From the NCBI GenBank assembly GCA_009777775.1, contig WRLE01000017.1:5622-69621 (forward strand): a stretch of DNA of 64,000 bases, in the 5' to 3' direction. Below the pieces are notes generated by a model. That model searched no databases and was not told the origin of the DNA. It was given only the letters and a program-made list of their open reading frames with translations. The stretch comes from Oscillospiraceae bacterium (GTDB lineage: Bacteria > Bacillota > Clostridia > Oscillospirales > Oscillospiraceae). Of this stretch, positions 1-64,000 are shown piece by piece; the stretch's first letter is position 1, and every line of letters begins with the position of its first letter. The position numbers were made by a program, and so were the translations under genes.

Positions 1-506
1 CTTCTTTGAATCCTTTGATGAAGGTCGGTCGTCAAATAGAAGAAACCTTGAAGATGCATACTAATACTCCCCCAACGCGCCGACGAGAGTTGGCTTTGGA
101 AGCAATGGAAAGCGTTGAGCTGCCTGATCCTAAGTTGACATATGAAAAATACCCCCATCAGCTTTCCGGTGGACAAAGGCAACGAGCGATGATTGCTTCG
201 GCGATAATTGCCGACCCCAAACTGCTCATTGCCGATGAAGCCACAACCGCCCTTGATGTAACTTCACAAAGCCAAATAATCGACTTATTAGCTCGAATCA
301 ATGAAAGACATGGAGTTGCCATTTTGTTTATTTCCCATGATTTATCAGTCATTCGCCGCCTATGTAATCGTGTGGCAGTTATGCATGCTGGAAAAATCGT
401 TGAAGACTCATCCACTCAAGCTGTCTTTGAAAATCCCAAAGATGATTATACGAAGCGTCTAATTGCAGCAATCCCCACCAGGGACAAACGTCGGAGGCAA
501 ACATAA
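1..506 (+). CDS. Oligopeptide/dipeptide-type ABC transporter ATP-binding protein, 5'-truncated by the window edge
   Basis: ABC signature LSGGQRQR, Walker [14 protein letters not shown]-loop ISHD, and the C-terminal tail [15 protein letters not shown] typical of OppD/DppD. The stop overlaps the next start (TAATG). Confidence 0.85.
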
Positions 507-1273
507 TGGGAAAGATACAAATTGACAGTTTACATCCCAACAATGTGCTGGAGGTGAAAAACCTCAATGTGTGGTACAATAATAGTGGAATCTTTAATAG
601 TAACAGTCGATTAAAGTCAAAGATTCAGGTGCTTTATGACCTCAGCTTTTCCATTGCCCATGGTGAAATCCTTGGTTTGGTGGGTGAATCCGGCTGCGGA
701 AAATCCACACTGGCAAAGGCAATCTGCGGAATCATAAGAAACTATAAAGGTGAAATATTACACAGCGGTGGTATCCCCCAAATGATTTTCCAAGACCCTC
801 TTGGCTCCTTAAACCCAGCGAAATCCATAGGTTGGATAGTTGAAGAACCTTTGCGTCTAAAAGGCGAGCTTGATGCTTCATCGAGAAAACGACGAGTTGA
901 TGAAATGCTGGAGCGAGTTGGTTTAGGTAGCCAATTTGCAGGGAGAAAACCCCATGAGCTTTCCGGAGGACAGCGGCAGCGGGTGAGCATCGCCACCAGT
1001 TTAATATGCCATCCCCGCCTTATACTTGCAGACGAACCAGTATCCTCCTTGGATGTGACCATACAGTCTCAAATACTGGATTTGTTAATGGAACTGGGGA
1101 AGGAATTTCAATTGAGTTACCTTTTCATATCCCATGATATTAACGTAATCTACCAGATATGCGATAGAATGATGGTAATGCAAAAAGGTGAAATAATCGA
1201 AGAAGGTGATGTGGCGGAGCTCTTTGACAATCCATCCAAGGAATATACAAAACGTTTGCTGTACAAGGAATAA
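506..1273 (+). CDS. Oligopeptide/dipeptide-type ABC transporter ATP-binding protein (OppF/DppF-like)
   Basis: Walker [10 protein letters not shown], signature LSGGQRQR, Walker [14 protein letters not shown]-loop ISHD, C-terminal [11 protein letters not shown]. Translationally coupled to the upstream ATPase. Confidence 0.85.
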
Positions 1274-1287
1274 TAGGAGCAAAATTC

Positions 1288-2055
1288 ATGATACTAGCCA
1301 TTGATGTGGGAAACACCAATATAACCATTGGCTGCGTCCACGAAGGAAGCATAGCCCTTGTTTTTGCAATATCCACAAATATTGCAAAAACTGCAGAAGA
1401 ATACGCCATGGATATTAAGAGCATTCTAGATTTTCATAAGATAAAGCCCGATGAAATTGAAGGTGCTATTATTTCCTGTGTTGTACCTCCTCTATCTAAT
1501 TCTATAAGATCATCACTACGCATGTTGTCAAACATCGAAGCTCTCATCGTGGGAGCTGGCGTAAAAACTGGTATGAATATATTGATAGACGACCCAGCGC
1601 AACTAGGAGGCGATATGGTTGCTGCTGCTGTTGGTGCCCTTGCTACACATACTCCTCCAATAATAGTGGTTGATATGGGTACAGCAATAAAAATGTGTGT
1701 GCTCGACAAAAACGGAAGCTTCATCGGTGGTGCAATTATGCCAGGTTTATCCCTCTCCATGAACGCATTGTCCACTGGAACATCCCAGCTACCCCATGTG
1801 ACCATCGAAGCTCCGGGAAAGCTTATTTCCAAAAATACCATCGATTGTATGAAAAGCGGAGCAGTTTTCGGAACAGCCTCCATGATAGATGGCATGATTA
1901 GCCGCTTTGAAAATGAGCTGGATAATGATGCCATTTCCATCATCACAGGCGGGCATGCCGAGCTTGTAAAAAATCATTGTTTAAGAGAAATAAAATATGA
2001 CCCCCATTTGATTTTGCGGGGTTTGGAAAAAATATACGAAAGAAACAGAGCATAG
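1288..2055 (+). CDS. coaX: Type III pantothenate kinase
   Basis: N-terminal ILAIDVGNTNITIG (ASKHA phosphate-1 motif), internal VVDMGTAI, and a 255-aa length typical of CoaX. Confidence 0.85.
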   Translation: MILAIDVGNTNITIGCVHEGSIALVFAISTNIAKTAEEYAMDIKSILDFHKIKPDEIEGAIISCVVPPLSNSIRSSLRMLSNIEALIVGAGVKTGMNILIDDPAQLGGDMVAAAVGALATHTPPIIVVDMGTAIKMCVLDKNGSFIGGAIMPGLSLSMNALSTGTSQLPHVTIEAPGKLISKNTIDCMKSGAVFGTASMIDGMISRFENELDNDAISIITGGHAELVKNHCLREIKYDPHLILRGLEKIYERNRA

Positions 2056-2062
2056 AAAAATC

Positions 2063-3211
2063 ATGAAAAAGAAATCCCTTACAGTCATATTTGTCCTGTG
2101 CTTGATAATCGTCCTTTTGCCCATTAAAACAAAAGCTGCTATATCTCCTCACTTCATTGCTGTAAACGATACATTATTGCCTTTTCGTGATGATGTAATG
2201 CCTTATATAAACGGTGAGCAGATACTTGTTTCCCATGAAATTTTTTCCAATGTGGGTGTATGGTCAGTTTCAGCTGGGGATTTTGAGGAAGTTCGCCTCT
2301 ATGTTGGAGCGCGGCAAGTGGACTTTTATCCAGAGTCTGGTCTTACACAAAATCAATTTGGCAATGAATTATCCTGGCCTGCTGCCCAAGTCATTGGCGG
2401 CAAGTTCTATGTACCCCTCCATCAAGTCTGTGAATATTTCGGCTTGGAATATCAGCTAATCGAAATCGGGCGTACCGTCATCCCAGACAAACAAATTTGG
2501 ATAATCAGGATAATATCCAGTGCCAGATTGTCAAGTACTGAATTTGTCAATAGATACAGAACAGATATTTTATCAGCATATGACGAGTATTATGCTCCAC
2601 CCACACCGATTCAAACGGAAATATCGATTATGGAACCAACACCAAGCTATAGCGATGTGTCTGTGTATCTAAGCTTTCACGATATTTCCTCCCCATATAT
2701 AAGCGAAATTGTTGATTTGTTGGAAAACTCAAATCCAGCAAATTACACAGTATGTTTCTTTTTAAGTGCCAATGACATAAAAAATAACCCCGCCATGGTG
2801 CGAAAGCTTGATGGCATGGGTCATGTAATTGGTATTTGGCTCCAAGAGGGTACATATGAGGAATATTTAAATACCTCGGCTTTGCTATTTGAAGCAGCAA
2901 AGGTGAAAACTGTTTTAATTTCAGCAGATATAGCAGAAGCAGAAGCATCGGAAATGGCCCAAATGCATGGTTTGTCCTATTGGGGTGCTTCCATTCACAT
3001 CGGCGGTACTCCAGCAACTCCAAGCAGCCTAATAAACTGGACAGCAATTGCGGTAACCGATGCTCTACCCACCTTGAGTCCCGATGGGTTTTGCCTACGC
3101 TTTGCCTGCAACGAAAATGCAGCAGCCATGCTCCCCAGCGTTTTCAACCACCTATATACATATGAATACACGGTTCCAGCAATCACCGAAACAACAAATC
3201 CAATAAAATAG
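2063..3211 (+). CDS. Secreted hypothetical protein; C-terminal half may be polysaccharide-deacetylase (NodB)-like
   Basis: Signal peptide MKKKSLTVIFVLCLIIVLLPIKTKA. The C-terminal segment VCFFLSANDIKNNPAMVRKLDGMGHVIGIW only loosely recalls NodB-type deacetylases, so function is uncertain. Confidence 0.5.
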   Translation: MKKKSLTVIFVLCLIIVLLPIKTKAAISPHFIAVNDTLLPFRDDVMPYINGEQILVSHEIFSNVGVWSVSAGDFEEVRLYVGARQVDFYPESGLTQNQFGNELSWPAAQVIGGKFYVPLHQVCEYFGLEYQLIEIGRTVIPDKQIWIIRIISSARLSSTEFVNRYRTDILSAYDEYYAPPTPIQTEISIMEPTPSYSDVSVYLSFHDISSPYISEIVDLLENSNPANYTVCFFLSANDIKNNPAMVRKLDGMGHVIGIWLQEGTYEEYLNTSALLFEAAKVKTVLISADIAEAEASEMAQMHGLSYWGASIHIGGTPATPSSLINWTAIAVTDALPTLSPDGFCLRFACNENAAAMLPSVFNHLYTYEYTVPAITETTNPIK

Positions 3212-3225
3212 CTTTCGTTTATGAC

Positions 3226-3633
3226 CTAGATTCGTTCAAAAGTCGCTTCATTTCCGTTGAAGGACAGCCTTATATCGAAGTATTTCAACACATTCATCCC
3301 CACAACCGCAACAGCATAACTATCTTGCGGAAAATCGTGTCCTTGAATGATAACATCGGAAAAGACAACATTGCCCATTCTGATTTTGTGAACCATCACT
3401 TCGGATACGTTTTCCATACCACTTGCCGTCGCTGCTTTTCTCTTGGCAGAGGCGGTATCGTTTTCATATCCCAGAGCATTGAGCAAGTCCTTACATACCG
3501 TAGTGACGCTGGCACCGGTATCAAGGATGGCAAGGGTGTTTCGATAAACTGATTTGTTGCGATCCCAGAGATAAAAATCTATCATGGGCACTCCATTGTG
3601 CATATGCAGCTTAACAATATTGCTATTACTCAT
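3226..3633 (-). CDS. Retropepsin-like (clan AA) aspartic protease, single domain, no signal peptide
   Basis: Active-site motif AILDTGASVTTV (D-T-G-A), a 135-aa single lobe implying a homodimer, and a late GMNVL flap/dimer-like segment. Its start overlaps the stop of the upstream small ORF (TAATG). Confidence 0.7.
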   Translation of the reverse strand: MSNSNIVKLHMHNGVPMIDFYLWDRNKSVYRNTLAILDTGASVTTVCKDLLNALGYENDTASAKRKAATASGMENVSEVMVHKIRMGNVVFSDVIIQGHDFPQDSYAVAVVGMNVLKYFDIRLSFNGNEATFERI

Positions 3634-3857
3634 TACAGAATGCTCACTCCTTCCGGTATTTTTCCGATATAGCGAAATGACGTGGATAAGGCATATTCCT
3701 CGTACTCTTCGAATCTGCTGACAATGTTATTTCTATCCACATCGCTGAGAATTACCCTGCCATTGATAATAGTACCATTTTCATCTTCTTCACAATCAAT
3801 CATCAGTACCCATTTACCGCTATATTCTTCAGTAATGCGTTCCATACTTTCTATCAT
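3633..3857 (-). CDS. Small acidic protein (74 aa) translationally coupled to the retropepsin-like protease
   Basis: The ORF is very rich in D/E (CEEDENG, EEYEEY). The GKWVLMID...G.VIL pattern recalls small DUF5678-like proteins. Overlaps the downstream protease gene by 1 nt. Confidence 0.55.
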   Translation of the reverse strand: MIESMERITEEYSGKWVLMIDCEEDENGTIINGRVILSDVDRNNIVSRFEEYEEYALSTSFRYIGKIPEGVSIL

Positions 3858-4094
3858 TTTTCTCCCCCTCGTTTCGCTGCATCGCTGGGCAAAAGCAAGG
3901 TCGAATTATCCATCGTAAAGAAATACGACACAGCATTAATAGCCAAATTATCTATTTTGAATATATAAAATTCGTAGCCAATTATCCATTTTTTCGCCAG
4001 CTATGGAACTATGTATGGAACACATTATCACAATGTAATCGTTTTTTCAATATATTATAACAATTTACGAAATAATTTTTATTTCTATTTTCAA

Positions 4095-4158
4095 TATGTA
4101 TAAACTTATGTGTAAAACCCTTGACAAACGTATAATTCTACTACTAATATAGGGTATA
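4095..4158. repeat. 64-bp direct repeat, copy A, carrying a sigma-A-type promoter (TTGACA 4121-4126, 18-nt spacer, TAATAT 4145-4150)
   Basis: Near-identical, about 4 mismatches by eye, to 6688-6751 (TATGTATAAACTTATGTGTAAAACCCTTGACAAAYGTATAA...CTAATATAGGGTATA). Confidence 0.8.
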
Positions 4159-4178
4159 ATTATTAAAGGATATATTAC

Positions 4179-4280
4179 ATGATAAAACTATCAAGCTTTA
4201 GTAAAAACAAATTCTTAGAACGCATAAAGGCTTTCAACAAGCTTCAAAAAATCCTATTTGCATCCTTGTAGTATATTTAA
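4179..4280 (+). pseudogene. Truncated, frameshifted 5' fragment of a paralog of the membrane-protein gene at 13197
   Basis: The DNA segment GAACGCATAAA.GC.TTCAACAAGCTTCAAAAAATCCTATTTGCATCCTTGTAGTATATTTA matches 13237-13300. One T is missing from the T-run, giving a premature TAG after 30 codons (MIKLSSFSKNKFLERIKAFNKLQKILFASL). Confidence 0.75.
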
Positions 4281-4294
4281 AAAGGTATACCAAT

Positions 4295-4321
4295 AAGGCA
4301 TCTTGTGACGCAAGATGCCTT
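4295..4321 (+). terminator. Hairpin terminator (11-bp perfect stem AAGGCATCTTG / CAAGATGCCTT, 5-nt loop) followed by ATCTTTTAT
   Basis: Perfect inverted repeat read directly. It lies between the pseudogene fragment and the 3' end of the methyltransferase gene. Confidence 0.65.
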
Positions 4322-4365
4322 ATCTTTTATAAATCTGGTTATAATGCTAATACTTATTTAACGCA

Positions 4366-5313
4366 TCAATATAGTTTAAGTTGCCCATTTCGCAATTGGT
4401 AATAATTGGAATTATACTGCTCTCTTCCTATCATTATATATTTATATAATATATTGGCAACATATTCAGCCATTTTTACTGGTACTGCATTTCCTATCAT
4501 TTGCTCAAGGTCAGTTTTATTGCCAAATAATATAAAATCCTTTGGGAAGGTCTGTATACGAGCACGTTCATTTGTTGTAAGCGGTCTTACTAAATTGAAA
4601 TCTTTAATAGCATCTCCCTTATGGAAATTATATGTCTTTGGTATTGGTCTATTAACACCTCTGATTGTTGGACTAGGCTCATCAATACTGAAAATCCCTC
4701 TTCTAGCATATGAACGAGGGTGTCTATAGAAATACTCAGTATCAAGCTCATCCCCCATATAATCACGTATGGTAGTGCTACAATCAGACAGATTATTTAT
4801 TATATCATCCTTGATAAAATCGTCATTTCCGAATAATTCACCAAATAAAAAGAATCGTTTACGCTTTTGAGGTACGCCACATCTTGAAGCATCAATAACA
4901 ACCTGCGTTAACCCATAATTGTTATTCCGAAAGAGGTTTACTGCTTGTTCTAAGGCAAATGAAGAAACTATCCTCTCCACATTTTCCATAACGAACCACT
5001 TTGGTTTTAACCCGCATACTATCTCTGCAAATTTAAATGTTAAACTTGCTCGCGCAATAGTTTCGATTCTTTTCCCAGCAGCAGAAAAATCCTGGCAAGG
5101 AGGACCTCCGATAATCAAATCAGCTTTATGTTTACTAAAAAAGTCATATTGCTTGTCAGACAAATCAAGCGTTATCGCTTTGTGCGTAAAATTCGTATTA
5201 TAAATGTCAATTGCGTTATCCCAATTGTCATATGCAGCCACTATATTGAACCCAGCATTTTGAAAACCGAGAGAAAGCCCACCGCAACCGCAAAATAAAT
5301 CTAGCACATTCAC
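4366..5313 (-). CDS. DNA (cytosine-5)-methyltransferase, type II R-M
   Basis: Motif I DLFCGCGGLSLGF, motif IV GGPPCQDFS, motif VI ENV, motif VIII QKRKRFFLFG, motif IX RPLTTNERARIQTFP, motif X GNAVPV. Confidence 0.95.
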   Translation of the reverse strand: MNVLDLFCGCGGLSLGFQNAGFNIVAAYDNWDNAIDIYNTNFTHKAITLDLSDKQYDFFSKHKADLIIGGPPCQDFSAAGKRIETIARASLTFKFAEIVCGLKPKWFVMENVERIVSSFALEQAVNLFRNNNYGLTQVVIDASRCGVPQKRKRFFLFGELFGNDDFIKDDIINNLSDCSTTIRDYMGDELDTEYFYRHPRSYARRGIFSIDEPSPTIRGVNRPIPKTYNFHKGDAIKDFNLVRPLTTNERARIQTFPKDFILFGNKTDLEQMIGNAVPVKMAEYVANILYKYIMIGREQYNSNYYQLRNGQLKLY

Positions 5314-5328
5314 TTTATGTCATCACTC

Positions 5329-6405
5329 CTAAAATAAATCTGGTGAATTAACTATAATTGCATCGAATCGTCTTTCTGGACTCAGCAGTTGCTGACCTCC
5401 GCCGAGTATTATATCTTTTATTTCCTCTTTTCTTATTCTTGGCTTTGTTAGTTCTTCACAATCCATATATTTATGTGTTTTATTACCTGCTGTTGCGAAT
5501 GCTTTGTCGTTTTTAGTATTATATGTTAATTCGCTGTAGATGCTTTTGCCATCGAAATGCCCATGCTTTGAATAATCTAAAAGCATCTTATACAACCAAA
5601 TGCAGCTCCTGATATGTCGTGTAATAGACTTAATATGCGTATTTTGTTCGGGTAAAAATAGATTAAGTATACCTATATTGCTCCATATAAATACATCCAG
5701 ACAATACTCTGACAGTTGAGAGCTATTTCCGATTGTTTTCCAAATTGGATTGAGTATTATTGGCGTTTGGTATTCATGTTTTTCATGTGCAATCTGACGT
5801 ATAGATGAGTTTATATCATGTATATATGGCAAAACCTCTCTTGCTTCAGACCAGTCTGCTATATCATCACATCCATTCCCTACTATTTTACCAATAGTTG
5901 TTGTATCACCACCAAAAAGCTCAATAAAGCTACAAGCTAGGTATATAATTGTGTCTGGCCTCACAACCAATTCAATACCATATTGATCTTCAGATAATTC
6001 GTATGTTGTGCTGTCAGGTAAGGCTGTAAGCTTTATTTCAAAAGTACTTACACAAGCGTCATTCGATAAATTAATAATAGTAATGTCATTTCTTGGCATT
6101 GGACCTACGACATATTTTTGATATGGTGTGTATGGTGTTTCGAATGCATAAAAAGTGTTTGTATCTAATGGTTCAATATTAAGAATTTCATCAAACCCTT
6201 TGTAACTAATATTACTGTTTAAATCACCATCAGCGGTGATGTAAATAGCTCTCATATTATTATGATACATATAGCATGAAAGAGATATAGGTAATGTCGC
6301 ATTAAATATGTTTTTACCCCAGGTGTCTTTGTCGGAAAAATTTCTGTTAGAATTATTTATACCAAACAATCTCGGATTATTTATTTCCATATCCAACCTA
6401 CCCAT
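5329..6405 (-). CDS. Putative type II restriction endonuclease, cognate of the m5C methyltransferase
   Basis: Lies 15 bp upstream of, and co-oriented with, the methyltransferase. PD-(D/E)XK-like signature ND...STFEIKLTALPD. The start was moved to the ATG at 6405 (MGRLDMEINN) because it has AAGGA 7 nt upstream and a good promoter at 6425-6453. The ORF track extends to 6567 without any RBS. Confidence 0.6.
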   Translation of the reverse strand: MGRLDMEINNPRLFGINNSNRNFSDKDTWGKNIFNATLPISLSCYMYHNNMRAIYITADGDLNSNISYKGFDEILNIEPLDTNTFYAFETPYTPYQKYVVGPMPRNDITIINLSNDACVSTFEIKLTALPDSTTYELSEDQYGIELVVRPDTIIYLACSFIELFGGDTTTIGKIVGNGCDDIADWSEAREVLPYIHDINSSIRQIAHEKHEYQTPIILNPIWKTIGNSSQLSEYCLDVFIWSNIGILNLFLPEQNTHIKSITRHIRSCIWLYKMLLDYSKHGHFDGKSIYSELTYNTKNDKAFATAGNKTHKYMDCEELTKPRIRKEEIKDIILGGGQQLLSPERRFDAIIVNSPDLF

Positions 6406-6424
6406 AGCATATTCCTTGCTGTCA

Positions 6425-6453
6425 AGTATACAGCAGTTTGCAGATATAAGCAA
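6425..6453 (-). promoter_or_regulatory. Predicted promoter of the restriction endonuclease gene (TTGCTT, 17-nt spacer, TATACT)
   Basis: On the minus strand: TTGCTT at 6453-6448, a 17-nt spacer, TATACT at 6430-6425, then a 19-nt leader containing AAGGA before the ATG at 6405. Confidence 0.5.
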
Positions 6454-6687
6454 GTGGAAATAGGTGGATATGTTGTTATTCTGTGATAATGTATTACAAG
6501 TCATGGGAGTGCTAGAATCTTTTGCATTGCCAGTCATTGCATATATAGTACGCACTAACAGTGTCATTTAAGAGTACCAGCGAAGAATCTCATTACACCG
6601 AACTGCCGATTATAGAGATTCTTCGGTCGCTGGCTCTCTCAGAAAGACACTTGATTGTTACCCGTGACCAGTAATGTCTATTTGCAT

Positions 6688-6751
6688 TATGTATAAACTT
6701 ATGTGTAAAACCCTTGACAAATGTATAAATCTACTGCTAATATAGGGTATA
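6688..6751. repeat. 64-bp direct repeat, copy B, carrying the same promoter (TTGACA 6714-6719); upstream of the RCC1/lipase genes
   Basis: Near-identical to 4095-4158. Confidence 0.8.
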
Positions 6752-6857
6752 TTCTAAGCAATCACAGATGCTATTGTTGCGAATACACCATTTTTACCAA
6801 TAAAATCTTTGAATCATAGCTAGCATGGGGTATAGATTAGGTATTGGGGGAATATGC

Positions 6858-9800
6858 ATGATAAATGCTGTTAAGAGGATTTTTGTTACCATTATTATCT
6901 TGTTGCTGTGCATCCAAACGATAATGGTTTCGGCAAGCTCTCCATATATAAAGAGAGACAAAGCAAGTACTGTATCGAATACGATGATTCGCCAACCCGA
7001 TAGGTCAAGAGCACAATCGGAGCAGTTATCAATGACAACAGATTTTAACTCTACTTACTTATTTGATGCCCACGAAATAATGAATACGCAATTTGTGACC
7101 CATGGCACTCCTGGTAGTGCGGGGTTATTTTTATTGGATAATATTTCTCAAGTATTTGATATATCTAGGAGCAATCTATACAGTTTTGCTAATAACAATA
7201 ACACAAACACGAGATTACTAACACAACCAGATACCGCATTTCCAAATGTGGGAGCAGACAGCAGAGGTTTCACATCGACCAATAGCAACCAGTATATCGA
7301 AGATGAGAATTGGCAACAGTTCCTTTCGTTAAATATTATTCAGACAAGTGCAGGAGAAGCTCACAGCCTTGCGCTAGCTAGTGATGGAAGCGTATGGGCT
7401 TGGGGTGAAAATGGGTATGGTCAGCTTGGTGATGGAACGACAATTAGCCGTGGCTACCCAATAAAAGTCGAAAGCCTTGTTGATATAAAAGCTATAGCAG
7501 CAGGTGCCAACCACAGCATGGCACTCAGAGAGGATGGTACAGTCTGGTCTTGGGGACTCAACCATTCAGGTCAATTGGAGACCAGATTAATGCGTAACAG
7601 CAGCACACCTGTCCAAACCATCGGGATGAGCGGAATAAGCTCGATTTCAGCTGGAGGTTACCACAGCCTAGCCATTAGCGATAATGGAGTAGTATGGGCT
7701 TGGGGGTACAATGCATATGGTCAGCTGGGTGATGGAACTGAAACCGATAGAATAACCCCTGTTCAAGTAGTTGGTCTAATGGAAGTTGAAGCAATTGCTG
7801 CAGGTGGATATCATAGCTTAGCCATCGATAAAGAAGGTTCAATCTGGAGCTGGGGGCGAAATAACCACGGTCAGCTGGGTGATGGTACCGATGCAGATAA
7901 CAGCACTCCAATAAAAATTAATGGTATTAACAAAGCCAATCTTGTAGTCGCAGGTATGTCTCATAGTATGGTGGTGTGCAATGAAAAGAGTTTATGGGCA
8001 TGGGGAGCAAACCAATATGGTCAGCTTGGAGATAGTACCGAAATAGATAAAATTACCCCTACTAAACTAGAGAGTATAAACAATATAGTAGCAATAGCAA
8101 CTGGCACTGCACATTCTATAGCTAGAACTGAGAACGGAGCAATTTACACATGGGGTTGTAATATATATGGACAACTTGGAGACAGCACGACAACGAACAG
8201 GAATGAACCAACCGAATTGACAGGTATTTATGGAGCAAATGCGCTGTCGGCAGGCTACAACCACAGCTTGGCTACCATTGACAACGGTTCGATATGGGCA
8301 TGGGGTGACAATGCATTTGGACAGCTTGGTATCGGAACAACTAAAGACGGATCAATACCTACACGAATAGTTGGATTGAACACAATAATAGCAGCTGTAG
8401 CAGGAAATTCCCACAGTCTTGCGCTCAAAGAAGACGGAAGTGTATGGGCATGGGGCGCAAATTACAGCGGGCAGCTAGGTATAACATCAGAAATAAATAG
8501 CACCAAACCTATAATGATTGAAGATTTAAGCGACATAATAGCTATTGCTGCTGGTAACAACCACAGCTTAGCACTAAGAAACGATGGTTCTGTATTTGCA
8601 TGGGGAGAGAACTGGTGTGGACAGCTTGGAAACGAAACTGTAGAAAACAGCAACAAACCAATTCTAGTGAAAAGCGTAAACAATGCTATAGCTATAGCCG
8701 CAGGTCGAAACTTCAGTATTGCGTTATTAACAGATGGAACACTCATGTATTGGGGGATTATAGGTGACTACGCAAACAACGAGTCGTCAACCTTGCTCAT
8801 CAAAGAACCCACTCTTATCGAAGGGTTTACTGACATAACAGCAATAACAACTGGAGATTACCATTTTCTAGCACTCAAAAAAGATGGAACAGTTTGGGCT
8901 ATGGGTAATAATTATTATGGGCAACTTGGTAACGAAACATATGAAAATTGTGATTTACCTGTTCAAGTATCTAACATTAATGATGCGATAATCATTGCAA
9001 CAGGTGGCTTCCATAACCTTGCTGTATGCGAAGATGGAAATATGTTTTCTTGGGGTGCAAACTGGCATGGTCAGCTTGGAAATGGGACAGCATCAAATCA
9101 AAACATAGCAAGACAGATACAAATACCTTCTGTTTCAATGATATCAGCGGGTGGAAGCTACAGCATCGCTGTTGATGACGAAGGAGCGATGTGGGCATGG
9201 GGCTCAAACTATCATGGTCAGCTTGGTAATAGCACCACTATAAGCAACAGCACTCCATCAACTGCAACAAAACTTAACGGAGTTGCATCTATAACAGCAG
9301 GTGCTAGTCACTGTCTTGCTGTATGCGAAAATGGTACAATCTGGGCATGGGGAGCGGACGATTATGGGCAGCTTGGTATTGAAAGATACATATCATCGCC
9401 CATCAGAGTCAGAGTCGACACTGATTCTATCATTCTTTTCGCTAAAAGCTCATACAAGATAAATATACCAAAGCTTGATGATGATGCAGTTAACATGAGT
9501 GCTTCGTATTATGAATACGAAAAGGAAGTGCTAGATGCTGCTTTTGAATACAGTCTCACCTCACTATATGAAGGTGTATCTGTTGATAAAAATACCGGAA
9601 ATGTCACGGTGTCACAAAACGCTGAACCAGGCATTGTGACTGTAGAAGCGTATTATAATGGATATTCTACAACAGTTGAGTTGATGCTAGAATATGCAAT
9701 TGATGCGATTCTTGAGTTGAACGCTGTTCGCGGGCGCGAGTATCATGTAGCACTGACGGCCAACGAGATTGAGACTAACATGACTGCAGTGTTCATAATT

Positions 9801-10052
9801 AAGTACGATCCAGAGTCCCTCTCTTTGATTAGCGCAGCGGATCAGGTAGACAGTATATCTATATCAAATGAACTAATACCAGGTACTGGTGTATCAATTA
9901 TTTCAACAGCTCATGGTAGGTTGGAACTAGCATTCAACAATGCAATCACACAGGAAGAAAGCTGGTCGGGATTGGTAACTATATTGAAGTTTTACGCCAA
10001 AGAAAGCGGCACAACTTCGGTAGGTGTCATTCAAAGGTATAAACAGAGCTAA
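6858..10052 (+). CDS. Secreted RCC1-repeat (beta-propeller) protein with a non-RCC1 C-terminal region
   Basis: More than 14 tandem repeats of the RCC1 signature ([12 protein letters not shown] ... AAGxxHSLAL ... DGSVWAWG). Signal/TM segment [19 protein letters not shown]. The start was set at ATG 6858, which has GGGGGA 6 nt upstream; the ORF track starts at 6825. Confidence 0.85.
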
Positions 10053-10147
10053 ATTCGAGTTTAGCAAGTGTAGAGAGTTTATAGTATCAGTATGCGACTA
10101 TATACTAAAAACCAAATGAAAGGTATAATATTGAAAGGTACGATAAT

Positions 10148-13090
10148 ATGAAAAGACAAATAGCATTGTTTATATCTATAGTATTAGTATTGAACTGTAT
10201 GACAGTATTTGGAGCTAGTGTTGAAAGCATAGAACAGAATAGTGTTTTGTTATCTGAATTAGAAACCATGGACGATATAGAAGTTACACAGATTATCGTT
10301 ATTGAGCCAGAGCTTCAAGAAGACGAAAATGACATAATTGATATTGTATCATATAATGATTTACCTCTTGTTCCAGATGAGGACTTGAATTGGGATGAGC
10401 CTCTAACAACAGCAGAAGAAACCAACCATACCTCTAGCATTGATGAAAATGAGTTCACAGATATTATGGAATCTAGTGACGGATTCATAGCGATAGTACC
10501 TTCTATTGATGAACCTGTCGTTGCGGGCGTAAGGGGATTAGTAACCAGTACATCAGTTGCATTGTATGGTACAGTCGTAAGCACAGGCGGACAGCTAATC
10601 ACAGAGCGAGGTTTTTGGATTAGAGAAGAATCCGAAATTGAAACGAAACAATACCTTGTTTCACAATTTGGTGAATTTCGAGTCACGATTACCAACTTGG
10701 AACCTGAAACAACATATGTTGCTCGCGCAATTGTCAGGTATGCTGGATTGCCATCAGGCGCAATACAGAGTCCACCAATTACATTTACAACACTCTCTAT
10801 AGAGGATGATTTTCCAACGCCACCTGAAAACTTTGAAGCAGTTGCCACATACGATGGGATGGTCGTATTTACTTGGGAGCCACCTCTTTATAGCGGTAGA
10901 GAAGAAATTATCCGCTATGCTATATCTGATGGATATAGAGTCAGATATGTTGCTAGCGATAAAACTTCAGAAATAACACCAAACCTAAGGCTTGGTGTGG
11001 AGTACAATTTTAGCATTTGTGCAGAATATGCCTCAGGACCAGGACCAGCTGCTTATGCTACCGTGACGCCTAAGCATGTAGCCATTGTGGTTGTACCTGG
11101 TATTATGGGTACGAGGCTGGAAGATGGAGATGAAAAAAGAGTTTGGGAGCCTGGTTTTATGGATAGTCATGGACTTTATGCTTTTTCTGAATATATGAAA
11201 TGTAATGAAAATGGTGAGCCAAACTTAGACGAAGTCACTCCTCGCTTTGATGGAGTAGGTACGAAAGAAATTTATAAAGATATTATGGGGAGACTAATTA
11301 TAGCTTTTGAAGGGCAGGCAACCGTACGATTTTTTGCATATGATTGGAGGTTAAGCGTACATAAGAGTGCCCTTGAGCTTCAAAGGTTTTTAACTCCCTA
11401 CTCAGAAGTCGTATTGGTTGCACACAGCATGGGTGGTTTGGTAACATCTGCATATCTAAATATCAGTGAAACAAACCAAGATAAAATCAAGCACCTCATA
11501 ACAATAGCAACACCTTTTTGGGGATCTCCTAAAATGATGCATGTAATGGAAACAGGTGAAATTTTTGGTAATGTATTATATGACCCCTTTTTGAGAGGTT
11601 CCATTTTAGCATTAGCTAACAATTATCCTGCTATTTACCAATTAGCAGTTACTGCACCTCTAAATGACATAAATAATCTACACTACCTAGTTAAAGTTAG
11701 TGGAAATGAGTATACTTACACTGAAACTTTAAATCTCTTAAGATCAAGACCATGGGCACTATCAGCAGATGATAGCGTAAAAACGATTTTTGAAGAAGGT
11801 ATTTCACTACATGAGTCATTACTAGAGAATAATGTCCACATCGTTGATCGTTTTGGCAGGATAACCTACATAGTAGGTTATGGTCAATCAACAATTCGTT
11901 CATTAATATATGGTCCTGATGAAGAAGGCCATACGGAATTTAAGATTCAAGAACCAGATCCTACAAACGATGGCGATGGAACTGTATTAGTATATAGTGC
12001 AAGCAATAGTTTGGTAGAAAGAGATAATGTTAGTTTAGAATCATTCCCATACGATCATATAAAGCTTGTACAAGAAAAGGATGTAATTGATAAAATAATT
12101 AATATAATTACTAGTGTTTTAACCCCATCGTCTGATTTGTTATCAATGGTCTTTGAAAGAACTGCCTCTCCCAATATCAATGCTAGAGGGTGGCTTATCA
12201 CCGATGTTGAGCCACGATACGAAAACATAGCTGATGGAAAATGTATAAATGCAACAATAGAAGGCTTTCATAATTTTGCTATTATTGATCTGTCAACGAA
12301 TCAAATCCTTGAAGTGATAGGTACAAACATATACAGAAGCACAGAAGAAGACGGAGAACTACTTGGTATCGCTTGGTTACTCAACATTGATACCAATCGT
12401 TACTACATATTGTTAGATAATGGAGAGTACAGAATTGAGTTATCAAATCCACTCAATCCAAGTATACCTTCATCAATGAAAGCGACAATACAATTTATAG
12501 ATCATGGATACCATAGAAAGATAGAAAGATTCCAAAGCGATGAAAGCACACAAATTCATACGCTTATTTTAGGTACTCATAATACTATGAACATTGATGT
12601 ATTATCAACAACAAACCAGGCAATGATGCCTACAAGCATTGTTTCCGATGCAGAGCTTAGAGAAATGAATACAGATAAGCCAAAAGACTTTATGACTACT
12701 GATACATTATCATCTGTAAATGGTAGGTTTCTCGTTACAGTACAAAATGCATCTGTAATATCGATGTTCGGTAGCAATATTGGCTTGTCTACGACAAGTA
12801 ATGCAAACCTTGGTCTAGTCCAGCGTTTTACACCAGATATAATGCAAAGACCATACCAAATGTTTATCTCTCCTCCAGAATGGGGCTGTGGAATCTCAAC
12901 ATATGGCGATGGCATGATATACATATTGAGAAATGCAGATTACATATTTAGTTTCATTTCTGCTAATGGAAATGCAGATATACTAGTACAAAGAATATTT
13001 GTTCATGATAACATCGTTGTTGCCGAAGACTATCCGTTCCAACTTGTACAATTTGGAAATAATTATTTACTCACTTTCAAAGGTGAGTAG
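10148..13090 (+). CDS. Secreted Fn3-domain protein with an LCAT/PGAP1-like alpha/beta-hydrolase (lipase/acyltransferase) domain
   Basis: Signal peptide MKRQIALFISIVLVLNCMTVFGA. Fn3-like segments (PPENFEAVATYDGMVVFTWEPP). LCAT-family hallmarks VVVPGIMGTRLE and FAYDWRLS, plus the nucleophile elbow VLVAHSMGGL. Confidence 0.8.
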   Translation: MKRQIALFISIVLVLNCMTVFGASVESIEQNSVLLSELETMDDIEVTQIIVIEPELQEDENDIIDIVSYNDLPLVPDEDLNWDEPLTTAEETNHTSSIDENEFTDIMESSDGFIAIVPSIDEPVVAGVRGLVTSTSVALYGTVVSTGGQLITERGFWIREESEIETKQYLVSQFGEFRVTITNLEPETTYVARAIVRYAGLPSGAIQSPPITFTTLSIEDDFPTPPENFEAVATYDGMVVFTWEPPLYSGREEIIRYAISDGYRVRYVASDKTSEITPNLRLGVEYNFSICAEYASGPGPAAYATVTPKHVAIVVVPGIMGTRLEDGDEKRVWEPGFMDSHGLYAFSEYMKCNENGEPNLDEVTPRFDGVGTKEIYKDIMGRLIIAFEGQATVRFFAYDWRLSVHKSALELQRFLTPYSEVVLVAHSMGGLVTSAYLNISETNQDKIKHLITIATPFWGSPKMMHVMETGEIFGNVLYDPFLRGSILALANNYPAIYQLAVTAPLNDINNLHYLVKVSGNEYTYTETLNLLRSRPWALSADDSVKTIFEEGISLHESLLENNVHIVDRFGRITYIVGYGQSTIRSLIYGPDEEGHTEFKIQEPDPTNDGDGTVLVYSASNSLVERDNVSLESFPYDHIKLVQEKDVIDKIINIITSVLTPSSDLLSMVFERTASPNINARGWLITDVEPRYENIADGKCINATIEGFHNFAIIDLSTNQILEVIGTNIYRSTEEDGELLGIAWLLNIDTNRYYILLDNGEYRIELSNPLNPSIPSSMKATIQFIDHGYHRKIERFQSDESTQIHTLILGTHNTMNIDVLSTTNQAMMPTSIVSDAELREMNTDKPKDFMTTDTLSSVNGRFLVTVQNASVISMFGSNIGLSTTSNANLGLVQRFTPDIMQRPYQMFISPPEWGCGISTYGDGMIYILRNADYIFSFISANGNADILVQRIFVHDNIVVAEDYPFQLVQFGNNYLLTFKGE

Positions 13091-13196
13091 AGCAAAATAT
13101 AGCTAATGTACAACAAAACGAAATGCTATTGTGCATACTATTTTGCATAGTAATTATAGTTAATACTAGTTGTATTATAAAATATAAGGTTACAAA

Positions 13197-13988
13197 ATGT
13201 CACAGTTACTAAAAATCCATAAAAACAAACTTTATGAACGCATAAACGCATTCAACAAGCTTCAAAAAATCCTATTTTGCATCCTTGTAGTATATTTAGC
13301 ACTATTCGTCTTTTTCTATTTCGTTTATTTTCTTCCACCTAAAATAGAACACTGGCGGATTTCTAAGTTACCATCTCACGATTTGACGCTGTTTGTCGAT
13401 GTGAAAGGAGAATTTATAGGTATATCTCATTCTTTACTAAATACTGCTGAATCATATGATGGTATTGAATTATATACTGCTGGAGATATAATCCGGTTTT
13501 TTAACAATGATACTTTCGTTGCAAGAAAAATAAATTACTTTTATGATAATAAAAATGGTTTATTTATGACTTTGTATAAAGGAAGTAACTATACTGGTGT
13601 AGAGGGAAGTGGATTATTCAGCCTCAATGAATATATGCCATACAGTTTGTATTTTGAGAATACATATGCACCATTTCTACGATGCATTAAGTTAGGTCCA
13701 CTATTCTCTATTGGTGCTGAATTATCCCCAAACCAAATTGGGTCAACTAGATCCATATCTGGAGCAAGATATGGATTTATGCATAATGCAACAGATCTCG
13801 AAAAAGTTTCGATACTATCAGCAGCTATTCAGATAGCATTCGCCTATTTGGTATATATCATACCAATAATAATTTGTATTTTTTGGCGCAAATATTCTTT
13901 TAGTCTATTAGTATTCTTCGCTTATCTATATGTCAGTTATCTTAATTTTGTGTATATGTTTACTTTCTATTTCCCATGGGGTCCCTAA
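13197..13988 (+). CDS. Hypothetical membrane protein (one N-terminal TM, two C-terminal TMs)
   Basis: Hydrophobic segments ILFCILVVYLALFVFFYFVYFL and the C-terminal AIQIAFAYLVYIIPIIICIFW / LLVFFAYLYVSYLNFVYMF. Its 5' end is duplicated at 4179-4280. Confidence 0.6.
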   Translation: MSQLLKIHKNKLYERINAFNKLQKILFCILVVYLALFVFFYFVYFLPPKIEHWRISKLPSHDLTLFVDVKGEFIGISHSLLNTAESYDGIELYTAGDIIRFFNNDTFVARKINYFYDNKNGLFMTLYKGSNYTGVEGSGLFSLNEYMPYSLYFENTYAPFLRCIKLGPLFSIGAELSPNQIGSTRSISGARYGFMHNATDLEKVSILSAAIQIAFAYLVYIIPIIICIFWRKYSFSLLVFFAYLYVSYLNFVYMFTFYFPWGP

Positions 13989-14116
13989 TCATAGGATTCA
14001 TTGCTATAATACACTAATATATCTTCATTGATTTTAACCTGTCAGCTATTTGTCGAGCTAATAAGCTATTGATAAAGACTGCTAATAATATTATCTATTT
14101 CAGGAGGATAGACAAT

Positions 14117-15991
14117 ATGCGAAATAAAAAAACATGCTATAAAAGCATTGCTATTATCCTAGCAACAACCATACTTCTCAGCACAATTCCAGCATCCGCA
14201 TCAGCTCAAAATGAACCAGTAGACAACTACGACCCTGTAACAGGTTGGTTTATTTTATACAACCCTAATGGGAATCTACTTACCAAATTAAATTCTCTAC
14301 TATTAAATAACTTTGGGAGCAGTGCTATATCTGATTCCAACAACTCTCATGCAAGGCCGTATGGCTATACATATGAGGAAGTCAAGAAGCTTAAAATTAT
14401 TGGCACGATGACCGAAGACGACTTTGGTAGCGCAGCAAATGGAATGAGGTATGCATCTAACGGCATAGTACCATGTATCAGCCGCATGGGAAGCCTCATT
14501 GAGCTAGATTTGAGTAGAGCTGTTATCCCAGACAATACAATACCGGATTTTGCTTTTACAGCATTTATCAGCCTAGAAATAATCAGGCTACCTGTTGGCA
14601 TTATTATCCCATCATCGAATGTGTTTAAAGCTTGCTCATCACTTAAAACATTGGTTTGCGGTGACTTCCCAATTGTCGATGATGCTTTAGACTTATCTAA
14701 TAGCGGAAATGTGATAATCTCACTAGCGACCCAAATCGAGGAAGAAGTGACCTCTGGTTTTGATATAAATTTTGGAAGCCACACAGGACTTCACAATATA
14801 ACAAGTATAATATTTCCAGATATTCCTATAGGTATCACAATTGGCGACGGTATAAATCCTGCCAATATCGAAAATGGTTTTGGTTTTGTAAAAGAGTTGA
14901 TTTTTTTAGGTAATGTGAATGCAATATCCGCTGGATCTAGCAGCGGTTCTGGAGCGTTTAATGAAATGGTCAGCTTGGAAAAGGTCGTATTCTTCCAAGA
15001 AGAAGCACCGTATATCGGTGGGAATAGCTTTTCTACTATAAGCGAAACAATATTTACAGCAGTTGCATATGTGCCAGATCCAAAAATGGGTGGTTACGAG
15101 CTTGATGAATTCACTAGCCGTTTTTCACAAGTGCTACCACTTTCGGAATACTATACACCAGCAAATAAAAACAAGTTGCAGTCGTTATTAGCAGAAGCGA
15201 TATTATTGGACGAAAGCAAATTTACACAGGAGAGTTGGGCAGAACTTGCTGACCAATTAAGAAACGCTGTCGTATATTTCGATCATAAGCTGTCTACACA
15301 AGCACAAATAGATGATGTTGTTTTCACTTTACAGAGCGCAATGAATCTACTAGAACATATACCTATTGCTCCCAATTCTGACAAACCTGATAGAGAGTCT
15401 ACCGAATATGAGGATGATTACTACGATTATTACGAATACTTAGACGATTGGGATACTCCCCTGTCCTCTGCTTGGAGAAATCCATTTATTGATGTTGGAA
15501 ATGACGCATGGTATTTCGATTTTATAAAATATGTTCACATGAATCGATTAATGACAGGAGTTAGTTCAAATAGATTCGCACCTAGCAGTTATTTAACAAC
15601 TGCCATGCTTGTGACAATACTTGCCCGCCATGCTGGTATAGATACTTATAGTGGCTCTACATGGTACGAAAGAGGTATAGCATGGGGTATCGATAACGAA
15701 ATAACAGATGGCACAAATATGGTTGGAAATGTAACTCGCCAGCGGTTTGTAACGATTCTCTACCGTTATGCTGCTATGCTCGATTGCGATGTGTCAGTCA
15801 AGGTTGATTTATCGAAATATAATGATGTTGATGATATAGCAAGTTGGGCCTTCGATGCAATGTCATGGGCAGTTGCGGTTGGATTGGTAAACGGAAGAAC
15901 AGACGCAACGATAGCACCTCTCGGATATGCCACCCGCGCTGAAACTGCAACACTCTTACAACGTTTTGCAGTCCTAGTCGAAACGCAATGA
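14117..15991 (+). CDS. Cell-surface protein: BspA-type leucine-rich repeats, FIVAR-like helical domain, C-terminal SLH domains
   Basis: AGGAGG at 14102-14107 sits before ATG 14117; the ORF track start at 14069 is a TTG. Signal peptide MRNKKTCYKSIAIILATTILLSTIPASASA. C-terminal SLH repeats (FIDVGNDAWYFDFIKYVHMNRLMTGVSSNRFAP; YNDVDDIASWAFDAMSWAVAVGLVNGR). Confidence 0.8.
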   Translation: MRNKKTCYKSIAIILATTILLSTIPASASAQNEPVDNYDPVTGWFILYNPNGNLLTKLNSLLLNNFGSSAISDSNNSHARPYGYTYEEVKKLKIIGTMTEDDFGSAANGMRYASNGIVPCISRMGSLIELDLSRAVIPDNTIPDFAFTAFISLEIIRLPVGIIIPSSNVFKACSSLKTLVCGDFPIVDDALDLSNSGNVIISLATQIEEEVTSGFDINFGSHTGLHNITSIIFPDIPIGITIGDGINPANIENGFGFVKELIFLGNVNAISAGSSSGSGAFNEMVSLEKVVFFQEEAPYIGGNSFSTISETIFTAVAYVPDPKMGGYELDEFTSRFSQVLPLSEYYTPANKNKLQSLLAEAILLDESKFTQESWAELADQLRNAVVYFDHKLSTQAQIDDVVFTLQSAMNLLEHIPIAPNSDKPDRESTEYEDDYYDYYEYLDDWDTPLSSAWRNPFIDVGNDAWYFDFIKYVHMNRLMTGVSSNRFAPSSYLTTAMLVTILARHAGIDTYSGSTWYERGIAWGIDNEITDGTNMVGNVTRQRFVTILYRYAAMLDCDVSVKVDLSKYNDVDDIASWAFDAMSWAVAVGLVNGRTDATIAPLGYATRAETATLLQRFAVLVETQ

Positions 15992-16170
15992 GTCTCCTTG
16001 ATTGATTTGATATGCTCAATGATGAAAGTCGATTGGGATGTAAGTGCTGGCTTGCGGCGCGTCAGGGATGCCGCGCCCTACGAATATGTGGCAGGGGTGT
16101 TGCGCCTTATGAATATCATTTCATAATGATGCACTTACGATGTATGTTATTTTACACAATATAGTTTAAA

Positions 16171-16206
16171 ATAGGCTGTCGAACCTTTCTTGGGGCGACA
16201 GCCTAT
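16171..16206. terminator. Bidirectional rho-independent terminator between convergent surface-protein genes
   Basis: 11-bp stem ATAGGCTGTCG / CGACAGCCTAT with a 14-nt loop, flanked by TTTAAA on the left and TTTTTATTTATTT on the right. Confidence 0.7.
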
Positions 16207-16227
16207 TTTTATTTATTTATTATCTTT

Positions 16228-19200
16228 TTATCTTGGTACTGTTACCCTAAAGCTTGTTGCTTTGCCGTCTACCCTTACTGTTATTGTGGCGGTGCCGGCT
16301 CGGAGGGCTGTTATTAAGCCTGTTTCGGAAACTGTGGCTACATTTCTGGAGCTGGTGGTATATGTGGCGGTGGTGGATGTGGCGTATGCTGGCTCAACAG
16401 TGGGGTAAAGCTGATATGTTTGTCCTATAGGTAGAGTGACACTTGCTTCCGGTAGACTGATTGAAGTGACGGGAATCCTTACCACTACTGTGTATGTGGC
16501 TGTATGACCACCGCTGACGCTGGTGGCAGTTATCACCGCTGTTCCAGCACCGACGGCATGGACTCTGCCATCTGGTTCTACCCTTGCTACAGTCTCATCG
16601 CTTGACCTCCAGGTCGCACCTGTTATAGACGGAGCAGCAGGTCTGTATTTCAGAGTCAAGTTCCTTGAGCTACCTAAAATCATGGGAGACTCAGCTTGGC
16701 TGATGCTAATGGATGTTAGAGGAGCAGAGTCAACTCTTACGGTGACATTTGATTGGGCTTTAATTGTACCATCAGCATTGCTCACAGTTATTTTCACAGT
16801 ACCCGCTTTGATGCCGGTTACAATTCCGCCAGAAACAACGGCTATATCGGTATTTGCGCTTGTCCAAACTAAGCCGCTTTGGTCGGCGTTATATGGGGTA
16901 ACATAGGGTAGCAGAGTTAGAGTCCCACCAACAGCAACTCTGGAATTGGGACGTATTGCTATTGCAGTTAATGGTGGTTTTGGCGGCGGTACCGTTGTAT
17001 CAGCGGGTGCAATTGAAGCCGCACCCATACCTGGTGCCACAGTCCCTGGGGTCGCTCCGATACCTACACCAGCTCCTGTACCAGCATCTGTTCCTGTACC
17101 AACACCAGTACCGGTATCAGTACCTGTTCCCGGTGTCACTCCGATACCAGCTCCAGCAGCTCCCCCAGATTCGCCGCCAGCACCAGCACCATCGCTACCC
17201 GCTGTTGTGCTATCATCAGCTGCTTCTCCAGAGTCTTCCAAGGAAAAGCCCACAATGGGAGCAGATCCAGGCGAAATAGGCAAGCCTCCTCCACCAATTG
17301 GCATACCTCCACCAATAATAGGTGCTGATGTTGACAAGGCAAAGTCAACTCTCAACATGGCACCATTGACACTATCGGTTATCAATACAAATGTGGGCAA
17401 TATGAGTGGTACTGAAACAAAGGTTACCGTAGTACCGCTTATGGAAAATGCCGATGCATCACCAATAACTGTATAACTGGCAGTTGTCAAATTTATGCCC
17501 GCTGACGAAGCTGCACTGACAATATCGGCATTAAGTGCGAGATTCACACCAGGAGGACCAAGGGAAATGGGTACTAATGGCAAATTCGACGGTGGATCCG
17601 CAATGACCGTAAATGTGTATTTGGCGGGATTTAATGGGTCAGTAAAGGGTATGGAATGGGTGTAATATGGACCACCGGCTGCCGGGTCTAGCTTATTAAC
17701 AAAGCCTTCGTTGGTGGTATATTTCATCTCAGCATCAAAAGTTATCGCATAGGGAAGAGCTCCCGGTGTTGGCATTTCATTATATAGCCTGCCAAAGACA
17801 ATGGAGGTAAGTCCCCTATTGGCAGCTACCACGCGGTCGGCGCCGTTAATCAATGTCCATGCGGCAAACTTCAAAGGTTGGAGCAAAGTACCTGTACTAA
17901 GTTCAATATCAACACCATCCGTATCTGCGTATGTGAAATCGCCGATGACTTCATATGTGATAGCTGGTCTATTGGCAGCACCCAAATCCACTCCAGGATG
18001 GAAACTCATATATTGGGTATACACTATAGTCGATGCTGGGCGAATCATGGGATTGATTTGCGGTGCCCTTGGTTGTATCCATACAAAGAGTTCATTACTG
18101 CCACTGGAGTCTGCAGTCTTCGCCACCAATGGAACATTATCTGGATTCCAGTCATTATCATTTGTCGCTGTGGAGGATTTTTCCCTTGTGAGGTCTCTAC
18201 CATTCACATCACAAATCACTTGGACTCCCATCATTACGCTGGCGGGGTCTAGGGCACTCCATGCCAGCCACATACCGGATGCGCTTCTCAACCTGAATCC
18301 TGACAGATTCTCATCAATTAATGGATTAAAAGTATAGTGAGCAATATTTTCCGGGTCATTAAATGCTGGGCTATAGAGGGGATTCCCGATTGGTAGGGAT
18401 GCTCGAAGTACAAACAAAGGTATATTTCCTCGGGCAAACCATTTACCATCATCTTGTCCAGGTACCATTTCCCAGCCATCGGGCAGGTTTGCAACAGTGG
18501 GAACTACCACAACTCTAGCCAAGCCCATGGCAGTTGCCGACAGGACTTTGCTGGAAGTATTATATGCTAAAAGTGTATTAGCAGAAGTATAGGAACGTGT
18601 ACGAAGGGGGTCAGTCCAATACATGAGCCAAGCCATTGCACGGTCTTCCTGACCAGGTTCATATGCACGAATATTTCTGGTGGTGCCATTAATCATTTCC
18701 AGCATACGCCCATAATCCGGCGGGTCCTTCATGGCTTCTGTGCTGGTATCGAGATAAAATTCCATTCCAGACACCCCTCGGGGTGCAGATATGATATATT
18801 TATCTTCAGCGGCTCTGGGACCGAACTCGCTGGTGAATATCGATATGGTAGACCGCCCTATTCCATTTGTAACTATGAGTGGGTCAACACCAGGAGCAAC
18901 TTCCAGTCGCTGATGAGCCGTTGCACCGCCATCAATGGAGAAGAGGATGATGGGGTTGGAACTTTCCCAAATGAATTTATCAGGCAAATCATAATCATCG
19001 CTGAGGGGCTGTACGGAAACCAAATTACCATAGGGTATGCCCGTTCTAGTCCTATCCTGCACAACCGCTTGGGTAACCACTAGCTCATAGCTAATTTGCT
19101 CCCTCACCACCAAGGTGACATAGGCATAGGACAAGACAGTATTAGTATTTCTATCGAAAAGCTCAACTCTAATTAGATTATTATATGTTCCCGATGGAGC

Positions 19201-22200
19201 AGTGGGTTTCACCGTTATTATTCCCGTGGTACTCACAGAAGCTATATCTGCAGCAACAAAGGCATCATCGGGATAGCCCACCACCGCCCAGCGTAGGAGT
19301 CTATGGGTACCCAAGGGAGATGCTGTGATGACTCTCACCTGCCCGGGTTTTGTTGATGAACCCGCTTGGAGCGATATTCTTTCCGGGTCGACGAAAATAT
19401 CGTATTCATTTTCAAAGACCCAAATATTTGTGGAGTCAGAAAGTCCGTTCCCTCTGGAGGAGACTGTGACAATAGCGGGTCTAGTACTTTTGCTATCGCC
19501 AGCAGTGACCACGCCTGCGCTGCTGACAGCGGCAATGGTATCGTTGGAGCTGTTCCAGAGCAAATCCGTGGCATTGGCTGGAACAAGATTTAGATATTGA
19601 TCAGTATCCCACAGATTAAGTACATCGCCCACATACATGGTGATGTCCTTTTGTCTAAAGGACAAAGCAGTTGCCACAATGGGAGCTCTCACATTCACAG
19701 TTATAGTGGCTGATTTCCCACTTGCTCTATGGAGAGTTGTCAAAGTATCATTACCTTGGCGAAGAGCCGTAAAGGTTGAAACACCAGCCGCAAAGACATG
19801 GGAGGAAATGGGAGAACCAGGATTGTTCCTCCAACTATGCTCCAGGTCTAAGAAAGAAGTCTCGGCAGCACTGAGGATACGATTTTGTCCTGTGGATGTT
19901 TTGATTGTGACTTCCAAAGTTGCGCTAAAGGGAGGCGCACCAACGGAAAAGTTCGCTGGAGCTGCATTTGGTTTATATGCCAATGACACAATTTCCATTT
20001 GATTGGGGTCGGAATCATCGGGCAAATTCGAGGGGTCGTTTAGATATCTTCTAATGGCATCTATAACTTCCTGTATTGAACGGTATTGGCGAAGCTTCCA
20101 TAAATGCTCTGCCATATCGTTCTTTTGTTTGTCGGAATATCTATTATATGGAGCGGCACCAGTCTGGAACTGCAATACAGCAGCATTGGCAGCCACTTCG
20201 ATTATTTTTCGCAGTGCAATATAATCGGCTGAATTATTGATTTGACCCAAGAGGGATGTCTCCGCCGCTAAACGAGTTTGCACCGCCTTGTCGAAGGCAG
20301 ACTTAACAGCAGCAGGATTTGCGAAAATTGTTTTCCTTGCTGCCAGTACCTGCTCCACCACATATTGCTTACCAGCATCGGATAGGGCAGAGTATTGACT
20401 TGTTCCCGATGTGTGCACTGTCAAATCCAAAGCAAATTGAGTATCTTCCAAAATACTTCTGGCTTCGTAAATAGTCACAGCTCGATTTATGGCATCAAGT
20501 CCCCTATTGGCATTGCTGGATAAGCCTAAAGGATTATCTGATGCTAGTATGCGCCTCACCGCCTCGGCTCCGGAATATGATAATGCACCACCATGAATGC
20601 TGTGCATAACCATATCATCGAATTCCTTTTGCAATGTGGCTGTTTGGGAACTATTCAAGGAAGCCAAATGCATCGTTGTGCTTAAAAAGTGGATATTTTC
20701 TGTTAAATGTCCGCCCCAATTGATGAAGAGTACCTCTTTAAGGACACCGGATTCCCTATTGGCTTCGCGGAAAACAGGAAGATATATCAGTAGTCCTTGT
20801 CTGCCATTGTAATAATCCAAGGTCCGAGGAGGCAGGGTGATGGGGCTACCGTCCACATAAGTGTATGTCACCGAAGCCATATTGGCGGCTTCTGGTGGTG
20901 CTGGAACGAAAAAGCCCACCCAATATGCCCAACGGTTGTTACGTTGGGTAAGGGGTACCCTGTTAGCAGCGGCTTGGGTCACATGGGCTTCAGAAGCAGT
21001 ACTTCCGGCAACCATTGTCAAATTAAGTGAAGATTGGTCAAAGGGCGTTCTGGTATCAGCACCAGATAATAACTCCACTTTGAGATTACTGGCTGCGCTT
21101 AAACGATCTATATTATTATTCGCCCATTGGGATTCTGCACTGGAAACAGATTCCCCAGCGACTGTGGCGATGATATTTAACCCCATGGTCAAAAACTCTG
21201 GAGATTGGGAAACAACTGCTCCAGAATTGTTAATTATGAGATTTCTAACGAATCCGCTTCCTGTAACAATCGCGCCTGGAGCTGACACTGTTAAATGTCC
21301 CACAGAAGTATTTGCAGCCAAATCCAGCCTAGCGCCCTGTCCAGCATTGTCGAATGTGGCATACATGGTATGTCCGGAGTTTAAATTCACCTGGGCACCG
21401 GGTCCGTCGATGCTCAACCTATCCAGTGAAACACCATTGAGATTCACTGTGGCATTTCTCATGGCATTTTCCAAAACAGTGATTTGGGCAACTCCACTAC
21501 CTGATACAGTGACATTGGAAACAGTTTCCAATATGGGAACAGTGGAATTGTCTGCCACAGCAACCCTGGTATCCGCTCCGAAGCTGGCGACATATATACC
21601 CTTGCTGACAGTGGTATTAGACAAAGTTATGCTATTAGGTCCCCCACCGCGAACAACGAGACTACCGTTAATTGTACTATTTGAAATGACAACATTTCCA
21701 TCGCCAACACCATCGCCGATGATGATGTCGCCATCGATAATTACATCCCTAAGCTCAGCACCAGGAGACTGAATGAGTAGTCCTCCTTGGAGATAGACAT
21801 TGCGAAGCCCTGTTTCGGGCATATACACATTAATGAATAAATTATCCAGAATTTTAATCGCTTCTGCTCGGGTGAGAAAGGCTCGAGGTCGAAAAGAGCC
21901 ATCTGGATATCCACCCATTATTCCCTTGTCCACAAAGGCAGATACATAGGTGATGGCATAGGGAGCAATGAAAACAGAATCTGAAAAACGCTCTAAGCTC
22001 CATTCCGATACAGAACTCATACCCAAAGCGCGGGCTGCCAAAGTGGCGGCATCTTGGCGAAGCAGGGTGTTGTCTGGACGCATGGTGTTGTCTGGATAGC
22101 CATTGGCGATACCCATTTGATTTGCTATGGCAGCAACATCATATTGCCAGGTGTTGGGAATTAAATCTGTGAAAGCACTGATGTCCGCTTTCGCCGTTGC

Positions 22201-22458
22201 GCCCAGAGAGGAGATTATCAATGAGAAAAATTCGCCTCTTGTAATATATCTATCAGGACGAAATTGATTCGAGGGAAATATCTCCGGGTCGATGAATCCA
22301 AGGTTGTACCAGCGGTTTATCACCGCCGCCGCCCAATGCCCGCCAATATCCGTATACCGAACCGTAGCTCCCATTGCGCTCTGCTGTCCCAGGGGAAGAA
22401 CTCCCAACAAGATAACAAACACAAGGATTGTCGATAGCGTCTTTCTTAATCTCTTCAT
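16228..22458 (-). CDS. Giant (2076 aa) SLH-anchored surface protein with a beta-helix-like region, a Gly/Thr/Ala linker and C-terminal Big_2 domains
   Basis: GGGAGG RBS. Signal peptide MKRLRKTLSTILVFVILLGVLPLGQQSAMG. N-terminal SLH repeats (YTDIGGHWAAAVINRWYNLGFI; FTDLIPNTWQYDVAAIANQMGIANGY; FSDSVFIAPYAITYVSAFVDKGIMGGY). Parallel beta-helix-like VIIDGDIIIGDGVGDGNVVISNSTINGSLVV. Three to four C-terminal Big_2 units (LVWTSANTDIAVVSGGIVTGIKAGTVKITV). Confidence 0.9.
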   Translation of the reverse strand: MKRLRKTLSTILVFVILLGVLPLGQQSAMGATVRYTDIGGHWAAAVINRWYNLGFIDPEIFPSNQFRPDRYITRGEFFSLIISSLGATAKADISAFTDLIPNTWQYDVAAIANQMGIANGYPDNTMRPDNTLLRQDAATLAARALGMSSVSEWSLERFSDSVFIAPYAITYVSAFVDKGIMGGYPDGSFRPRAFLTRAEAIKILDNLFINVYMPETGLRNVYLQGGLLIQSPGAELRDVIIDGDIIIGDGVGDGNVVISNSTINGSLVVRGGGPNSITLSNTTVSKGIYVASFGADTRVAVADNSTVPILETVSNVTVSGSGVAQITVLENAMRNATVNLNGVSLDRLSIDGPGAQVNLNSGHTMYATFDNAGQGARLDLAANTSVGHLTVSAPGAIVTGSGFVRNLIINNSGAVVSQSPEFLTMGLNIIATVAGESVSSAESQWANNNIDRLSAASNLKVELLSGADTRTPFDQSSLNLTMVAGSTASEAHVTQAAANRVPLTQRNNRWAYWVGFFVPAPPEAANMASVTYTYVDGSPITLPPRTLDYYNGRQGLLIYLPVFREANRESGVLKEVLFINWGGHLTENIHFLSTTMHLASLNSSQTATLQKEFDDMVMHSIHGGALSYSGAEAVRRILASDNPLGLSSNANRGLDAINRAVTIYEARSILEDTQFALDLTVHTSGTSQYSALSDAGKQYVVEQVLAARKTIFANPAAVKSAFDKAVQTRLAAETSLLGQINNSADYIALRKIIEVAANAAVLQFQTGAAPYNRYSDKQKNDMAEHLWKLRQYRSIQEVIDAIRRYLNDPSNLPDDSDPNQMEIVSLAYKPNAAPANFSVGAPPFSATLEVTIKTSTGQNRILSAAETSFLDLEHSWRNNPGSPISSHVFAAGVSTFTALRQGNDTLTTLHRASGKSATITVNVRAPIVATALSFRQKDITMYVGDVLNLWDTDQYLNLVPANATDLLWNSSNDTIAAVSSAGVVTAGDSKSTRPAIVTVSSRGNGLSDSTNIWVFENEYDIFVDPERISLQAGSSTKPGQVRVITASPLGTHRLLRWAVVGYPDDAFVAADIASVSTTGIITVKPTAPSGTYNNLIRVELFDRNTNTVLSYAYVTLVVREQISYELVVTQAVVQDRTRTGIPYGNLVSVQPLSDDYDLPDKFIWESSNPIILFSIDGGATAHQRLEVAPGVDPLIVTNGIGRSTISIFTSEFGPRAAEDKYIISAPRGVSGMEFYLDTSTEAMKDPPDYGRMLEMINGTTRNIRAYEPGQEDRAMAWLMYWTDPLRTRSYTSANTLLAYNTSSKVLSATAMGLARVVVVPTVANLPDGWEMVPGQDDGKWFARGNIPLFVLRASLPIGNPLYSPAFNDPENIAHYTFNPLIDENLSGFRLRSASGMWLAWSALDPASVMMGVQVICDVNGRDLTREKSSTATNDNDWNPDNVPLVAKTADSSGSNELFVWIQPRAPQINPMIRPASTIVYTQYMSFHPGVDLGAANRPAITYEVIGDFTYADTDGVDIELSTGTLLQPLKFAAWTLINGADRVVAANRGLTSIVFGRLYNEMPTPGALPYAITFDAEMKYTTNEGFVNKLDPAAGGPYYTHSIPFTDPLNPAKYTFTVIADPPSNLPLVPISLGPPGVNLALNADIVSAASSAGINLTTASYTVIGDASAFSISGTTVTFVSVPLILPTFVLITDSVNGAMLRVDFALSTSAPIIGGGMPIGGGGLPISPGSAPIVGFSLEDSGEAADDSTTAGSDGAGAGGESGGAAGAGIGVTPGTGTDTGTGVGTGTDAGTGAGVGIGATPGTVAPGMGAASIAPADTTVPPPKPPLTAIAIRPNSRVAVGGTLTLLPYVTPYNADQSGLVWTSANTDIAVVSGGIVTGIKAGTVKITVSNADGTIKAQSNVTVRVDSAPLTSISISQAESPMILGSSRNLTLKYRPAAPSITGATWRSSDETVARVEPDGRVHAVGAGTAVITATSVSGGHTATYTVVVRIPVTSISLPEASVTLPIGQTYQLYPTVEPAYATSTTATYTTSSRNVATVSETGLITALRAGTATITVRVDGKATSFRVTVPR

Positions 22459-22780
22459 TAATTAACCTCCCAAAAGCGACTCCAAGTCGCACAGTTGCCT
22501 ATTTTAAAGAAATATCATCTAGCTACTTTCGTCATAACGAGGGCTAGCAAAGCAATCTAGTCAGTTCAAATACCGAAAAGCTCATCAAAGCAATTATTGC
22601 TCCCATTGCATTAATGCAGCAGGTTATTTTTCCGATAATCTATATAAATGTTGTTTTTCATCAAATGGGTGAAAACATCAATCTGACAAAAGAGCATACA
22701 TTATTTTTATCGCTATTATAAACAATAGACTTTAGGACAATTAGGACTCTCAATGAAGTTGATACATTTGGAGGATTCCC

Positions 22781-25700
22781 ATGATTAAAAGGAAAAAAAT
22801 TACCAGCATTGCATTGACCATTATAATGATAATTACCCTATGCCTGAGCTTCACTGGCAAAGAAAGCTTTGATAAAGCAAGGGCAGCAGCCGATTACAGC
22901 TTTCGCTCCTTTGGAACAAATCTCCAGTGGAGGCTATCCATGGACGGATATTTGGAAATCACCCTGGTGGATAGTAGCCAATCCTCCGAATGGCCCAGCA
23001 ATTGGGGAAGCGGAAATATAAACGCTCCCTGGTATCCCTTTAGGGATGGAATAAAAATCGTAGCCATTGGCGAAGGTATAAACAAAATCGGCGACTATGC
23101 CTTTAACGCTTGCACAAGTCTGGCAATAGTCAACCAATTTAATGGTCCTGGTAAAGCCGGCATCACACATATAGGAAATTATGCCTTCAACGGCTGTGTC
23201 AGCTTAACTGATTTGGAAATATGGGGAGATACCAGCGTGATTTACATTGGCGATTATGCCTTCAATAATTGCGTCAGTCTCAGTCATATAAATACTGAAG
23301 ATACATTCCACATTGGCAACTACGCATTCAATGGTTGTTTAAACATAGCAAGCCTTAAACTCCCAGCAGTGGCAAATATTGGAAATTACGCATTTAACGG
23401 CTGTGTGAACCTTAATAGAATCGACCTTCCCGGCAGAATGGAAAGTATAGGAGAAGGTGTTTTTTCCGGTTGTAGGAGCCTGGAAACCATCAATGTTTCC
23501 GATTTGGGCGATGGTTATCTTTATCTTGATGTGATTCGTGAAGACCCCAGCGAATTCGGGGTCTTGTTCTGTGTATACTACAATCTATCTTCTGGTGAAT
23601 GGGAAGCCAGAATAATCAAAGCCGAAGTATGGGATACCGGAGTTTTGCGAAGCTACAATATCTTAGAGAGACCTGAAATCGATTTTAGCCGTTATCCTCC
23701 CAATTATGTACAAGAAAAGGTGAACTTTCCGTTGAAACGCATCGATGTGGAAGCCTTTGCCTATCAAAGCAACTTTACAAAAGTAACAGTCCCTGCAACA
23801 GTGGACTACATAGGGCTTAACGCCTTTTCCTGGAGCAACAATTTAAAAGAAGCACATTTTTTCGGTCATGCGCCGATTATCCCCCAAGTTCCCAATGTAA
23901 ATAACAATGCTCGGATTTTTGAGAGCGTTGATAGGGAGTTTGTCATTTATTTTGATTTTTATCCCAATGTTAGCTCCACAGGCTGGCCTCTACCGCCATC
24001 AACAAATTGGCGGGGTTATAAAGCAATCGCAAATAATGTCTATGTTTTGATTGCTCCCTCCACCCCTGACAACCCTTACACACCAGTGGTTACAACCTTG
24101 TCAAAGGGTAGCACAATACAGCTTCGAGCCACAGTCTATCCCCAAAACGCCAGTCAGGAAGTCATATGGAGCAGTAAAGACCCTGATATAGCCACCGTTT
24201 CCAGCACTGGAGTTGTCCACGGCATTAGCGAAGGCGAAACGATAATCACAGTGACAACGGCAGATGGCAGCAGGTTCGCATCTCGCCGAGTCCATGTTAT
24301 AGACCGCATCATTCCCATTACTGCAGTAGCACTAAATAAAAGCCGCATGACCTTGATATTGGAAACGGAAGGTGGAGTGGACTCTGGACTTCCCTTTGAT
24401 ACCTTGACAGCCATTGTCCATCCCAACAATACCGCTCCAGCTCCAACATTAATATGGAAAAGTAGCAACACCAGCATTGCATACGTGGACATCATCGACC
24501 CCTTGGAGCCACATAACGCCATCATCGTTGGCGTATCCCCTGGAACAGCAACGATTACGGTCACAGCAAAAACGGAGTTTGGAGAAATTACAAGCACAGA
24601 AACCACAGTTATCGTCACAGCAAACCCCTACGACCCCTCTGTTTTTGTACCCGTGACAAGCATAGCCTTAGACCCTGCTGTTCCCTCGCTCCCAATGGGC
24701 GGAACAATCAACCTATCTGAACTAGCCACCGTGCTACCCCAGAACGCCACCAACAAGGAAATTACAGGCTGGCGTATACTGGAAGATCTTTCCACAATCA
24801 GCGGTGCCGTTATTACCATGACTGGCGAATTGAGCGTGCCTGCCATCGAAATGGGAATGGTGGTTGTGGAAGCAACCATACTAAAAGGCAGATCCGATGC
24901 CCAGTGGGGTTATGGTGCTGATATAGCCGATGCCGATTACACACAATTTTTCACCATCAGCGTGGTTAGCTTTGAACCGGTAATCGCCATTCAAAACATC
25001 CCACAAACCGCCCATGCAGGTGTTCCTCTACTCCTTACTGGTACAGTTGTCCCCCAGGATAGACCGATTCATTGGTCCATAAGCGAAGACGATAGCGGCG
25101 AAACAGCGGCATATATCGACCCTGTTAGCGGAATGTTAGTAGCCCAGCGCACAGGCTTTTTACGAATGGTAGCCACCGTATATAACGGAAAATGGGTAGA
25201 CAGTCTCACGGGCGGAACCCTTGAAACATATAGAACAATCTTTACCATACGAGTACTGCCCTATGACCCCAAAGTACTCACCATTAGAGCAAATCCCGGT
25301 GGGAGAATCAGCATAGCAAATAGTCAATCACCCACAGCATCAATTGTGGTTGACAAATCCGTGGAAGAAACCTTGGAAATCAGAGCCCACCCGGATCCGG
25401 GCTATATATTCGCTGGTTGGAGCTCCACAAATGGTGGCGAAATCAAAGATGCCAGCAATCCAACTACCATGTTCACAATGCCCATGACCGCCACCACAGT
25501 AACAGCATTTTTCACATATACAGGAGTCTCCAGTGGCTCATCCAGCGGAGCGGTGGTTATACCAACACCAAGCCATTACTTCACATATGGAAATAGATAC
25601 CAGCAAGGCTCGGATGTGGATTTTTCCCATATAACGAGGAGAGATTTTCAACTCTTCAGCCATGTGAGCCTTGATGAAAGAACACTAGTAAAAGATGGGC

Positions 25701-26419
25701 ATTATACAGTGGAACGCATAGGAGCCTACACAATGGTCACCCTTGTAAACGGCTATTTAGACTCACTGGGAAGCGGCTCATATACACTAAATGTCTATTT
25801 TAGCGATTTGGTAACAATAAGTGCCACTTTCACCATTGAGGCATCCAGTAGCACAGCAATTCCCCAATCCCCCATTGGAGCGCAAATGTTTGACGATGTG
25901 CGCGTGGGAGACTGGTTCTATATGGAAGTTTCATATGTCGCCGAACGGGGCTGGGTCACCTCCAATGCATCAGACCCCAGGCTATTTAGGCCTAACTCCT
26001 CAGCTACCCAAGGTGAAGCCATCGATGCCCTCTACCGCCTCTCCGGAAGACCAGGAATGATATCCTCAGATGGTCGAGGACTCAGCGGACGCAGCGCGGC
26101 ACTTGAATGGGCTCGGCAAAATGGCATCGTCCCCGTGGGAGGGGTAATAAATGCAGACAGCCTCATAACAAGGCAAGACATGGCACAGCTTCTCTCTCGC
26201 CTGGTGAGCGCAAACAATATGAAATATCCCATAACAAGGGCACAACCAAATTTCGTCGATGAATGGTCAATAGACCAAGCAGTCCGCAGTGCGGTTATCA
26301 ACCTATATAGAGCAGGGATTATAGATGGAAGAACAGTAAACACCTTCGTCCCCCAAGGCAACCTAAGCCGCGCCGAACTATCAGTAATCCTCTACCGCTT
26401 CACAAACGTAATGGAGTAA
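22781..26419 (+). CDS. Large (1212 aa) surface protein: BspA-type LRRs, Big_2 domains, InlB-B-repeat, C-terminal SLH domains
   Basis: GGAGGA RBS. Signal peptide. Repeated IGNYAFNGC / IGDYAFNxC LRR units. Big_2 (VIWSSKDPDIATVSSTGVVHGISEGETIITV). B-repeat (GYIFAGWSSTNGGEI...TVTAFF). SLH (FDDVRVGDWFYMEVSYVAERGW; FVDEWSIDQAVRSAVINLYRAGIIDGR). Confidence 0.9.
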   Translation: MIKRKKITSIALTIIMIITLCLSFTGKESFDKARAAADYSFRSFGTNLQWRLSMDGYLEITLVDSSQSSEWPSNWGSGNINAPWYPFRDGIKIVAIGEGINKIGDYAFNACTSLAIVNQFNGPGKAGITHIGNYAFNGCVSLTDLEIWGDTSVIYIGDYAFNNCVSLSHINTEDTFHIGNYAFNGCLNIASLKLPAVANIGNYAFNGCVNLNRIDLPGRMESIGEGVFSGCRSLETINVSDLGDGYLYLDVIREDPSEFGVLFCVYYNLSSGEWEARIIKAEVWDTGVLRSYNILERPEIDFSRYPPNYVQEKVNFPLKRIDVEAFAYQSNFTKVTVPATVDYIGLNAFSWSNNLKEAHFFGHAPIIPQVPNVNNNARIFESVDREFVIYFDFYPNVSSTGWPLPPSTNWRGYKAIANNVYVLIAPSTPDNPYTPVVTTLSKGSTIQLRATVYPQNASQEVIWSSKDPDIATVSSTGVVHGISEGETIITVTTADGSRFASRRVHVIDRIIPITAVALNKSRMTLILETEGGVDSGLPFDTLTAIVHPNNTAPAPTLIWKSSNTSIAYVDIIDPLEPHNAIIVGVSPGTATITVTAKTEFGEITSTETTVIVTANPYDPSVFVPVTSIALDPAVPSLPMGGTINLSELATVLPQNATNKEITGWRILEDLSTISGAVITMTGELSVPAIEMGMVVVEATILKGRSDAQWGYGADIADADYTQFFTISVVSFEPVIAIQNIPQTAHAGVPLLLTGTVVPQDRPIHWSISEDDSGETAAYIDPVSGMLVAQRTGFLRMVATVYNGKWVDSLTGGTLETYRTIFTIRVLPYDPKVLTIRANPGGRISIANSQSPTASIVVDKSVEETLEIRAHPDPGYIFAGWSSTNGGEIKDASNPTTMFTMPMTATTVTAFFTYTGVSSGSSSGAVVIPTPSHYFTYGNRYQQGSDVDFSHITRRDFQLFSHVSLDERTLVKDGHYTVERIGAYTMVTLVNGYLDSLGSGSYTLNVYFSDLVTISATFTIEASSSTAIPQSPIGAQMFDDVRVGDWFYMEVSYVAERGWVTSNASDPRLFRPNSSATQGEAIDALYRLSGRPGMISSDGRGLSGRSAALEWARQNGIVPVGGVINADSLITRQDMAQLLSRLVSANNMKYPITRAQPNFVDEWSIDQAVRSAVINLYRAGIIDGRTVNTFVPQGNLSRAELSVILYRFTNVME

Positions 26420-26430
26420 AAAGATGTGGT

Positions 26431-26580
26431 ACTCCTGACTCCTGACACGCACCATAAACCCAAGAATACCAACTCCTAACTCCTAACTCCTAACTCCTAA
26501 CTCCTAACTCCTCACTCCTAACTCCTAACTCCTAATTCCAACTCCTAACTCCTCACTCCTCATTCCTAATTCCAAATCCC
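26431..26580. repeat. Tandem heptamer array: 2 x ACTCCTG, then about 16 units of AACTCCT (ten perfect, plus CACTCCT, CATTCCT, AATTCC variants)
   Basis: Read directly. The array ends 4 nt before the GGAGGA SD (26585-26590) of the 26599 ORF. The unit is the reverse complement of AGGAGTT. Confidence 0.95.
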
Positions 26581-26598
26581 TACTGGAGGACATATAGA

Positions 26599-29500
26599 AT
26601 GACCAGAACAAGCATATATAAAAAAATACTAGCAACACTTCTCTTGCTATGCGCAACTATAATGCTATTTTTACCCATTGGAAATAAAACGGAGGCATCA
26701 GCTTCCCCAGGCTTTACCAATTGGATAGACATAGCGGACACCAGTTGGTACGACGTACCCAATGCCAGTGTACCAATAGGACCCGAGAATCTAACTGGTT
26801 CTGTTTCTGTAGTTCATCAGTATTATATAAACTCCGCAGAGCAACTAGCAGGTCTAGCTAGATTGGTGAACAATGGCACAGCAACCTTCGAGGGAAAGAT
26901 AATATACCTCACATCGAATATATATCTAGCGGACAAACAATGGACTCCCATAGGAACAGTAGCTAGACCTTTTTTGGGAACATTCTCCGGTATGTATGAT
27001 GACAAAGTTTATGCCATATACGATTTGCGCATCGATCCATCAGCAACCCAAAACATTCACATTGGACTCTTTGGGGTTGTTGGTAGACCCGATGCACCTT
27101 CTATGCCAAATAGATATGATCACCCAGCCATCGTGGAGCATGTCAGGCTAGTAGACCCATTTGTATATGTCACCACAGGACCCCCAACAGTACCAACTTA
27201 CTCCGTGGGAGGAGTCGTCGGTAGAAACTACGGAAGTATATTATATAGCTCCGTCATAGCTCGCAGGACCATGCAGGAAGTATCTGGTCAAAACAGTCGC
27301 GGCGTTGGCGGTATTTGCGGCGAAAACTACGGTATTATTCAAGAATGTTATAACGAAGGTCAAGTAACAGGTTTTGATGGCAACAGCCTCAGCGGAGCTG
27401 GCGGAATCGTCGGAGACAATAGATACGGCGGTGTTGTGGAAAACTGCTACAATACAGGAACCATCAACTCCACCAGGAAAAGCGTGGGTGGCATCGTTGG
27501 ATATAACTATGAAGGTGGATTAATAAATCGTGTATATAATATAGGTGAAATCACCATCAGCGGTGTTGATACAGGCTTTGGTGGCATATGCGGAACCAAC
27601 GATGGAAAAATCGATTATGCAGCATATTGGTATGGCGATAAAGACCAGCGTCTTGGTGGGCAACCTATTGACGAGGGTAGCACCTCCATGAGGAAGCAAG
27701 GTGTGGGCGGCGGCATTGGCACATACAACGGAGTCAATCGCATCAACGGCACCGCTATCAATAACCTCAGCAGCTATCCAGGCTTTATATTCACCCCCAC
27801 AGCTCCTGATACTTGGAGTTTTGTGACTAGTCCAGGTCCAGACGATTATCCCATGTTGGTAAATGTACCCGAAATCCCAGATACAACAATCAACACAATT
27901 AACATCTACCTGACCCCACCACGAACAAGCGAACCACCAAGCATTGCTGTGACTAGCAACACAAAGGGAATTGAGGTTGTGGATGTAAATTGGCTCGGTG
28001 TTGTTGGTAATTCATTTGCTGCTACAAATTATACAGTGGAAGTTACGATTAATGCAAAAAGTTTATTTGTATTCAATACAGCTCTCACATCATCTACTGT
28101 TTATATAAATGGAGCTTCAGCAACAGTTGTAAGTAATACTGCCGATACTGTCGTATTATCAAGATCATATGTAACTGGTTCAGGCGATTTAGCTATTCCC
28201 CAAAACCGTCAACCTGCAAACAGAACTCTAATGGAAAACACTGGAACAATCATATCTGTTGAGCATTCTACAACATCGTTGCATGATGTTTATTACCAAT
28301 GGTACAGAAATGATGACGGAATCCCTATTCCTATCGGTGGACCAATACTAAACAACTATTCGCTTCCGATTACAGCAGCAAGTCTACCCTTAAGCGGAAG
28401 TCCATATATTTATTATTGCGAAATAAGTCAATTAGCACCAAATGAAATTATCCAATCTCGTGAAGTTATAATCACCGTATTACCATATCAAGTTTCCGGG
28501 CAGTTCCTTGACCCCTGGGATAGAAACTTCAGCTTTGCCACCTATGCAAGCAATCCTTGGGCTTGGGATTTCAGCTCTGCCACATATGGCTATGAAGCGC
28601 AAAGACCCCGCAACATCAGGGCATCTAACACCACTAGAACCATAGTACCGACACTTACATACGTCATCACAGGCGATGACCAAATGTTCGAGCGTCCAGT
28701 ACCTCCCTCTCTCTGGGGCATTCCTAGAGGTGGCAACACAAGCTTCACCATCGCTCCAGCTCTTGGGCTACCCGTGGGTAGATACTTCGCAACGGTAACC
28801 CTGGTGGAAATTAGCAAAAGCATCAACCTTAGCTTTGAAGTCTTGCCAAAAATCCAGGACACACCAAAAATTCAAATAGACTATATCGAAGAAAAACTAA
28901 TTGGCTTTAATCCAGACGAGACATATACCATCAGCATTAGCGGTGTTCCCATAGTTGGATTTGCTAATTTTACTGGCATATCAGAAATCGACCTTTTTGA
29001 CTTGATAGGAGCCTGGACAACAGACATTGACTTGGAAATTGTCATGAAGGGCGAAACCGTCATATTTCCTGCCATTGCTAATATATGGGATAGCGCAGCT
29101 CAGCTCTTGACTATTCCCAAGAGACCAGCCCCACCAACAGGCTTAACGGGAATCATGCCCGATAGAATAGCAGGTAAAGACGGAAAAATCCTAGGAACAA
29201 CGGATCAAATGGAATATAGCCTCGACCCTCCAGGAGCTGATACTTGGATTGCCTGTACAAATGTTGAAACATTAAACGTTATTCCCGATGATAATTACCA
29301 TGTTCGATATAGAGCAAATCCAGACCCAGATGGAAACTTTAGAAGTCTGTCAGCAACACCTTTGTTAAAAGTTCCACAACGCCCAGGACCCTTGGAAGCC
29401 ACTCCATCCTCGCTTATTAATTACGAAAAAGAAACCCTATACAACCTCGTTCCCACAGCGGAATACATGATAAATGGCGAAGCGGTGGTGTTTAATGCTG

Positions 29501-32500
29501 ATGGCGAAGTAGACATTAAAGAAGCATGGTTCGATACTACCATTGAGCTAATCAAAGTCGGCACAGGAAATTGGCAGACAACAGGAGACAGCCATCCCCA
29601 AATGGTATGGATAAAAGCCAGACAAGCAACTCCACTGGCAACGGATGTTATAGGCGTTCCCCCCGCCACCATTGCAGGCACCATTGGCGAAATCACTGGA
29701 ATGGAAGCGGGTATGGAATTTAAATCAAAGGACGAAGATCTGGAAGTCATCATAGACGGCGGCAGTCCCATATTAGCCGATGATTGGATGGATTATATCG
29801 ACCCATCAATGGTGGAAGGAGAAATCGGACCTTATCTGGTGAGAAGAAAAGCCAGCAACACTCTATCAATTTTCGCCAGCCTCCCATTGGAGGTGGCAAT
29901 CCCAAGACAGGACGGCTCTCCAGAACCCACTCCCCTCGCCATGATTGATTTCATCAATGAAAGGCTAATAAACCTGGATTTCGGCGCAGCATATAGGATT
30001 AACTATGCTTCTCAATCCCTAATTGCATCAGGTGTTGCAGGAAGTGGCTGGTTAGCCATCAACGAAGCATGGATGGGAACACAAATCAGCATAATCAAAA
30101 GGGGCGACGGAAGCACATCCATAGACAGTGACTCACAATTCCTTCGCATACCAGCAAGACCAGCAGCACCAAACATTACAGCGGAAGCCCCCAGTGTATA
30201 TGCAGGATTGGGTCAGCTTTTATCAACGGATACCACAATGGAATACAAACTATCCAGCGGTCCCGATGTATGGACTGTCTGCCAATTCCCTGAAACGGAC
30301 TTACTACCTGGCGATTACGAAGTGCGGATAAGGGCTGTGGGTGGAATCAACGGAAACTTCAAGAGTAATCCCACCCTCATCACAATACCCGAGTGGACGG
30401 CAGACCCAGAACCCACCCCTGAAGTCATAATCGATTATATAGAAGAAAAACTCACAAACTTTGAAGATACTGCCAGTTACACCATAAAAATAAACGATGT
30501 GGAGCAACTAGTGGGCGGCAGTACTGTATTTACCAATCTTACAGAGCTTGTCATCGACCCAACGTGGATGGATGAAATAATACATATCATCAGAAAAGGT
30601 GACGGTGTTCTCACCCGAGACAGCGACCCACAGATTCTCTCTCTGGAAAGACCGGAAGCACCAACTAACCTGGTGGGTGTACCACCAACTTCAGCAGGAA
30701 TGAGTGCGAGAATCAGCGGAACAACAGGAGCGATGGAATATAGAGCATATGTTGACCCCCAACCAAGCCCACCGATACCATGGGTAACATGCTCCAACCA
30801 AACAACCTTTGTGGGACCTCCAGGAACCTATGAAGTCCGAATCCGTGCTGTTGCAGGACCAAATGGAAACTTTGCAGGAAAATCCGCCCATGTCACCGTC
30901 ACAGACATCACCGTACCCCCAGAGAGCATCACCTTTGAAGCAGTACAAGTGGGCGGAGCCTCAGGAGTGGCTGATAGCACAGGTATAGAAATTACATTTA
31001 ATAGATCCATAACGGGCTTAGGACTCACAGCCGACGACATTGTTATAGTGAACGACACAGGTGCTGTGGTGAAAGGAAGCCTCTCAGGCTCCGGAAGAGT
31101 CTATACAATTGCCCTATCCAATGTGGTGGCAGAAGGCGATGTCCATGTGAGTATTAAAAACCTCGGAGCCTTCACAGTCACAGGACTGCCCTCCAATCCC
31201 GTTCATGTAAGGGTTTATAAAAACACCAGTGGCATGAGCATAGTGGTGGGCGCCCAAAACGGACTACTGAGAACAGGCATCGCTGGCTCCGTTAGATATA
31301 CTGTAACAACCACAGGAATACCAGTGGGTAGCGCCATTAGCCTCATGAATTTGAACTCTGTCACAGGTATCACCATGGACACAGCGGTGACGGTGGGCAA
31401 CACAACCTATATAACTATACGAACCACAGCGACCACTCCCCCAGGAACCCATCCCCTACGCTTGAGTATATATGGAATAAGATCAAATGTATTTCATTTG
31501 GTGATTGACCCCAGCCAAGGTGTAACACCTCCTTTGACCACATATACAGTGACAGTAACCGGTAGCGCAGCCACTAGTACCGGAGCTGGAATATATTCCC
31601 CAGGAGAAGCAGTCTCAATATCTGCTGGTATACGAGATGGATACAGCTTCAGCGGCTGGACAGCCTCTGGTGGAGTAGCAGGAGGGCTGGAGTTTGAAGA
31701 CCCCAACAGCCCCACCACAATATTCCTCATGCCCAATGGCAATGTCACAGTTACAGCGAATTGGGGTGTTGCCATAACAGACCATGTCATATACACCGCT
31801 GAGCAAATAGGCGGTGTGAGCGGCAACCTCAACAGCACAGCCATACGCCTTGTCTTTGACCGACCAGTGACAGGTTTAACTGCCAGTCATATAAATATCA
31901 CAAATGGAAGCGGATCGGCCACAAAGGGAACTCTCTCAGGCTCTGGAAATACATACACCCTTGCCCTTACAAACGTAACGACGCAAGGTACAGTGAGCAT
32001 CTCCATAGCCAATTTCGGCAGCTATGCGGTGAGTAATAATCCGCAGATAGTGCAAGTATTCAGAGATGCCAGCGGTAGAAGAATCCAGGTGGGAGCACAA
32101 AATGGTTATCTGGAAGAAGGAACATTCGGCTATGTCACATACACAGTGACAACGGAAAACATTGCAAACGGTTCCTTTATTCAACTAAATAACTTAGACA
32201 ATCACCCCGGAATCACCTTAGACTCAGCATACACAACTGGAAACAGCACCATTATAACCATCAGGACAACCAATGGGACTCTTCGTGGACAGCATCCCCT
32301 CTCCCTGACCATTAACGGCTTGACATCAAATAATTTTGAACTCACCGTGGGAAGACCAGGAAGCAGCGGAACTGCCTCCACATATACAGTTTCCATCAGC
32401 GGAAGTTATGCATCAGGAACAGGAAGCGGACGGTATTCCCCAGGCTCACTGGTGACAGTCCAAGCGGGAACACGAGCAAATTACAGCTTTAACGGCTGGA

Positions 32501-34002
32501 CCTCATCAAGCTCAGTCAGCTTTGCCGACCAGTATAATCCCAGTGGAGTCTTTGTGATGCCCAGCTTTGATGTTAGCCTCACTGTGAATTGGCAAGCCAC
32601 ATCCCAGGAAGTTACATTCACAGCAAACGAAATTGGAGGAAGCAGCGGAAACACCAATAGCACAGGAATACGCCTTAACTTCAGCCAATGGGTAACAGGA
32701 CTGACAGCAGGACATATCACAATAACCAATTCCAGGGGAGCCGTGGTGAAAGGCGAGCTAACAGGCTCAGGTAACACATATACCATTGCCCTATCAAATG
32801 TAACCGCCGAAGGGACAGTAAACGTGAGCATCGCCAACTTCGGCATATACGAAGTAACAAACACAGCCAGGCAGGTAACAGTCTATTGGAACAATACCAA
32901 TAGAAGACTAACGATGGGCAGCCAAAATGGAACATTGGCTTCTGGAACATGGGGAGAAGCCACTTTCAACGCAACAACGACGAACATCCCCACAGGAAGC
33001 ACCATAAGCCTTGACAATATCAACTATGTCTCGGGCATAACCCTCAATACGACACAAACCAGCGGGAACAGCACCAGCGTTGCCATATCAATATCAAGCT
33101 CCACACCAATAGGAGCTCACCCCCTGAGACTCATCATAGGAGATGTATCCTCTGATGTATTCTACCTAGCAGTGGGGAGCCAAAGTCAAAGCACTACTGG
33201 CACATACACATTGACAATTAGTGGAAGTTACGCCGCCCAAACGGGAGCAGGACGTTACTCCCCAGGTCAGATTGTCACAGTCCACGCTGGAAGCCGTAGT
33301 AATTATACTTTCTCAGGCTGGACAAGCAGCAGCGGTGTTTCTCTGGCAAATCGCAATAACGCAACGACAACATTCGTAATGCCCAGCCATAATGTGACAA
33401 TCACAGCCACTTGGAATATATCAGGCTCCACAGGCGGTGTTGGCGGCGGTACTGGAAGCGGTGTTGGCAGCGGCTCAGCATATGGCAGCAGCCCTTGGGC
33501 AACATCCATGATAGAACTGGCAATAGCCACAGGTCTAGTACCCACACAACTGAGAAGTAATTACACAGCGGACATCACCCGAGCCGAATTCAGCGCACTC
33601 GTGGTAACCTTATATGAAACCCTCAATGCTCGAGAAATAACGGAGCGAGCAGAGTTTAGCGATACCTCAGATGTCTATGTGCAGAAAGCAGCAGCCATGG
33701 GCTTTGTAAACGGAGTGGGAGGAAACAGATTCAACCCTGATGGACTTCTCACCAGAGAAGAAGCAGCGGTAATCATAGTCCGCCTAGCCACAGAACTGGG
33801 TTGGGATCTACCCCAGCGAGATATGCTCTTTGCAGACCATAGCCAAATCTCCATCTGGGCACTCACCGCAGTGGGTCAAGTCCACGCAGCCGGCATCATG
33901 AGCGGCGTAGCCGAAAACACCTTCGCCCCAAAATCCCAAGTAACCCGCGAACAAAGCATAGTCCTGATATTCAGAATGTACGACGGAAGAAGGTCGTACT
34001 GA
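26599..34002 (+). CDS. Giant (2467 aa) surface protein: GLUG-motif region, repeated two-domain modules, three InlB-B-repeat-containing modules, C-terminal SLH domains
   Basis: Signal peptide. GLUG-type motifs (GGICGENYGIIQECYNEGQVTG, GGIVGDNRYGGVVENCYNTGTIN, GGIVGYNYEGGLINRVYNIGEI). Four modules starting IDYIEEKL / INYEKETL / IDFINERL. Three roughly 280-aa modules, each ending in a B-repeat (YSFSGWTASGG...VTVTANW). SLH repeats at the C-terminus (FSDTSDVYVQKAAAMGFVNGVGGNRFNP). Confidence 0.9.
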   Translation: MTRTSIYKKILATLLLLCATIMLFLPIGNKTEASASPGFTNWIDIADTSWYDVPNASVPIGPENLTGSVSVVHQYYINSAEQLAGLARLVNNGTATFEGKIIYLTSNIYLADKQWTPIGTVARPFLGTFSGMYDDKVYAIYDLRIDPSATQNIHIGLFGVVGRPDAPSMPNRYDHPAIVEHVRLVDPFVYVTTGPPTVPTYSVGGVVGRNYGSILYSSVIARRTMQEVSGQNSRGVGGICGENYGIIQECYNEGQVTGFDGNSLSGAGGIVGDNRYGGVVENCYNTGTINSTRKSVGGIVGYNYEGGLINRVYNIGEITISGVDTGFGGICGTNDGKIDYAAYWYGDKDQRLGGQPIDEGSTSMRKQGVGGGIGTYNGVNRINGTAINNLSSYPGFIFTPTAPDTWSFVTSPGPDDYPMLVNVPEIPDTTINTINIYLTPPRTSEPPSIAVTSNTKGIEVVDVNWLGVVGNSFAATNYTVEVTINAKSLFVFNTALTSSTVYINGASATVVSNTADTVVLSRSYVTGSGDLAIPQNRQPANRTLMENTGTIISVEHSTTSLHDVYYQWYRNDDGIPIPIGGPILNNYSLPITAASLPLSGSPYIYYCEISQLAPNEIIQSREVIITVLPYQVSGQFLDPWDRNFSFATYASNPWAWDFSSATYGYEAQRPRNIRASNTTRTIVPTLTYVITGDDQMFERPVPPSLWGIPRGGNTSFTIAPALGLPVGRYFATVTLVEISKSINLSFEVLPKIQDTPKIQIDYIEEKLIGFNPDETYTISISGVPIVGFANFTGISEIDLFDLIGAWTTDIDLEIVMKGETVIFPAIANIWDSAAQLLTIPKRPAPPTGLTGIMPDRIAGKDGKILGTTDQMEYSLDPPGADTWIACTNVETLNVIPDDNYHVRYRANPDPDGNFRSLSATPLLKVPQRPGPLEATPSSLINYEKETLYNLVPTAEYMINGEAVVFNADGEVDIKEAWFDTTIELIKVGTGNWQTTGDSHPQMVWIKARQATPLATDVIGVPPATIAGTIGEITGMEAGMEFKSKDEDLEVIIDGGSPILADDWMDYIDPSMVEGEIGPYLVRRKASNTLSIFASLPLEVAIPRQDGSPEPTPLAMIDFINERLINLDFGAAYRINYASQSLIASGVAGSGWLAINEAWMGTQISIIKRGDGSTSIDSDSQFLRIPARPAAPNITAEAPSVYAGLGQLLSTDTTMEYKLSSGPDVWTVCQFPETDLLPGDYEVRIRAVGGINGNFKSNPTLITIPEWTADPEPTPEVIIDYIEEKLTNFEDTASYTIKINDVEQLVGGSTVFTNLTELVIDPTWMDEIIHIIRKGDGVLTRDSDPQILSLERPEAPTNLVGVPPTSAGMSARISGTTGAMEYRAYVDPQPSPPIPWVTCSNQTTFVGPPGTYEVRIRAVAGPNGNFAGKSAHVTVTDITVPPESITFEAVQVGGASGVADSTGIEITFNRSITGLGLTADDIVIVNDTGAVVKGSLSGSGRVYTIALSNVVAEGDVHVSIKNLGAFTVTGLPSNPVHVRVYKNTSGMSIVVGAQNGLLRTGIAGSVRYTVTTTGIPVGSAISLMNLNSVTGITMDTAVTVGNTTYITIRTTATTPPGTHPLRLSIYGIRSNVFHLVIDPSQGVTPPLTTYTVTVTGSAATSTGAGIYSPGEAVSISAGIRDGYSFSGWTASGGVAGGLEFEDPNSPTTIFLMPNGNVTVTANWGVAITDHVIYTAEQIGGVSGNLNSTAIRLVFDRPVTGLTASHINITNGSGSATKGTLSGSGNTYTLALTNVTTQGTVSISIANFGSYAVSNNPQIVQVFRDASGRRIQVGAQNGYLEEGTFGYVTYTVTTENIANGSFIQLNNLDNHPGITLDSAYTTGNSTIITIRTTNGTLRGQHPLSLTINGLTSNNFELTVGRPGSSGTASTYTVSISGSYASGTGSGRYSPGSLVTVQAGTRANYSFNGWTSSSSVSFADQYNPSGVFVMPSFDVSLTVNWQATSQEVTFTANEIGGSSGNTNSTGIRLNFSQWVTGLTAGHITITNSRGAVVKGELTGSGNTYTIALSNVTAEGTVNVSIANFGIYEVTNTARQVTVYWNNTNRRLTMGSQNGTLASGTWGEATFNATTTNIPTGSTISLDNINYVSGITLNTTQTSGNSTSVAISISSSTPIGAHPLRLIIGDVSSDVFYLAVGSQSQSTTGTYTLTISGSYAAQTGAGRYSPGQIVTVHAGSRSNYTFSGWTSSSGVSLANRNNATTTFVMPSHNVTITATWNISGSTGGVGGGTGSGVGSGSAYGSSPWATSMIELAIATGLVPTQLRSNYTADITRAEFSALVVTLYETLNAREITERAEFSDTSDVYVQKAAAMGFVNGVGGNRFNPDGLLTREEAAVIIVRLATELGWDLPQRDMLFADHSQISIWALTAVGQVHAAGIMSGVAENTFAPKSQVTREQSIVLIFRMYDGRRSY

Positions 34003-34005
34003 ATT

Positions 34006-34033
34006 AGGAGTGAGGAGTTAGGAGTGAGGAGTT
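34006..34033. repeat. Four tandem heptamers AGGAGTG AGGAGTT AGGAGTG AGGAGTT, starting 3 nt after the stop codon
   Basis: Exact reverse complement of units in the 26471-26580 array; 27 of 28 nt are complementary to 26506-26533. Confidence 0.95.
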
Positions 34034-34047
34034 AGAAACTAAATATC

Positions 34048-34077
34048 ATTAATTCCCCTCCTTTGAGGGGAATTAAT
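34048..34077 (+). terminator. Hairpin terminator (13-bp perfect stem ATTAATTCCCCTC / GAGGGGAATTAAT, loop CTTT)
   Basis: Read directly, downstream of the 26599-34002 gene. The T-tract after the stem is weak (CCATTTATCTT). Confidence 0.6.
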
Positions 34078-34086
34078 CCATTTATC

Positions 34087-34115
34087 TTGACGAAATAATG
34101 TAAACAACGTATACT
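34087..34115 (+). promoter_or_regulatory. Predicted sigma-A promoter of the glycan operon (TTGACG, 17-nt spacer, TATACT)
   Basis: TTGACG at 34087-34092, a 17-nt spacer, TATACT at 34110-34115; about 40 nt upstream of the GAGGA RBS and ATG 34154. Confidence 0.55.
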
Positions 34116-34153
34116 CTTTTTACATAACTCGCAGTCGAAAAGAGGAATCACCC

Positions 34154-35494
34154 ATGATACGAAAAATGGGCGACATATTGCTGTTTTTCGCAAAAACCCT
34201 ACTATTTTGTATAGTCCTGAGCATCTATTTCATCGGACAAATTATCTTTTACGAACATACGCTTTTCTATTATTGGGGCAACTATATAATTATTATTTTA
34301 TATGCTGCATACCTATACTTTCTATGCAGGATCTATCAAGCATTCATGATTGGAAGCTTAAACCCAACGGAAATAATCCTATCATGGATACTCTGCCTTG
34401 CAGTGACCAACACCCTCCAATACCTGATACTCAGCCTGGTGCAAAGTAGCCTTTTGTCAATTTTCGGTTTTCTCGCAGTGCTCACAGCGCAAATAATCAT
34501 CCTCATACCATTGACGCTGCTAATAGACAAGCTATACTACCACCTCAACCCTGTGCAAAAAGCCATCATAATATACGGAGATGGAGAAAAAGCTAATATT
34601 TTTCAGAAAATTGTGGAAAGAAACCATAAAAAGTTTGAAATATCCAATGTTATATCCCAAGACGAAGCAATAGAAACAATAAAAAGCATCATAGAAAGCT
34701 CCGACTGCGTGATATTTATGGAGATAAATGAAAAAAGCAGAAGTATCCTAATGGAGCATTGCTTTTTACACAATAAAAGATCATACATCATGCCAGCATT
34801 TTCCGATATCATGATAAATACAGCGGAAATAGCATGGATATCAGACATCCCGCTATATCTGCCAAAAAGCTCCGAACCAGACATGGGAACGAGATTCATG
34901 AAACGCTGCATGGACATTTTTATATCCCTCTTTGCCATTGTGCTACTGAGCCCAATCATGCTCATCACATGGCTACTCATCGTTCTTTATGACAGACAAA
35001 AGGGCATCTATAAGCAAGTTCGGGTAACCAAAGGTGGAAAACTCTTCACTTTATACAAATTTCGCTCCATGCGCACAGATGCAGAAGACGATGGCATCCC
35101 CAGGCTCACCACAAAGGACGATGACAGAATCACCCCCATAGGCAGATTCATACGCAAAACAAGAATAGACGAACTCCCCCAGCTTTTCAACGTCTTAGCG
35201 GGAAGCATGTCCCTGGTTGGTCCCCGCCCCGAACGACCGGAAATCGCAAAACAATACGAGGAAATTTACCCCAACTTTTCCCTGAGAACAAAGGTGAAAG
35301 CAGGCTTAACAGGCTTTGCTCAAATCCACGGCAGATACAACACAGCCCCCGATGAAAAGCTGCTCATGGACATAATGTATATAGAACGATTCACAATTTG
35401 GCAAGACTGCAGACTGATATTACAAACCTTAAAAGTCCTATTCAAACCCTCCAGCACAGAAGGCGTTGACAAAGACAAGGAAACGGCGTTGTGA
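34154..35494 (+). CDS. Polyprenyl-phosphate hexose-1-phosphate transferase (WbaP/WsaP/CpsE family initiating enzyme)
   Basis: N-terminal multi-TM block, a central soluble domain, and a C-terminal bacterial sugar transferase domain (KRCMDIFISLFAIVLLSPIMLI, YKFRSMR, DELPQLFNVLAGSMSLVGPRPERP, GLTGFAQI). Confidence 0.9.
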   Translation: MIRKMGDILLFFAKTLLFCIVLSIYFIGQIIFYEHTLFYYWGNYIIIILYAAYLYFLCRIYQAFMIGSLNPTEIILSWILCLAVTNTLQYLILSLVQSSLLSIFGFLAVLTAQIIILIPLTLLIDKLYYHLNPVQKAIIIYGDGEKANIFQKIVERNHKKFEISNVISQDEAIETIKSIIESSDCVIFMEINEKSRSILMEHCFLHNKRSYIMPAFSDIMINTAEIAWISDIPLYLPKSSEPDMGTRFMKRCMDIFISLFAIVLLSPIMLITWLLIVLYDRQKGIYKQVRVTKGGKLFTLYKFRSMRTDAEDDGIPRLTTKDDDRITPIGRFIRKTRIDELPQLFNVLAGSMSLVGPRPERPEIAKQYEEIYPNFSLRTKVKAGLTGFAQIHGRYNTAPDEKLLMDIMYIERFTIWQDCRLILQTLKVLFKPSSTEGVDKDKETAL

Positions 35495-35497
35495 ATT

Positions 35498-35525
35498 AGG
35501 AATGAGGAGTTAGGAGTTAGGAATG
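35498..35525. repeat. Four tandem heptamers AGGAATG AGGAGTT AGGAGTT AGGAATG; stacked SD sequences, with the last ATG being the start codon of the next gene
   Basis: Read directly. It begins 3 nt after the TGA stop of the WbaP-like gene, in the same TGAATT context as at 34000. Confidence 0.9.
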
Positions 35526-37124
35526 GCGAAAAGAACAACTACTGACCTTTCTGAGCGTAGAATGGTTGCGATGTACTCCCAGGTGGATAAATGGCAAAAC
35601 AGATTAGCAGCAACGCTAGTCTTTATGATATTTTGCCTCCAACCCCTCTACCTAAACAGCGACCGTTATTTTCGTCTAACCTGGCATAAATTCGTATTTT
35701 TCATCGTTTATATGATAATTGTCCTCATCGCCGTTGCTGTCATATGGCTGAGTAGAATTTTCAACAAACCAAGACTAGTCATTAGAGAAAAACCAAACCT
35801 AGCAGAATGGGCTATACTTGCCTTTGGGCTACTAGCCATAATATCCGCCATCATATCACCATATAAAAAAATGATAGACATAAGAGGTCTACCAGTGGAT
35901 TGGAAAATCGGACTAAACGAACGATATGACGGCATTGTTACCCAACTTATGTATATAGCCATATTTTTCATCGTCGGACGCTGGTATAAACCCAGTGAAA
36001 AACAATTCATCTTCTTTGGTATAGCAGCAATTATAGTCGCCGGAATCGGAATCCTACAATTTTATGGAATGGACTTTCTAAAACTCTGGCCCAATCACAT
36101 CCCCGAATACCATAAAGAAAACTACTATGACTTGGTATTTCGCTCCACGCTGGGAAACACAAATATCGTATCCACATATGTCTGCGCCGCAGTAATATTA
36201 TGCGGATTTTTATATATAAAATCGAACAGTAATTGGAAATACCTCTGGCTAGCAGCCAGTAGCCTGAACTTCTGGCTCATGGACTTGGCAGATGCCGATT
36301 CTGGGCGAGTGGGTGTACTGGCAGCTATGATATTCATGATACCATATATCATCGAAAGCACAAAAACCATGGGAAAAACCCTTACCCTGGCAGCCTCGTG
36401 GATAAGCCTGTACTCCCTCCAGAAGCTTCTCTTTGACGTGAATATAATACACATTAAGACAGTAAACAGTCTACTCCCCTTTGCCATTGCGATTGTGGTA
36501 ATGGCAGCAGCGGGGATTCTCCTTGACATAAAGGGTAAAGAGCGAGATAAAGACGCTGCTCCCAGATGGAAAATCGGACTTGCACTAATTGTGCTGATAA
36601 TATTAGCAGGACTAGGTGGGGCAGAAATTCTAGGTCGCCGCCCAGCGGATGACCCTAACCCAGGCGGCATCATATACGAAGTACGAGAAATCCTCCACGG
36701 TAATATTAAAGATGAATTTGGCACAAACCGTATATTCGTATGGCGACAGGCAATGTCCATATATTCACAAAACCCAATATTTGGATCAGGACCCGACACC
36801 TTCCTCTTCGTCTTCCCCATCGAAGCACAGTGGACATACGACGAACCCTATGACAAAGCACACAACGAATACCTCCAACTGCTCATATGCCAAGGCATAC
36901 TCGGTTTACTGAGCTATTTATTCTTCATTATCACCGTAGCAATCAAAGCGATACCCAAAGCATTCAAAAACCCACTTTTAACAGTCGTTCTAGCAGCATT
37001 CATAGGCTATCTCACCCAAGGATTCTTCAACATAAGTCTACCCATAACTAGCCAGCTCCTATGGGTCTTCGCAGGAATGCTAGTTAATAAAAATGTATGG
37101 GCTTCCGATTCAATAAGTGAATGA
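35523..37124 (+). CDS. O-antigen ligase / Wzy_C family polytopic membrane protein (candidate WaaL- or WsaB-like glycan transferase)
   Basis: About 12 predicted TM segments and a large loop carrying RIFVWRQA...GSGPDTF...AHNEYLQLL, characteristic of the Wzy_C/O-antigen ligase family. Confidence 0.8.
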   Translation: MAKRTTTDLSERRMVAMYSQVDKWQNRLAATLVFMIFCLQPLYLNSDRYFRLTWHKFVFFIVYMIIVLIAVAVIWLSRIFNKPRLVIREKPNLAEWAILAFGLLAIISAIISPYKKMIDIRGLPVDWKIGLNERYDGIVTQLMYIAIFFIVGRWYKPSEKQFIFFGIAAIIVAGIGILQFYGMDFLKLWPNHIPEYHKENYYDLVFRSTLGNTNIVSTYVCAAVILCGFLYIKSNSNWKYLWLAASSLNFWLMDLADADSGRVGVLAAMIFMIPYIIESTKTMGKTLTLAASWISLYSLQKLLFDVNIIHIKTVNSLLPFAIAIVVMAAAGILLDIKGKERDKDAAPRWKIGLALIVLIILAGLGGAEILGRRPADDPNPGGIIYEVREILHGNIKDEFGTNRIFVWRQAMSIYSQNPIFGSGPDTFLFVFPIEAQWTYDEPYDKAHNEYLQLLICQGILGLLSYLFFIITVAIKAIPKAFKNPLLTVVLAAFIGYLTQGFFNISLPITSQLLWVFAGMLVNKNVWASDSISE

Positions 37125-37249
37125 CATTCGTGGTGTCCAGCAACGGACAACTAATGTACAAATAACTAATTTTATATCTATCCTTGCTTTTCAACATAAT
37201 TCTCATTATACTATTAGTAATACACAGCAGTAAAAGTAATACAGGGGAT

Positions 37250-38296
37250 ATGAAAATGAACGAAGCAGCGAGCAACAACAGCAGCTACCTCATTAGCATA
37301 ATAATACCCGTATACAATTCTGAGAGTTTCCTTTCCTCCCGATTGGAGCAGCTGCTGAAAAATAACTTGGAAAACATACAAATAATCATCATTAACGATG
37401 GCAGCACAGATAAATCTTTGGAAATATGCAAACAATATTTCGACAAAAACCCCCATGCCATCATCATAAACCAAGAAAACCAAGGACTATCCGCCGCTCG
37501 CAACACAGGAATCGATACAGCCAGCGGACAATATATAGTCTTTCTCGACAGCGATGACATACTAATCACTAAAGGATTCGATGAAATCCGAAAACACCTG
37601 GAAAATGATAAACCAGACGTATTAATGGGAAAATACGTCATAATGCAGGAAAAGGGTAGACGAATCTTACCAAAATACACATTCCCGAAAATCAAAAGCG
37701 CCGACGAAGCCAGACTAGCCATCTACTCCCGCATCCACGATAGCGTGTGGTATGTCTGGCGATATATATCAAGACGCGAATTTCTCTTGGAAAATGAACT
37801 ATACTTCGTGCGCGGAATCGTCTGCGAAGATATGGAATGGACTCCAAGACTACTAACAGCCGCGAAAACTATTACCTTTGTCGATGAACCCTTTTACGGC
37901 TACTATTACAAAAGGGTGGGAAGCGTTACCCAAACAGCTGCTGTACGTAGACTCAGAGATGTAAATGCGCTGGTGGCAGCGGATGTGGACGCATATATCG
38001 ATGAATTTCATGGAAAAGCTTTAATAAATCGTTTAATAAAAGAATCATTCTTCAGCATCAGCAGATATTGCCTCTGCGGGCCAGACAACAGAAAAGCCCT
38101 ACTACCAGTCATCAACGAGGCAATTAGGACTTATAGATATTCATCATCGATTATTATAAGATTCTTTGCATTTATACGAAACTTTCTACCACTATTTATC
38201 TGTTCGGTATTGCTAACGATAGTAAGGCTAGTATTAGGCACAATAAACCGCCTACTAGGACCCCTCTCGGTGAAACACCGCGCATGGGAGTATTAA
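37250..38296 (+). CDS. Family 2 glycosyltransferase
   Basis: ISIIIPVYNSESFL, NDGSTD, RNTGIDTASGQYIVFLDSDD (the DxD motif). The start was set at ATG 37250 (MKMNEAAS); the ORF track starts at TTG 37184. Confidence 0.85.
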   Translation: MKMNEAASNNSSYLISIIIPVYNSESFLSSRLEQLLKNNLENIQIIIINDGSTDKSLEICKQYFDKNPHAIIINQENQGLSAARNTGIDTASGQYIVFLDSDDILITKGFDEIRKHLENDKPDVLMGKYVIMQEKGRRILPKYTFPKIKSADEARLAIYSRIHDSVWYVWRYISRREFLLENELYFVRGIVCEDMEWTPRLLTAAKTITFVDEPFYGYYYKRVGSVTQTAAVRRLRDVNALVAADVDAYIDEFHGKALINRLIKESFFSISRYCLCGPDNRKALLPVINEAIRTYRYSSSIIIRFFAFIRNFLPLFICSVLLTIVRLVLGTINRLLGPLSVKHRAWEY

Positions 38297-38298
38297 TT

Positions 38299-38452
38299 AT
38301 AGCTCGCTGAAACGCAGCCTAAAACACCTTTCACAGCGAGGTATAATACTATATTTTTCCGATAAACCCTTGTATTACTTACAAATATCATGTACAATAA
38401 CATTATATCTCGCTGAATAAATACAACTAGCAGCTTTCGCAGCGAGCTATAA
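38299..38452. repeat. Two imperfect palindromic elements built on ATAGCTCGCTGAAA and its complement
   Basis: TATAGCTCGCTGAAA (38298-38312) pairs with TTTCACAGCGAGGTATA (38329-38345). TATATCTCGCTGAATAAA (38404-38420) pairs with CTTTCGCAGCGAGCTATAA (38434-38452). The 14-mer recurs at 39915-39928. Confidence 0.7.
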
Positions 38453-38476
38453 TTAAACAACAAAGGGTTGAAAAAA

Positions 38477-39910
38477 ATGGAAATAATCGGTAGAGAACGA
38501 GAGCGGGAAATATTGCGACGATGCGAAAACTCGGACAAACCTGAGTTTGTAGCCATATACGGACGACGCAGAGTTGGGAAGACCTATCTTGTTGTAGAGC
38601 ATTTTCATAATAAGTTTACATTTTCCGTTACAGGAGTTTCTGATGGAAAAACAAAGGATCAGCTTCGCGTGTTTCACAGCGCGCTAAAAAAACACTTCCA
38701 ATCTGACATTCCAGAGCCAAAAAACTGGTTTGACGCATTCATCTTGTTGGAAGAGCAACTCGAAAAAGACATTACCCTTGCTCGAAAAGTATTGTTCATT
38801 GACGAAATGCCATGGCTCGATACACCAAAATCGAATTTTTTACCCGCTTTAGAACACTTCTGGAACTCCTATGCATCTAGGAGAAAAGATATCCTCCTTA
38901 TTGTTTGCGGATCAGCCGCTTCATGGATAATAAAGAATTTGATGAACAGTTACGGAGGTCTACATAATAGGTTAACAGAAAATATAGTTGTTGAACCATA
39001 TTATTTATACGAATGCGAAGCATTCTATAGAAGCCGCGGAATCGCTATGACTAGGCACCAAATGGCTGAGGCTTATATGATACTTGGAGGTATTCCATTC
39101 TATATGGATGCAATGAATAAAATGTATGGGCTAAACCAAAATATAGATATGCTTTTATTTGAAAACAACGCAAAATTAGAAAACGAATTCAACCGCTTAT
39201 ATAATTCCCTATTCCGTCACGCAGATAACCATATAAGCATTGCTAAAACGCTCGCAAAAAATAACACAGGAATGACTCGAAAGGAATTATCCCAAGCCAG
39301 TGGAGTTTCTGACGGTGGCGGCTTGACCAAAGTGTTAGAGGAAATGGTTGCATGCGGTCTGATTGGTCGGAGTTTTGACATTTCGAAAAAGAGAAATGGC
39401 GATTACTACAAACTAGTCGATTTCTATACCCTATTCTATTTTAAATACATAGAAACGCAAAAGGGAAATGACCCACGATTCTGGACCAATTATTTATCGT
39501 ACCCAGCACATAGGACTTGGTGCGGTTACGCATTCGAAAGGCTTTCTATTGCTCACAGCCAACAAATCAAACAAAAACTAGGAATATCAGGGGTATTATC
39601 TGAAACATATGTTTTTAGGAGCATCGGACAAAGAGGAGTCTCCAGTGGAGCACAAATTGATTTGGTTATTGACCGTAAGGATGATGTAATAAATCTTTGT
39701 GAGTGCAAATTTACAGTCCAACCATACGAACTTACTGAAAAAGACCTCGCTGATTTCGAGCGAAAAAAGACAGTTTTTCTACAAGAAACCGCAACAAAAA
39801 AAGCAATCCACCTAACAATGATCACATCAAGCGGACTCGTCCACAATGCATATAGAAACGAAATTCAATCAGAAATTACATTAGACGATTTATTCCAGCC
39901 TTTGTTGTAA
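38477..39910 (+). CDS. AAA-type ATPase (Arch_ATPase/ATPase_2 plus DUF234-like C-terminus)
   Basis: EIIGREREREILRRCENSDKPEFVAIYGRRRVGKTYLV (Walker A), Walker B LFIDEMPWL, and a winged-helix-like, nuclease-like C-terminal part (IDLVIDRKDDVINLCECKF). ATG 38477 was preferred over TTG 38468. Confidence 0.75.
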   Translation: MEIIGREREREILRRCENSDKPEFVAIYGRRRVGKTYLVVEHFHNKFTFSVTGVSDGKTKDQLRVFHSALKKHFQSDIPEPKNWFDAFILLEEQLEKDITLARKVLFIDEMPWLDTPKSNFLPALEHFWNSYASRRKDILLIVCGSAASWIIKNLMNSYGGLHNRLTENIVVEPYYLYECEAFYRSRGIAMTRHQMAEAYMILGGIPFYMDAMNKMYGLNQNIDMLLFENNAKLENEFNRLYNSLFRHADNHISIAKTLAKNNTGMTRKELSQASGVSDGGGLTKVLEEMVACGLIGRSFDISKKRNGDYYKLVDFYTLFYFKYIETQKGNDPRFWTNYLSYPAHRTWCGYAFERLSIAHSQQIKQKLGISGVLSETYVFRSIGQRGVSSGAQIDLVIDRKDDVINLCECKFTVQPYELTEKDLADFERKKTVFLQETATKKAIHLTMITSSGLVHNAYRNEIQSEITLDDLFQPLL

Positions 39911-39914
39911 GCTC

Positions 39915-39928
39915 ATAGCTCGCTGAAA
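39915..39928. repeat. Third copy of ATAGCTCGCTGAAA, a direct repeat of 38299-38312
   Basis: Exact 14-mer read directly. Together with 38299-38312 it flanks the ATPase gene. Confidence 0.8.
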
Positions 39929-39929
39929 T

Positions 39930-40136
39930 ATGACTAAGTACACTTTCACAAAGACATCAGTTTTTTCACAGCTCAATAACCTAACTGATATTACAATGAT
40001 AGAAGAATATGCTGACATTTGTGGAATACCTGTAGATAGTCTTGAAGAAGGGAAGCTCGAGATTATGCTGGATATACTGCGAGGGTTTTTCGCTTCTATC
40101 CCCTATGAGCTCCACCTCAATGCGGAGGCTTCCTAA
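39930..40136 (+). pseudogene. Internal fragment of an AAA-ATPase_like/PDDEXK_9-type gene
   Basis: FTKTSVFSQLNNLTDITMIEEYADICGIPVDSLEE and FFASIPYELH resemble the middle of the PF09820-type ATPases common in gut anaerobes. It is only 68 aa and has no ATPase N-terminus. Confidence 0.5.
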
Positions 40137-40179
40137 GCAGAGACGAAATTGAAATGGTTGTTGAATAATTAGGTATAAA

Positions 40180-40719
40180 ATGGATAAATTATCATATAGT
40201 GACTACTATTCATGGGACGATGGTAAACGCTGGGAACTAATTGACGGTATCCCATATGCCATGGCACCAGGACCATCACAAGAACATCAATCAATATCAA
40301 TGGGCATAAGTAATCAGCTATATAATTTTTTAAAAGGCAAAACCTACAAAGTCTTCTCGGCACCTTTCGATGTCCGTCTAAACCACGATTCCGAAGATGA
40401 CACCGTTGTCCAACCTGATATAATAGTAGTATGCGACGAAACCAAACTTGATGGAAAAAGCTGTAACGGTGCCCCTGACATGGTGGTGGAAATTTTATCA
40501 CCAACAAGCGAAAGGAACGACCGAGTAGTAAAGTTTCATCTCTACCTACGCTACGGAGTAAATGAATATTGGATAGTAGACCCGGTAGAAAAGACAGTAC
40601 AGACCCATATACTCGAAAACGGAAGATACATTATAAACGTATACACCGAAACTGACGAAATACAGGTACATACTCTAGAAGGACTGACGATAAAGCTAGC
40701 AGAGGTGTTTGTAGGATAA
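40180..40719 (+). CDS. Uma2 family (DUF820) PD-(D/E)XK endonuclease
   Basis: WELIDGIPYAMAPGPSQEHQ, VVQPDIIVVCD, APDMVVEILSPTS, VNEYWIVDP: the canonical Uma2 pattern. Confidence 0.85.
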   Translation: MDKLSYSDYYSWDDGKRWELIDGIPYAMAPGPSQEHQSISMGISNQLYNFLKGKTYKVFSAPFDVRLNHDSEDDTVVQPDIIVVCDETKLDGKSCNGAPDMVVEILSPTSERNDRVVKFHLYLRYGVNEYWIVDPVEKTVQTHILENGRYIINVYTETDEIQVHTLEGLTIKLAEVFVG

Positions 40720-40745
40720 TTCAGAATAAAGGAATTAGCAGCAAC

Positions 40746-41558
40746 ATGATTAAGTTTTCTCTTCTCATATGTGTTTACGAAAAAGAAAACCCCCAGCATT
40801 TCGCACAATGCATTGAAAGCATACTTAATCAGACAGTCTTACCTGATGAACTTATCATCGTCAAAGACGGTCCATTAACGAATGAATTGGATAAGATAAT
40901 ACTTAACTTGAACTTTCAACATGATTTAAGTATAATATCACTACCAGAAAACATGACCTTAGGTCCGGCGCGAGCAGAAGGTATAAAACAAGCAAAACAT
41001 GAGTGGATAGCGATAATGGATAGTGATGATATTTCTCGTAGCGATAGACTTGAAAAACAAATAAAAATGATTAATGAAAACCCTGAGCTTGGCTTAATGG
41101 GAGGACAAATTTCCGAGTTTACCAACCAGAAATCAAATAAAGTGTATTCACGAACAGTACCCACATCTCACAATGATATAGTAAAATATGCTAAAAAACG
41201 AAACCCATTTAATCATATGACAGTCATGTTAAAACGTGACCTTGTTATATCTGCTGGTAATTATAGGTATTTTCCCTTGTTTGAAGACTACGATTTATGG
41301 ATACGCATGATAAAAAATGGTGTTATATGCGCAAATCATCCAGATATATTAGTTGATGCTCGAACCAATAACAAGACATATGGACGAAGACGAGGTGTAT
41401 CATATATAAATTCTGAGTGGCGAATGCAATCTCAACTCAAAAAGATTGGTTTTTTAAACAATTTAGAATTCGTTCGAAACTTAATATTACGCATTCCTAT
41501 TAGACTACTTCCATCACGAATAGTAGGTTTCATTTACAAAAAAACGCTCAGAAGATAA
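40746..41558 (+). CDS. Family 2 glycosyltransferase
   Basis: FSLLICVYEKENPQHFAQCIESILNQT, IIVKDGPLT, IAIMDSDDIS (the DxD motif). Confidence 0.85.
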   Translation: MIKFSLLICVYEKENPQHFAQCIESILNQTVLPDELIIVKDGPLTNELDKIILNLNFQHDLSIISLPENMTLGPARAEGIKQAKHEWIAIMDSDDISRSDRLEKQIKMINENPELGLMGGQISEFTNQKSNKVYSRTVPTSHNDIVKYAKKRNPFNHMTVMLKRDLVISAGNYRYFPLFEDYDLWIRMIKNGVICANHPDILVDARTNNKTYGRRRGVSYINSEWRMQSQLKKIGFLNNLEFVRNLILRIPIRLLPSRIVGFIYKKTLRR

Positions 41559-41607
41559 AGAATAGTCATTTATTATACAAGAAAAACAACTTGAGGATTT
41601 AAACAAC

Positions 41608-42588
41608 GTGCAATTAACAAAAAAACGATTAGCCATATTTACAATGTTGATGACTGTCATTTATTTTGTTCCACTAATAAACCTACCCGATAGCATTGTA
41701 GGTACAAGAGGTGAGAACTTAATGCTTTTTGTGCCAAAAGTGTTTTTTTTGAGTCTCACCGCTGCGATAAGTACAGGAATACTTCTTGTTTTAATCCTTA
41801 AAAGAAATTATGTAAAAGAACAAATTTCAACTTTTCTAAGATACAGGCATTTACTTAAACTCCTAGTGAAGCGTGACTTCATTATGCGTTATCGAAAGAG
41901 TGTATTAGGTATTTTATGGTCATTATTAAACCCATTGTTAACAATGCTCGTAATAACAATGGTTTTCTCATTTATTTTTAAAAACCAAGTCGATAATTTT
42001 CCAGTTTACTTATTGTCAGGACAAATCATATTTGGATTTTTTAGCGAATCTACTACTCAATCTATGCAGTCAATTCTATCGAGCGAAAGTATAATTAGAA
42101 AAATATATGTTCCAAAGTATATATTTCCCATGGCGAAGGTGTTCTCATCGCTACTAAATTTACTATTTTCATTTCTTGCTTTTTTACTGGTTTTTATAAT
42201 TACTGGAGCTAATTTTTCGTGGACAATGCTATTATTACCAATCCCAATTATATACACCTTTGTGTTTTCACTTGGGATTTCAATGCTCTTAAGTTCCATG
42301 GCGGTTTTTTTCCGCGACCTAACATACTTGTACAGTGTTTTTATTACATTACTAACTTATTTGACCCCTCTATTCTATCCTGTATCGATTCTACCAGAGA
42401 AAGTTGTACCTGTAATTGGCTTTAACCCAATGTATCATTATGTCGATTATGCTCGAAGTGTTGCTTTATATAGTACTGTTCCCGATTTGTGGTCTAATAT
42501 TGTTTGTTTAGGATTTGCACTTGCTGCACTTTGTATAGGAACTTTTGTCTTCATGAACCAGCAGGAAAAATACATACTATATATGTAA
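41608..42588 (+). CDS. wzm: ABC-2 type polysaccharide/teichoic-acid exporter permease (Wzm/TagG)
   Basis: YRHLLKLLVKRDFIMRYRKSVLGILWSLLNPLL followed by six TM segments. GTG start with a roughly 60-aa N-terminal extension carrying an extra TM; the true start is uncertain. Confidence 0.8.
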   Translation: MQLTKKRLAIFTMLMTVIYFVPLINLPDSIVGTRGENLMLFVPKVFFLSLTAAISTGILLVLILKRNYVKEQISTFLRYRHLLKLLVKRDFIMRYRKSVLGILWSLLNPLLTMLVITMVFSFIFKNQVDNFPVYLLSGQIIFGFFSESTTQSMQSILSSESIIRKIYVPKYIFPMAKVFSSLLNLLFSFLAFLLVFIITGANFSWTMLLLPIPIIYTFVFSLGISMLLSSMAVFFRDLTYLYSVFITLLTYLTPLFYPVSILPEKVVPVIGFNPMYHYVDYARSVALYSTVPDLWSNIVCLGFALAALCIGTFVFMNQQEKYILYM

Positions 42589-42605
42589 AAACGAGGATAA
42601 CAAAA

Positions 42606-43343
42606 ATGAATGTAGAATCTGCTATTGAAGTGAATGATGTATCAATGATGTTTCACCTTAGTAAAGATAGAATCGTTGGACTAAAAGAATACATAATAAA
42701 GGCAGTAAAGCGTCAACTTTTTTATGAAGAATTTTGGGCATTAAGAAATATAAGCTTTGATGTTAAAAAAGGTGAGGTTTTTGGCATCATGGGACTAAAC
42801 GGTGCTGGTAAATCTACATTATTAAGAATAATTGCTGGAGTATTTAAACCTACAAAGGGGTATGTAGTTATAAATGGTGCAATTTCTCCTCTTCTTGAAC
42901 TTGGTGCTGGTTTTAGCCCAGAATTTTCTGCACGTGATAACATATACATGAATGGCGCAATGTATGGACACTCTCCGAAATTTATGGATAAACTTTATAA
43001 CGAAATTATCGAATTTGCTGAACTAAAAGACTTCGAAAATGTTGCATTAAAAAATTTTTCAACAGGAATGAGTGCTAGACTAGGCTTTTCAATTGCAACA
43101 AGTGTACAACCTGACATTCTCATAGTAGATGAGGTCTTAGGGGTTGGAGACTATTTGTTTCGGAAAAAGTGCGAAGACCGCATCAACGCCATGATATCGA
43201 ATGGAGCAACTGTACTCATAGTTTCGCACAGTATTAGCACTATTAAGGAAATGTGCACACGTGCTATCCTCTTAGAAAAGGGAGAAGTTAAATGTCTAGG
43301 TAATGTTGATGAGGTATGTGAAGTATATGGTGATAATCTGTAG
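42606..43343 (+). CDS. wzt: Polysaccharide/teichoic-acid ABC exporter ATP-binding protein (Wzt/TagH), short form without a C-terminal carbohydrate-binding domain
   Basis: GAGGA RBS before ATG 42606. Walker A GLNGAGKSTLL, signature FSTGMSARLGFS, Walker B ILIVDEVLGVGD, H-loop VSHS. The ORF-track N-terminal extension overlaps wzm and was rejected. Confidence 0.9.
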   Translation: MNVESAIEVNDVSMMFHLSKDRIVGLKEYIIKAVKRQLFYEEFWALRNISFDVKKGEVFGIMGLNGAGKSTLLRIIAGVFKPTKGYVVINGAISPLLELGAGFSPEFSARDNIYMNGAMYGHSPKFMDKLYNEIIEFAELKDFENVALKNFSTGMSARLGFSIATSVQPDILIVDEVLGVGDYLFRKKCEDRINAMISNGATVLIVSHSISTIKEMCTRAILLEKGEVKCLGNVDEVCEVYGDNL

Positions 43344-43415
43344 ATAAGAAATACTAAAAATACCATTAATATTAATATAATATACATTATTATTTGTATT
43401 TAGGCTCGCAAACTC

Positions 43416-43444
43416 TTGCCTTTGTCAAAAAAAACAATTATAAT
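43416..43444 (+). promoter_or_regulatory. Possible promoter for the heptose genes (TTGCCT, 17-nt spacer containing A8, TATAAT)
   Basis: TTGCCT at 43416-43421, spacer 43422-43438 including AAAAAAAA (43427-43434), TATAAT at 43439-43444. Confidence 0.4.
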
Positions 43445-43484
43445 GTGATTTACCATTTATCATTTAATTTTTAAAGGTAACATT

Positions 43485-44129
43485 ATGAATAGTATTACAA
43501 TACTCGATGATCTAGTAAGTCGATATCCAATCCTTAATGATAATAAATCGGAAATACTTGTAGCAACAGAATGTATATACAATGCTTTCGCATCTGGTAA
43601 AAAAATATTGGTTGCTGGTAACGGTGGCAGCGCAGCTGACGCAGAACATATTGTTGGCGAACTGATGAAATCATTTGTTATCCGTAACAGGGTGGTAGAA
43701 CCTTCTATAGAAGCAATGCTGTTAGAAAAGTATGGAGATGATGGGTCTGAACTCGCAAAAAAGCTTGAAGGAGCATTACCAGCAATCCCATTAACTGGAT
43801 TTATTGGATTAGCAACTGCATTTGCCAATGATGTTGACCCACAGGTTTCATTTGCTCAGCAAGTATATGGCTTGGGTCATGAAGGAGACATTTTTTTAGC
43901 TATATCAACATCGGGTAATTCTAGAAACCTAATAAATGCATTAATGGTTGCCGATGCAAAAGGATTAGTAACTATCGGATTAACGGGTCGTAACGGAGGA
44001 ATGTTTAATAATTATTGTCATTACCTTATACATGCTCCGGAGGATGAAACCTATAAAATTCAGGAACTACACTTACCGATATATCACACCATTTGTTTAA
44101 TGCTAGAGTTTGAATTTTTTGGAGGATAA
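43485..44129 (+). CDS. gmhA: D-sedoheptulose-7-phosphate isomerase (SIS domain)
   Basis: ILVAGNGGSAADAEHIVGELMKSF, LAISTSGNSRNLINAL, and a length of about 200 aa. Confidence 0.85.
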   Translation: MNSITILDDLVSRYPILNDNKSEILVATECIYNAFASGKKILVAGNGGSAADAEHIVGELMKSFVIRNRVVEPSIEAMLLEKYGDDGSELAKKLEGALPAIPLTGFIGLATAFANDVDPQVSFAQQVYGLGHEGDIFLAISTSGNSRNLINALMVADAKGLVTIGLTGRNGGMFNNYCHYLIHAPEDETYKIQELHLPIYHTICLMLEFEFFGG

Positions 44130-44132
44130 TAA

Positions 44133-45563
44133 ATGACTGCACTCGATAATCTTAATAATGTCACAGTTCTTGTAGCTGGTGATTTTATGTTAGATAAATA
44201 CTATTATGGTGATATTACACGATTGTCACCAGAAGCACCTGTACCGGTTGTTAATGTGCAAGGTGAGCGGTGTGTACCTGGTGGAGCCGCAAATGTAGTA
44301 AACAACCTGTGTAGACTTGGTTGTAAAGTAAAATCATTCGGCATAATTGGCGATGATACAGAAGGAAAGATACTGAGCAATCTTCTTAATGATGCTCATA
44401 CTGATACGAATTTTCTTTTACATGATGAATCATATAAAACTATTATCAAAACAAGAATAGTTGGAAATAACAATCATCAAATTGCGCGACTTGATTTTAA
44501 TGAAAATTATCCTTTCCCAGCTACTTCTAAATTACTGGAGAGCCTTGATGCAGCTCTCGAAAATTGTAATATTGCTATTTTATCCGATTATGATAAAGGT
44601 TTTTGTAACGAAGAAACAACAAAAACACTCATTAGTGCATGTAAGAAGTATAATATACCGCTCATAATTGATCCTAAAGGAAAAAATTGGAACAAATACA
44701 ATGGTGCATCATGGATTGCTCCTAATTTCAGCGAATTTTCTGAAATGATTGGAAAATCAATAAAAAATACTGATGAAGATATAAGCGATAATATAGCCAT
44801 TATTAGTTCATCATTCACAATCGAGAATGTACTAGTAACTCGTTCAGAACAAGGAATGACACTTTATAACGGAGAAAAAATATACCATATTCGATCAATA
44901 GCTCGTGAGGTATTTGATGTATCTGGTGCTGGTGATACAGTAGTTGCAGTTTTAGCTGCGCTTTTAGGAGCTGGAGTAGACAAACAAAATGCTGTCGAGA
45001 TTGCTAACACTGCAGCTGGTATTGCTGTAGGAAAAAGCGGAACTGCTACCGTTAGTAAAGGTGAATTGGCTGCAGAGTTACAAACAAATCGTAATGATAA
45101 AGCTTTATCAAAAATAATGAGTTGGGATATGTTATTTAGCCGTGTCGAACAGTGGAAAAGCGAAAATAAAACGATAGCTGTAGCGAATGGATGCTTTGAT
45201 ATTTTACATAGAGGTCACACTTCACTTATTAATGCTGCATCACAATGTGCTGATATCTTAATAATGGCTATTAATACAGACGAAACTGTACGTAAGCTTA
45301 AAGGCGATAGTAGACCTATAAACAGTGAGAATGACCGAGCGTATGTTTTAGCAGCATTAGAAAGTGTAGATGCTGTTGTCATATTTGGCGAAGATACTCC
45401 CGAGGAGTTACTAAGCCACATTTTACCTGATGTGCTTGTAAAAGGTGCAGAGTACACTCTTGAGCAAGTTCCAGGACGGCAGTACTCTAAACGAGTTGAG
45501 TTAGTAGAATATATTGATGGATATTCAACAACAGCAATCGTTAATAAATCAAAAAATGGATAA
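44133..45563 (+). CDS. hldE: Bifunctional D-beta-D-heptose 7-phosphate kinase / D-beta-D-heptose 1-phosphate adenylyltransferase
   Basis: Kinase domain VLVAGDFMLDKYYYGDITRLSPEAPVPVV and DVSGAGDTVVA. Cytidylyltransferase-like domain VANGCFDILHRGHTSLI ... RPINSENDRAYVLAALESVDAVVIF. Confidence 0.9.
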   Translation: MTALDNLNNVTVLVAGDFMLDKYYYGDITRLSPEAPVPVVNVQGERCVPGGAANVVNNLCRLGCKVKSFGIIGDDTEGKILSNLLNDAHTDTNFLLHDESYKTIIKTRIVGNNNHQIARLDFNENYPFPATSKLLESLDAALENCNIAILSDYDKGFCNEETTKTLISACKKYNIPLIIDPKGKNWNKYNGASWIAPNFSEFSEMIGKSIKNTDEDISDNIAIISSSFTIENVLVTRSEQGMTLYNGEKIYHIRSIAREVFDVSGAGDTVVAVLAALLGAGVDKQNAVEIANTAAGIAVGKSGTATVSKGELAAELQTNRNDKALSKIMSWDMLFSRVEQWKSENKTIAVANGCFDILHRGHTSLINAASQCADILIMAINTDETVRKLKGDSRPINSENDRAYVLAALESVDAVVIFGEDTPEELLSHILPDVLVKGAEYTLEQVPGRQYSKRVELVEYIDGYSTTAIVNKSKNG

Positions 45564-45573
45564 TTGAAATTAT

Positions 45574-46509
45574 ATGGATTTTTCGAAAATTGTTACCAAA
45601 TCTGCCTTCGGACGACAAAATCAAGTATATCTTAAAGACTTGATTCCGCTAGATACGAATATTGACTATTCACCAACTGATGAGTTTATTAAACTCATTG
45701 ATTGTATTCGTTATGCACGCAATAATAGCAAACCTGTAATTATGTTTATGGGTGCTCATGTTATTAAATGCGGTTTATCATTGTTTGTAATCGATTTAAT
45801 AAAACAAGGGTGGATTACACACCTTGCAGGGAATGGTGCTGTGAGCATACATGATTTTGAACTCGCTTTCCTTGGAGCAACATCTGAGGATGTCCCAATG
45901 GCAATTGATGATGGCTCATTTGGGATGTGGGAAGAAACCGGCGGGTGGATGAACGATGCAATTAAGATTGGAAAAGACGCTGGATATGGTAAAGCTGTTG
46001 CACAATATATAGAAAGTAATATTGAACGATTTCCTCATTTTTCAATGTCAATACTTCATACTGCATATAAGCTTGATATTCCAGTTACGATTCATGTCGC
46101 AATAGGTACAGATATAATTCATCAACACCCAAGTGCTGACTTTGGGTCCATTGGTATTGCAAGCGGCAATGATTTTTATATATTTTGCGAAAGTGTCTCC
46201 GATCTTGACGGTGGTGTATTTATGAACTTTGGTTCTGCCGTGACAGGACCTGAGGTTTTTCTCAAAGCTTTGTCAATAGTACGCAACCTTGGCTATGCAA
46301 AAGACAATATTACAACAGCAAATTTTGATTTAAAACCCTTAGGCGATTACAAGATAAATATTGGATATGAAGACCCGGATTATTACTATAGACCAAGAAA
46401 AAATATAGTAAATCGCCCCACACAAAATAGTGGTAAAGGGTGGCACTTTGAACTTGATCATATAATATCAATACCCTTATTACATCAGCTTTTAGTAGAA
46501 AGAGGATGA
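45574..46509 (+). CDS. Deoxyhypusine-synthase-like (DS family fold) protein of unknown function
   Basis: The block order VIMFMGAHVIKCGLSLFVIDLIKQGWITHLAGNGAVSIHDFE, ILHTAYKLDIPVTIHVAIGTDIIHQH, GVFMNFGSAVTGPEVF parallels the conserved DHS blocks. This is a manual recollection, not a search result. Confidence 0.4.
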   Translation: MDFSKIVTKSAFGRQNQVYLKDLIPLDTNIDYSPTDEFIKLIDCIRYARNNSKPVIMFMGAHVIKCGLSLFVIDLIKQGWITHLAGNGAVSIHDFELAFLGATSEDVPMAIDDGSFGMWEETGGWMNDAIKIGKDAGYGKAVAQYIESNIERFPHFSMSILHTAYKLDIPVTIHVAIGTDIIHQHPSADFGSIGIASGNDFYIFCESVSDLDGGVFMNFGSAVTGPEVFLKALSIVRNLGYAKDNITTANFDLKPLGDYKINIGYEDPDYYYRPRKNIVNRPTQNSGKGWHFELDHIISIPLLHQLLVERG

Positions 46510-46515
46510 TTTTAA

Positions 46516-47673
46516 TTGCTTCATAAATTTATCGTTTGGCTAAAAGCACGATTACCACATGGATTTAAGCAGAAACTGAAAAAGCTACTTGGTATAGGTT
46601 CAACTGCGCAGGAAGTAAGTCTGTTTGCTAGACTCGATATAGATTCATCAAAAATTAATATTGCGATTTATGCTGGCGGAGGTTTAGGTGACTTCATTGT
46701 ATATAAAGCGATAATTGATAGTTTATTAAATAACTACAATTGTATGATTTACCTATTCACTTTGAGTTATGAAAATGCAGTAACCATTCTTGGAAATACA
46801 ATCGGATTAGAAGTTCATTACTCAGTTATGACTCAAAATAACGAGCAGTTTGACCTCGTATTAGATATGGATCATTTTATAAATGTACGAGATTTTAATA
46901 TGAGCAGACTAAAAAATAAATCACTAAAATTATACGATGATGTAAATAGAATTATTGCATATAATAGAGCTAACATCCCCTCTACTGATAATATACTAGC
47001 ACAAAGAAATGTGATAATTTTTCGTGCAAAATACTTAGGGTTAAATAGATGGACTCAATTATCATGTGGCGGCGTGTTCGATATGACCTCTATGCGCAGC
47101 GGAATCACAATAGATGAATGTAGCAGCATTATAGATTCATATAGTTTAAAAAATAACTCATATATAACAATAAGTCGTGGTGCCGATGTTGATATGGGTG
47201 GTATGCGCCAAACAAAGATATGGCCATTGCATCGGTATGTTGAATTTGTAAGTTTATTCAAAGCAAAATATACAACAATTAAAATTGTACAGCTTGCGCT
47301 TAAAGATGAGCCAGAAATACCTGGTACAGACATAGTTATCCGTGATGCAAGCTTTGAGGACGTGAAGGTAATTTTATCTAACTCCCAAGCTCATATATCA
47401 AATGAAGGTGGATTGGTTCACACAGCCACACAACTAGGAACACGATGTATAGTTCCTTTCGGACCGACCCCAGCTCATTATTACGGATATCCTGAAAATA
47501 TAAATATTGTGTCGCCTGTTTGTAAAGGGTGTATGGAAACAACCGATGACTGGTTTCAACGTTGCCCTAGAGGTTATGAATCAGCTGAATGTATGGAAGC
47601 AATAACTGGATATATGATATTAGAAAAATTAGCAAATCATATATTAATTCTAAATGCGGATTATAACTTATGA
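46516..47673 (+). CDS. GT9-like (heptosyltransferase-family) glycosyltransferase, paralog 1
   Basis: INIAIYAGGGLGDFIV (N-terminal GD motif), KIWPLHRYVEFVSLF, ISNEGGLVHTATQLGTRCIVPFGPT. TTG start, with no in-frame ATG nearby. Four-Cys C-terminal motif CKGC...WFQRC...C. Confidence 0.65.
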   Translation: MLHKFIVWLKARLPHGFKQKLKKLLGIGSTAQEVSLFARLDIDSSKINIAIYAGGGLGDFIVYKAIIDSLLNNYNCMIYLFTLSYENAVTILGNTIGLEVHYSVMTQNNEQFDLVLDMDHFINVRDFNMSRLKNKSLKLYDDVNRIIAYNRANIPSTDNILAQRNVIIFRAKYLGLNRWTQLSCGGVFDMTSMRSGITIDECSSIIDSYSLKNNSYITISRGADVDMGGMRQTKIWPLHRYVEFVSLFKAKYTTIKIVQLALKDEPEIPGTDIVIRDASFEDVKVILSNSQAHISNEGGLVHTATQLGTRCIVPFGPTPAHYYGYPENINIVSPVCKGCMETTDDWFQRCPRGYESAECMEAITGYMILEKLANHILILNADYNL

Positions 47674-47716
47674 AATATTTAACACAATTATATTATTTCT
47701 TCAATGGAGATACTAT

Positions 47717-49474
47717 ATGAGTATTCAGCAATCGAGTGTTATTAACAAAAATAAACTAAGTAACCAACATAAATCTCGCTCATTTGTAATAAAAAGCATT
47801 TTAAATCGATATAGCTCTATATTTAGCTACATTATTATATTATTATGCGTTTTATTGAAATTCCCAAATATCATAAGTGTGCCATATCTATGGGCTGAAG
47901 ATGCACGAATATTTATGCAGCGTGCAATCGATTATGGTTATAAATCGATTTTTATGGTATATGCTGGATACTACCATTTTTTTACACAATTTTTTACATA
48001 TTTATGGGTACAAGTTTGTTCATTTTTAGGTACATTCGTTCCACTTCCTTATTTTATGCAGTACACAGCTCATATCACAAATTCATTGTTTCTATTTTTT
48101 TTTGTAACATCACGCTTTGACTGGTTAATAGCAAATAAGTATAATCGATTATTATGTATTACATTAACTATTCTTTTACTCCCACAAAACACAAGTGAAG
48201 TTTGGGGGTCAATTACACAGTTTCAATGGTGGGCAACCTTTTTTGTGTTTTTATCTGGTCTTGATATTTTACATGATAAAGAAAAACTGCTTCCAGAGTA
48301 TAAGTATTTTTTAATACTACTAATAATATCTTTTAGTTCACCATGTGTTGTTTTCGTATTAGGAATAATTGTTTTAAAAATCCTACTATACATAATACAT
48401 AATAACAACTATATTAGTATACAAAGAATTTCAAAGCATGATTGTATAAAACTATTACTAATAATTATTGCATTTATTATCCAAATAAATAGTATATTCA
48501 GAACAAGAACACCTAGTTTAAATGCTGGTACCTTAAATAGAAAATTGGAACTTGCAATTGAAGGATATTTTCGTTTTTGTGGGTTACTATTTCAACCCTG
48601 GAGGGTTTACCCATTTGTTTTTCGTGGTATATTTAGCGGTTTAGTTCTATCAGTAGTCTTTGGTGTGATTATTTGGGAAATTAATATATTTTGTACGAAG
48701 GAATTTCGTTTGGTATCGTTGTATGGGCTAATATTTAGTCTATCATTTTGGCTCTTATGCTGTGTAAGTTTTAGAGATATAGACTGGTTTGATATGTATA
48801 TACGGGGTCAAGGTGGCGGTAGATACGGATTTAATATACATATAACACTCATTTTCGTGTCACTCATCCGAGTATTAGGTTTCTTATATAGAATATCAAA
48901 AACTCAAAAAATATGTGCCTTATGTTGTCTTATATATTTCTTTTTATTATCATTTGGTGGAGTAGGCCTTATGAGTAATGAGGAAGTTGGTAAAACAGAA
49001 TACTGGATAAAATATTCAAATTTATTCACATCAATAGGTAATGAACTTATGTTTACACCTACACCTCTCGGTTTTGTTAGAATACCAATATCATTTGAGA
49101 AAATACAACTAAATAAAGGCAACATTGATGTTGTGATTATTTCAAACGAAATTACCCAGCAATTTATTAACAATTCATTTATTTATAGGAACGCTCTCAT
49201 TGACCAAGATACATTAAGAATATCTGGTTGGTTTTATAGTGTTGATTACGAAATTTATTTAGAAAAAGTTTTAGTAAAAGTAGAAAACACATATTATCCA
49301 TGTGATACATTTCTATATGATGAAAATAATATGACAAAAAAAACAGGTTTCTACGTTGATATTCCATGTTCATCTTTTAAAAATAGTAGCGTTTTATTAA
49401 CTTTTTATGGACTAGATAATAATAACAGCGAGTATTTCGAAAAAACAGTTATTTTCCCATATGTTGAATCATGA
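47717..49474 (+). CDS. Polytopic membrane protein (at least 10 TM) with a C-terminal extracytoplasmic domain; candidate GT-C-type glycosyltransferase
   Basis: GGAG RBS before ATG 47717. An acidic first-loop motif YLWAEDARIF after TM1, many TM segments, and a soluble beta-rich C-terminus of about 170 aa. No recognisable family by eye. Confidence 0.45.
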   Translation: MSIQQSSVINKNKLSNQHKSRSFVIKSILNRYSSIFSYIIILLCVLLKFPNIISVPYLWAEDARIFMQRAIDYGYKSIFMVYAGYYHFFTQFFTYLWVQVCSFLGTFVPLPYFMQYTAHITNSLFLFFFVTSRFDWLIANKYNRLLCITLTILLLPQNTSEVWGSITQFQWWATFFVFLSGLDILHDKEKLLPEYKYFLILLIISFSSPCVVFVLGIIVLKILLYIIHNNNYISIQRISKHDCIKLLLIIIAFIIQINSIFRTRTPSLNAGTLNRKLELAIEGYFRFCGLLFQPWRVYPFVFRGIFSGLVLSVVFGVIIWEINIFCTKEFRLVSLYGLIFSLSFWLLCCVSFRDIDWFDMYIRGQGGGRYGFNIHITLIFVSLIRVLGFLYRISKTQKICALCCLIYFFLLSFGGVGLMSNEEVGKTEYWIKYSNLFTSIGNELMFTPTPLGFVRIPISFEKIQLNKGNIDVVIISNEITQQFINNSFIYRNALIDQDTLRISGWFYSVDYEIYLEKVLVKVENTYYPCDTFLYDENNMTKKTGFYVDIPCSSFKNSSVLLTFYGLDNNNSEYFEKTVIFPYVES

Positions 49475-49489
49475 TAATGTAGGTATTTT

Positions 49490-50359
49490 ATGCGGTTAGT
49501 TTCTCAACTAGTAAAATTGATACGCCCTAAGCAATGGATTAAGAACAGCTATGTTTTTGCTGCACTAGTGTTTTCGGGCAGTTTATTCAATCTCTCCATG
49601 TTTATGATGTGTTGTTTTGGGTTTACAATATTTTGTATTTCATCAAGTTGTGTATACATCGTTAATGATGCAATAGATGCTAGCAGCGACCGTGCACATC
49701 CACAGAAAATGAATCGTCCTTTAGCAAGTGGTGCTGTTAGTATTACTCAAGCAATGCTGCTATTATTGACATTGTTAATATTATTATTACTCAGCTTTGT
49801 ATATGTTAACATACATTTCAGAGTAGTTATATCTATCTACTTACTAATAAATTTACTATATTCTTTTTGGCTAAAAAATGAACCTATAATCGACATCATA
49901 TGCATTTCATTAGGCTTTGTTTTGCGTGCAATTTCTGGAGCTGTTATTATTAACGTAACAATATCACCATGGTTACTAATTTGTACATTTTTATTATCAT
50001 TATATTTAGCGATTAACAAAAGAACTTGCGAAATAAAAAATATTGCGATAGAAGCAGCATATAAACGGAAGGTATTAGAATTTTATACAATCGACATGCT
50101 CAGTAGTATGTCATCGGTTGTTTTATCTGCGACTATTACAGCATATTGTATTTATATAATAACTACAGAATTAATGGCTAATATGCTAATTACAATACCT
50201 TTTGTTGTCTATGGGTTATTTCGATATCAACATATAGCTAATTCAACTGAATATGCTGAGTCACCAGAGACAGCTATCCTAAAAGATAAACCTTTACTAA
50301 TATGTGTACTAATCTGGGGATTAGCATGTGTTTCATTCATGTATATTAATTTTACATAG
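49490..50359 (+). CDS. UbiA-superfamily polyprenyl-phosphate phosphoribosyltransferase (DPPR-synthase-like)
   Basis: LIRPKQWIKNSYVFAALVF, the Asp-rich motif YIVNDAIDASSDRAHPQKMNRPLASG, and eight to nine TM segments. The pattern resembles the Rv3806c subfamily. Confidence 0.75.
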   Translation: MRLVSQLVKLIRPKQWIKNSYVFAALVFSGSLFNLSMFMMCCFGFTIFCISSSCVYIVNDAIDASSDRAHPQKMNRPLASGAVSITQAMLLLLTLLILLLLSFVYVNIHFRVVISIYLLINLLYSFWLKNEPIIDIICISLGFVLRAISGAVIINVTISPWLLICTFLLSLYLAINKRTCEIKNIAIEAAYKRKVLEFYTIDMLSSMSSVVLSATITAYCIYIITTELMANMLITIPFVVYGLFRYQHIANSTEYAESPETAILKDKPLLICVLIWGLACVSFMYINFT

Positions 50360-50406
50360 TTTGAATAGATAAAAGCAGAGCATTGGTATTAGGAGAAGCG
50401 ATATAT

Positions 50407-51453
50407 ATGGCTAAGTATTTTATAACTGGCGGTGCGGGTTTTTTAGGAATTAACCTAACTCGGCATCTTCTACAATTAGGTCACACTATTGTCTCTTATG
50501 ATTTTGATGAATCATATAATTATCCCGAAAAAGAAGATATTAGAGTAAAAGTAATAACTGGTGATATAAGAAACATTGGTTTACTCAAAGAATCTATGTT
50601 GACTTGCGATATTGTTGTACATTGTGCTGCTGCATTACCTTTATATAGTAAAAATGATATATTTACTACAGATATCAATGGCACAAAAAATGTCTTGCAA
50701 TCTGCTCTTGAAATTGGGATTGAGAGAGTTATTCAAATATCATCAACTGCTGTATATGGGATACCCGATCACCATCCAATATATGAAACTGATCAATTAA
50801 CAGGTGTTGGACCTTATGGTATAGCTAAAATTGAAGCTGAAAGAGTTTGTGAAGAGTATCGCACAAATGGATTGTGTGTACCAATAATTCGTCCAAAAAG
50901 TTTTATCGGGCCAGAACGATTGGGGGTGTTCGCTCTATTTTACGATTGGGCGAAAGATGGTAGAGGATTTCCAATGATTGGTAAAGGTAATAACCGATAT
51001 CAATTCCTCGATGTTTATGATTTATGTGAGGCAATTTATCTATGTGCTACTCTTGAAAAAAGCATCGTTAACGATACGTTTAACATAGGAGCGGAAGAAT
51101 TTACTACGATGCGCGAAGACTATCAAGCGGTGCTTGATTATGCTGGATACGGGAAAAAAATTAGGACTTTTCCTGCTGCTCCAATGATATGGACTTTGCG
51201 TTTTTTAGAGCTGCTCCATTTGTCTCCATTATACAAATGGGTTTATGAAACTGCTGCAACAGATTCGTTTGTATCAATAGACAAAGCCAAAGAAAAACTA
51301 GGGTTTGAGCCTATATACTCAAATAAAGAAGCTCTACTACGAAATTATGACTGGTATATTAATAATTTGGAGACAATTAGTAACGTATCAGGAGTTACTC
51401 ATCGTGTTCCATGGAAGCAAGGAATCCTTGGGTTGGTAAAGAAATTCTTTTAA
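50407..51453 (+). CDS. NAD-dependent epimerase/dehydratase (extended SDR)
   Basis: FITGGAGFLGINL (GxxGxxG), catalytic YGIAK (YxxxK). The start was set at ATG 50407. Confidence 0.85.
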   Translation: MAKYFITGGAGFLGINLTRHLLQLGHTIVSYDFDESYNYPEKEDIRVKVITGDIRNIGLLKESMLTCDIVVHCAAALPLYSKNDIFTTDINGTKNVLQSALEIGIERVIQISSTAVYGIPDHHPIYETDQLTGVGPYGIAKIEAERVCEEYRTNGLCVPIIRPKSFIGPERLGVFALFYDWAKDGRGFPMIGKGNNRYQFLDVYDLCEAIYLCATLEKSIVNDTFNIGAEEFTTMREDYQAVLDYAGYGKKIRTFPAAPMIWTLRFLELLHLSPLYKWVYETAATDSFVSIDKAKEKLGFEPIYSNKEALLRNYDWYINNLETISNVSGVTHRVPWKQGILGLVKKFF

Positions 51454-51526
51454 CAGACAATATTATATTATGCATATAATATAGAGTCATACCTTAGTAG
51501 CTAACTACACTTCAGAGATGTGATTT

Positions 51527-52087
51527 ATGAATGTCTACGATTTTGATGGAACAATATATGATGGAGACAGCACAAAAGACTTCTTTATCTTTTGCGTGAG
51601 AAGGTACCCCAAAATTTGTATTATACTTCCGAAATTTTTTTACTATTTTATTCAGTACATAATCGGTAATTGCGATAAAGAAAGATTAAAAGAATCATTT
51701 TTTGGATTTTTGCGATTGTTACCAAATACGCAAGACGAAGTGATGCTATTTTGGGAAAAACACGAAATAAAGATTCAAAAATGGTATCTTTCGCAGAAAC
51801 GGAGTAACGATGTTATTATTTCTGCTTCACCTGGATTTTTACTACAACCAATCTGCGAAAAATTAGGTATTTCTTGCATTGCATCAGTAGTAAACCCTGA
51901 TAATGGGTTATATACTGGTTTAAACTGTTATGGTAATGAAAAAGTGAGACGTTTTCGAGAAATATATATTGATGCATCAATTAATTGTTTTTATACGGAT
52001 TCATTATCTGATATACCAATGGTTGAGATAGCACAATCTGCTTATATTGTGAAAAATGGTAATGTAACAAAATATGACATATTTTGA
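51527..52087 (+). CDS. HAD-superfamily hydrolase/phosphatase
   Basis: Motif I VYDFDGTIYDGDS (DxDxT), motif II ISASP, motif IV-like YTDSLSD. Confidence 0.7.
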   Translation: MNVYDFDGTIYDGDSTKDFFIFCVRRYPKICIILPKFFYYFIQYIIGNCDKERLKESFFGFLRLLPNTQDEVMLFWEKHEIKIQKWYLSQKRSNDVIISASPGFLLQPICEKLGISCIASVVNPDNGLYTGLNCYGNEKVRRFREIYIDASINCFYTDSLSDIPMVEIAQSAYIVKNGNVTKYDIF

Positions 52088-52233
52088 TAATAATTCAATA
52101 TAAAAACCATATAACGATTAGTTAATAAAAATTCGAAATACCAGATTGTATTAAATCATTGATATGCTAACAAAATGGTATTGTTTTAATATATAAATAT
52201 GCATTATAAAATTGTTTCATCAAAGGGAGTTTT

Positions 52234-53250
52234 ATGAATATATTTTCAAAAATTATAAATAGACTAACTAATAATAAACGCTTCTCAATTCTGGAAAATG
52301 ACCGCACAGAACTATTTAGCAGAATCGATGAAATGATGATTCGAATTGATAATATTGAAAACAAAGCTAATACATCATTAAATTCAAATATTACAAAATA
52401 CAATGATTCATACTTGGAATTTGAGTATTTAAATGAACTACTTAGAGTAGCAAAAATGTTGTATGAAACAAGAGAAGACCCCAATACTATATATGCATCA
52501 CCTCCGGAGTATACAAAAGATACTGGGCTGTTGCTTGACGAAAATGTATTTCGTAATTTTAGTCATGCACATGGTTTTTCATTAATATCTTTTTCACAAC
52601 GTAGTCAAGATAAAATTGTTGAAGCATTACTCTTCGAGGCTGGCATTACAAAACCTAGCTACCTCGATATTGGTGCTAATACTCCAGTAGAAATGTCAAA
52701 TACAGCTTTGTTTTACCGAAAGGGGTGTAGTGGTGTTGTTGTAGATGCTAATGAGTCTCTTCGGCAAAGATGGACTGAGTTGCGACCTAACGATATATTT
52801 GTTAATGCTGCTGTTTCAACAATTAGTGGTGAAAAGATACCGTTTTACATGCTGGACATGTACTCACCGCGTAACTCTGTTGATTTTGAAACTATAAATG
52901 CTTTTATAGAAGAATCAAAGAAAACTGAAAATCCTTGGGAAATTATGAAAACAATTGAAGTAACAACCATTACAATAAATGAAATCGTCGATATATATTG
53001 TAATGGGATATTTCCTGACTATTTATCTATAGACATAGAAGGAATGGATTTACATGTTCTTCAAAATGCTGATTTCACCTTATCGGCTCCAAAAGTAATA
53101 AGTATTGAAGACCAATCAACCGAATTGTATCATACACTAAAAGAAAAAGGTTTTTTTCCAATAGTATCTGTTGGAGATACAATCGCTGTTCACAGTAGTT
53201 TAGCACCGATAGTGCGTCCATGGATAGATATCGAAGAATCTAAACTATGA
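52234..53250 (+). CDS. FkbM-family methyltransferase with a 45-aa N-terminal helical module
   Basis: YLDIGANTPVEMSNTALFYRKGCSGVVVDANE (SAM motif I) and LSIDIEGMDLHVL. The N-terminus is homologous to that of the 53313 gene. Confidence 0.75.
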   Translation: MNIFSKIINRLTNNKRFSILENDRTELFSRIDEMMIRIDNIENKANTSLNSNITKYNDSYLEFEYLNELLRVAKMLYETREDPNTIYASPPEYTKDTGLLLDENVFRNFSHAHGFSLISFSQRSQDKIVEALLFEAGITKPSYLDIGANTPVEMSNTALFYRKGCSGVVVDANESLRQRWTELRPNDIFVNAAVSTISGEKIPFYMLDMYSPRNSVDFETINAFIEESKKTENPWEIMKTIEVTTITINEIVDIYCNGIFPDYLSIDIEGMDLHVLQNADFTLSAPKVISIEDQSTELYHTLKEKGFFPIVSVGDTIAVHSSLAPIVRPWIDIEESKL

Positions 53251-53312
53251 TGCTTACATAGATGATGTAATGGACAAGTTCTATTTAGAGCATCTCATCA
53301 AAGGAGTATTAT

Positions 53313-54590
53313 ATGAATATACTTAAAAAAATTAAAAATAGATTGATAGATAACCAACGCTTTACAATACTTGAAAAAGATCGATCAGAGTTATTCAATC
53401 GAATTGATGAAATCTGGACTCGTCTAGAAGATATAGATAAAAAAACAATTAATAATTCATCATCATTTAATATAGGGAATTCTAGCGCAACGAATGAACC
53501 TAATAACCCTCTCAATCAAAATAAATTGAACATTGCGTTTTTAATACGTGGTGGTTTAGGTGATATTGTAATGCTGGCAAACTATATCTATATGTTTCGT
53601 AAAAAATTCTCTGATGACATAATAAATATTGATATTTTTTCTGATGATCACAGATTCGAATCAACACGAACCGTTTTTAATGGTGTTCAATCTAGCTTTA
53701 TTAATAATCTTTATGCTAGAAACAAAGATGCAGCTAAATTGAATTATTATGATTTATTTATCGATATAGCACGATATCCTGATATAAAGAAGCGCGATTT
53801 ATCAAGAATATCAGAAATGGTTCCTGAGTTAATTGAATATATATTTTTATGTGAACGTTTTCGTGCAGAATACTCACGTTTTTTTACTCACCAAGGACCT
53901 ACAGATGGTCAATCCGCAATGGTCAGCATCATTAAAGGAGCTAAACGATACCAACAAGCTGATATTTATGGATTCCTTGGTATGTCCGAAAAATATGAAC
54001 ATAGTATTCATATTGCAGAAAATGAGAATGCTTACTTACAACAGCTTGGTTTATATAATCGAAACTTCATTACAATTAATCGAGGAAACGATAGTGCGTA
54101 TGCTAAAAACAGTACCAAAATCTGGCCTCTCTCATATTACGGTATTTTAATACGTTTATTAAAAAAGAGATTTCCCAACATTATCTTGGTACAAATTGGT
54201 GCAGACAGCACAGTATTTCCAATTTTACCAGGTGCTGATATGCATCTTGTTTCTCAGACTAGTCTCGAACAAGTAAAGGTATTGCTAAAACATGCAACTT
54301 TACATATTGATGGCGAAGGCGGTTTAGTACATATGAGACATGCTTTGAATGGCGGTAAATCAATCGTACTATTTGGTCCAACATCTGCTGAGTTTTTTGG
54401 TTATTCTGAGAATGAAAATATTGTTGGAAAAGGGTGCGATGTCTGGTGCGAATGGGCATTTAGTAATTGGCAAGATCGTTGTTTACGAGGAAAATCCTCT
54501 GCTTTTTCGCATTGTATGGCATCAATTATTCCTGAAAAAGTTTTAATGCATATAGAAAATGTGTTAACAAATAATCAGGAGGAGCAATAA
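53313..54590 (+). CDS. GT9-like glycosyltransferase, paralog 2, with the same N-terminal helical module
   Basis: LNIAFLIRGGLGDIVM, KIWPLSYYGILIRLL, HIDGEGGLVHMRHALNGGKSIVLFGPT, and the Cys motif CDVWC...WQDRC...C. Confidence 0.65.
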   Translation: MNILKKIKNRLIDNQRFTILEKDRSELFNRIDEIWTRLEDIDKKTINNSSSFNIGNSSATNEPNNPLNQNKLNIAFLIRGGLGDIVMLANYIYMFRKKFSDDIINIDIFSDDHRFESTRTVFNGVQSSFINNLYARNKDAAKLNYYDLFIDIARYPDIKKRDLSRISEMVPELIEYIFLCERFRAEYSRFFTHQGPTDGQSAMVSIIKGAKRYQQADIYGFLGMSEKYEHSIHIAENENAYLQQLGLYNRNFITINRGNDSAYAKNSTKIWPLSYYGILIRLLKKRFPNIILVQIGADSTVFPILPGADMHLVSQTSLEQVKVLLKHATLHIDGEGGLVHMRHALNGGKSIVLFGPTSAEFFGYSENENIVGKGCDVWCEWAFSNWQDRCLRGKSSAFSHCMASIIPEKVLMHIENVLTNNQEEQ

Positions 54591-54593
54591 TAT

Positions 54594-56156
54594 ATGAGTA
54601 ATAGTAAAATAACTGTAGCATTTAGATTAAATGGTGGTATAGGTACTTATTTAGTCGAATTAAACTTCATCAAGTTCTTTTATGATGCTTTTCCTGATGT
54701 AATTATTTCGGTATTTGGTTCTACTTCAGAAGCAGTTAATGCTGGACTTATGAACTCCCAATACTTTATCGCAAAATATCATGTTCGTAGTATGTTTCGC
54801 GAGTATGGCTATGATTTAATAATTGACTTAAACTGGTTTCCAAAAGTTATATATGTAAATATGCCAAAAATTCAAACTCAAGTACCCGGACTTCCTGAAA
54901 TAATAAAACAATGGGTAGCTTTTGAGACTGATCCTGCAACAAACAATTTTATTCGAAATGACTCGATTTTTGATTATAACATATATACATATGCTATAGC
55001 AAACAAAAAAAACAGGCTAAATGTAATGGATATTAATGAAGCTTTAGGTATAGAAAGTCAATTTCGCTATACCTTGTATCCACTCAGAGACGAACTTGAT
55101 GTACTTAATAAATTTGGCTTAAGTGAGCTTAATTACATAACTTTACAACAAGGAGTTAATGCTGACTCAAATTCAAAACAATCTCCTAAACAATGGCCAA
55201 TTCATAATTTCAATGTACTTTGTCGTTTACTTAAACATGAATATCCCGATATTATTTTAGTGCAACTCGGAGAGTTAGCTAATAACGAACCAATCGAAGG
55301 TGTTGATATGAATTATTTAGGAGACACAGACTTTGAGGAACTTAAAATACTTTTGAAAAACGCATTTTTACATATAGACGGTGAGTGCGGTATGATGCAT
55401 ATGCGTAAAGCTATGTTAGCTGGTCCTTCGGTAGTATTGTATGGTCAAACTCCTATAGAAATTTATAGCTATGATGATAATTTGAATATCTATACTAATG
55501 TTTGCATGGGATGTAGTAAGTTATTTAGCGGATGGAAAAGACGTTGTCTTTTGAAAGAGCCAATTTGTATGACTTCAATAACACCCGAAATGGTACTTAA
55601 TGTTATTAGAAATCATATTGAAAATGAAACTAAATACAAAACAATCAAACTCACAAAACTTCAGGAGCTTTTATCCGATTCAACTATTAAGCTTGATCCC
55701 GAATGGGTTGAATTGTGGTTAAAGGAACGAATTATTTACGATTATTGGGTAGAAAAAATAAAGCTAAAGGATTTATTAGCTACAAACTTGACAGAGAATG
55801 GTTATGTACCTATTCCGCTTGAAGAAACAGCAGCATTCAAATACATAAGTGGAAATCATCAACAATACATTGAATACATAAAATTGAACGATATTTATAA
55901 TCCTGGCCACGAGCGTACATTGGAAAAAATTGATAATTTAATTGAGCAACTGAACACACACGGATATAACCAAAATCAATTTATAGTAATTGATGGAAAC
56001 AATATTATATTTGATGGCTCGCATCGCGCAAGTTGGTTGATGTATATGTATGGCGGTGATTATGAAGTAGAAACGATTAAGATATATCTTGATGAGAATA
56101 CTGGCTCTGTTCTATACTCACAATTAATTGAAGAAATTTCAGAATTGAACGAGTAA
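54594..56156 (+). CDS. GT9-like glycosyltransferase, paralog 3, fused to a C-terminal ParB/Srx-like domain
   Basis: ITVAFRLNGGIGTYLV, KQWPIHNFNVLCRLL, HIDGECGMMHMRKAMLAGPSVVLYGQT, and the Cys motif CMGC...WKRRC...C. The C-terminal 140 aa ends in IEQLNTHGYNQNQFIVIDGNNIIFDGSHRASWL (the DGxHR motif of the ParB/sulfiredoxin fold). Confidence 0.6.
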   Translation: MSNSKITVAFRLNGGIGTYLVELNFIKFFYDAFPDVIISVFGSTSEAVNAGLMNSQYFIAKYHVRSMFREYGYDLIIDLNWFPKVIYVNMPKIQTQVPGLPEIIKQWVAFETDPATNNFIRNDSIFDYNIYTYAIANKKNRLNVMDINEALGIESQFRYTLYPLRDELDVLNKFGLSELNYITLQQGVNADSNSKQSPKQWPIHNFNVLCRLLKHEYPDIILVQLGELANNEPIEGVDMNYLGDTDFEELKILLKNAFLHIDGECGMMHMRKAMLAGPSVVLYGQTPIEIYSYDDNLNIYTNVCMGCSKLFSGWKRRCLLKEPICMTSITPEMVLNVIRNHIENETKYKTIKLTKLQELLSDSTIKLDPEWVELWLKERIIYDYWVEKIKLKDLLATNLTENGYVPIPLEETAAFKYISGNHQQYIEYIKLNDIYNPGHERTLEKIDNLIEQLNTHGYNQNQFIVIDGNNIIFDGSHRASWLMYMYGGDYEVETIKIYLDENTGSVLYSQLIEEISELNE

Positions 56157-56261
56157 TAGGTTTTATAAACATTAATATAGTAAGCTTTATCATCAGGCAT
56201 TAACAAAAATCTCATTTGTTAATCGTTTTTGAAATATATTTATAAACCAAGGAGGTGTATG

Positions 56262-57302
56262 ATGGAACAATTATGGAAAAATATACATAACCTATATTCA
56301 AAAAATAAAAGTATTGTTATTCCAACAAACAATGAGGAGTCAATGATTGCTATTGAGTCATTGACAGACTACCATAAGTCACGCGGGCTTGACTATATTG
56401 CTTCTCGTCTTGATTTTTTATTGATAGCTCAAGCAATTACTCTTTACTATTCGAAACATGATCGTTATCAAACTCTTGATTCTGAAGCAAAGTACATAGT
56501 TGATTATCTTGATACTGATGAGTTTTACCATCATATAATGCGGTATAGAGTTTATCCATTAGATTCACAGATGATCTCGTTTACAAAACAATTTTATAAT
56601 AATATATATCCTCATACTGGATACCCTCAAATTGACAATATCGAAGAATCATTAAGTATTGATAATGGGTTCATTTACGCGAATCCTAATAATCATAAAG
56701 TTTATCTCAAAGGCAATTTCGATGAAGCTCGTGTTTATTGGAGAGCACTAATGACTGAACAAATACCAAACCATCCTCATTGTTATCTAAATGAATCAAA
56801 CTTCAACATAAATAATGGAGAAATAATTGCAGACATAGGCGCAGCAGAAGGTTACTTTAGCATAGCTCATATAAATAAAATAAAACATGCATACATATTT
56901 GAATGCGATGATTCCTGGTTTAATTTACTAAAAAAGACATATGCTCCATTTAAAGATAAAGTAACTCTAATAAAAGGTTATGTTGGAGATGGAAACGGAA
57001 ACATCTCTCTTGATGAATATTTTAAAGATAAAGATAAACCTACATTTTACAAACTTGATGTTGAAGGAGCTGAAGGTTCTGTGTTGCGATGCATGAGTAC
57101 GCTTTTGCATGATCCCTCATTACCAATGCGATTAGCAATATGCACATACCATCGCCAAGAAGATGCTCCATACTTTGAATGGTTACTAGGTGACACTTTT
57201 CATAAACATTACTCAAATTCATATTTTTGGCATATGCCTGACCCTATGCCTCCATTTCTGCGCCGAGGTGTAATGCGTGCAACAAAAATGCTAAATAAAT
57301 AA
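56262..57302 (+). CDS. FkbM-family methyltransferase
   Basis: GGAGG RBS before ATG 56262. IADIGAAEGYFS (SAM motif I) and YKLDVEGAEGSVL. Confidence 0.75.
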   Translation: MEQLWKNIHNLYSKNKSIVIPTNNEESMIAIESLTDYHKSRGLDYIASRLDFLLIAQAITLYYSKHDRYQTLDSEAKYIVDYLDTDEFYHHIMRYRVYPLDSQMISFTKQFYNNIYPHTGYPQIDNIEESLSIDNGFIYANPNNHKVYLKGNFDEARVYWRALMTEQIPNHPHCYLNESNFNINNGEIIADIGAAEGYFSIAHINKIKHAYIFECDDSWFNLLKKTYAPFKDKVTLIKGYVGDGNGNISLDEYFKDKDKPTFYKLDVEGAEGSVLRCMSTLLHDPSLPMRLAICTYHRQEDAPYFEWLLGDTFHKHYSNSYFWHMPDPMPPFLRRGVMRATKMLNK

Positions 57303-57322
57303 AACTAAAAGGTAAATAACTG

Positions 57323-57796
57323 ATGAATAATCGAGCGATTTTTTTAGATAGAGATGATACCATAATCGTAGATCGTGGATATTTAAGCAATCCTAATGAT
57401 ATTGAATTTTTACCCGGTGTTGTTTCTGCTCTTAAAACATTTCAAGACACAGGTTATTTGTTGATTATGGTGAGTAACCAATCAGGTATTGGAAGAGGAT
57501 ATTTTACTATAGATGAATATAACGCTGTTCATGCTCGTTTCATGGAGTTACTTAAAGATAATGATATTAGTTTCACCGCATATTATTATTGTCCTCATGC
57601 TCCGGATGATAACTGCGAATGTAGAAAACCAAAAGCATTTTGGGCATACAAAGCCGCTGAAGAATATAACATTGATTTGAACGAGAGTTACATGATTGGT
57701 GATAAAGATAGCGATATAGAATTTGGCAATAATTTTGGTGCAAAACAATCTTTTAAAAGCGTTACTGAGTGTGTTCAATATTTTGAAAGAGCATAA
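57323..57796 (+). CDS. gmhB: D-glycero-D-manno-heptose 1,7-bisphosphate phosphatase (HAD-IIIA)
   Basis: AIFLDRDDTII (DxDxT), VSNQSGIGRGYF, the Zn-binding loop YYCPHAPDDNCECRKPK, and IGDKDSDIE. Confidence 0.85.
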   Translation: MNNRAIFLDRDDTIIVDRGYLSNPNDIEFLPGVVSALKTFQDTGYLLIMVSNQSGIGRGYFTIDEYNAVHARFMELLKDNDISFTAYYYCPHAPDDNCECRKPKAFWAYKAAEEYNIDLNESYMIGDKDSDIEFGNNFGAKQSFKSVTECVQYFERA

Positions 57797-57864
57797 TAAG
57801 GATAATAATATTTCGAAATATTATTTGATCAAATATTTAATAAACCGGTTAAAAGGAGACTTAC

Positions 57865-58491
57865 ATGAGTAATGTTAATAATTTACTAGATACAATTTCA
57901 TCTAGCTTAAAATTAATATCTGTTGCTATATCACCAATCGAATTTTTATCTACGATAAAAGACAGCATTGATTATATATCAAATATATCAAATGCTCTAT
58001 TGATTGACAAAATTAAACGCTTTCTCGATCATCAAGATGATGATTTTGATGAAAAATTGAAATTATCTACTCAATTCCAAACTGACGCATTAAACTACAA
58101 GAATAAGGCAAAATTGTTAGTAAACACGATTAATTCTTTTCATAACTATAAAAATATCGATATTTATGCAAATTTAACAAGAGCATGGTTAAATAATAAT
58201 ATTGATGAAAATCTATTTCATAGGCTTTCTTTTATCCTGTCAAATCTTTTTTATGAGGATATTAATTATTTACACAATAACATTGACAAAGAAATAGAAA
58301 TAACTGCTGAAAACTATATTATTGAAGTTAACAATCTATACCAAAATAATTTACTTCGTATAAAAAACAAGTTCACATGGGGTGCTTCAGGAGGTAATGA
58401 AATATTTGTATCAACAGATTTAGGAAGAGACTTGGTAAGTTTTGGGTTAGAGTATGATAAAATGAATATTAACGAAAATTCAATAATTTAA
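57865..58491 (+). CDS. Hypothetical protein (208 aa), very AT-rich gene
   Basis: AGGAG RBS. No recognisable motif; predicted helical, N/I/K-rich. Confidence 0.45.
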   Translation: MSNVNNLLDTISSSLKLISVAISPIEFLSTIKDSIDYISNISNALLIDKIKRFLDHQDDDFDEKLKLSTQFQTDALNYKNKAKLLVNTINSFHNYKNIDIYANLTRAWLNNNIDENLFHRLSFILSNLFYEDINYLHNNIDKEIEITAENYIIEVNNLYQNNLLRIKNKFTWGASGGNEIFVSTDLGRDLVSFGLEYDKMNINENSII

Positions 58492-58671
58492 TTCTATAAT
58501 AGTATATTAAGTTAAAATAATTAAAAGAGCAATCTTGATAGCTTAACCAAAATTAGCTCAACAAGTAAAGTTGATTATAGTGGCGAAATTGAATTACCGC
58601 ACTATGAAAACATAACACAAAATGATTTATTTAAGTTTGTTTATGAGTCCGTAACAATATGTATAGCTCTA

Positions 58672-58983
58672 GTGATAGAAATTGAATATTTATCATCTCT
58701 AAATGAATACCAAACTAAATATTTCAACGGAACACCTTTTACTATTGAATACTCAGAAAATAACAGAAATGCTACTGTACTACTAACAATTGATAGAATC
58801 CTTGACAAAGATGCTGTAGAATCATTTGATACTAAGTTCAGAAGCTATGATAACCCCAACTATGTAGTGGGACTTATTGATATATTAAAGAAGTCGATAT
58901 TGTTGACAGGAGCGAATCAAAATATGAATAATAGTAAACAATTATCTGAATCAGAAATTATTAAAAAAAGAAACAACAGATAA
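58672..58983 (+). CDS. Hypothetical protein (103 aa), possibly 5'-truncated
   Basis: GTG start. The in-frame, protein-like reading continues upstream to 58525 with no start codon, which suggests a decayed longer gene. Confidence 0.35.
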   Translation: MIEIEYLSSLNEYQTKYFNGTPFTIEYSENNRNATVLLTIDRILDKDAVESFDTKFRSYDNPNYVVGLIDILKKSILLTGANQNMNNSKQLSESEIIKKRNNR

Positions 58984-59036
58984 CAAAAAAGCTTAATGCT
59001 GCAAATAATATATTATTATGGAGCAAAGGTGTTCTG

Positions 59037-59515
59037 TTGCAAGGAAATCGAATAATGAATAACCATGATAACGAAATATTTATATGTGAATCATATTTCT
59101 TTATGTGTGCACTAAAAATGCTAATCGATAACCTTGAAATATTAAGAAAAGAGAGCGTTTTTAAGGAATTCTTAAGTATTATTGACAAAGAAATAGGGGT
59201 TCAACACATAAAAGATATGCGAAATATTAATACGCATATTAATGATTATTACGACACAACAAACGAAAAAAAAGAAATGAACGATTCATGCACGATCTAT
59301 GTCAGAATCAAAATATATAAATATCTGCAAATTCGAATGTTAGATTTGAAAATACTACAATATTTGGTAATAAAATGAATGACGATTTATATCTTGGTGG
59401 ACGAATTGAATTAAAGAAAACAATAAATCTCATTGAAAACTTGATGCCACAAATTAATACTGCAGTATTCAAATATAACGAAAATAACAAATTGGATATA
59501 GAGAATAATGTATAA
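59037..59515 (+). pseudogene. Frame-disrupted HEPN-like gene
   Basis: HIKDMRNINTHIND carries the Rx4H / RN...H HEPN motif. The reading frame breaks: 59037-59378 is followed by a protein-like continuation in another frame (ISANSNVRFENTTIFGNKMNDDLYLGGRIELKK..., to 59515). An A8 run lies at 59263-59270. Confidence 0.35.
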
Positions 59516-59905
59516 TCTTGTTTTAAACTTTAATTATGGTCGGCGTGAAAACCCTCAACCTAATGAAAATACTAAACATAATGTCCATTATATGATATAT
59601 AATAACCATGTATCTGCTCAAAAATAAAAAATTTTGTGAACTGTGCGAGTGTACATGAAATAAAACCACTATCAAATGACCGTTAGAGATCTTACTCCAT
59701 TATAAGCTAGAATCTCAATGCTGGAAACTGATGAGTCATGATATCGCTGATTTAATGTTGGTCTCGCGCAGATTGTATTAAGAGAGCTTGGGTAACTGTT
59801 GGAATGCTTTAATACAAATTAGCGAAGGAACTTCACATAAAGTATTATTGAAGAGTATCCTTGCTTAATTCCTTCTGATATTACTTAAGCTCTTCAATAT
59901 GTTTC

Positions 59906-60091
59906 ATGGGTTATATACAAAGAAAGCAAGTCATCTCCAACGGTACGACTACACTCTTCGTGTCCCATTCTATGGAGCAAACCAGACAATTATGCAACAA
60001 AATCCTATGGTTAGAACGAGGCAAACAAATGGCCTTCGGCGAAACGCAGGAGGTCTGCGATATGTATGAGCGATTTATAGCGGAGAGGTAG
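59906..60091 (+). pseudogene. 3' remnant of a second Wzt/TagH ABC ATPase gene
   Basis: ISNGTTTLFVSHSMEQTRQLCNKILWLERGKQMAFGETQEVCDMY aligns residue by residue with the C-terminus of the intact Wzt (ISNGATVLIVSHSISTIKEMCTRAILLEKGEVKCLGNVDEVCEVY). No Walker A or signature region lies upstream. Confidence 0.75.
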
Positions 60092-60339
60092 GCGGTTGGT
60101 GGTTGTATAACAATAGCATTATCTCAGTGTTCTACTGATACCAAACAATAAGCATATATTAATTAATAAATTGTCGAAAACCAAAAATCACTAAGTTTTC
60201 CTTTTTTTCATACGAAACAATTAATGAGTGTTGAATCTATATAATCGGAGAAGTGTTAACATTGTTTGACATCAAAGTCAAAATTGTTACTTCATACGAA
60301 TAGTGGTAATCAGCACAATTTATATCTGGGGTATGAAAA

Positions 60340-61119
60340 ATGAGTAGTCTAAAAGAAAAATCTACAATAAACCTAGAAGAAATAATAATAGCTACATGCA
60401 AACTTCCATATTGCAAAATAGATCGTGATGCGTTTCTCTCAAAGCAACTAAAAGGGAAGGTCAGTACTTCAAGGCTTGAAGCTGCTTTAAAGAACGGAAC
60501 TGTTAATGCTGATATTCCTATTCAAACGCTTCGTAAACTCGCCGATGGAGCTATAAAATTTGAACGAAACAAAGCTGCAGCAATTTCAACAGTAGCCGGA
60601 ATCCCTGGTGGTTTAACAATGATTGGCACTATTCCTGTTGATATGGCACAGTTTTATGCTCATATATTTCGTATAACACAAAAACTCGCATACATATATG
60701 GCTATTTGGAAATAGACCTCGATGATGCTACTGAAAGTATATTAATGATTTTTCTCGGTGTTATGTTTGGTGTAGGAGCTGCTACTGCTGCTCTTGCAAA
60801 ACTTGCTGCAGCTAATGCTGCTAAAATTGGAACTAGAATAGCTTCCAAACCATTGAGTAAATATGCTATTTATAATATAGCAAAGAAGGTTTTAGCATGG
60901 ATAGGTGTTAAAGTAACAAAAAACGGAGTTGGTAAAGTTGTCACTAAAGCTGTACCAGTAATCGGTGGCATCGTCTCTGGCGGTTTAACAATTGCCACAT
61001 TTACACCAATGGCTAACAAATTGAATAATGAGTTGTTGAAATTCGCCACTATGTCACCAGAGAGCCTTTCAAAAGCAGATGCTGCTGCTGATATAGTTTT
61101 GGCAGACTTTGATATATAA
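60340..61119 (+). CDS. EcsC-family-like protein
   Basis: VAGIPGGLTMIGTIPVDMAQFYAHIFRITQKLAYIYGY recalls the EcsC core. Gly/Ala-rich hydrophobic helices; about 260 aa. Confidence 0.45.
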   Translation: MSSLKEKSTINLEEIIIATCKLPYCKIDRDAFLSKQLKGKVSTSRLEAALKNGTVNADIPIQTLRKLADGAIKFERNKAAAISTVAGIPGGLTMIGTIPVDMAQFYAHIFRITQKLAYIYGYLEIDLDDATESILMIFLGVMFGVGAATAALAKLAAANAAKIGTRIASKPLSKYAIYNIAKKVLAWIGVKVTKNGVGKVVTKAVPVIGGIVSGGLTIATFTPMANKLNNELLKFATMSPESLSKADAAADIVLADFDI

Positions 61120-61253
61120 AACTTTGAAATTACTACACAAACATTTAAACAAGCAAAGCTCATGATTAAATAATTTCAATTATTCTAAAATTCACAATAT
61201 GACAAGTTATTATTACCACACTCACACTCAGCAAGCTTTATAGTAATTTTTGC

Positions 61254-61310
61254 TTACATAAATGTAAAAAGTACTGCTTTTTACATAAAATAATTGCGTT
61301 TATGTAAAAA
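61254..61310. promoter_or_regulatory. Cluster of TTACAT/ATGTAA boxes (operator-like)
   Basis: TTACATAAATGTAA (61254-61267, an inverted repeat), TTTTTACATAAAA (61278-61290) and its complement TTTATGTAAAAA (61299-61310), all within 100 bp upstream of ATG 61354. Confidence 0.4.
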
Positions 61311-61353
61311 TTTTGATAAACTGTGCTCACAAACTATTGATGGGAGAAAAACA

Positions 61354-61707
61354 ATGGATGTTTTTGTTGGTGCAGAATACATTATAGCCAATGCATTAAT
61401 AGCATTAAAAGCAAAAGGTATAGACCAGATTAAATTTAGTGAGCTCCATGACCTTGGTATTGAAATTCAAAAGATTTGCAATGAGAAGGCTGTAGATGCA
61501 GTTTTACTTTTATCAGGTAATAACGTAACATCAGCAATATATTCTTTTTCTGATTATTTTACATATATTGATGATGACATAGATCCAAGCATTCAATTGA
61601 ACTCTAGCAAAGACATTATTGATTTACAAAACCGGTTCATTGGTTATCTACCTGTGATTTTGTTAAAAATCATTTACGAAACTGCTAAAGCTTTTTATAA
61701 TGTTTAA
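61354..61707 (+). CDS. Hypothetical protein (117 aa)
   Basis: GGGAG RBS before ATG 61354; the ORF track starts at TTG 61294. No recognisable motif. Confidence 0.5.
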   Translation: MDVFVGAEYIIANALIALKAKGIDQIKFSELHDLGIEIQKICNEKAVDAVLLLSGNNVTSAIYSFSDYFTYIDDDIDPSIQLNSSKDIIDLQNRFIGYLPVILLKIIYETAKAFYNV

Positions 61708-61725
61708 ATAATTGTTATATCAAAA

Positions 61726-61757
61726 AAATTGCAGCTTATCGAATAAGCTGCAATTTT
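61726..61757 (+). terminator. Rho-independent terminator (14-bp perfect stem AAATTGCAGCTTAT / ATAAGCTGCAATTT, loop CGA, T-tail)
   Basis: Read directly, between the 117-aa ORF and the HD-domain gene. Confidence 0.8.
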
Positions 61758-61782
61758 CTAGTTTGAATTGGAGTGATATCAT

Positions 61783-63423
61783 TTGAAAAATATAAAAGAT
61801 CCAATATATGGATATATTCAAATAGACACTGAGTATGTTAAACTAATTGACACTGCTGCTTTTCAAAGGCTGCGTAATATCCGCCAGACTTCATACCAAG
61901 CACTGTACCCTAGTGCACTGCACAATCGTTTTGTACATTCTCTTGGGGTCTTTCATTTAGGGAAAAAAGCGATAGATTATTTTTATGAGAATATCAACAA
62001 TCTTCCTGATACACCTGAACAGAGCATACTAAATCAAATTAGGAATACATTCATCATTGCTTGTCTACTGCACGATGTAGGACATTCACCCTTTTCTCAT
62101 ACTGGAGAAAATTATTATTATGCATTAGGATCAGATTTAAAACAAATGCTGTGTGATGCAGTAGATAGCGATAGTTTTCTACAAGCTATTAATCCTGGAA
62201 TGCCAAAAATTGAAAACCCACACGAGGCGATGAGTGTGTTGATTGGTCTCGATATGTGCGATAATTTGGGTTTATACATTGATCGAGAGCTTTTCGCACG
62301 TTCGATACTCGGTCTAGAATATATAGATAATCCACAACACCTTGAAACGATAATCCGAAATGCAATTATCTCTATATTGAATGGAAAGTTGATCGATGTT
62401 GATAAACTTGATTATCTTACCCGAGACTCATATGTGATTGGCTTTAGTAGCATTGCTATTGACGTTGATAGGTTGTTATCTGGCTATACAATATGCTATG
62501 ATAATTTGAATGTATTACAAATAGCATATAAACGTGGTTCACACAGTGTAATTGAAAATGTCATATATGCTTCTGATCTTGAACGCAGATGGATACAGAA
62601 ACACCCAGTTGTACTATATGATAGTATGCTGACAGATTTTGCTATTAGATATTATAACAAAAGCATGAAAGATAAATATATTCCTAATAATGCAGCTATA
62701 CAATCAGTATTCATTAAAGCGGCTCTCACAGAAGCTGGTTTATCGAATGATAATATTCCTTTACGCCTACTTTCTGATGATGATATTGTTCATTTTATCA
62801 AAAATACAGAGGAACGCACACCAATCGCACAACAGTTTTTCGCTCGTAATGCTCGTCTGAAACCTATGTGGAAAACTGAAGCTGTATTTGATGATTATTG
62901 TAAACGGATATTTGGTAAGGAAATATTAGAAAAATTAGTAGATGATTTCAAGTCTGTACTCAATTTCCTAGAAAATCATACTGGTTTTTTTATCAACCAC
63001 AATGCTCTCAATGCTGCAAATAATGCTATATCAGAAGCAGAACAGCAGATGGACGAACAAATTAAAGCTAGTGCTAAATTATTTAAAAGAGTTAGATATA
63101 TCTGCGAAATTTTCATGAAGTTTTACGAAGATAAAAGTTTACCTGATTTTGAGTTCGCTTTAGTAGTTGCATCGAAATTCGAGTCGAATTATCGTAAAAT
63201 TATGTACAATCAGATTAATATCGAGTTAGAAAATAAAAGAGTCGTAAAACTGGATGAACTCATGTCAGTCACAGCACGCGAAGCTAGTTTTGATAAACAA
63301 ACTTCATTATTCTATGTATATACAACTAAAAATAATTACAAACAATATGAAAATCGAGAGCCAAGCTTAGGCGAAGAATTCATTAACTTTATTAGGATGA
63401 AATATGATCCTAACGCATTTTAA
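61783..63423 (+). CDS. SAMHD1-like HD-domain phosphohydrolase (putative dNTP triphosphohydrolase) with an uncharacterised C-terminal half
   Basis: IKDPIYGYIQID...LIDTAAFQRLRNIRQTS, LHNRFVHSLGVFHL, LLHDVGHSPFSH, DVDKLDYLTRDS: the H...HD...D metal site in the SAMHD1/EF1143-type arrangement. TTG start with GGAG 9 nt upstream. Confidence 0.8.
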   Translation: MKNIKDPIYGYIQIDTEYVKLIDTAAFQRLRNIRQTSYQALYPSALHNRFVHSLGVFHLGKKAIDYFYENINNLPDTPEQSILNQIRNTFIIACLLHDVGHSPFSHTGENYYYALGSDLKQMLCDAVDSDSFLQAINPGMPKIENPHEAMSVLIGLDMCDNLGLYIDRELFARSILGLEYIDNPQHLETIIRNAIISILNGKLIDVDKLDYLTRDSYVIGFSSIAIDVDRLLSGYTICYDNLNVLQIAYKRGSHSVIENVIYASDLERRWIQKHPVVLYDSMLTDFAIRYYNKSMKDKYIPNNAAIQSVFIKAALTEAGLSNDNIPLRLLSDDDIVHFIKNTEERTPIAQQFFARNARLKPMWKTEAVFDDYCKRIFGKEILEKLVDDFKSVLNFLENHTGFFINHNALNAANNAISEAEQQMDEQIKASAKLFKRVRYICEIFMKFYEDKSLPDFEFALVVASKFESNYRKIMYNQINIELENKRVVKLDELMSVTAREASFDKQTSLFYVYTTKNNYKQYENREPSLGEEFINFIRMKYDPNAF

Positions 63424-63518
63424 TTAATACATCATCCTATTCGCCAGCTGTCCTCCGACATGATGATGGGTATAGATCATGTCAATTGCATATCAAACAA
63501 CCACATGGAGGCGAAAAA

Positions 63519-63821
63519 ATGGAAAAATCCCTACGTACAAAAACCATCATTAGCACTATAATCTGCTTTGTCCCGATTCTACTTGGTGTATTGTTTTGGT
63601 CATCGCTTCCAAATGAAGTGGCAATCCATATTGGGTTGCGTGGTATCAGCAAAGGCTCAAAGCTGATTGGGCTTGTAATTATACCGACGGTGTTTTTAGC
63701 ATTCAATTTTATGTACTGCATTAAGCCTGACTGGTTCAATGCGCACTTCACAAAACATAGATTCTGGCTATTCCCTTTTATGAGCAACGCTTTTTACATT
63801 TTCATAATTTCGTTTTCATAG
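63519..63821 (+). CDS. Small membrane protein, DUF1648/SdpI-N-terminal-like, possibly truncated
   Basis: GGAGG RBS before ATG 63519. IICFVPILLGVLFWSSLPNEVAIHIG...G...SK pattern and two to three TM segments. Confidence 0.4.
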   Translation: MEKSLRTKTIISTIICFVPILLGVLFWSSLPNEVAIHIGLRGISKGSKLIGLVIIPTVFLAFNFMYCIKPDWFNAHFTKHRFWLFPFMSNAFYIFIISFS

Positions 63822-63904
63822 TGTTTGTTACTGGCTCTTTGTAAGTGCGTTAAAAGATGAAGGCATATATAATATGGTTTAACTGAATATTTTTCAAATA
63901 AAAA

Positions 63905-63947
63905 AGCATCGCTGGCTTTCGAGCTGGCGTTGCTGTTTATTTTTGTT
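63905..63947. terminator. Hairpin terminator (12-bp stem with one mismatch and two G-U pairs) followed by GTTTATTTTTGTT
   Basis: AGCATCGCTGGC / GCTGGCGTTGCT around the loop TTTCGA. A-rich on the left and T-rich on the right, so possibly bidirectional. Confidence 0.55.
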
Positions 63948-64000
63948 CGGTTTTGTGCATTTATTAATAGGTCATCTGTTACCAGGGAGTTGGCAGGCTG

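Follow-up and report, generated by a model that had tools for sequence, protein, structure and literature searches.

A retropepsin-like aspartic protease and a small acidic protein form a conserved two-gene cassette across bacteria and archaea

Two neighbouring genes, one for a soluble retropepsin-like aspartic protease and one for a small acidic protein, behave as a single unit in both bacteria and archaea: they are inherited and lost together, change orientation together and are occasionally fused. We describe this unit from a 64,000-nucleotide stretch of an Oscillospiraceae bacterium genome (contig WRLE01000017.1; hereafter the window), in which the pair spans 632 bp, lacks membrane parts and is present as a single copy in the genome. 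Retropepsin-like proteases of the soluble kind have a scattered distribution among bacteria and archaea, and a role is known for almost none of them. A large group of these enzymes comes with a fixed, co-evolving partner of 75 aa, and the resulting cassette behaves like a mobile conflict module. A literature search on DUF5678, PDC-M08, Asp_protease_2 and retropepsins in defence returned no description of the pair.

The initial annotation had described a D/E-rich ORF of 74 aa coupled to a 135-aa ORF for a single-lobe protease, neither with a signal peptide. Both ORFs lie exactly at the positions it gave (Table 1), the TAATG overlap is present, the LDTGAS motif occupies protease residues 37–42, the small protein contains 16 D/E against 7 K/R residues (pI 4.26), and, as read from the sequence, a hydrophobic segment is absent at both N-termini. 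Its placement of the pair as the sole minus-strand unit, between the ABC, CoaX and 382-aa genes on one side and R-M genes on the other, was also accurate. At the junction, one base is common to the stop codon TAA (3635-3633) and the start codon ATG (3633-3631), and an AGGAG (3652-3648), located 13–14 nt before the protease ATG, coincides with Glu-Gly codons in the tail of the small gene. An overlap of 1–11 nt, or a 1-nt gap in the case of locus L048, was found in 14 of the 15 tabulated bacterial and archaeal pairs; the fifteenth is merely a short gene call, and its frame is open. The AGGAG preceding the protease is found in the window's clade and in L059. Because it is missing from most distant pairs, an embedded Shine-Dalgarno sequence was rejected as the reason for the conservation of the tail described below.

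Table 1. Features of the two-gene cassette and its upstream side, in window coordinates
Feature	Position	Strand	Basis or remark
Small-partner gene (74 aa, acidic)	3633-3857	-	ORF list and sequence
Protease gene (135 aa, soluble single-lobe retropepsin-like aspartic protease)	3226-3633	-	ORF list, Pfam, AF2, Foldseek
TAATG stop/start overlap, translational-coupling site	3631..3635	-	Sequence; like junctions in other pairs
Strong Shine-Dalgarno GGGGGAG of the small gene	3862..3868	-	Sequence
AAGGAG within the small gene's tail codons P-E-G, likely protease Shine-Dalgarno	3647..3652	-	Sequence
AT-rich upstream region of the pair itself	3858..4080	-	Sequence, GC profile
Methylase terminator hairpin	4293-4323		Separates the pair from the R-M genes
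78-nt direct repeat, copies 92% identical	4081-4158 and 6674-6751		Brackets the R-M insertion

The protease scores above the gathering thresholds of two Pfam models (PF13975, 44.2 bits with a cut-off of 28.2; PF13650, 41.3 bits with a cut-off of 24.3), and it contains both the catalytic motif L37-D-T-G-A-S42 (D38-T39-G40) and the second motif V-V-G112-M-N. Across 29 aligned partner proteases, the DTG never varies, and conservation of G112 reaches at least 90%. The top Foldseek match of its AF2 model (pLDDT 90.3, pTM 0.83) is ApRick (5c9f_A; TM 0.73/0.74, E 4.6e-8), which also ranks first among solved structures in the sequence-profile comparison (E 0.002). The HIV-1 and HIV-2 proteases align with the model at target-normalised TM values of 0.71–0.77, and complexes of an aspartic protease with IA3, such as 1dp5, are among the fold matches. 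By Pfam, motifs and predicted fold, the window protein is a retropepsin-like aspartic protease of clan AA and, by analogy with all retropepsins, it would be active only as a homodimer to which each chain contributes one Asp. ApRick, or APRc, is reportedly membrane-anchored, processes surface autotransporters and has no small partner gene. Both this Rickettsia conorii enzyme (PDB 5c9b, 5c9d, 5c9f; PMC4140852) and the window protease are single-lobe DTG proteases, but they share only 17% identity and the window protein is without a membrane segment.

For the small protein, AF2 predicts (pLDDT 86.4) a helix at residues 5-12, strands at 15-24 and 30-39, a second helix at 42-51 and a last strand at 59-64, followed by a tail, G65-K-I-P-E-G-V-S-I-L74, that is unstructured in the model and conserved in the family alignment. 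The isolated model shows a folded alpha/beta domain with a disordered C-terminal segment. A dedicated precursor peptide, the alternative offered in the initial annotation, is a weak proposal for a protein folded in this way (pLDDT 86) and with no transporter or modifying enzyme conserved alongside. The family search returned 181 representatives at E<1e-3, in which conservation is highest in the folded core (W16, G33, V35, G65), with W16 and G65 invariant. With these representatives, these invariant residues and a dN well below dS, a chance or non-coding small ORF was ruled out. The window-type protein is conserved at six of the loci compared (L001-L004, L007 and L039). The consensus of the tail is G-x-[ILV]-P-[EKD]-[DG], followed by five mostly hydrophobic residues ending in L or F. 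Its Gly is kept in 210 of 225 family members, the tail ends 9–11 residues past this Gly in 118 of the 210, and two hydrophobic residues stand at the end of 87% of the tails that are up to 11 residues long. In 44 of the 210 tails, two more residues follow the hydrophobic strand, so the position of the free carboxylate need not be fixed. Five family proteins (P0030, P0036, P0085, P0122 and P0130) are tandem duplications of the domain.

The window protein scores below the gathering threshold of DUF5678 (PF18929; 12.0 bits, E 0.2, threshold 23.2), and 24 of 58 members of its family match this model at E<0.1 (best E 3.4e-6). DUF5678 proteins have ~50–80 residues and a G-[EKQ]-W-V motif, as does the window protein's family, which we read from these profile matches as a divergent DUF5678 branch of roughly 75 aa. 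The Pfam entry is without a recorded function or partner, and in the literature searched, DUF5678 is mentioned only in an unrelated context. Foldseek returned no solved structural analogue of the small protein in the PDB at E<1 and no fold match in BFVD at E<0.1. A profile search for HTH, RHH or AbrB families gave no match, and the fold search was also empty in this respect.

The initial annotation had named a lack of conserved pairing in other genomes among the grounds that would refute its reading. This ground clearly does not hold: the pairing extends from Bacillota to archaea, with one fusion and correlated divergence of the partners. Eight small-family members were chosen only for their long contigs, covering cyanobacteria, Armatimonadota, Gamma- and Deltaproteobacteria and two archaea, and a retropepsin gene was found at the 3' end of the small gene in all eight, intact in six and decayed in two. 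The six intact genes are Asp_protease_2 genes that overlap the small gene, with the exception of L048, where the protease starts 1 nt past it. The same layout is present at four Bacillota loci (L007, L032, L033 and L039) and at four metagenome loci (L001-L004). The pairs on these four metagenome contigs show identities of 51–62% for the small protein and 56–77% for the protease, with dN values of 0.14–0.37 and dS either saturated or above 1.2. Because the pair recurs with low dN in the four metagenome contigs and also in many distant lineages, it is more than a chance arrangement. The identities of the two partners are correlated (r = 0.86, permutation p = 2e-4), also when the close cluster is left out (r = 0.52, p = 0.001), and in a WOR-3 genome the small domain and the protease form a natural fusion of 216 aa. 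At least nine decayed copies of the cassette were seen. Decay is not clearly asymmetric, with four loci in which the small gene is intact and the protease broken against two (L023 and L026) that carry a full-length solo protease and no small gene.

True matches to the small protein were found in 1 of 400 other genomes of the same order and in 4 of 400 other genomes of the phylum, corresponding to about 1% of the Bacillota sampled. Two further genome-search matches (L008 and L044) were rejected as spurious, and L045 was counted likewise without inspection. The flanks of the cassette differ in every lineage, and in L002 its orientation is flipped relative to the conserved ABC-CoaX-380-aa flank. 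The pair occurs in tandem at L048/L049, and it lies inside metabolic operons at L054 (2-oxoacid:ferredoxin oxidoreductase) and L057 (suf). One copy, on a viral contig, was detected by scanning IMG/VR for the pattern; the gene for a large serine recombinase follows this copy immediately, and a BrnT toxin gene lies ~300 bp upstream of the copy. In tblastn searches of plasmids and the GenBank phage collection, there was no match to the window protease. The neighbours of the pair are only sometimes defence-like, and PADLOC matches near the pairs in L046, L048, L050 and L052 are weak or generic (weak BrxP, LeoA-like GTPases and a UvrD-type helicase). Among the loci compared, no export, modification, immunity or candidate substrate gene is conserved beside the pair.

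The closest described arrangement is PDC-M08, a phage-defence candidate of PADLOC (cassette CAS_00054, FAM_03167>>FAM_00414), which was nominated because copies of it had been detected within RM, BREX or DISARM loci (Payne et al., bioRxiv 10.1101/2024.01.29.577857). Like the window pair, it consists of an A gene followed by an adjacent, overlapping B gene on one strand, the canonical A protein having 86 aa and B being a DTG protease of 128 aa. The window protease matches the PDC-M08B models PDLC04405 (E 5.9e-10, 37.3 bits) and PDLC04402 (9.9e-6), and all partner proteases tested match PDC-M08B at 1e-7 to 1e-13; canonical full-length PDC-M08B members score far higher, with 90–156 bits (1e-25 to 6e-46) against ~37 bits for the window protease. 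With the PDC-M08A model, the window small protein gave no match up to E 1, so the window locus would presumably escape any search in which both models are required. Five of 58 small-family members match PDC-M08A directly (best 9.2e-6), and hhalign aligns the small family with it over 62 columns (probability 87%, E 3.9e-6). On these profile comparisons, we read the small protein as a distant homologue of PDC-M08A rather than a member, and the window module is, by sequence, a sister clade of the PDC-M08 candidate. The two differ in specific motifs. PDC-M08B has D-F-G-x-I-D where the window protease has H-x-F-P, and the corresponding H-x-[FLI]-P motif is found in proteases paired with DUF5678-type proteins and is missing from PDC-M08B proteases; PDC-M08A ends in a basic ...G-[LFY]-R-[GR], whereas the window small protein ends in G-x-I-P-E-G-hydrophobic-L. 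PDC-M08 is also patchy in Bacillota, with a B-model match in 25 of 300 other genomes sampled. Membership of this branch in PDC-M52 was rejected, as the protease matches M52B only at E 0.005 and M52A is matched by no small-family member.

We favour, with a confidence that is about evenly balanced, the reading that the cassette is a widespread autonomous two-gene module in which a protease is restrained by its partner, resembling type II toxin–antitoxin or abortive-infection systems. The DUF5678-like protein of ~75 aa would be translated first, and the translation of the retropepsin-like protease would be coupled to it. The small protein would act as the dedicated stoichiometric partner of the protease and would most likely restrain it, like an antitoxin or a prosegment in trans. 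The C-terminal hydrophobic strand of the small protein would either occupy the substrate cleft or cover the dimer interface that the terminal strands form. If stress, infection by a phage or the loss of the element removed or displaced the partner, the protease would be released and could cleave proteins of the cell or of the phage.

The toxin–antitoxin-like or defence-like logic had already been suggested in the initial annotation, and the support for it is indirect only: it comes from the patchy distribution, the variable position and orientation, the common decay, the prophage copy next to an integrase and BrnT, and the kinship with PDC-M08. The likeness to type II toxin–antitoxin systems lies in the overlap of two small genes, of which the smaller precedes the larger, in a bicistronic, mobile and patchy organization, and in a cassette that is autonomous, sometimes tandem, often decayed and, in its prophage copy, located next to another toxin–antitoxin pair. 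Classical type II antitoxins carry a DNA-binding domain and autoregulate their operon, whereas the window small protein is acidic, at the pI given above, and has no recognizable domain of this kind, which speaks against a toxin–antitoxin-like reading. Aspartic protease toxins are not known from such systems, and the 2009 toxin–antitoxin compendium of Makarova names none (PMC2701414). The full-length solo proteases of L023 and L026 indicate that a protease without its partner is not necessarily lethal, and thus argue against obligate lethality.

The pepsinogen prosegment, the HIV p6*/transframe region and yeast IA3 are protein inhibitors or prosegments of aspartic proteases. What they have in common with the small protein of the window is a short acidic polypeptide, encoded immediately upstream of the protease or apart from it, that is proposed to occupy the cleft. 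In the WOR-3 fusion, the small domain is placed exactly where the prosegment of an aspartic protease would sit. There is no sequence or fold relationship with prosegments or IA3, and the parts are usually separate genes here; the likeness is one of mechanism only. As a tentative proposal, in which we place rather little confidence, the pair may be an undescribed protease-based toxin–antitoxin or abortive-infection system in which the DUF5678-like protein acts as a prosegment in trans, its tail strand lying in the cleft or capping the interface, and in which phage or stress removes the partner; the stop codon would then take the place of the junction at which the fused WOR-3 protein would process itself. 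If this were the case, an aspartic protease would for the first time be known as an effector of prokaryotic immunity, and the pair would provide a prokaryotic parallel to the control of retroviral protease by an upstream transframe peptide. More broadly, should the partner act as an inhibitor and the protease as an effector, aspartic proteases would join the toxin–antitoxin and anti-phage effectors. The cassette would then offer a simple system of two proteins in which to study the restraint of a retropepsin dimer, and it would bear on the origin of retroviral-type proteases and of the regulatory peptides encoded upstream of them.

An obligate two-subunit enzyme would account for the strict co-inheritance, the translational coupling and the natural fusion as well as a protease with its inhibitor would. 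The small protein might then be an activator, assembly factor or adaptor, for instance one that donates a beta-strand to the terminal-strand dimer sheet for folding, dimerization or substrate recognition, and the pair would be not a toxin but a processing protease under regulation, directed at one specific target in the cell. The tandem-duplicated small domains would match a twofold-symmetric protease dimer, and the location of the cassette within the metabolic operons of L054 and L057 is consistent with such a role. A precedent is RimB of Pseudomonas, the one studied soluble bacterial retropepsin-like protease, which is accessory and horizontally spread and works in complex with a partner enzyme, the ATP-grasp ligase RimK, its substrate being the polyglutamate tail of ribosomal protein S6 (PMC11957791). 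RimB resembles the window protease in being soluble and in having a dedicated partner, as proposed here, but that partner is not a 75-aa protein. We nevertheless consider an activator unlikely. A housekeeping enzyme would not be expected to occur in ~1% of genomes, to vary in its flanks, to decay often or to be carried by a prophage. The pair is also not accompanied by any conserved gene for a candidate substrate, and the full-length solo proteases count against an activator as well.

Retropepsin cleavage-site preferences resemble hydrophobic segments such as the tail of the small protein. By this analogy, the conserved, disordered and hydrophobic C-terminal segment looks like a possible cleavage site, and the small protein might be a dedicated substrate from which, for example, this segment is removed, the product being a functional molecule. 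The WOR-3 fusion agrees with this in that the tail forms the linker directly before the protease domain, as in self-processing retroviral polyproteins. We consider a substrate role less probable again than an activator, given that the strongest conservation is in the folded core and not in a short peptide, that export, modification and immunity genes are not conserved beside the pair, and that stoichiometric, translationally coupled synthesis would be unusual for an enzyme and its substrate.

The R-M genes located ~500 bp from the pair encode a methylase (PF00145, 1.5e-68) and a type II restriction enzyme (PADLOC REase_II, 4.9e-116). This R-M cassette is a separate low-GC insertion, with 31–38% GC against 40–46% for the pair and its left flank, and its genes are absent at the relatives' loci L001, L002 and L007. 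In L001 and L002, a URO-D gene adjoins the pair; a right flank common with these relatives was rejected, as this URO-D gene has no homologue anywhere in the window, and synteny with the relatives is limited to the left flank. Since the R-M genes are a separate low-GC insertion between 78-nt repeats and are absent from the relatives' loci, they provide no functional clue to the pair. A single defence island, in which the pair would be an anti-phage system functionally linked to the adjacent type II R-M genes, could draw on their proximity and on the embedding of PDC-M08 copies in comparable loci, but is highly improbable in view of the GC difference, the repeats around the R-M genes, the terminator in between, the relatives' loci without R-M genes and the weak or generic PADLOC matches near other pairs.

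The terminator and the repeat also bear on the ~500-bp AT-rich region that the initial annotation had placed upstream of the pair. Positions 3858-4365 (508 bp) indeed have 27–30% GC, but the stretch is only partly the pair's own, because it also holds the methylase terminator hairpin and one copy of the 78-nt repeat. Sigma-70-like promoter matches upstream of the pair were not above the shuffled expectation (10 against 6.6 ± 3.0), TGGATA-17-TATATT at 3988-3960 being an example of a weak candidate. Codons 4-8 of the small gene (3833-3847) have a 15-nt complement within the upstream region, at 4013-4027.

Conservation of the pairing between a small acidic gene and a retropepsin-like protease gene is the main result of this analysis. 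At the window locus, the ORFs and the sequence bear out the initial annotation, which described a 74-aa acidic ORF overlapping a 135-aa ORF with LDTGAS; the small protein contains 16 Asp/Glu versus 7 Lys/Arg residues (pI 4.26), and L-D-T-G-A-S occupies protease residues 37–42. Judged by eye, neither N-terminus has a hydrophobic segment, in agreement with the claim that both proteins lack a signal peptide. A strong Shine–Dalgarno sequence, GGGGGAG, precedes the small gene, and the Glu-Gly codons of its tail provide an AGGAG 13–14 nt ahead of the protease start.

Features of the protease pair and its neighbourhood (window coordinates)
Feature	Position	Strand	Basis or remark
Small gene, 74 aa	3633-3857	-	ORF listing and minus-strand sequence
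Protease gene, 135 aa	3226-3633	-	ORF listing and minus-strand sequence
Stop TAA / start ATG	3635-3633 / 3633-3631	-	Sequence; one base in common
382-aa secreted protein gene	2063-3211		Convergent with the protease gene
Intergenic region upstream of the pair	3858-4365		
15-nt inverted repeat	3833-3847 with 4013-4027		93% complementary
Methylase terminator hairpin	4293-4323		
78-nt direct repeats	4081-4158 and 6674-6751		92% identical; bracket the R-M cassette
C5 methylase	4366-5313		R-M cassette
Type II restriction enzyme	5329-6567		R-M cassette

In all four of the closest protease relatives (metagenomic loci L001–L004), the protease start is overlapped by a homologue of the small protein of ~75 aa, called as 90 aa in L003. 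As a further test of pairing, eight small-family proteins of diverse origin were taken, a long contig being the sole criterion, from a Xenococcaceae cyanobacterium, an Armatimonadota bacterium, a gammaproteobacterium, a Desulfobacteraceae bacterium, a 6.4-Mb genome, a Theionarchaea archaeon, an Altiarchaeales archaeon and a JGI contig. An intact 126–133-aa Asp_protease_2 gene lies at the 3′ end of the small gene in six of the eight, with an overlap of 4–11 nt, except that the L048 protease begins one base past the small gene. At the same spot, where no gene is called, the other two carry a recognizable protease whose frame is interrupted by internal stops or a frameshift. The same arrangement is found in the Bacillota loci L007, L032, L033 and L039, while in a candidate division WOR-3 genome the small domain (N-terminal) and the protease form one 216-aa protein. 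Recurrence of the pairing in other genomes, on which the initial annotation had made its proposal depend, therefore extends to Bacillota, Proteobacteria, cyanobacteria and archaea, in addition to the WOR-3 fusion. Pairwise partner identities were correlated across 14 pairs (r = 0.86, permutation p = 2e-4), as well as without the close cluster (r = 0.52, p = 0.001); since kinship inflates such tests, this is evidence only that both genes travel together. In L055 (2673–3154) and L058 (1932–2336), protease genes behind intact small genes contain in-frame stops, along with a frameshift in L055, and these interruptions explain why no gene was called. Such copies may be pseudogenes, or recoded.

The window protease passes the Pfam thresholds of PF13975 (44.2 bits versus 28.2) and PF13650 (41.3 bits versus 24.3), and its match to NCBIfam TIGR02281 falls below the model's cut-off. 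Across an alignment of 29 bacterial and archaeal partner proteases, D38-T39-G40 never varies, and the hydrophobic-hydrophobic-Gly motif keeps its G112 almost throughout. The AlphaFold2 model obtained with this alignment (pLDDT 90.3) matched best the Rickettsia conorii retropepsin-like protease ApRick (5c9f_A, TM 0.73, E 4.6e-8), ahead of single pepsin lobes and HIV proteases; the sequence-profile search likewise picked out ApRick, and no other solved relative. Considering the thresholds passed, the conserved DTG and G112 and the ApRick fold match, the window protease is a bona fide single-lobe retropepsin-like enzyme and, by analogy with its family, probably forms a dimer.

No named family in the libraries searched matched the window small protein, the best Pfam match being DUF5678 at 12 bits versus a cut-off of 23.2. 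Using a profile of six close relatives as the query, a search among 1.8 billion proteins detected 181 cluster representatives at E<1e-3, almost all of 70–90 residues. Given that 24 of 58 aligned members match DUF5678 (best 3.4e-6), the family is, on sequence grounds, a divergent branch of this domain of unknown function. W16, within G-[KEQ]-W-V, and G65 are invariant. The AF2 model (pLDDT 86.4) comprises a helix, a beta-hairpin, a helix and a strand, then a low-confidence tail; searches of the PDB and of predicted viral protein models turned up no significant structural neighbour. The family tail is conserved as G-x-[ILV]-P-[EKD]-[DG]-[VLI]-A-[VIF]-[LIVM]-[LF]; its Gly is kept in 210 of 225 members, in 118 of which the chain ends 9–11 residues later, and of the tails no longer than 11 residues, 87% have hydrophobic residues at the last two positions. 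Two further residues extend the tail in one subclade. An embedded ribosome-binding site was rejected as the cause of this conservation, AGGAG being confined to the clade of the window and the viral contig L059. The small domain is tandemly duplicated within one chain in five relatives (P0030, P0036, P0085, P0122 and P0130), and in P0017 it is joined to just the C-terminal strand region of the protease, apparently a deletion remnant.

The window protease also matches PDC-M08B (E 5.9e-10), the protease model of a PADLOC phage-defence candidate. In canonical Bacillota PDC-M08, an 81–87-aa protein (PDC-M08A, E 1e-30 to 1e-36) overlaps a ~128-aa DTG protease, the same architecture as in the window, although the A model does not match the window's small protein. 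The two small families are related all the same: they align over 62 columns (probability 87%), 5 of 58 members of the window family match PDC-M08A directly, and all DUF5678-partnered proteases tested match PDC-M08B at 1e-7 to 1e-13. A protease motif specific to the type of partner distinguishes the two clades, H-x-[FLI]-P with DUF5678-type partners and D-F-G-x-I-D in PDC-M08B. Identity with another candidate, PDC-M52, was not supported for the window's branch. PDC-M08, cassette FAM_03167>>FAM_00414 with a listed count of 381, is described by its authors as one of 145 untested candidates, nominated for having copies inside BREX, DISARM or type I R-M loci (bioRxiv 10.1101/2024.01.29.577857). No description of a DUF5678–retropepsin pair was found in the literature searched.

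The cassette is single-copy in the source genome. In sampled surveys, true small-protein matches were detected in none of 26 genomes of the same family, 1 of 400 other genomes of the order and 4 of 400 of the phylum, and the wider PDC-M08B-like protease in 25 of 300 other Bacillota genomes. Cassette flanks differ in every lineage; L002 has a left flank (ABC ATPases, type III pantothenate kinase and a 380-aa protein) colinear with that of the window, but its cassette is in the opposite orientation and its right flank is unrelated. Two pairs lie in tandem in the Armatimonadota loci L048 (3001–4310) and L049 (340–1649). Decay is represented by intact small genes beside truncated or broken proteases (L027, L038, L055 and L058), lone protease fragments (L028, L029, L030 and L037) and a truncated orphan small gene (L041), and full-length proteases without the small gene are found in L023 and L026. 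In the 26-kb IMG/VR viral contig UViG_2820630457_000005 (L059), the pair immediately precedes a large serine recombinase gene; ~300 bp further upstream is a BrnT toxin gene with its partner, beyond it a second, more divergent small ORF with a weak retropepsin match (DTGC, Pfam E 0.005), and outermost an XRE repressor. Located where a predicted prophage has its integrase, this stretch (2408–6001) forms a small island of cargo resembling toxin-antitoxin genes. Given the patchy occurrence, changing flanks, inversion, tandem copies, decay and prophage copy, the cassette behaves as an accessory, horizontally moving module, unlike a housekeeping enzyme.

The protease of the first tandem copy in L048/L049 has no precomputed Pfam match but scores 4e-32 against the protease profile, and the second L048 protease was called short (97 aa), its frame being open over the full length. 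In the WOR-3 MAG (L054, JAJRUZ010000042.1, 3001–3651), the fusion lies between two subunit genes of a 2-oxoacid:ferredoxin oxidoreductase operon, judged alpha- and beta-type by sequence appearance; in L007, the split pair adjoins a ferredoxin gene and an oxidoreductase alpha-type subunit gene, and in L057, the pair and a Uma2 gene interrupt a suf operon. These contexts may reflect operon insertions or else hint at a target.

The comparisons point to a conserved, co-inherited and translationally coupled pair, predicted to encode a small protein with a defined fold and a retropepsin whose catalytic motif is intact; the two are occasionally fused, with the small domain N-terminal of the protease, and the cassette is mobile and frequently decays. 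We give an even chance to a protease restrained by its partner, in a toxin-antitoxin or defence-like module. The two proteins would form a complex, the step in which we have most confidence; the small protein would then restrain the protease, which is second in confidence; and, most tentatively, its conserved hydrophobic C-terminal segment would be the contact element, occupying either the substrate cleft or the sheet of terminal strands that joins the two halves of a retropepsin dimer. Restraint fits the small-gene-first coupling, which ensures that synthesis of the partner does not lag behind that of the enzyme, and the toxin-antitoxin-like population behaviour. In the WOR-3 fusion, the conserved tail segment is the linker immediately ahead of the protease, the position that a self-processing junction or prosegment would take. 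Against restraint stand the two full-length solo proteases, decay without a clear toxin-first bias (four versus two loci) and the lack of a DNA-binding domain in the small protein. That the small protein is instead an activator or assembly factor of the protease seems unlikely, and that it is a dedicated substrate less likely still.

Least probable is a functional link with the adjacent R-M genes: although the genes for the methylase (PF00145, 1.5e-68) and restriction enzyme (4.9e-116) are genuine, their cassette has a GC content of 31–38% versus 40–46% for the pair and left flank, direct repeats bracket it, a terminator separates it from the pair, and no R-M genes were found at the corresponding site in the relatives L001, L002 and L007. 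Each repeat contains TTGACA-18-TAATAT, and the R-M cassette has the look of a separate insertion beside the pair. In four other lineages (L046, L048, L050 and L052), the neighbours tested gave weak or unspecific Padloc matches. That pair and R-M genes adjoin marks this as a variable chromosomal spot and is weak evidence at best of a common function.

The ~500-bp upstream region is AT-rich (GC 27–30%), as initially described, but does not all belong to the pair, the methylase hairpin and one 78-nt repeat copy within it being part of the neighbouring insertion. Promoter matches upstream of the pair were not above shuffled expectation. The inverted repeat, joining small-gene codons 4–8 with a segment ~160 nt upstream, could fold as a leader hairpin, given a transcript start further upstream, or may equally be due to chance in AT-rich DNA. 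On the other side, 14 nt separate the stops of the protease gene and the 382-aa secreted protein gene, which is kept beside CoaX in L002 and whose product has sub-threshold Pfam matches only (polysaccharide deacetylase and copper amine oxidase N-terminal domain).

Follow-up and report, generated by a model that had tools for sequence, protein, structure and literature searches.

Upstream of hmw1A and hmw2A in Haemophilus influenzae lie 7-bp repeats whose unit number tunes expression. Dispersed tandem heptamers known as STRR, with the units CCCCAGT, TTGGTCA and CAACAGT, were reportedly described by Mazel and colleagues in 1990 from heterocystous cyanobacteria, and the REP/BIME and REPIN elements that Bertels and Rainey are said to have treated in 2011 would be dispersed intergenic palindromes with halves in fixed order, forming hairpins in operon transcripts. 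Heptanucleotide LSSR are, in the accessible part of their summary, patchily distributed across phyla and mainly intergenic, with slippage assumed to be their generator (Mrazek et al., 2007, via PMC4679880). The intergenic TAACTGA heptamers of Beggiatoaceae, Cyanobacteria and Bacteroidetes adjoin start codons, sometimes overlap the end of the upstream ORF and differ between close strains by indels in 7-nt steps, and post-transcriptional regulation has been proposed for them (MacGregor, 2015, PMC4679880). The accessible portion of that paper also cites the AGAT repeats of Moraxella catarrhalis uspA2 as an earlier case of 5' UTR repeats that had been studied by experiment (MacGregor, 2015, PMC4679880).

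Here I consider a 64,000-nt stretch of DNA from an Oscillospiraceae bacterium (assembly GCA_009777775.1, contig WRLE01000017.1, positions 5,622-69,621 of the forward strand), called the window, whose 64 kb are the scope of every statement about this genome and which contains three heptamer arrays at and near a 7.4-kb gene for a surface protein (Table 1). As in LSSR and STRR, these are head-to-tail 7-nt repeats beyond chance length, they are intergenic with dispersed copies (three arrays in 64 kb here, five in 8 kb of locus L036), and their unit number and sequence change rapidly between related genomes at orthologous spacers. However, Oscillospirales hosts, a sequence resembling the Shine-Dalgarno (SD) or anti-SD motif, and composites of paired arms with fixed polarity are absent from the LSSR description in its accessible part. 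With STRR the present family shares a concentration in Nostocales, which hold the most AACTCCT arrays among the matches listed, whereas the units are others and the window comes from a Firmicute. The TAACTGA repeats resemble AGGAGTK arrays in their overlapping host range (Cyanobacteria, Bacteroidetes) and in placing heptamers on the start-codon side, but bear little likeness to an SD, unlike AGGAGTK, whose complement in turn looks like the anti-SD; moreover, one inverted pair was reported there (PMC4679880), whereas such pairs are common for the present heptamers. Like the hmw and uspA2 repeats, in both of which unit number tunes expression, array 1 is a tandem repeat that separates the start codon for a large surface protein from the sequence 5' of it, although it lies between two cistrons rather than between a mapped promoter and its gene, and members of its family also adjoin genes of other kinds. 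The heptamer composites described below recall REPIN in being dispersed, intergenic and hairpin-forming, with inverted halves in fixed order, but their arms are tandem heptamer arrays of variable length and not a fixed sequence of about 20-35 nt. The AGGAGTK/AACTCCT unit was not found in the searchable literature, where the dimers AACTCCTAACTCCT and AGGAGTTAGGAGTT retrieved only an unrelated human paper, and a satellite with an SD/anti-SD-like unit, or one in gut Oscillospiraceae, appears to be undescribed in the accessible part of that literature.

Three arrays in successive spacers

A first-pass annotation of this DNA had drawn attention to complementary heptamer arrays on either side of the 7.4-kb gene, and its description of the letters stands. 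The upstream array is real, returned by TRF at 26471-26573 with period 7, 14.9 copies, 90% matches, a score of 157 and the consensus AACTCCT; it includes six contiguous perfect units, and degenerate units carry it on to its end 4 nt 5' of the SD. The downstream (AGGAGTK)4 array is equally real, beginning 3 nt past the TGA of the gene, with a reverse complement that matches 26506-26533 at 27 of 28 nt, and the 13-bp hairpin that follows it was confirmed. A third array, overlooked in that annotation, occupies the whole 28-nt spacer from the stop of the sugar-transferase gene to the ATG of the wzy-like gene, for which it provides the SD (AGGAG, 6 nt 5' of the ATG). Units of the type AGGAGTK/AGGAATK are common to all three. 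With at most two mismatches allowed, a two-unit pattern has 18 occurrences in the window (0.30 expected), a count that none of 100 shuffles reached, and the arrays occupy three successive spacers and no other place in the window, a non-random clustering. In a second assembly of the locus (a JGI 3300002469 contig, L128) the sequence is 100% identical over 21.6 kb including the arrays, although this assembly probably derives from the same reads as the window.

Table 1. Array-bearing locus: features and their positions in the window
Feature	Position	Strand	Source or remark
Upstream (LRR) gene, 1212-aa LRR_5 / Big_2 / Flg_new_2 / SLH surface protein	22781-26419	+	Pfam; NCBI MCL2046762.1
Mini-array (ACTCCTG)2.3	26431-26446	+	TRF
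Unique central spacer acacgcaccataaacccaagaatacc	26447-26470	+	
Array 1, about 15 AACTCCT units with CACTCCT, CATTCCT and AATTCC variants	26471-26580	+	C-rich strand in mRNA sense
Translation start of the large gene: SD GGAGGA at 26585-26590, ATG at 26599-26601	26585-26601	+	
Large gene, 2467 aa, signal peptide, Flg_new_2 and SLH domains	26599-34002	+	MCL2046763.1
Array 2, AGGAGTG AGGAGTT AGGAGTG AGGAGTT	34006-34033	+	G-rich, SD-like sense; 3' UTR before terminator
13-bp stem-loop, then T-rich tail	34048-34077	+	
Promoter-like TTGACG-17-TATACT ahead of the sugar-transferase gene	34087-34115	+	Conserved in L123, L124/L125
Bac_transf polyprenyl glycosylphosphotransferase gene, 446 aa	34154-35494	+	Pfam
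Array 3 (TGAATTAGGAATGAGGAGTTAGGAGTTAGGAATGG), (A)ATTAGG AATGAGG AGTTAGG AGTTAGG AATG	35494-35525	+	
Wzy_C (O-antigen ligase/polymerase-like) gene, 533 aa	35523-37124	+	

The LRR gene is probably the first cistron of one operon with the large gene, and its orthologues stand before those of the large gene in the relatives L125, L129 and L130. As had been claimed, a scan of the + strand from 26419 to 26599 finds neither a promoter-like nor a terminator-like site between the two genes; the large gene is likely to be served by a promoter 5' of the LRR gene, the stretch from array 1 to array 2 showed no terminator, and the stem-loop past array 2 is the probable terminator of the joint transcript. 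Array 1 itself was considered as a promoter and rejected, there being no match to sigma-70 consensus criteria on that strand of the same interval. Comparison of sequences indicates that the large gene is a resident gene, its orthologues lying in the same position in relatives at 53-69% identity. The idea that it had been inserted together with the arrays as a cassette was discarded because orthologues occupy the same position in L125 and in L129 with L123; it had arisen from L121, in which an LRR gene, only 38% identical, is directly followed by the transferase gene. A 42.7-kb JGI contig carries a same-species variant of the large protein (P0210). Among full-length homologues of the large protein in the protein database, the closest (P0121, from L122) is 35% identical, and its flanks, with no arrays and a different gene neighbourhood, make an uninformative comparison.

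Ahead of the large gene, positions 26465-26584 form a G-free run of 120 nt with 42% C, the next longest in the window being 47 nt, and the predicted fold of this leader (z = +0.65) is that of unstructured RNA. The first-pass annotation had proposed that such a leader masks the SD or titrates 30S subunits, and the two halves of the proposal fare differently. Masking is thermodynamically plausible: in the predicted fold most of the SD is base-paired to the leader, and opening it would cost 6.1 kcal/mol in silico with the array and 3.4 without it. However, shuffled arrays give 7.4 +/- 1.5 kcal/mol, and the modelled masking by the array 1 leader would be modest and caused by composition, not by unit order. 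An anti-SD-like leader cannot, for its part, titrate 30S subunits.

Orthologous spacers and the heptamer in other genomes

In the sister species (L129; 69% identity for the LRR gene, 53% for the large gene) the orthologous spacer reads TAA-(AATTAGG)5-44 nt-(AATTYCG)~4-CTGGAGG-ATG with the unit AGGAATT, its G-rich arm at 6884-6918 and its C-rich arm at 6962-6988, which makes it a composite in the sense used here, namely a G-rich arm past an upstream stop and a C-rich arm before a downstream SD, within 400 nt and mutually pairing. The array 1 spacer is not such a composite; its C-rich arm stands alone, and the place of the sister species' G-rich 5' arm (AATTAGG)5 is taken by the mini-array, two ACTCCTG units in the same, C-rich orientation. 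Judged by eye and unscored, the central spacer acacgcaccataaacccaagaatacc looks like the inter-arm spacer of L129. Two other relatives (L125, L130) have no array upstream of the orthologue of the large gene, so that unit type and number at this site differ greatly between species. The site of array 3 carries (AATTAGG)4 in L123, (AATTCCG)~3 in L121 and a counterpart with a different unit in L124; L123, which comes from the same sample as L129, thus repeats at its transferase-wzy spacer the AGGAATT unit that L129 has upstream of the large gene.

The two-array bracket, which the first-pass annotation had read as a dedicated arrangement around an adhesin-like gene, is not conserved, because L123 and L124/L125 lack array 2 behind the stop of the orthologous gene and no upstream array precedes the gene in L125 and L130. 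A G-rich array past the stop was likewise found for none of the evaluable genes with an upstream C-rich array in the related loci. Nor is the unit specific to this gene. A scan of genomes for (AACTCCT)4 found at least 120 loci, in Nostocales, Bacteroidota, Oscillospirales and others, eight of the matches listed being from Oscillospirales/Clostridia, and blastn of the window against 120 of these at least 120 pattern-derived loci gave no homology outside the repeats. It had been suggested that arrays of this kind be sought in relatives next to SLH-protein genes; in other Oscillospirales their neighbours are housekeeping genes (PALP, dapA, dapB, ACT, holin, purL-guaB, metH), and the family is not specific to surface genes.

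Two forms recur in Oscillospirales. In the first, an SD-like, G-rich array stands in mRNA sense either at a stop or shortly past it, or else shortly before a start; L036 is an example, with five arrays in 8 kb that all read AGGAGTK in the sense of the adjoining gene and that sit at its stop codon, span it or precede a start. The other is the intercistronic composite, stop-(AGGARTK)n-spacer-(AAYTCCT)n-SD-AUG, with arms that pair into a long imperfect hairpin; it occurs between co-directional genes in L049, L091 and L110, and folds with z = -7.1 in L049 and z = -7.3 in L110. Among the 19 Oscillospirales arrays examined, array 1 is the longest and the only solo array that is C-rich in sense. Rfam gave no match at the gathering threshold for the window, and for the related loci only chance matches of hairpins resembling miRNA.

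Origin of the bracket and competing explanations

The three arrays are probably local copies of one fast-evolving heptanucleotide satellite, and the bracket around the 7.4-kb gene would be a by-product, not a dedicated device, because three adjacent spacers carry the satellite. Read on one strand its unit is AGGAGTK or AGGAATK, and read on the other MACTCCT or AATTCCT. Nostocales hold this unit in abundance, Bacteroidota and further phyla have it too, and in this gut Oscillospiraceae lineage the satellite would have colonised intergenic spacers. Since L129 keeps a composite in the orthologous spacer, array 1 is best read as the C-rich 3' arm of such an element, whose 5' partner would have been lost in the window genome and which would itself, through slipped-strand mispairing, have lengthened to about 15 units; the other two arrays would be ordinary members in sense orientation, with array 3 acting as the ribosome-binding site of the wzy-like gene. 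If the LRR gene and the large gene are co-transcribed, array 1 becomes a G-free, CU-rich intercistronic leader, and a leader that partly sequesters the SD and is unstable in length would both damp and vary the expression of the surface protein. Array 1 may even be under selection and not a decayed remnant, because it is the only solo C-rich array and the longest of its set, and the presence of one unit variant across all three arrays could point to functional coupling rather than to gene conversion. For annotation, it means that striking complementary arrays flanking an adhesin-like gene should not be taken as a dedicated switch. At the same time, with SD-like arrays sitting exactly at stop codons and anti-SD-like arrays just ahead of real SDs, their length varying in 7-nt steps, nature offers a system in which translational coupling, SD masking and possibly Rho loading could be studied.

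That array 1 is slippage-prone and fast-changing, as the first-pass annotation had supposed, fits the difference between (AATTYCG)~4 in L129, about 15 AACTCCT units here and no array in L125 and L130, and it invites the further step, appreciable in its chances though I would not bet on it, that slippage changes the unit number of array 1 and that the amount of surface protein follows, by way of leader length or SD masking, as a quantitative form of phase variation comparable to that at hmw1A/hmw2A or in the uspA2 5' UTR. Some 15 units immediately ahead of the SD for a protein that has a signal peptide and SLH domains, the very different unit type and number at the orthologous site between species, and the studied precedent of the uspA2 5' UTR repeats (PMC4679880) would all suit it. 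However, the same repeat family flanks housekeeping genes in relatives, the predicted masking is an effect of composition and not of unit order, and changes in unit number alter neither a reading frame nor the spacing of a promoter, because the part of the spacer 5' of the array yielded no promoter; there are, moreover, only two assemblies, identical and probably from the same reads, with no heterogeneity among them. An improbable variant on expression control has the partnerless array 1 exposed as a rut-like RNA that loads Rho and ties transcription of the large gene to the speed of ribosome loading. Rut sites are C-rich, G-poor, unstructured and untranslated RNA, and array 1, which sits between two cistrons, has these properties in silico over at least 70-80 nt, given its 120-nt G-free run with 42% C and z = +0.65; since some 70-80 nt are required by Rho, any such effect would change with the number of units. 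But rho is not among the genes of the 64-kb window, there is no sign of termination downstream of array 1, and Rho is missing from some Firmicutes. Cyanobacteria are not known to have Rho, and since they carry the same arrays Rho cannot explain the family as a whole.

The loop between the two ends of the message that the first-pass annotation had imagined is a long shot. Arrays 1 and 2 would pair over some 28-35 bp to close a 7.5-kb mRNA, in the manner of the processing stems that flank 16S and 23S rRNA, and would either stabilise it or create an RNase III site. What stands of it is the strength of the predicted duplex (-62.3 kcal/mol), the absence of any terminator found between the arrays, with one 3' of array 2, and the fact that the C-rich arm in relatives normally pairs with a G-rich arm, a local partner that is missing here. 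What fails is conservation: array 2 has no counterpart after the orthologous stop (L123, L124/L125), no evaluable gene of the relatives with a 5' C-rich arm carries a G-rich array past its stop, and at short range the order of C-rich then G-rich occurs in 0 of 31 pairs; pairing would also be opposed by ribosomes crossing the 7.4-kb ORF and by the long time that passes before the 3' array is transcribed. It is harder still to credit an invertible segment, in which recombination between the 27/28-nt inverted arrays that flank the gene and its own SD would flip 7.5 kb off the operon promoter as an ON/OFF switch. No recombinase, invertase or transposase Pfam domain turned up in a scan of 36 ORFs, a set that takes in every ORF of 150 aa or longer that does not lie inside another, longer one, and this tells against the inversion put forward in the first-pass annotation; both assemblies have one orientation, and the orthologues have the same orientation without a 3' array. 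A length of 28 bp is, besides, at the lower limit for homologous recombination. Equally remote is the suspicion that array length is a product of short-read mis-assembly, which a metagenome-assembled contig and a 110-nt tandem array close to read length might arouse, but against which stand the agreement, base for base, of two assemblies (contigs of 69.6 kb and 55.9 kb), the interspersion of variant units in a specific order, and comparable arrays in many isolate genomes among the matches listed.

Polarity of inverted heptamer pairs

Where inverted heptamer pairs occur at short range, the G-rich arm is 5' in 31 of 31, and the window pair of arrays 1 and 2, being C-rich first, has the reverse order, which again speaks against a dedicated bracket. 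Avoidance of Rho was rejected as a general cause of this polarity, since most of the pairs are cyanobacterial and cyanobacteria are not known to have Rho. A further reading, which I hold to be distinctly improbable, is that the arrays are the arms of a structured intergenic element made or kept by a polar process, and that this element is split in the window, with arms that pair afar. Candidates for such a process would be the addition of repeats directed at a 3' end, an enzyme acting on single-stranded DNA with hairpin specificity, or selection on co-transcriptional folding, and a polar process would explain both the G-first order and the use of one unit per genome, differing from the unit of the sister species. 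The leader's C-rich arm would then find its partner in the G-rich array of the 3' UTR or, in trans, in the array at the SD of the wzy-like gene, and, if true, the split element would couple the surface protein and the polysaccharide locus in their expression. Strict G-first order and within-genome uniformity of the unit bear in any case on how heptamer repeats arise, and the G-first order itself spans Cyanobacteria, Bacteroidota, Neisseriaceae and Oscillospirales, with many different units.

Arrays and genes of the window

The first-pass annotation had read two complementary heptamer arrays as a dedicated bracket around a surface-protein gene (here the big gene), and its description of the arrays, their complementarity, the Shine-Dalgarno sequence (SD), the stop codon and the hairpin holds, since TRF and the bases as read agree, and lies far beyond chance: 34006-34033 is identical at 27 of 28 bases to the reverse complement of 26506-26533, and a two-unit pattern, allowing up to two mismatches, has 18 matches in the window where 0.30 would be expected, a count that none of 100 shuffles reaches. 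Degenerate CATTCCT, AATTCC and AAATCCC units extend array 1 to 26580, and array 2 begins 3 nt past the TGA of the big gene. The same pattern search found array 3, which had been overlooked; its units (AGGAATG, AGGAGTT, AGGAGTT, AGGAATG) occupy the whole 28-nt spacer between the stop of the sugar transferase and the ATG of a wzy-like gene, and provide that gene's SD. The proteins of the big gene and its neighbours are MCL2046761-65 in NCBI, and an Rfam search of the window matched no family. A JGI contig (3300002469) has 100% identity to window 25523-47124, and the arrays are part of the match; because it probably derives from the same read set, it supports the assembly and is uninformative on variation.

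Features of the window and of compared loci (L numbers)
Sequence	Positions	Feature
Window	4366-6567 (-)	Restriction-modification pair: C-5 cytosine DNA methylase (4366-5313), HindVP-family restriction endonuclease (5329-6567)
Window	6825-10052	1075-aa protein, nearly all RCC1 repeats; adjoins several SLH surface proteins
Window	10148-13090	980-aa fn3/LCAT/PGAP1-like lipase-type protein after the RCC1-repeat protein, near SLH proteins
Window	22781-26419	LRR gene (LRR_5/Big_2/Flg_new_2/SLH protein), precedes big gene
Window	26431-26446	(ACTCCTG)2.3 short array (TRF)
Window	26471-26573	Array 1 (TRF): consensus AACTCCT, period 7, 14.9 copies, 90% matches, score 157
Window	26585-26590	GGAGGA, SD of big gene (bases read)
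Window	26599-34002	Big gene (ATG at 26599 as read, TGA 34000-34002): 2467 aa, signal-peptide-like N-terminus, Flg_new_2 and SLH domains
Window	34006-34032	Array 2 (TRF): (AGGAGTG/T)3.9
Window	34048-34077	13-bp stem-loop 3' of array 2
Window	34087-34115	Promoter-like TTGACG-17-TATACT, 5' of sugar transferase
Window	34154-35494	Bac_transf sugar transferase, 3' of big gene
Window	35494-35525	Array 3: TGAATTAGGAATGAGGAGTTAGGAGTTAGGAATGG
Window	35523	ATG of wzy-like gene (Wzy_C protein), followed by polysaccharide cluster
Window	38468-40719	ATPase_2/AAA_14 protein and Uma2-family putative endonuclease amid glycosyltransferase/polysaccharide cluster
L047	36-135, 2268-2367	~50-nt conserved module, CGGATGAGGGTG...CAAGAGGCT...ACCAAAGGGCT, 5' of both arrays
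L047	2396-2423	Array containing (ACCTCCT)4, the exact anti-SD core
L049	2361-2411	Small hairpin motif in composite spacer: GGTATCGGCTTCGCCGAT
L110	710-759	Same motif: GGTATCGGCTTGCGCCGAT
L053	5073-5215	G-rich-arm-first pair
L057	1482-1601	G-rich-arm-first pair
L110	682-787	G-rich-arm-first pair
L121	6655-11347	LRR/SLH gene directly followed by sugar transferase; no big gene
L123	3705-3851	~146-nt near-perfect palindromic hairpin past stop of big-gene orthologue
L123	5330-5360	(AATTAGG)4 in transferase-wzy spacer
L129	6884-6988	Composite, unit AGGAATT

A widespread heptamer and its composites

(AACTCCT)4, sought as an exact string in contigs of one genome per species, occurs at no fewer than 120 loci. 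Among the matches listed, Nostocales cyanobacteria form the majority, Bacteroidota, a Neisseriaceae MAG, Thermoguttaceae and Leptospira are also present, and eight loci belong to Oscillospirales/Clostridia (Acutalibacteraceae, L036, L037 and L062; Limivicinus, L049; Oscillospiraceae, L091 and L101; Clostridiales, L047; Clostridia, L110); none of the listed loci has DNA similarity to the window beyond the repeats. In MacGregor (2015; PMC4679880), TAACTGA heptamer arrays adjoin start codons in Beggiatoaceae, Cyanobacteria and Bacteroidetes, and according to Mrazek et al. (2007), as summarised there, the most frequent long simple-sequence repeats of prokaryotes have 7-nt units. Heptanucleotide tandem repeats are a known class of simple-sequence satellite, of which the window arrays are members; a dimer of the AACTCCT/AGGAGTK unit had no bacterial-context match in the searchable literature, and this unit and its host lineage appear undescribed.

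The repeat is not locus-specific, and in L036, L049 and L101 its neighbours are housekeeping genes. L036 carries five arrays within 8 kb, each reading AGGAGTK when taken in the direction of the neighbouring gene and lying at or over the gene's stop codon or just 5' of a start, flanked by genes for a PALP enzyme, dapA, dapB, an ACT protein and a holin; in L049 the location is the purL-guaB spacer, and the array of L101, flanked by two metH-type genes, provides an SD. Seven not being divisible by three, every reading frame of an array contains TAG or TGA, and ORFs therefore terminate inside it.

Between co-directional genes of L049, L091 and L110 the arrays form composites. In mRNA sense the stop codon is followed by (AGGARTK)4, a spacer of 50-122 nt that contains small GC hairpins, (AAYTCCT)4-6, about 15-20 nt, and then SD and AUG. 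With the arrays paired, the predicted folds reach -56.8 kcal/mol (z = -7.1) in L049 and -62.2 kcal/mol (z = -7.3) in L110. The spacers of these two, from different genomes, have in common a small hairpin motif that matches no Rfam family, with a second GC hairpin 3' of it in both. By a crude count, Oscillospirales arrays are G-rich in the sense direction in 12 cases versus 4 opposite, the latter being array 1 and, in each of the three composites, the 3' arm, and Cyanobacteria have no bias (25 versus 30).

Across all loci examined, the AACTCCT matches listed included, there are 212 arrays of the AGGAGTK/MACTCCT family, and among the loci listed all 31 opposite-orientation pairs no more than 400 nt apart run (AGGAGTK)n, then (MACTCCT)n (cyanobacteria 22; Bacteroidota, Neisseriaceae L044 and Oscillospirales 3 each). 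A unit-agnostic search of the same loci gave 36 inverted period-7 pairs, 13 with unrelated units (ATTGGGG/CCCAATC, ATAGGGA/TTCCCTA and GAAAATT/AACTTTC included), and the 5' arm is the G-richer strand in 35, the exception being an AT-only unit; these counts overstate independent events, because the loci are phylogenetically non-independent and were all chosen for AACTCCT arrays. Because a palindrome is identical on both strands, this polarity cannot follow from gene orientation or from replication direction alone.

Orthologous loci

The array 1 position differs among relatives. L125, a metagenome contig of the same species as L124, has a full-length big-gene orthologue (63% identical) and a 53-nt LRR-big gene spacer with no array, TRF finding no 7-nt array in its 14 kb; in L130 (LRR 56% identical) this spacer holds only small hairpins. 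L129 (LRR 69%, big gene N-terminus 53% identical), probably the same genome as L123, which comes from the same sample, has a composite like those of L049, L091 and L110: TAA-gtatg-(AATTAGG)5-44 nt-(ATTCCGA ATTTCGA ATTTCGA ATTTCA)-CTGGAGG-tccata-ATG. The predicted fold of this composite pairs its two arms, window 26447-26470 is by eye similar to its central spacer, and its C-rich arm runs up to the SD in just the way array 1 does. From this comparison I conclude that array 1 is the counterpart of an intercistronic heptamer hairpin's 3' arm; the window is without the 5' arm, having instead two ACTCCTG units oriented like array 1, and the 3' arm, as read against L129, has expanded from about 4 units to about 15 and carries a changed unit.

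Downstream, the transferases of L123 and L124 are 80% and 76% identical to the window's, and the genes 5' of them match the C-terminal portion of the big protein at 69% and 66% identity. No heptamer array follows the stop of the big-gene orthologue in L123 or L124/L125, and a species-specific hairpin takes its place. That of L123, at the position of array 2 and its terminator, had only a chance miRNA-like hairpin match in Rfam. The promoter-like element is identical base for base in L123 and L124/L125, within surrounding sequence that cannot be aligned. At the array 3 position L121 has (AATTCCG)~3 and L124 one and a half units. The gene order of L121, which is more distantly related (transferase 70% identical), may be a paralogous arrangement, its LRR protein being only 38% identical.

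Units are alike within a genome (AGGAATT in both L129 and L123; AGGAGTK/AGGAATK throughout arrays 1-3 of the window) and differ between orthologous arrays of sister species, which suggests concerted evolution of the satellite, with homogenisation presumably by gene conversion or a shared generating process.

The leader of the big gene

A dedicated two-array architecture finds no support in these comparisons, array 2 not being conserved and the arrangement being absent from the evaluable genes in relatives; the arm order of the window pair (26471/34006), opposite to that of all 31 short-range pairs, is a further reason against regarding it as a stretched standard composite. The proposed looping of the mRNA by 5'-3' pairing is strong in prediction (-62.3 kcal/mol, with -53.2 for array 1 with array 3), but the 3' array is unconserved and the arrangement does not recur among the evaluable genes of relatives. 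Inversion of the gene finds no counterpart in a second orientation in any assembly or orthologue, or in recombinase, transposase or reverse-transcriptase domains among the 36 ORFs scanned in the window, a set that takes in all ORFs of 150 aa or more except those nested within a longer one. For the contingency reading, differences between species attest to a fast-changing site, but the family of repeats is not confined to surface genes.

Masking of the SD by the leader, also proposed, stands in silico: the SD bases are 87-98% paired in the predicted ensemble, and opening all six is predicted to cost 6.1 kcal/mol with array 1 versus 3.4 with it deleted. Because mononucleotide-shuffled arrays give 7.4 +/- 1.5 kcal/mol, the effect is due to CU-rich composition and not to heptamer order. 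Titration of 30S subunits by the ACUCCU leader fails, because this leader resembles the 16S 3' tail; it is the AGGAGU arrays that could titrate, with predicted energies against a generic anti-SD of -11.0 and -9.1 kcal/mol (-9.3 for the big gene's own SD). The leader alone is predicted to be unstructured (MFE -13.7 kcal/mol, z = +0.65), and array 1 forms a 120-nt G-free run (42% C), exposed without a partner and 2.5 times any other G-free run in the window. Lying in untranslated intercistronic RNA, it has the features that textbooks give for a Rho loading site and is a candidate for one. Locally, array 1 would most likely give the big gene a variable, SD-masking and possibly Rho-sensitive leader.

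Follow-up and report, generated by a model that had tools for sequence, protein, structure and literature searches.

The glycan genes at 34154-57796 of the window (the whole 64,000-nucleotide stretch analysed, from an Oscillospiraceae MAG of the class Clostridia, a Gram-positive gut bacterium) can be read, with roughly even confidence, as a locus by which a monoderm Clostridium assembles a surface glycan, with a conserved core combined with a strain-specific sugar block and SLH proteins serving as the acceptor. Proteins encoded in the window are identical to FWG88_10385 and FWG88_10395 of such a MAG. The genes all lie on the plus strand, directly 3′ of four SLH-protein genes. Profile searches found every family named in the initial annotation in its place, but that inventory had missed a pentofuranose side-chain module (47654-52087), a GSU2086-family gene and two non-glycan genes. 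The parts of the locus are known individually; their combination is unusual.

All four upstream genes carry Pfam SLH domains, in agreement with the earlier statement that the locus follows straight after SLH-protein genes. They encode proteins of 640 aa with a C-terminal SLH region (14069..15991, plus strand; SLH 51.9 bits), 2076 aa with three N-terminal SLH domains and Big_2 repeats (16228..22458, minus strand; SLH 94.6 bits, Big_2 108 bits), 1212 aa with LRR_5, Big_2, Flg_new_2 and C-terminal SLH matches in Pfam (22781..26419, plus strand) and 2467 aa with Flg_new_2 repeats and C-terminal SLH, also from Pfam (26599..34002, plus strand). The neighbours are giant, SLH-anchored and adhesin-like, and are at most candidate S-layer lattice proteins. 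The last SLH gene is divided from the glycan locus by a terminator-like hairpin with a 13-bp stem (34048-34077, plus strand) and a promoter-like site (34087-34115), both consensus matches only, and this boundary at 34048-34115 explains why the locus was first taken to start at 34087. The association with SLH genes is stronger than could have been known from the window. The transferase–Wzy_C pair lies beside SLH-protein genes, in varying arrangements, in 6/80 related loci and in 0/80 control loci. Among loci of 8 kb or longer, 5 of 27 have an SLH ORF adjoining Wzy_C, as opposed to none of 69 controls (Fisher p = 0.0013). The controls come from other Clostridia, in which SLH proteins may be missing, and some of the synteny may simply have been inherited. 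The locus L091 has the gene order SLH–SLH–transferase–Wzy_C–Wzm, as here; a 68% identical homologue of the 1212-aa protein is encoded 5′ of its transferase–Wzy_C pair, and a full-length, 63% identical homologue of the 2467-aa protein immediately 5′ of its initiating transferase. Genes for O-oligosaccharyltransferases frequently adjoin those of their targets (21/31; PMC3643930).

The core cassette begins with an initiating polyprenyl-phosphate hexose-1-phosphate transferase of large WbaP-like architecture (34154..35494; Bac_transf 208 bits; TIGR03025 319 bits, above the cut-off of 295.6) with about five transmembrane segments. Of 54 related loci, 36 have this gene next to Wzy_C. The next gene encodes a polytopic membrane protein with a Wzy_C domain, a candidate O-oligosaccharyltransferase or ligase (35523..37124; PF04932, 52.1 bits against a cut-off of 31.7). 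Residues R134, R388, R403 and H447 are invariant among 20 homologues; the protein has no match to the PglL_A model and no TPR in profile searches, and no sequence relative in the PDB. The following GT2 with one C-terminal transmembrane segment (37184..38296; Glycos_transf_2 116.5 bits) is locus-specific, with a match at 40% or more of query coverage in only one of 80 related loci. A second, soluble GT2 (GT2b, 40746..41558; Glycos_transf_2 87.5 bits) is probably the adaptor transferase of the conserved cassette: matches occur in 14 related loci altogether, and in the longer ones homologues of 59-66% identity lie beside transferase–Wzy_C–Wzm–Wzt. Export is represented by the ABC-2 permease Wzm (41608..42588; ABC2_membrane 64.5 bits; galactan Wzm/RfbD model E 1.4e-24), which is 67-74% identical to its homologues in relatives and whose translation probably starts downstream of the ORF start at 41608, and by a TagH/Wzt-like ABC ATPase (Wzt; ABC_tran; ORF from 42504 to 43343). 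The true start of Wzt is probably 42606, giving a protein of about 245 aa that has no C-terminal carbohydrate-binding domain; its homologues have 240-244 aa. Because this domain is missing, a coupling of the proposed terminal methyl cap to export is unsupported.

The order transferase–Wzy_C–(GT2)–Wzm–Wzt is conserved in termite-gut relatives, where several copies stand beside SLH-protein genes. It occurs with GT2b in L100, L103 and L101 and as four genes without it in L110. The heptose/pentose block is missing from the relatives that have this cassette, and the heptose genes are, in these comparisons, a variable add-on outside it. Within the window, the G+C content steps down from 0.41-0.43 in the transferase/Wzy_C part to 0.30-0.36 in the heptose part, and the two are kept apart by two unrelated plus-strand genes (38468-40719). 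One encodes an AAA ATPase (38468..39910; Pfam ATPase_2) that PADLOC identifies as PDC-S27 (633 bits), a phage-defence candidate inside the locus, and the other a Uma2-family nuclease (40180..40719; Uma2 123 bits), likewise a phage-defence candidate (PDC-S03, 195 bits); Uma2 genes are seen again in five related loci. Because of the G+C difference and the intervening genes, we only infer that both parts operate jointly. The same features would suit two independent loci, namely a Wzy-dependent transferase–Wzy_C–GT2 set with Wzy_C as the polymerase and a separate Wzm/Wzt–heptose polymer, the more so as the heptose cores of L001 and L090 have no initiating transferase or Wzy_C protein nearby. This is improbable, given that transferase–Wzy_C is joined directly to Wzm–Wzt in L091, L100, L103, L110 and L101, with or without GT2b and with no inserted genes, that Pfam/NCBIfam profile searches find no Wzx-type flippase in the window and that the heptose block lacks an initiating transferase of its own.

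The likeness to S-layer glycan (slg) clusters seen in the initial annotation holds for the WbaP-type transferase, Wzm/Wzt, Wzy_C and the low G+C reported for such clusters (PMC2943079). As in Geobacillus stearothermophilus NRS 2004/3a and Paenibacillus alvei CCM 2051T, a WbaP-type transferase is paired with Wzm/Wzt, an unusual pairing, alongside a Wzy_C candidate O-oligosaccharyltransferase, methyltransferase activity (here predicted), an adjoining surface-protein gene and a G+C content below that of the flanking DNA (PMC2943079). The P. alvei cluster also shares a lipid-linked side-branch donor and the lack of a flippase (PMC2943079). The slg clusters differ in having rhamnose, Gal and ManNAc in place of the ADP-heptose and pentofuranose predicted here, a WsaE domain in place of separate FkbM-type methyltransferases and a demonstrated S-layer protein in place of giant adhesin-like SLH neighbours; the locus here has no TPR partner, and its Wzt is without a C-terminal domain.

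The Wzy_C domain is common to O-oligosaccharyltransferases, ligases and polymerases and cannot tell them apart (PMC3643930). SLH proteins are the favoured candidate acceptor, with a wall polymer as the rival. The same assembly line could make a wall-associated polymer (a secondary cell-wall polymer, SCWP, or a lipid-anchored glycan), possibly the ligand of the SLH domains, with the Wzy_C protein acting like WpaA/WpaB of B. anthracis or ligating the glycan to a lipid or to a linkage unit. SLH proteins require a wall polymer and the adjacency of their genes fits this equally well, WpaA/WpaB of the Wzy/WaaL clan are implicated in SCWP and S-layer assembly (PMC6030368), and the heptose locus L001 contains a pyruvyltransferase-like gene (PS_pyruv_trans 32 bits). 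A wall polymer as product is nonetheless doubtful. Pyruvylation is the epitope bound by SLH domains, and no pyruvyltransferase homologue is encoded in the window. Profile searches of the window also find no TagO/TagA-type genes and, with Pfam/NCBIfam, no LCP ligase. WpaA/WpaB belong to PF13425, whereas the protein here matches PF04932, and the sugar block varies among relatives, as would sooner be expected of an antigenic decoration than of a conserved ligand for SLH domains.

The sugar block contains the components of a nucleotide-heptose route. A GmhA-like sedoheptulose-7-phosphate isomerase (43485..44129; SIS_2/SIS) matches gmhA models at E 2e-37, under the equivalog cut-offs. HldE (44133..45563; PfkB + CTP_transf_like), with heptose-7-phosphate kinase and heptose-1-phosphate adenylyltransferase domains, exceeds the cut-off for domain I (TIGR02198, 357 bits against 345) but not for the bifunctional model (NF008454, 487 against 521), and its adenylyltransferase domain is under the NCBIfam equivalog cut-off. 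The GmhB-like heptose-1,7-bisphosphate 7-phosphatase (57323..57796) scores 154 bits against 178 for NF006506 and 113 bits, above 44.6, for HAD-IIIA; a 58% identical homologue closes the L001 locus. Of the gmhA/hldE/gmhB route claimed earlier, HldE domain I passes its cut-off, while GmhA, GmhB and bifunctional HldE fall below theirs. The claim of an ADP rather than a GDP route agrees with HldE, since the joining of a PfkB kinase to a cytidylyltransferase-like domain predicts the former. No HldD is encoded in the window, and the sugar is therefore predicted to be D,D-heptose. In Aneurinibacillus thermoaerophilus, HddA (a GHMP kinase) and HddC (NTP_transferase family) lead to GDP-alpha-heptose, in contrast to the ADP-beta-heptose predicted from HldE here. 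D,D-heptan is also present in the LPS of Helicobacter pylori, a comparison for the ADP-heptose pathway. Like the present bacterium, A. thermoaerophilus is a Gram-positive; it has a heptose-containing surface glycan (cited in PMC2943079), as is predicted here.

Three GT9-like transferases accompany this route. GT9a (53313..54590; Glyco_transf_9 40.6 bits) and GT9b (54594..56156; 29 bits), which has a C-terminal extension of about 175 aa, are heptosyltransferase-like and pass the Pfam cut-off of 22; GT9w (46516..47673; 18.1 bits) fails it but is a clear paralogue of both (blastp E 8e-33 and 3e-34). A PDB search with their profile gives WaaC at E 2e-5. All three carry a Cys4 motif: in the five GT9-like sequences aligned, four cysteines close to the C-terminus (CxxC…C…C) are invariant, and they do not align with any part of WaaC in that match. 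The GSU2086-family gene 5′ of GT9w (45574..46509; NF052581 370 bits) encodes a protein with a deoxyhypusine-synthase-like (NAD-binding-type) fold (AF2 pLDDT 90; Foldseek matches to ArgZ/AgrE, LOR/SDH and deoxyhypusine synthase). The gene is recurrent in heptose operons; in Geobacter it stands between hldE and gmhA, and in L001, probably also in L090, its neighbour is a homologue of GT9w. The order in L001 is Wzm–Wzt–HldE–…–GSU2086–GT9w–GmhB, with GT9w 52% identical, and in L090 HldE–…–GSU2086–381-aa gene (53% identical to GT9w)–methyltransferases–GmhB. From these gene orders, the heptose core appears to be conserved elsewhere and coupled to export.

The cysteine motif resembles the iron finger of TibC (Cys339/342/358/370), which uses ADP-D,D-heptose (PMC4358343), a substrate consistent with the missing HldD, and the neighbours are giant repeat-rich surface proteins. 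The GT9-like enzymes might then heptosylate these adhesin-like proteins in the cytoplasm, as TibC/AAH autotransporter heptosyltransferases do. This is very unlikely, as PDB sequence and profile searches give WaaC and WaaF rather than TibC, Wzm/Wzt accompany the GT9w homologue in the L001 locus as they do GT9w here, and the lipid-linked machinery in the locus is complete. GmhA, bifunctional HldE, GmhB and GT9-fold transferases are also those of the LPS inner-core pathway (WaaC/WaaF), and together with a Wzy_C/WaaL-like protein they make up the classical LPS core set. That the host is a diderm Firmicute and the locus one for LPS inner core and O-antigen, with WaaL as the ligase, is nevertheless barely credible: the MAG belongs to the Clostridia, 79 of the best 80 GSU2086 relatives are labelled Clostridia/Bacillota or unassigned (the exception, L022, is labelled Verrucomicrobia), genes for lipid A, Kdo or Lpt are not found in the window and the SLH proteins are large and adhesin-like, not OmpM-type tethers. 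The LPS inner core is further distinguished from a monoderm host without HldD by its start on Kdo2-lipid A, as opposed to a WbaP-type primer and Wzm/Wzt export.

Two FkbM methyltransferases had been proposed. FkbM1 (52234..53250; Methyltransf_21 57.6 bits) passes clearly and has an N-terminal segment in common with GT9a (37% identical). FkbM2 (56229..57302) is divergent and below the cut-offs of both Pfam (16.6 bits against 22.7) and TIGR01444 (32.7 against 37.7). It carries DIGAAEG (DIGAxxG) and KLDVEGAEGSVL; we take the DIGAxxG and KLDVEGAE motifs to be FkbM-type.

The four adjacent genes at 47654-52087 correspond to a system for pentofuranose side chains published in 2024, except that they include no flippase; no MATE, SMR or GtrA candidate for a polyprenyl-P-pentose flippase is encoded in the window. 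A plain heptan, as first proposed, is therefore not the expected product, as the module predicts extracytoplasmic pentofuranose side chains (PMC11127046). The polyprenyl-phosphate 5-phosphoribosyltransferase (PPPRS; 49490..50359), of the UbiA family, exceeds the equivalog cut-off of NF008977 (248 bits against 234) and has NDxxDxxxD at residues 59-67. It is followed by an extended SDR, a candidate polyprenyl-phosphate pentofuranose epimerase (50383..51453; Epimerase 132.6 bits; motifs TGGAGFLG and YGIAK), which is 27% identical (E 1e-38) to the SDR of the PPPRS–HAD–flippase–SDR–membrane-protein module in L171. The HAD-IB protein (51527..52087; HAD 64.8 bits; DFDGT at residues 5-9) is a candidate phosphoribose 5-phosphatase, 44% identical to the HAD-IB encoded beside PPPRS on the Lactococcus EPS plasmid pF27D.

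The first gene of the module (47654..49474; NCBI start 47717, giving 585 aa) encodes a polytopic membrane protein with no Pfam or NCBIfam match and with 355 relatives; an invariant acidic pair, E-D, follows its first transmembrane helix. Its AF2 model (pLDDT 83.9) gives STT3 and a C-terminal Ig-like domain as best folds, with weak Foldseek scores (E 3e-3, TM 0.34-0.39), and fold and context make it a candidate GT-C-like glycosyltransferase, its C-terminal domain being a beta-sandwich. No similarity was detected between its sequence and those of the other membrane proteins linked to PPPRS that were available. Its homologues adjoin GtrA and a GT2, an EamA pair (presumably ArnE/F-like) with a GT2, or the same SDR, a copy of which (69-74% identical) lies immediately 5′ of the homologue in L087/L088.

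The PPPRS/HAD/SDR/GT-C architecture was demonstrated experimentally in Citrobacter (PMC11127046). The module shares with the C. youngae O1/O2 system a PRPP-dependent UbiA-type synthase, a HAD phosphatase, an optional GalE-like SDR, a GT-C with a C-terminal beta-rich domain and a setting within an ABC-transporter-dependent glycan locus (Kelly et al. 2024, PMC11127046). In contrast to that system, the host is Gram-positive, the window has no flippase and the HAD-IB phosphatase is a separate protein, as on pF27D; a separate HAD phosphatase was noted for one phage example (PMC11127046).

Beyond the family assignments, motifs, folds and synteny observed here, we infer which sugars are used, in what order the steps run and what the acceptor is, as follows. 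The WbaP-like transferase would make undecaprenyl-PP-hexose and GT2b would perform the adaptor step, after which the three paralogous cytoplasmic GT9-like enzymes would attach heptose from ADP-D,D-heptose to this lipid-linked chain. The chain would be O-methylated by one or two enzymes of the FkbM type and then exported by Wzm/Wzt. For the steps outside the membrane, the UbiA-type synthase would convert PRPP to polyprenyl-P-ribofuranose-5-P, the HAD-IB phosphatase would remove the 5-phosphate and the pentose would be epimerised, probably by the SDR. With the resulting lipid as donor, the GT-C-like enzyme would then attach side branches of pentofuranose. Finally, the completed glycan would be transferred en bloc by the Wzy_C protein, the acceptor most likely being Ser/Thr/Tyr of the adjacent giant SLH-anchored proteins.

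The 3′ side of the locus carries a remnant of a second Wzt-type ATPase (59912..60071, plus strand), comprising about 50 C-terminal residues. In tblastn it is 48% identical to the Wzt of L001 (E 6e-12) and 37% identical to that of the window itself, and appears to be a rearrangement scar.

The genes between 34154 and 57796 probably direct the synthesis of a lipid-linked, ABC-exported glycan that contains heptose and is decorated with pentofuranose. Every gene from 22781 to 63423 lies on the + strand, and a strong hairpin (34048-34077) and a promoter-like site (34087-34115) separate the last of the four upstream SLH-protein genes from the locus; Rfam recognises no RNA family in the window. Profile searches recovered every family that the initial annotation had named in the locus and among the SLH proteins, but its inventory had missed a pentofuranose module, a gene of the GSU2086 family and two unrelated genes. 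The assembly logic it proposed, that of slg-type clusters, fits the WbaP-like transferase, the Wzm/Wzt pair and the Wzy_C domain found here.

The first gene (34154-35494) encodes a large initiating phosphoglycosyl transferase of WbaP architecture with about five transmembrane segments, matching Bac_transf (208 bits) and TIGR03025 (319 bits, cut-off 295.6) and falling below the cut-offs of the WbaP and WcaJ models. It is followed by the Wzy_C-domain protein (35523-37124; 52.1 bits, cut-off 31.7), in which Arg, Arg and His residues are invariant across the homologue alignment. Profile searches with this protein gave no PglL_A match and no TPR, and a search of PDB sequences found nothing. The Wzy_C domain is common to O-oligosaccharyltransferases, ligases and polymerases and does not tell them apart (PMC3643930). 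Two GT2 enzymes (GT2a, 37184-38296; GT2b, 40746-41558) precede the exporter, identified by profile search as Wzm (41608-42588) and Wzt (listed ORF 42504-43343). Recognition of a terminal cap during export is established in E. coli O9a (WbdD type) and has been proposed in Geobacillus, and such a methyl cap had been suggested for this locus as well. The Wzt protein, however, is only about 245 aa long and ends with its ATPase domain, and its homologues are 240-244 aa; the cap-recognition mechanism is therefore not supported, and methylation of the glycan may be internal rather than terminal.

Heptose would be supplied by three enzymes. The GmhA-like SIS protein (43485-44129) has SIS domains and matches the gmhA models with an E-value of 2e-37 and 125-129 bits, under their cut-offs of 209-276. 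HldE (44133-45563) is bifunctional, as had been called from the sequence: both the PfkB kinase and the adenylyltransferase domains are present, the kinase-domain model scoring above its cut-off (357 against 345) and the adenylyltransferase-domain (165 against 181.5) and full-length (487 against 521) models below theirs. The GmhB-like protein (57323-57796) behaves similarly, with 154 bits against 178 and 144 against 149.6, and passes the HAD-IIIA and histidinol-phosphatase domain models. The 6-epimerase HldD is needed for L,D-heptose. None is encoded in the locus, where the sole SDR stays far under the TIGR02197 cut-off (38 bits, with 274.6 required), and the predicted product is therefore ADP-D,D-heptose. 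The source organism belongs to the Clostridia: FWG88_10385 and FWG88_10395 of an Oscillospiraceae MAG have the same sequences as two proteins of the window, and the best 80 GSU2086 relatives carry Clostridia/Bacillota or unassigned labels in 79 cases, L022 being labelled Verrucomicrobia. A reading of the locus as an LPS cluster was thus rejected on taxonomy as well as on gene content.

The heptosyl chain would be built by three GT9-like paralogues. GT9a (53313-54590; 40.6 bits) and GT9b (54594-56156; 29 bits) exceed the Pfam Glyco_transf_9 threshold of 22, and although GT9w (46516-47673) stays below it at 18.1 bits, it is an unmistakable paralogue of the other two (E 8e-33 and 3e-34), so the expectation that profile searches would place all three in GT9 held directly for two of them. 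Single GT9 sequences retrieved nothing useful from the PDB beyond a marginal WaaF match, and a five-sequence profile (the three window paralogues and two homologues) matched WaaC with an E-value of 2e-5. Four cysteines are invariant in all five aligned proteins. They form a C-x2/3-C…W…C…C motif close to the C-terminal end of GT9w, GT9a and GT9b and of the homologues in two related loci, L001 (10947-12119) and L090 (5711-6856). A metal-binding knuckle is predicted from it, recalling the iron finger of TibC, an enzyme whose sugar donor is ADP-D,D-heptose (PMC4358343). The resemblance, together with the same predicted donor, could mean that the GT9-like proteins heptosylate proteins directly in the manner of TibC/AAH. 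TibC did not appear, however, in PDB sequence and profile searches (E up to 10) that found both WaaC and WaaF, and GT9w homologues share a locus with Wzm/Wzt in L001 as in the window, making direct protein heptosylation very unlikely. Chain extension on a lipid carrier is the preferred role of the GT9 paralogues.

Of the two FkbM methyltransferases that had been claimed, FkbM1 (52234-53250) is a clear match; FkbM2 (56229-57302) is sub-threshold but retains DIGAxxG and KxDxEGxE motifs, which we take to be of the FkbM type. The N-terminal 80-100 or so residues of FkbM1 (52234-52480) and GT9a (53313-53600) are 37% identical, and the start of this shared segment resembles by eye a coiled-coil protein of L001 (9574-9996). 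Speculatively, the segment may mediate complex formation as a docking or ruler element.

The GSU2086-family protein (45574-46509; 370 bits) is encoded between HldE and GT9w. Its gene adjoins the GT9w homologue in L001, and in L090 (4773-5714) it adjoins a gene 53% identical to GT9w. In Geobacter sulfurreducens the GSU2086 gene lies between hldE and gmhA, and the three genes have similar transposon fitness defects (PMC5585712). A GmhA gene is located within 10 kb of GSU2086 in 32 of 80 Clostridia loci. The family comprises at least 8000 homologues, all unnamed or hypothetical, one of which (P0244) is fused to a HAD phosphatase domain. The structural model (pLDDT 90) matches the C-terminal region of ArgZ/AgrE, LOR/SDH and deoxyhypusine synthase (E 1e-7 to 1e-4, TM 0.5-0.6), all of which are NAD-binding folds. 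It can reasonably be hypothesised that the protein carries out an NAD-dependent step on a heptose intermediate, and the family may represent an unrecognised enzyme of heptose metabolism.

The pentofuranose side-chain module extends from 47654 to 52087. Its polyprenyl-phosphate phosphoribosyltransferase (PPPRS; 49490-50359), a UbiA protein with NDxxDxxxD at residues 59-67, exceeds the cut-off of NF008977, an NCBIfam equivalog profile of decaprenyl-phosphate phosphoribosyltransferase (248 bits against 234). Next come an extended SDR (50383-51453), which has TGxxGxxG and YxxxK motifs, and a HAD-IB phosphatase with a DFDGT motif, a candidate phosphoribose phosphatase (51527-52087). The latter is 44% identical to the HAD-IB protein encoded after PPPRS on Lactococcus cremoris plasmid pF27D, where a hypothetical membrane protein precedes the PPPRS–HAD-IB pair and a GtrA gene comes after it. 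In Citrobacter youngae O1/O2 it has been shown experimentally that PPPRS works with a phosphatase, a flippase and a GT-C enzyme of family GT136 carrying a C-terminal CBM, and the SDR converts Ribf to Xylf (PMC11127046). The window module has the same architecture as this three-component pathway, described in 2024, except for the flippase: no small multi-transmembrane ORF that could be a MATE, SMR or GtrA flippase occurs in or near the locus, whereas comparable PPPRS modules in L081 and L171 do carry a flippase candidate.

The GT-C-like component would be a polytopic membrane protein (47654-49474) without Pfam or NCBIfam match. Word-indexed homology searches, with the single sequence or a profile, returned only the protein itself, and tblastn found no match in phage or plasmid collections; a full HMMER scan placed it in a family, represented by 355 proteins, in which a Glu-Asp pair following the first helix is invariant. 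No similarity was detected to the membrane proteins that accompany PPPRS in pF27D or L171. The AlphaFold model (pLDDT 83.9, pTM 0.86) consists of a polytopic bundle and a C-terminal beta-sandwich; its best PDB matches are STT3, a subunit of oligosaccharyltransferase, and, for the C-terminal part, Ig-like domains, all at weak scores (E 3e-3, TM 0.34-0.39). Directly downstream of one homologue are genes for GtrA, a GT2 and UDP-sugar enzymes. A second is located in an Rml/Wzm/Wzt locus together with a methyltransferase–GT2–GT2 protein, presumably WsaE-like; downstream are UDP-glucose dehydrogenase, an SDR, a GT2 and two EamA proteins that we take to be ArnE/F-like. A third has directly upstream an SDR 69-74% identical to that of the window. 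A phage-labelled faecal scaffold carries the order PPPRS–HAD–(118-aa four-helix protein)–SDR–(565-aa membrane protein); the SDR encoded there is homologous to that of the window (E 1e-38). Judged by these gene neighbourhoods, the membrane protein would use a polyprenyl-P-sugar donor, which strengthens its putative assignment as GT-C-like.

Comparison with other loci separates the machine from the sugars. Close relatives of the Wzy_C protein (41-63% identity) are present in 80 metagenomic loci, many from termite-gut samples according to record names and matching MAG labels. Substantial coverage of Wzy_C is reached in 54 loci, and in 36 of them the initiating transferase is its neighbour. Relatives also keep the Wzm/Wzt exporter next to this pair (67-75% identity to the window proteins). 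The full order transferase–Wzy_C–(GT2b)–Wzm–Wzt is found in L100, L103 and L101, the four genes without GT2b in L110, and transferase–Wzy_C–Wzt in L106. In L091, which lacks the GT2a/ATPase/Uma2 insert, the order SLH3 (22781-26419)–SLH4 (26599-34002)–transferase–Wzy_C–Wzm recurs, with identities of 63-76%. Some related loci have two Wzy_C paralogues in tandem (L125, 8534-11637; L160/L161). The flanks of the Wzy_C-relative loci contain no HldE, GSU2086, GT9, PPPRS, SDR, HAD-IB or FkbM genes, and in L106 and L095 housekeeping genes directly follow the cassette. Conversely, the heptose core occurs without the cassette in L001 (Wzm–Wzt–HldE–…–GSU2086–GT9w–GmhB) and L090 (HldE–radical SAM–GSU2086–(381-aa gene, 53% to GT9w)–methyltransferases–GmhB). 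The SLH genes and the first three genes of the locus have a G+C content of 0.41-0.49, which drops to 0.30-0.36 from 40 kb on. Since the cassette is kept in relatives and the heptose and pentose genes vary, the locus is a mosaic of a lineage-conserved machine and a strain-specific sugar block. O-antigen and slg loci likewise combine a conserved machine with a variable sugar block (PMC2943079). At 59912-60071 there is a fragment, the last 50 or so residues only, of a second Wzt-type ATPase. It is 48% identical to the Wzt of L001 and 37% to the window's own, sits among ORFs without family matches where the DNA is very rich in A+T (G+C 0.28), and looks like the scar of a past cassette exchange.

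The acceptor of the glycan is suggested by the neighbouring genes. The claim that four SLH-protein genes adjoin the locus was confirmed by SLH domains in all four products. SLH ORFs adjoin the Wzy_C gene in 6 of the 80 related loci; among those of at least 8 kb the frequency is 5/27 against 0/69 controls of the same minimum length (Fisher p = 0.0013), a control that is imperfect because its organisms may lack SLH proteins. The SLH ORFs lie upstream, downstream or on both sides depending on the locus, arrangements that argue for more than inherited gene order. O-oligosaccharyltransferase genes adjoin those of their targets in 21 of 31 cases (PMC3643930). There is about an even chance that the SLH proteins are the acceptor. 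The same adjacency would be expected if the product were a wall or lipid polymer holding SLH domains in place, and the Wzy/WaaL-clan proteins WpaA/WpaB are implicated in such an anchoring-polymer process in B. anthracis (PMC6030368); a polymer acceptor is possible, if somewhat unlikely. Searches of the window found no CsaB-type pyruvyltransferase, TagO/TagA linkage-unit enzyme or LCP ligase, any of which could be encoded elsewhere in the genome, and no Wzx. Upstream of the SLH genes (6825-13090) two further large proteins are encoded whose domains are of kinds usual in surface proteins: a 1075-aa RCC1-repeat protein (WD40_RLD, 627 bits) and an fn3/LCAT-like esterase of 980 aa.

Family memberships, motifs, folds and synteny together suggest the following route. 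The initiating transferase would prime undecaprenyl phosphate, and GT2b, which is the conserved one, and GT2a would add adaptor sugars. GmhA, HldE and GmhB would provide ADP-D,D-heptose, with which the three soluble GT9 paralogues would extend the chain before O-methylation by the FkbM enzymes and export through Wzm/Wzt. PPPRS, HAD-IB and the SDR would make polyprenyl-P-pentofuranose, from which the GT-C-like enzyme would add side branches outside the membrane, and the Wzy_C protein would transfer the product. The most far-reaching version is an ADP-heptose-based general O-glycosylation of SLH-anchored adhesins in monoderm Clostridia. It would combine a D,D-heptan backbone made by Cys4-bearing GT9 enzymes, extracellular alpha-pentofuranose added by an unrecognised GT-C family (355 representatives, no Pfam model), and GSU2086 as a widespread NAD-dependent nucleotide-heptose enzyme of hldE/gmhA operons from Geobacter to Clostridia, which could, for instance, stand in for HldD or yield a modified heptose. 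Taken jointly, these claims are improbable.

The assembly logic corresponds to that of slg-type clusters and ABC-transporter-dependent O-antigens, the sugar supply to the ADP-heptose route of LPS and the side-chain module to the 2024 pentofuranose pathway. What is new is that these components are combined in a monoderm Clostridium, that the candidate GT-C-like family is a distinct one and that a conserved cassette stands next to SLH-protein genes; we found no published account of such a locus in a literature search of incomplete coverage. ADP-heptose is a potent innate-immune agonist. If the prediction is true, glycans derived from it extend beyond LPS and a few natural products to Gram-positive gut bacteria, and the pentofuranose pathway reaches the Clostridia with a different candidate GT-C family. 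The transferase–Wzy_C–Wzm–Wzt cassette beside SLH genes offers a tractable model of how Clostridia decorate or anchor large adhesins, and the GT-C-like and GSU2086 families become testable within a defined pathway, so that the locus provides useful leads for bacterial glycobiology.

The glycan genes are interrupted (38468-40719) by two phage-defence candidates that are not glycan genes, an AAA ATPase (PDC-S27; 38468-39910; PADLOC, 633 bits) and a Uma2 nuclease (PDC-S03; 40180-40719; PADLOC, 195 bits). Five related loci (L103, L123 and L136 among them) have Uma2 homologues within or next to their transferase–Wzy_C cassettes. Downstream of the locus are an EcsC-like protein (60340-61119) that matches the defence candidate PDC-S30 (287 bits) and an HD-domain protein (61783-63423) with weak likeness to anti-phage dGTPases (40 bits); this DNA may be a defence island. 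At the equivalent place L090 carries an OLD/AAA and UvrD gene pair, presumably Gabija-like. The window also has, on the - strand (4366-6567), a type II restriction enzyme (PADLOC REase_II, 386 bits) that forms a restriction-modification pair with a Dcm-type cytosine methyltransferase (165 bits).
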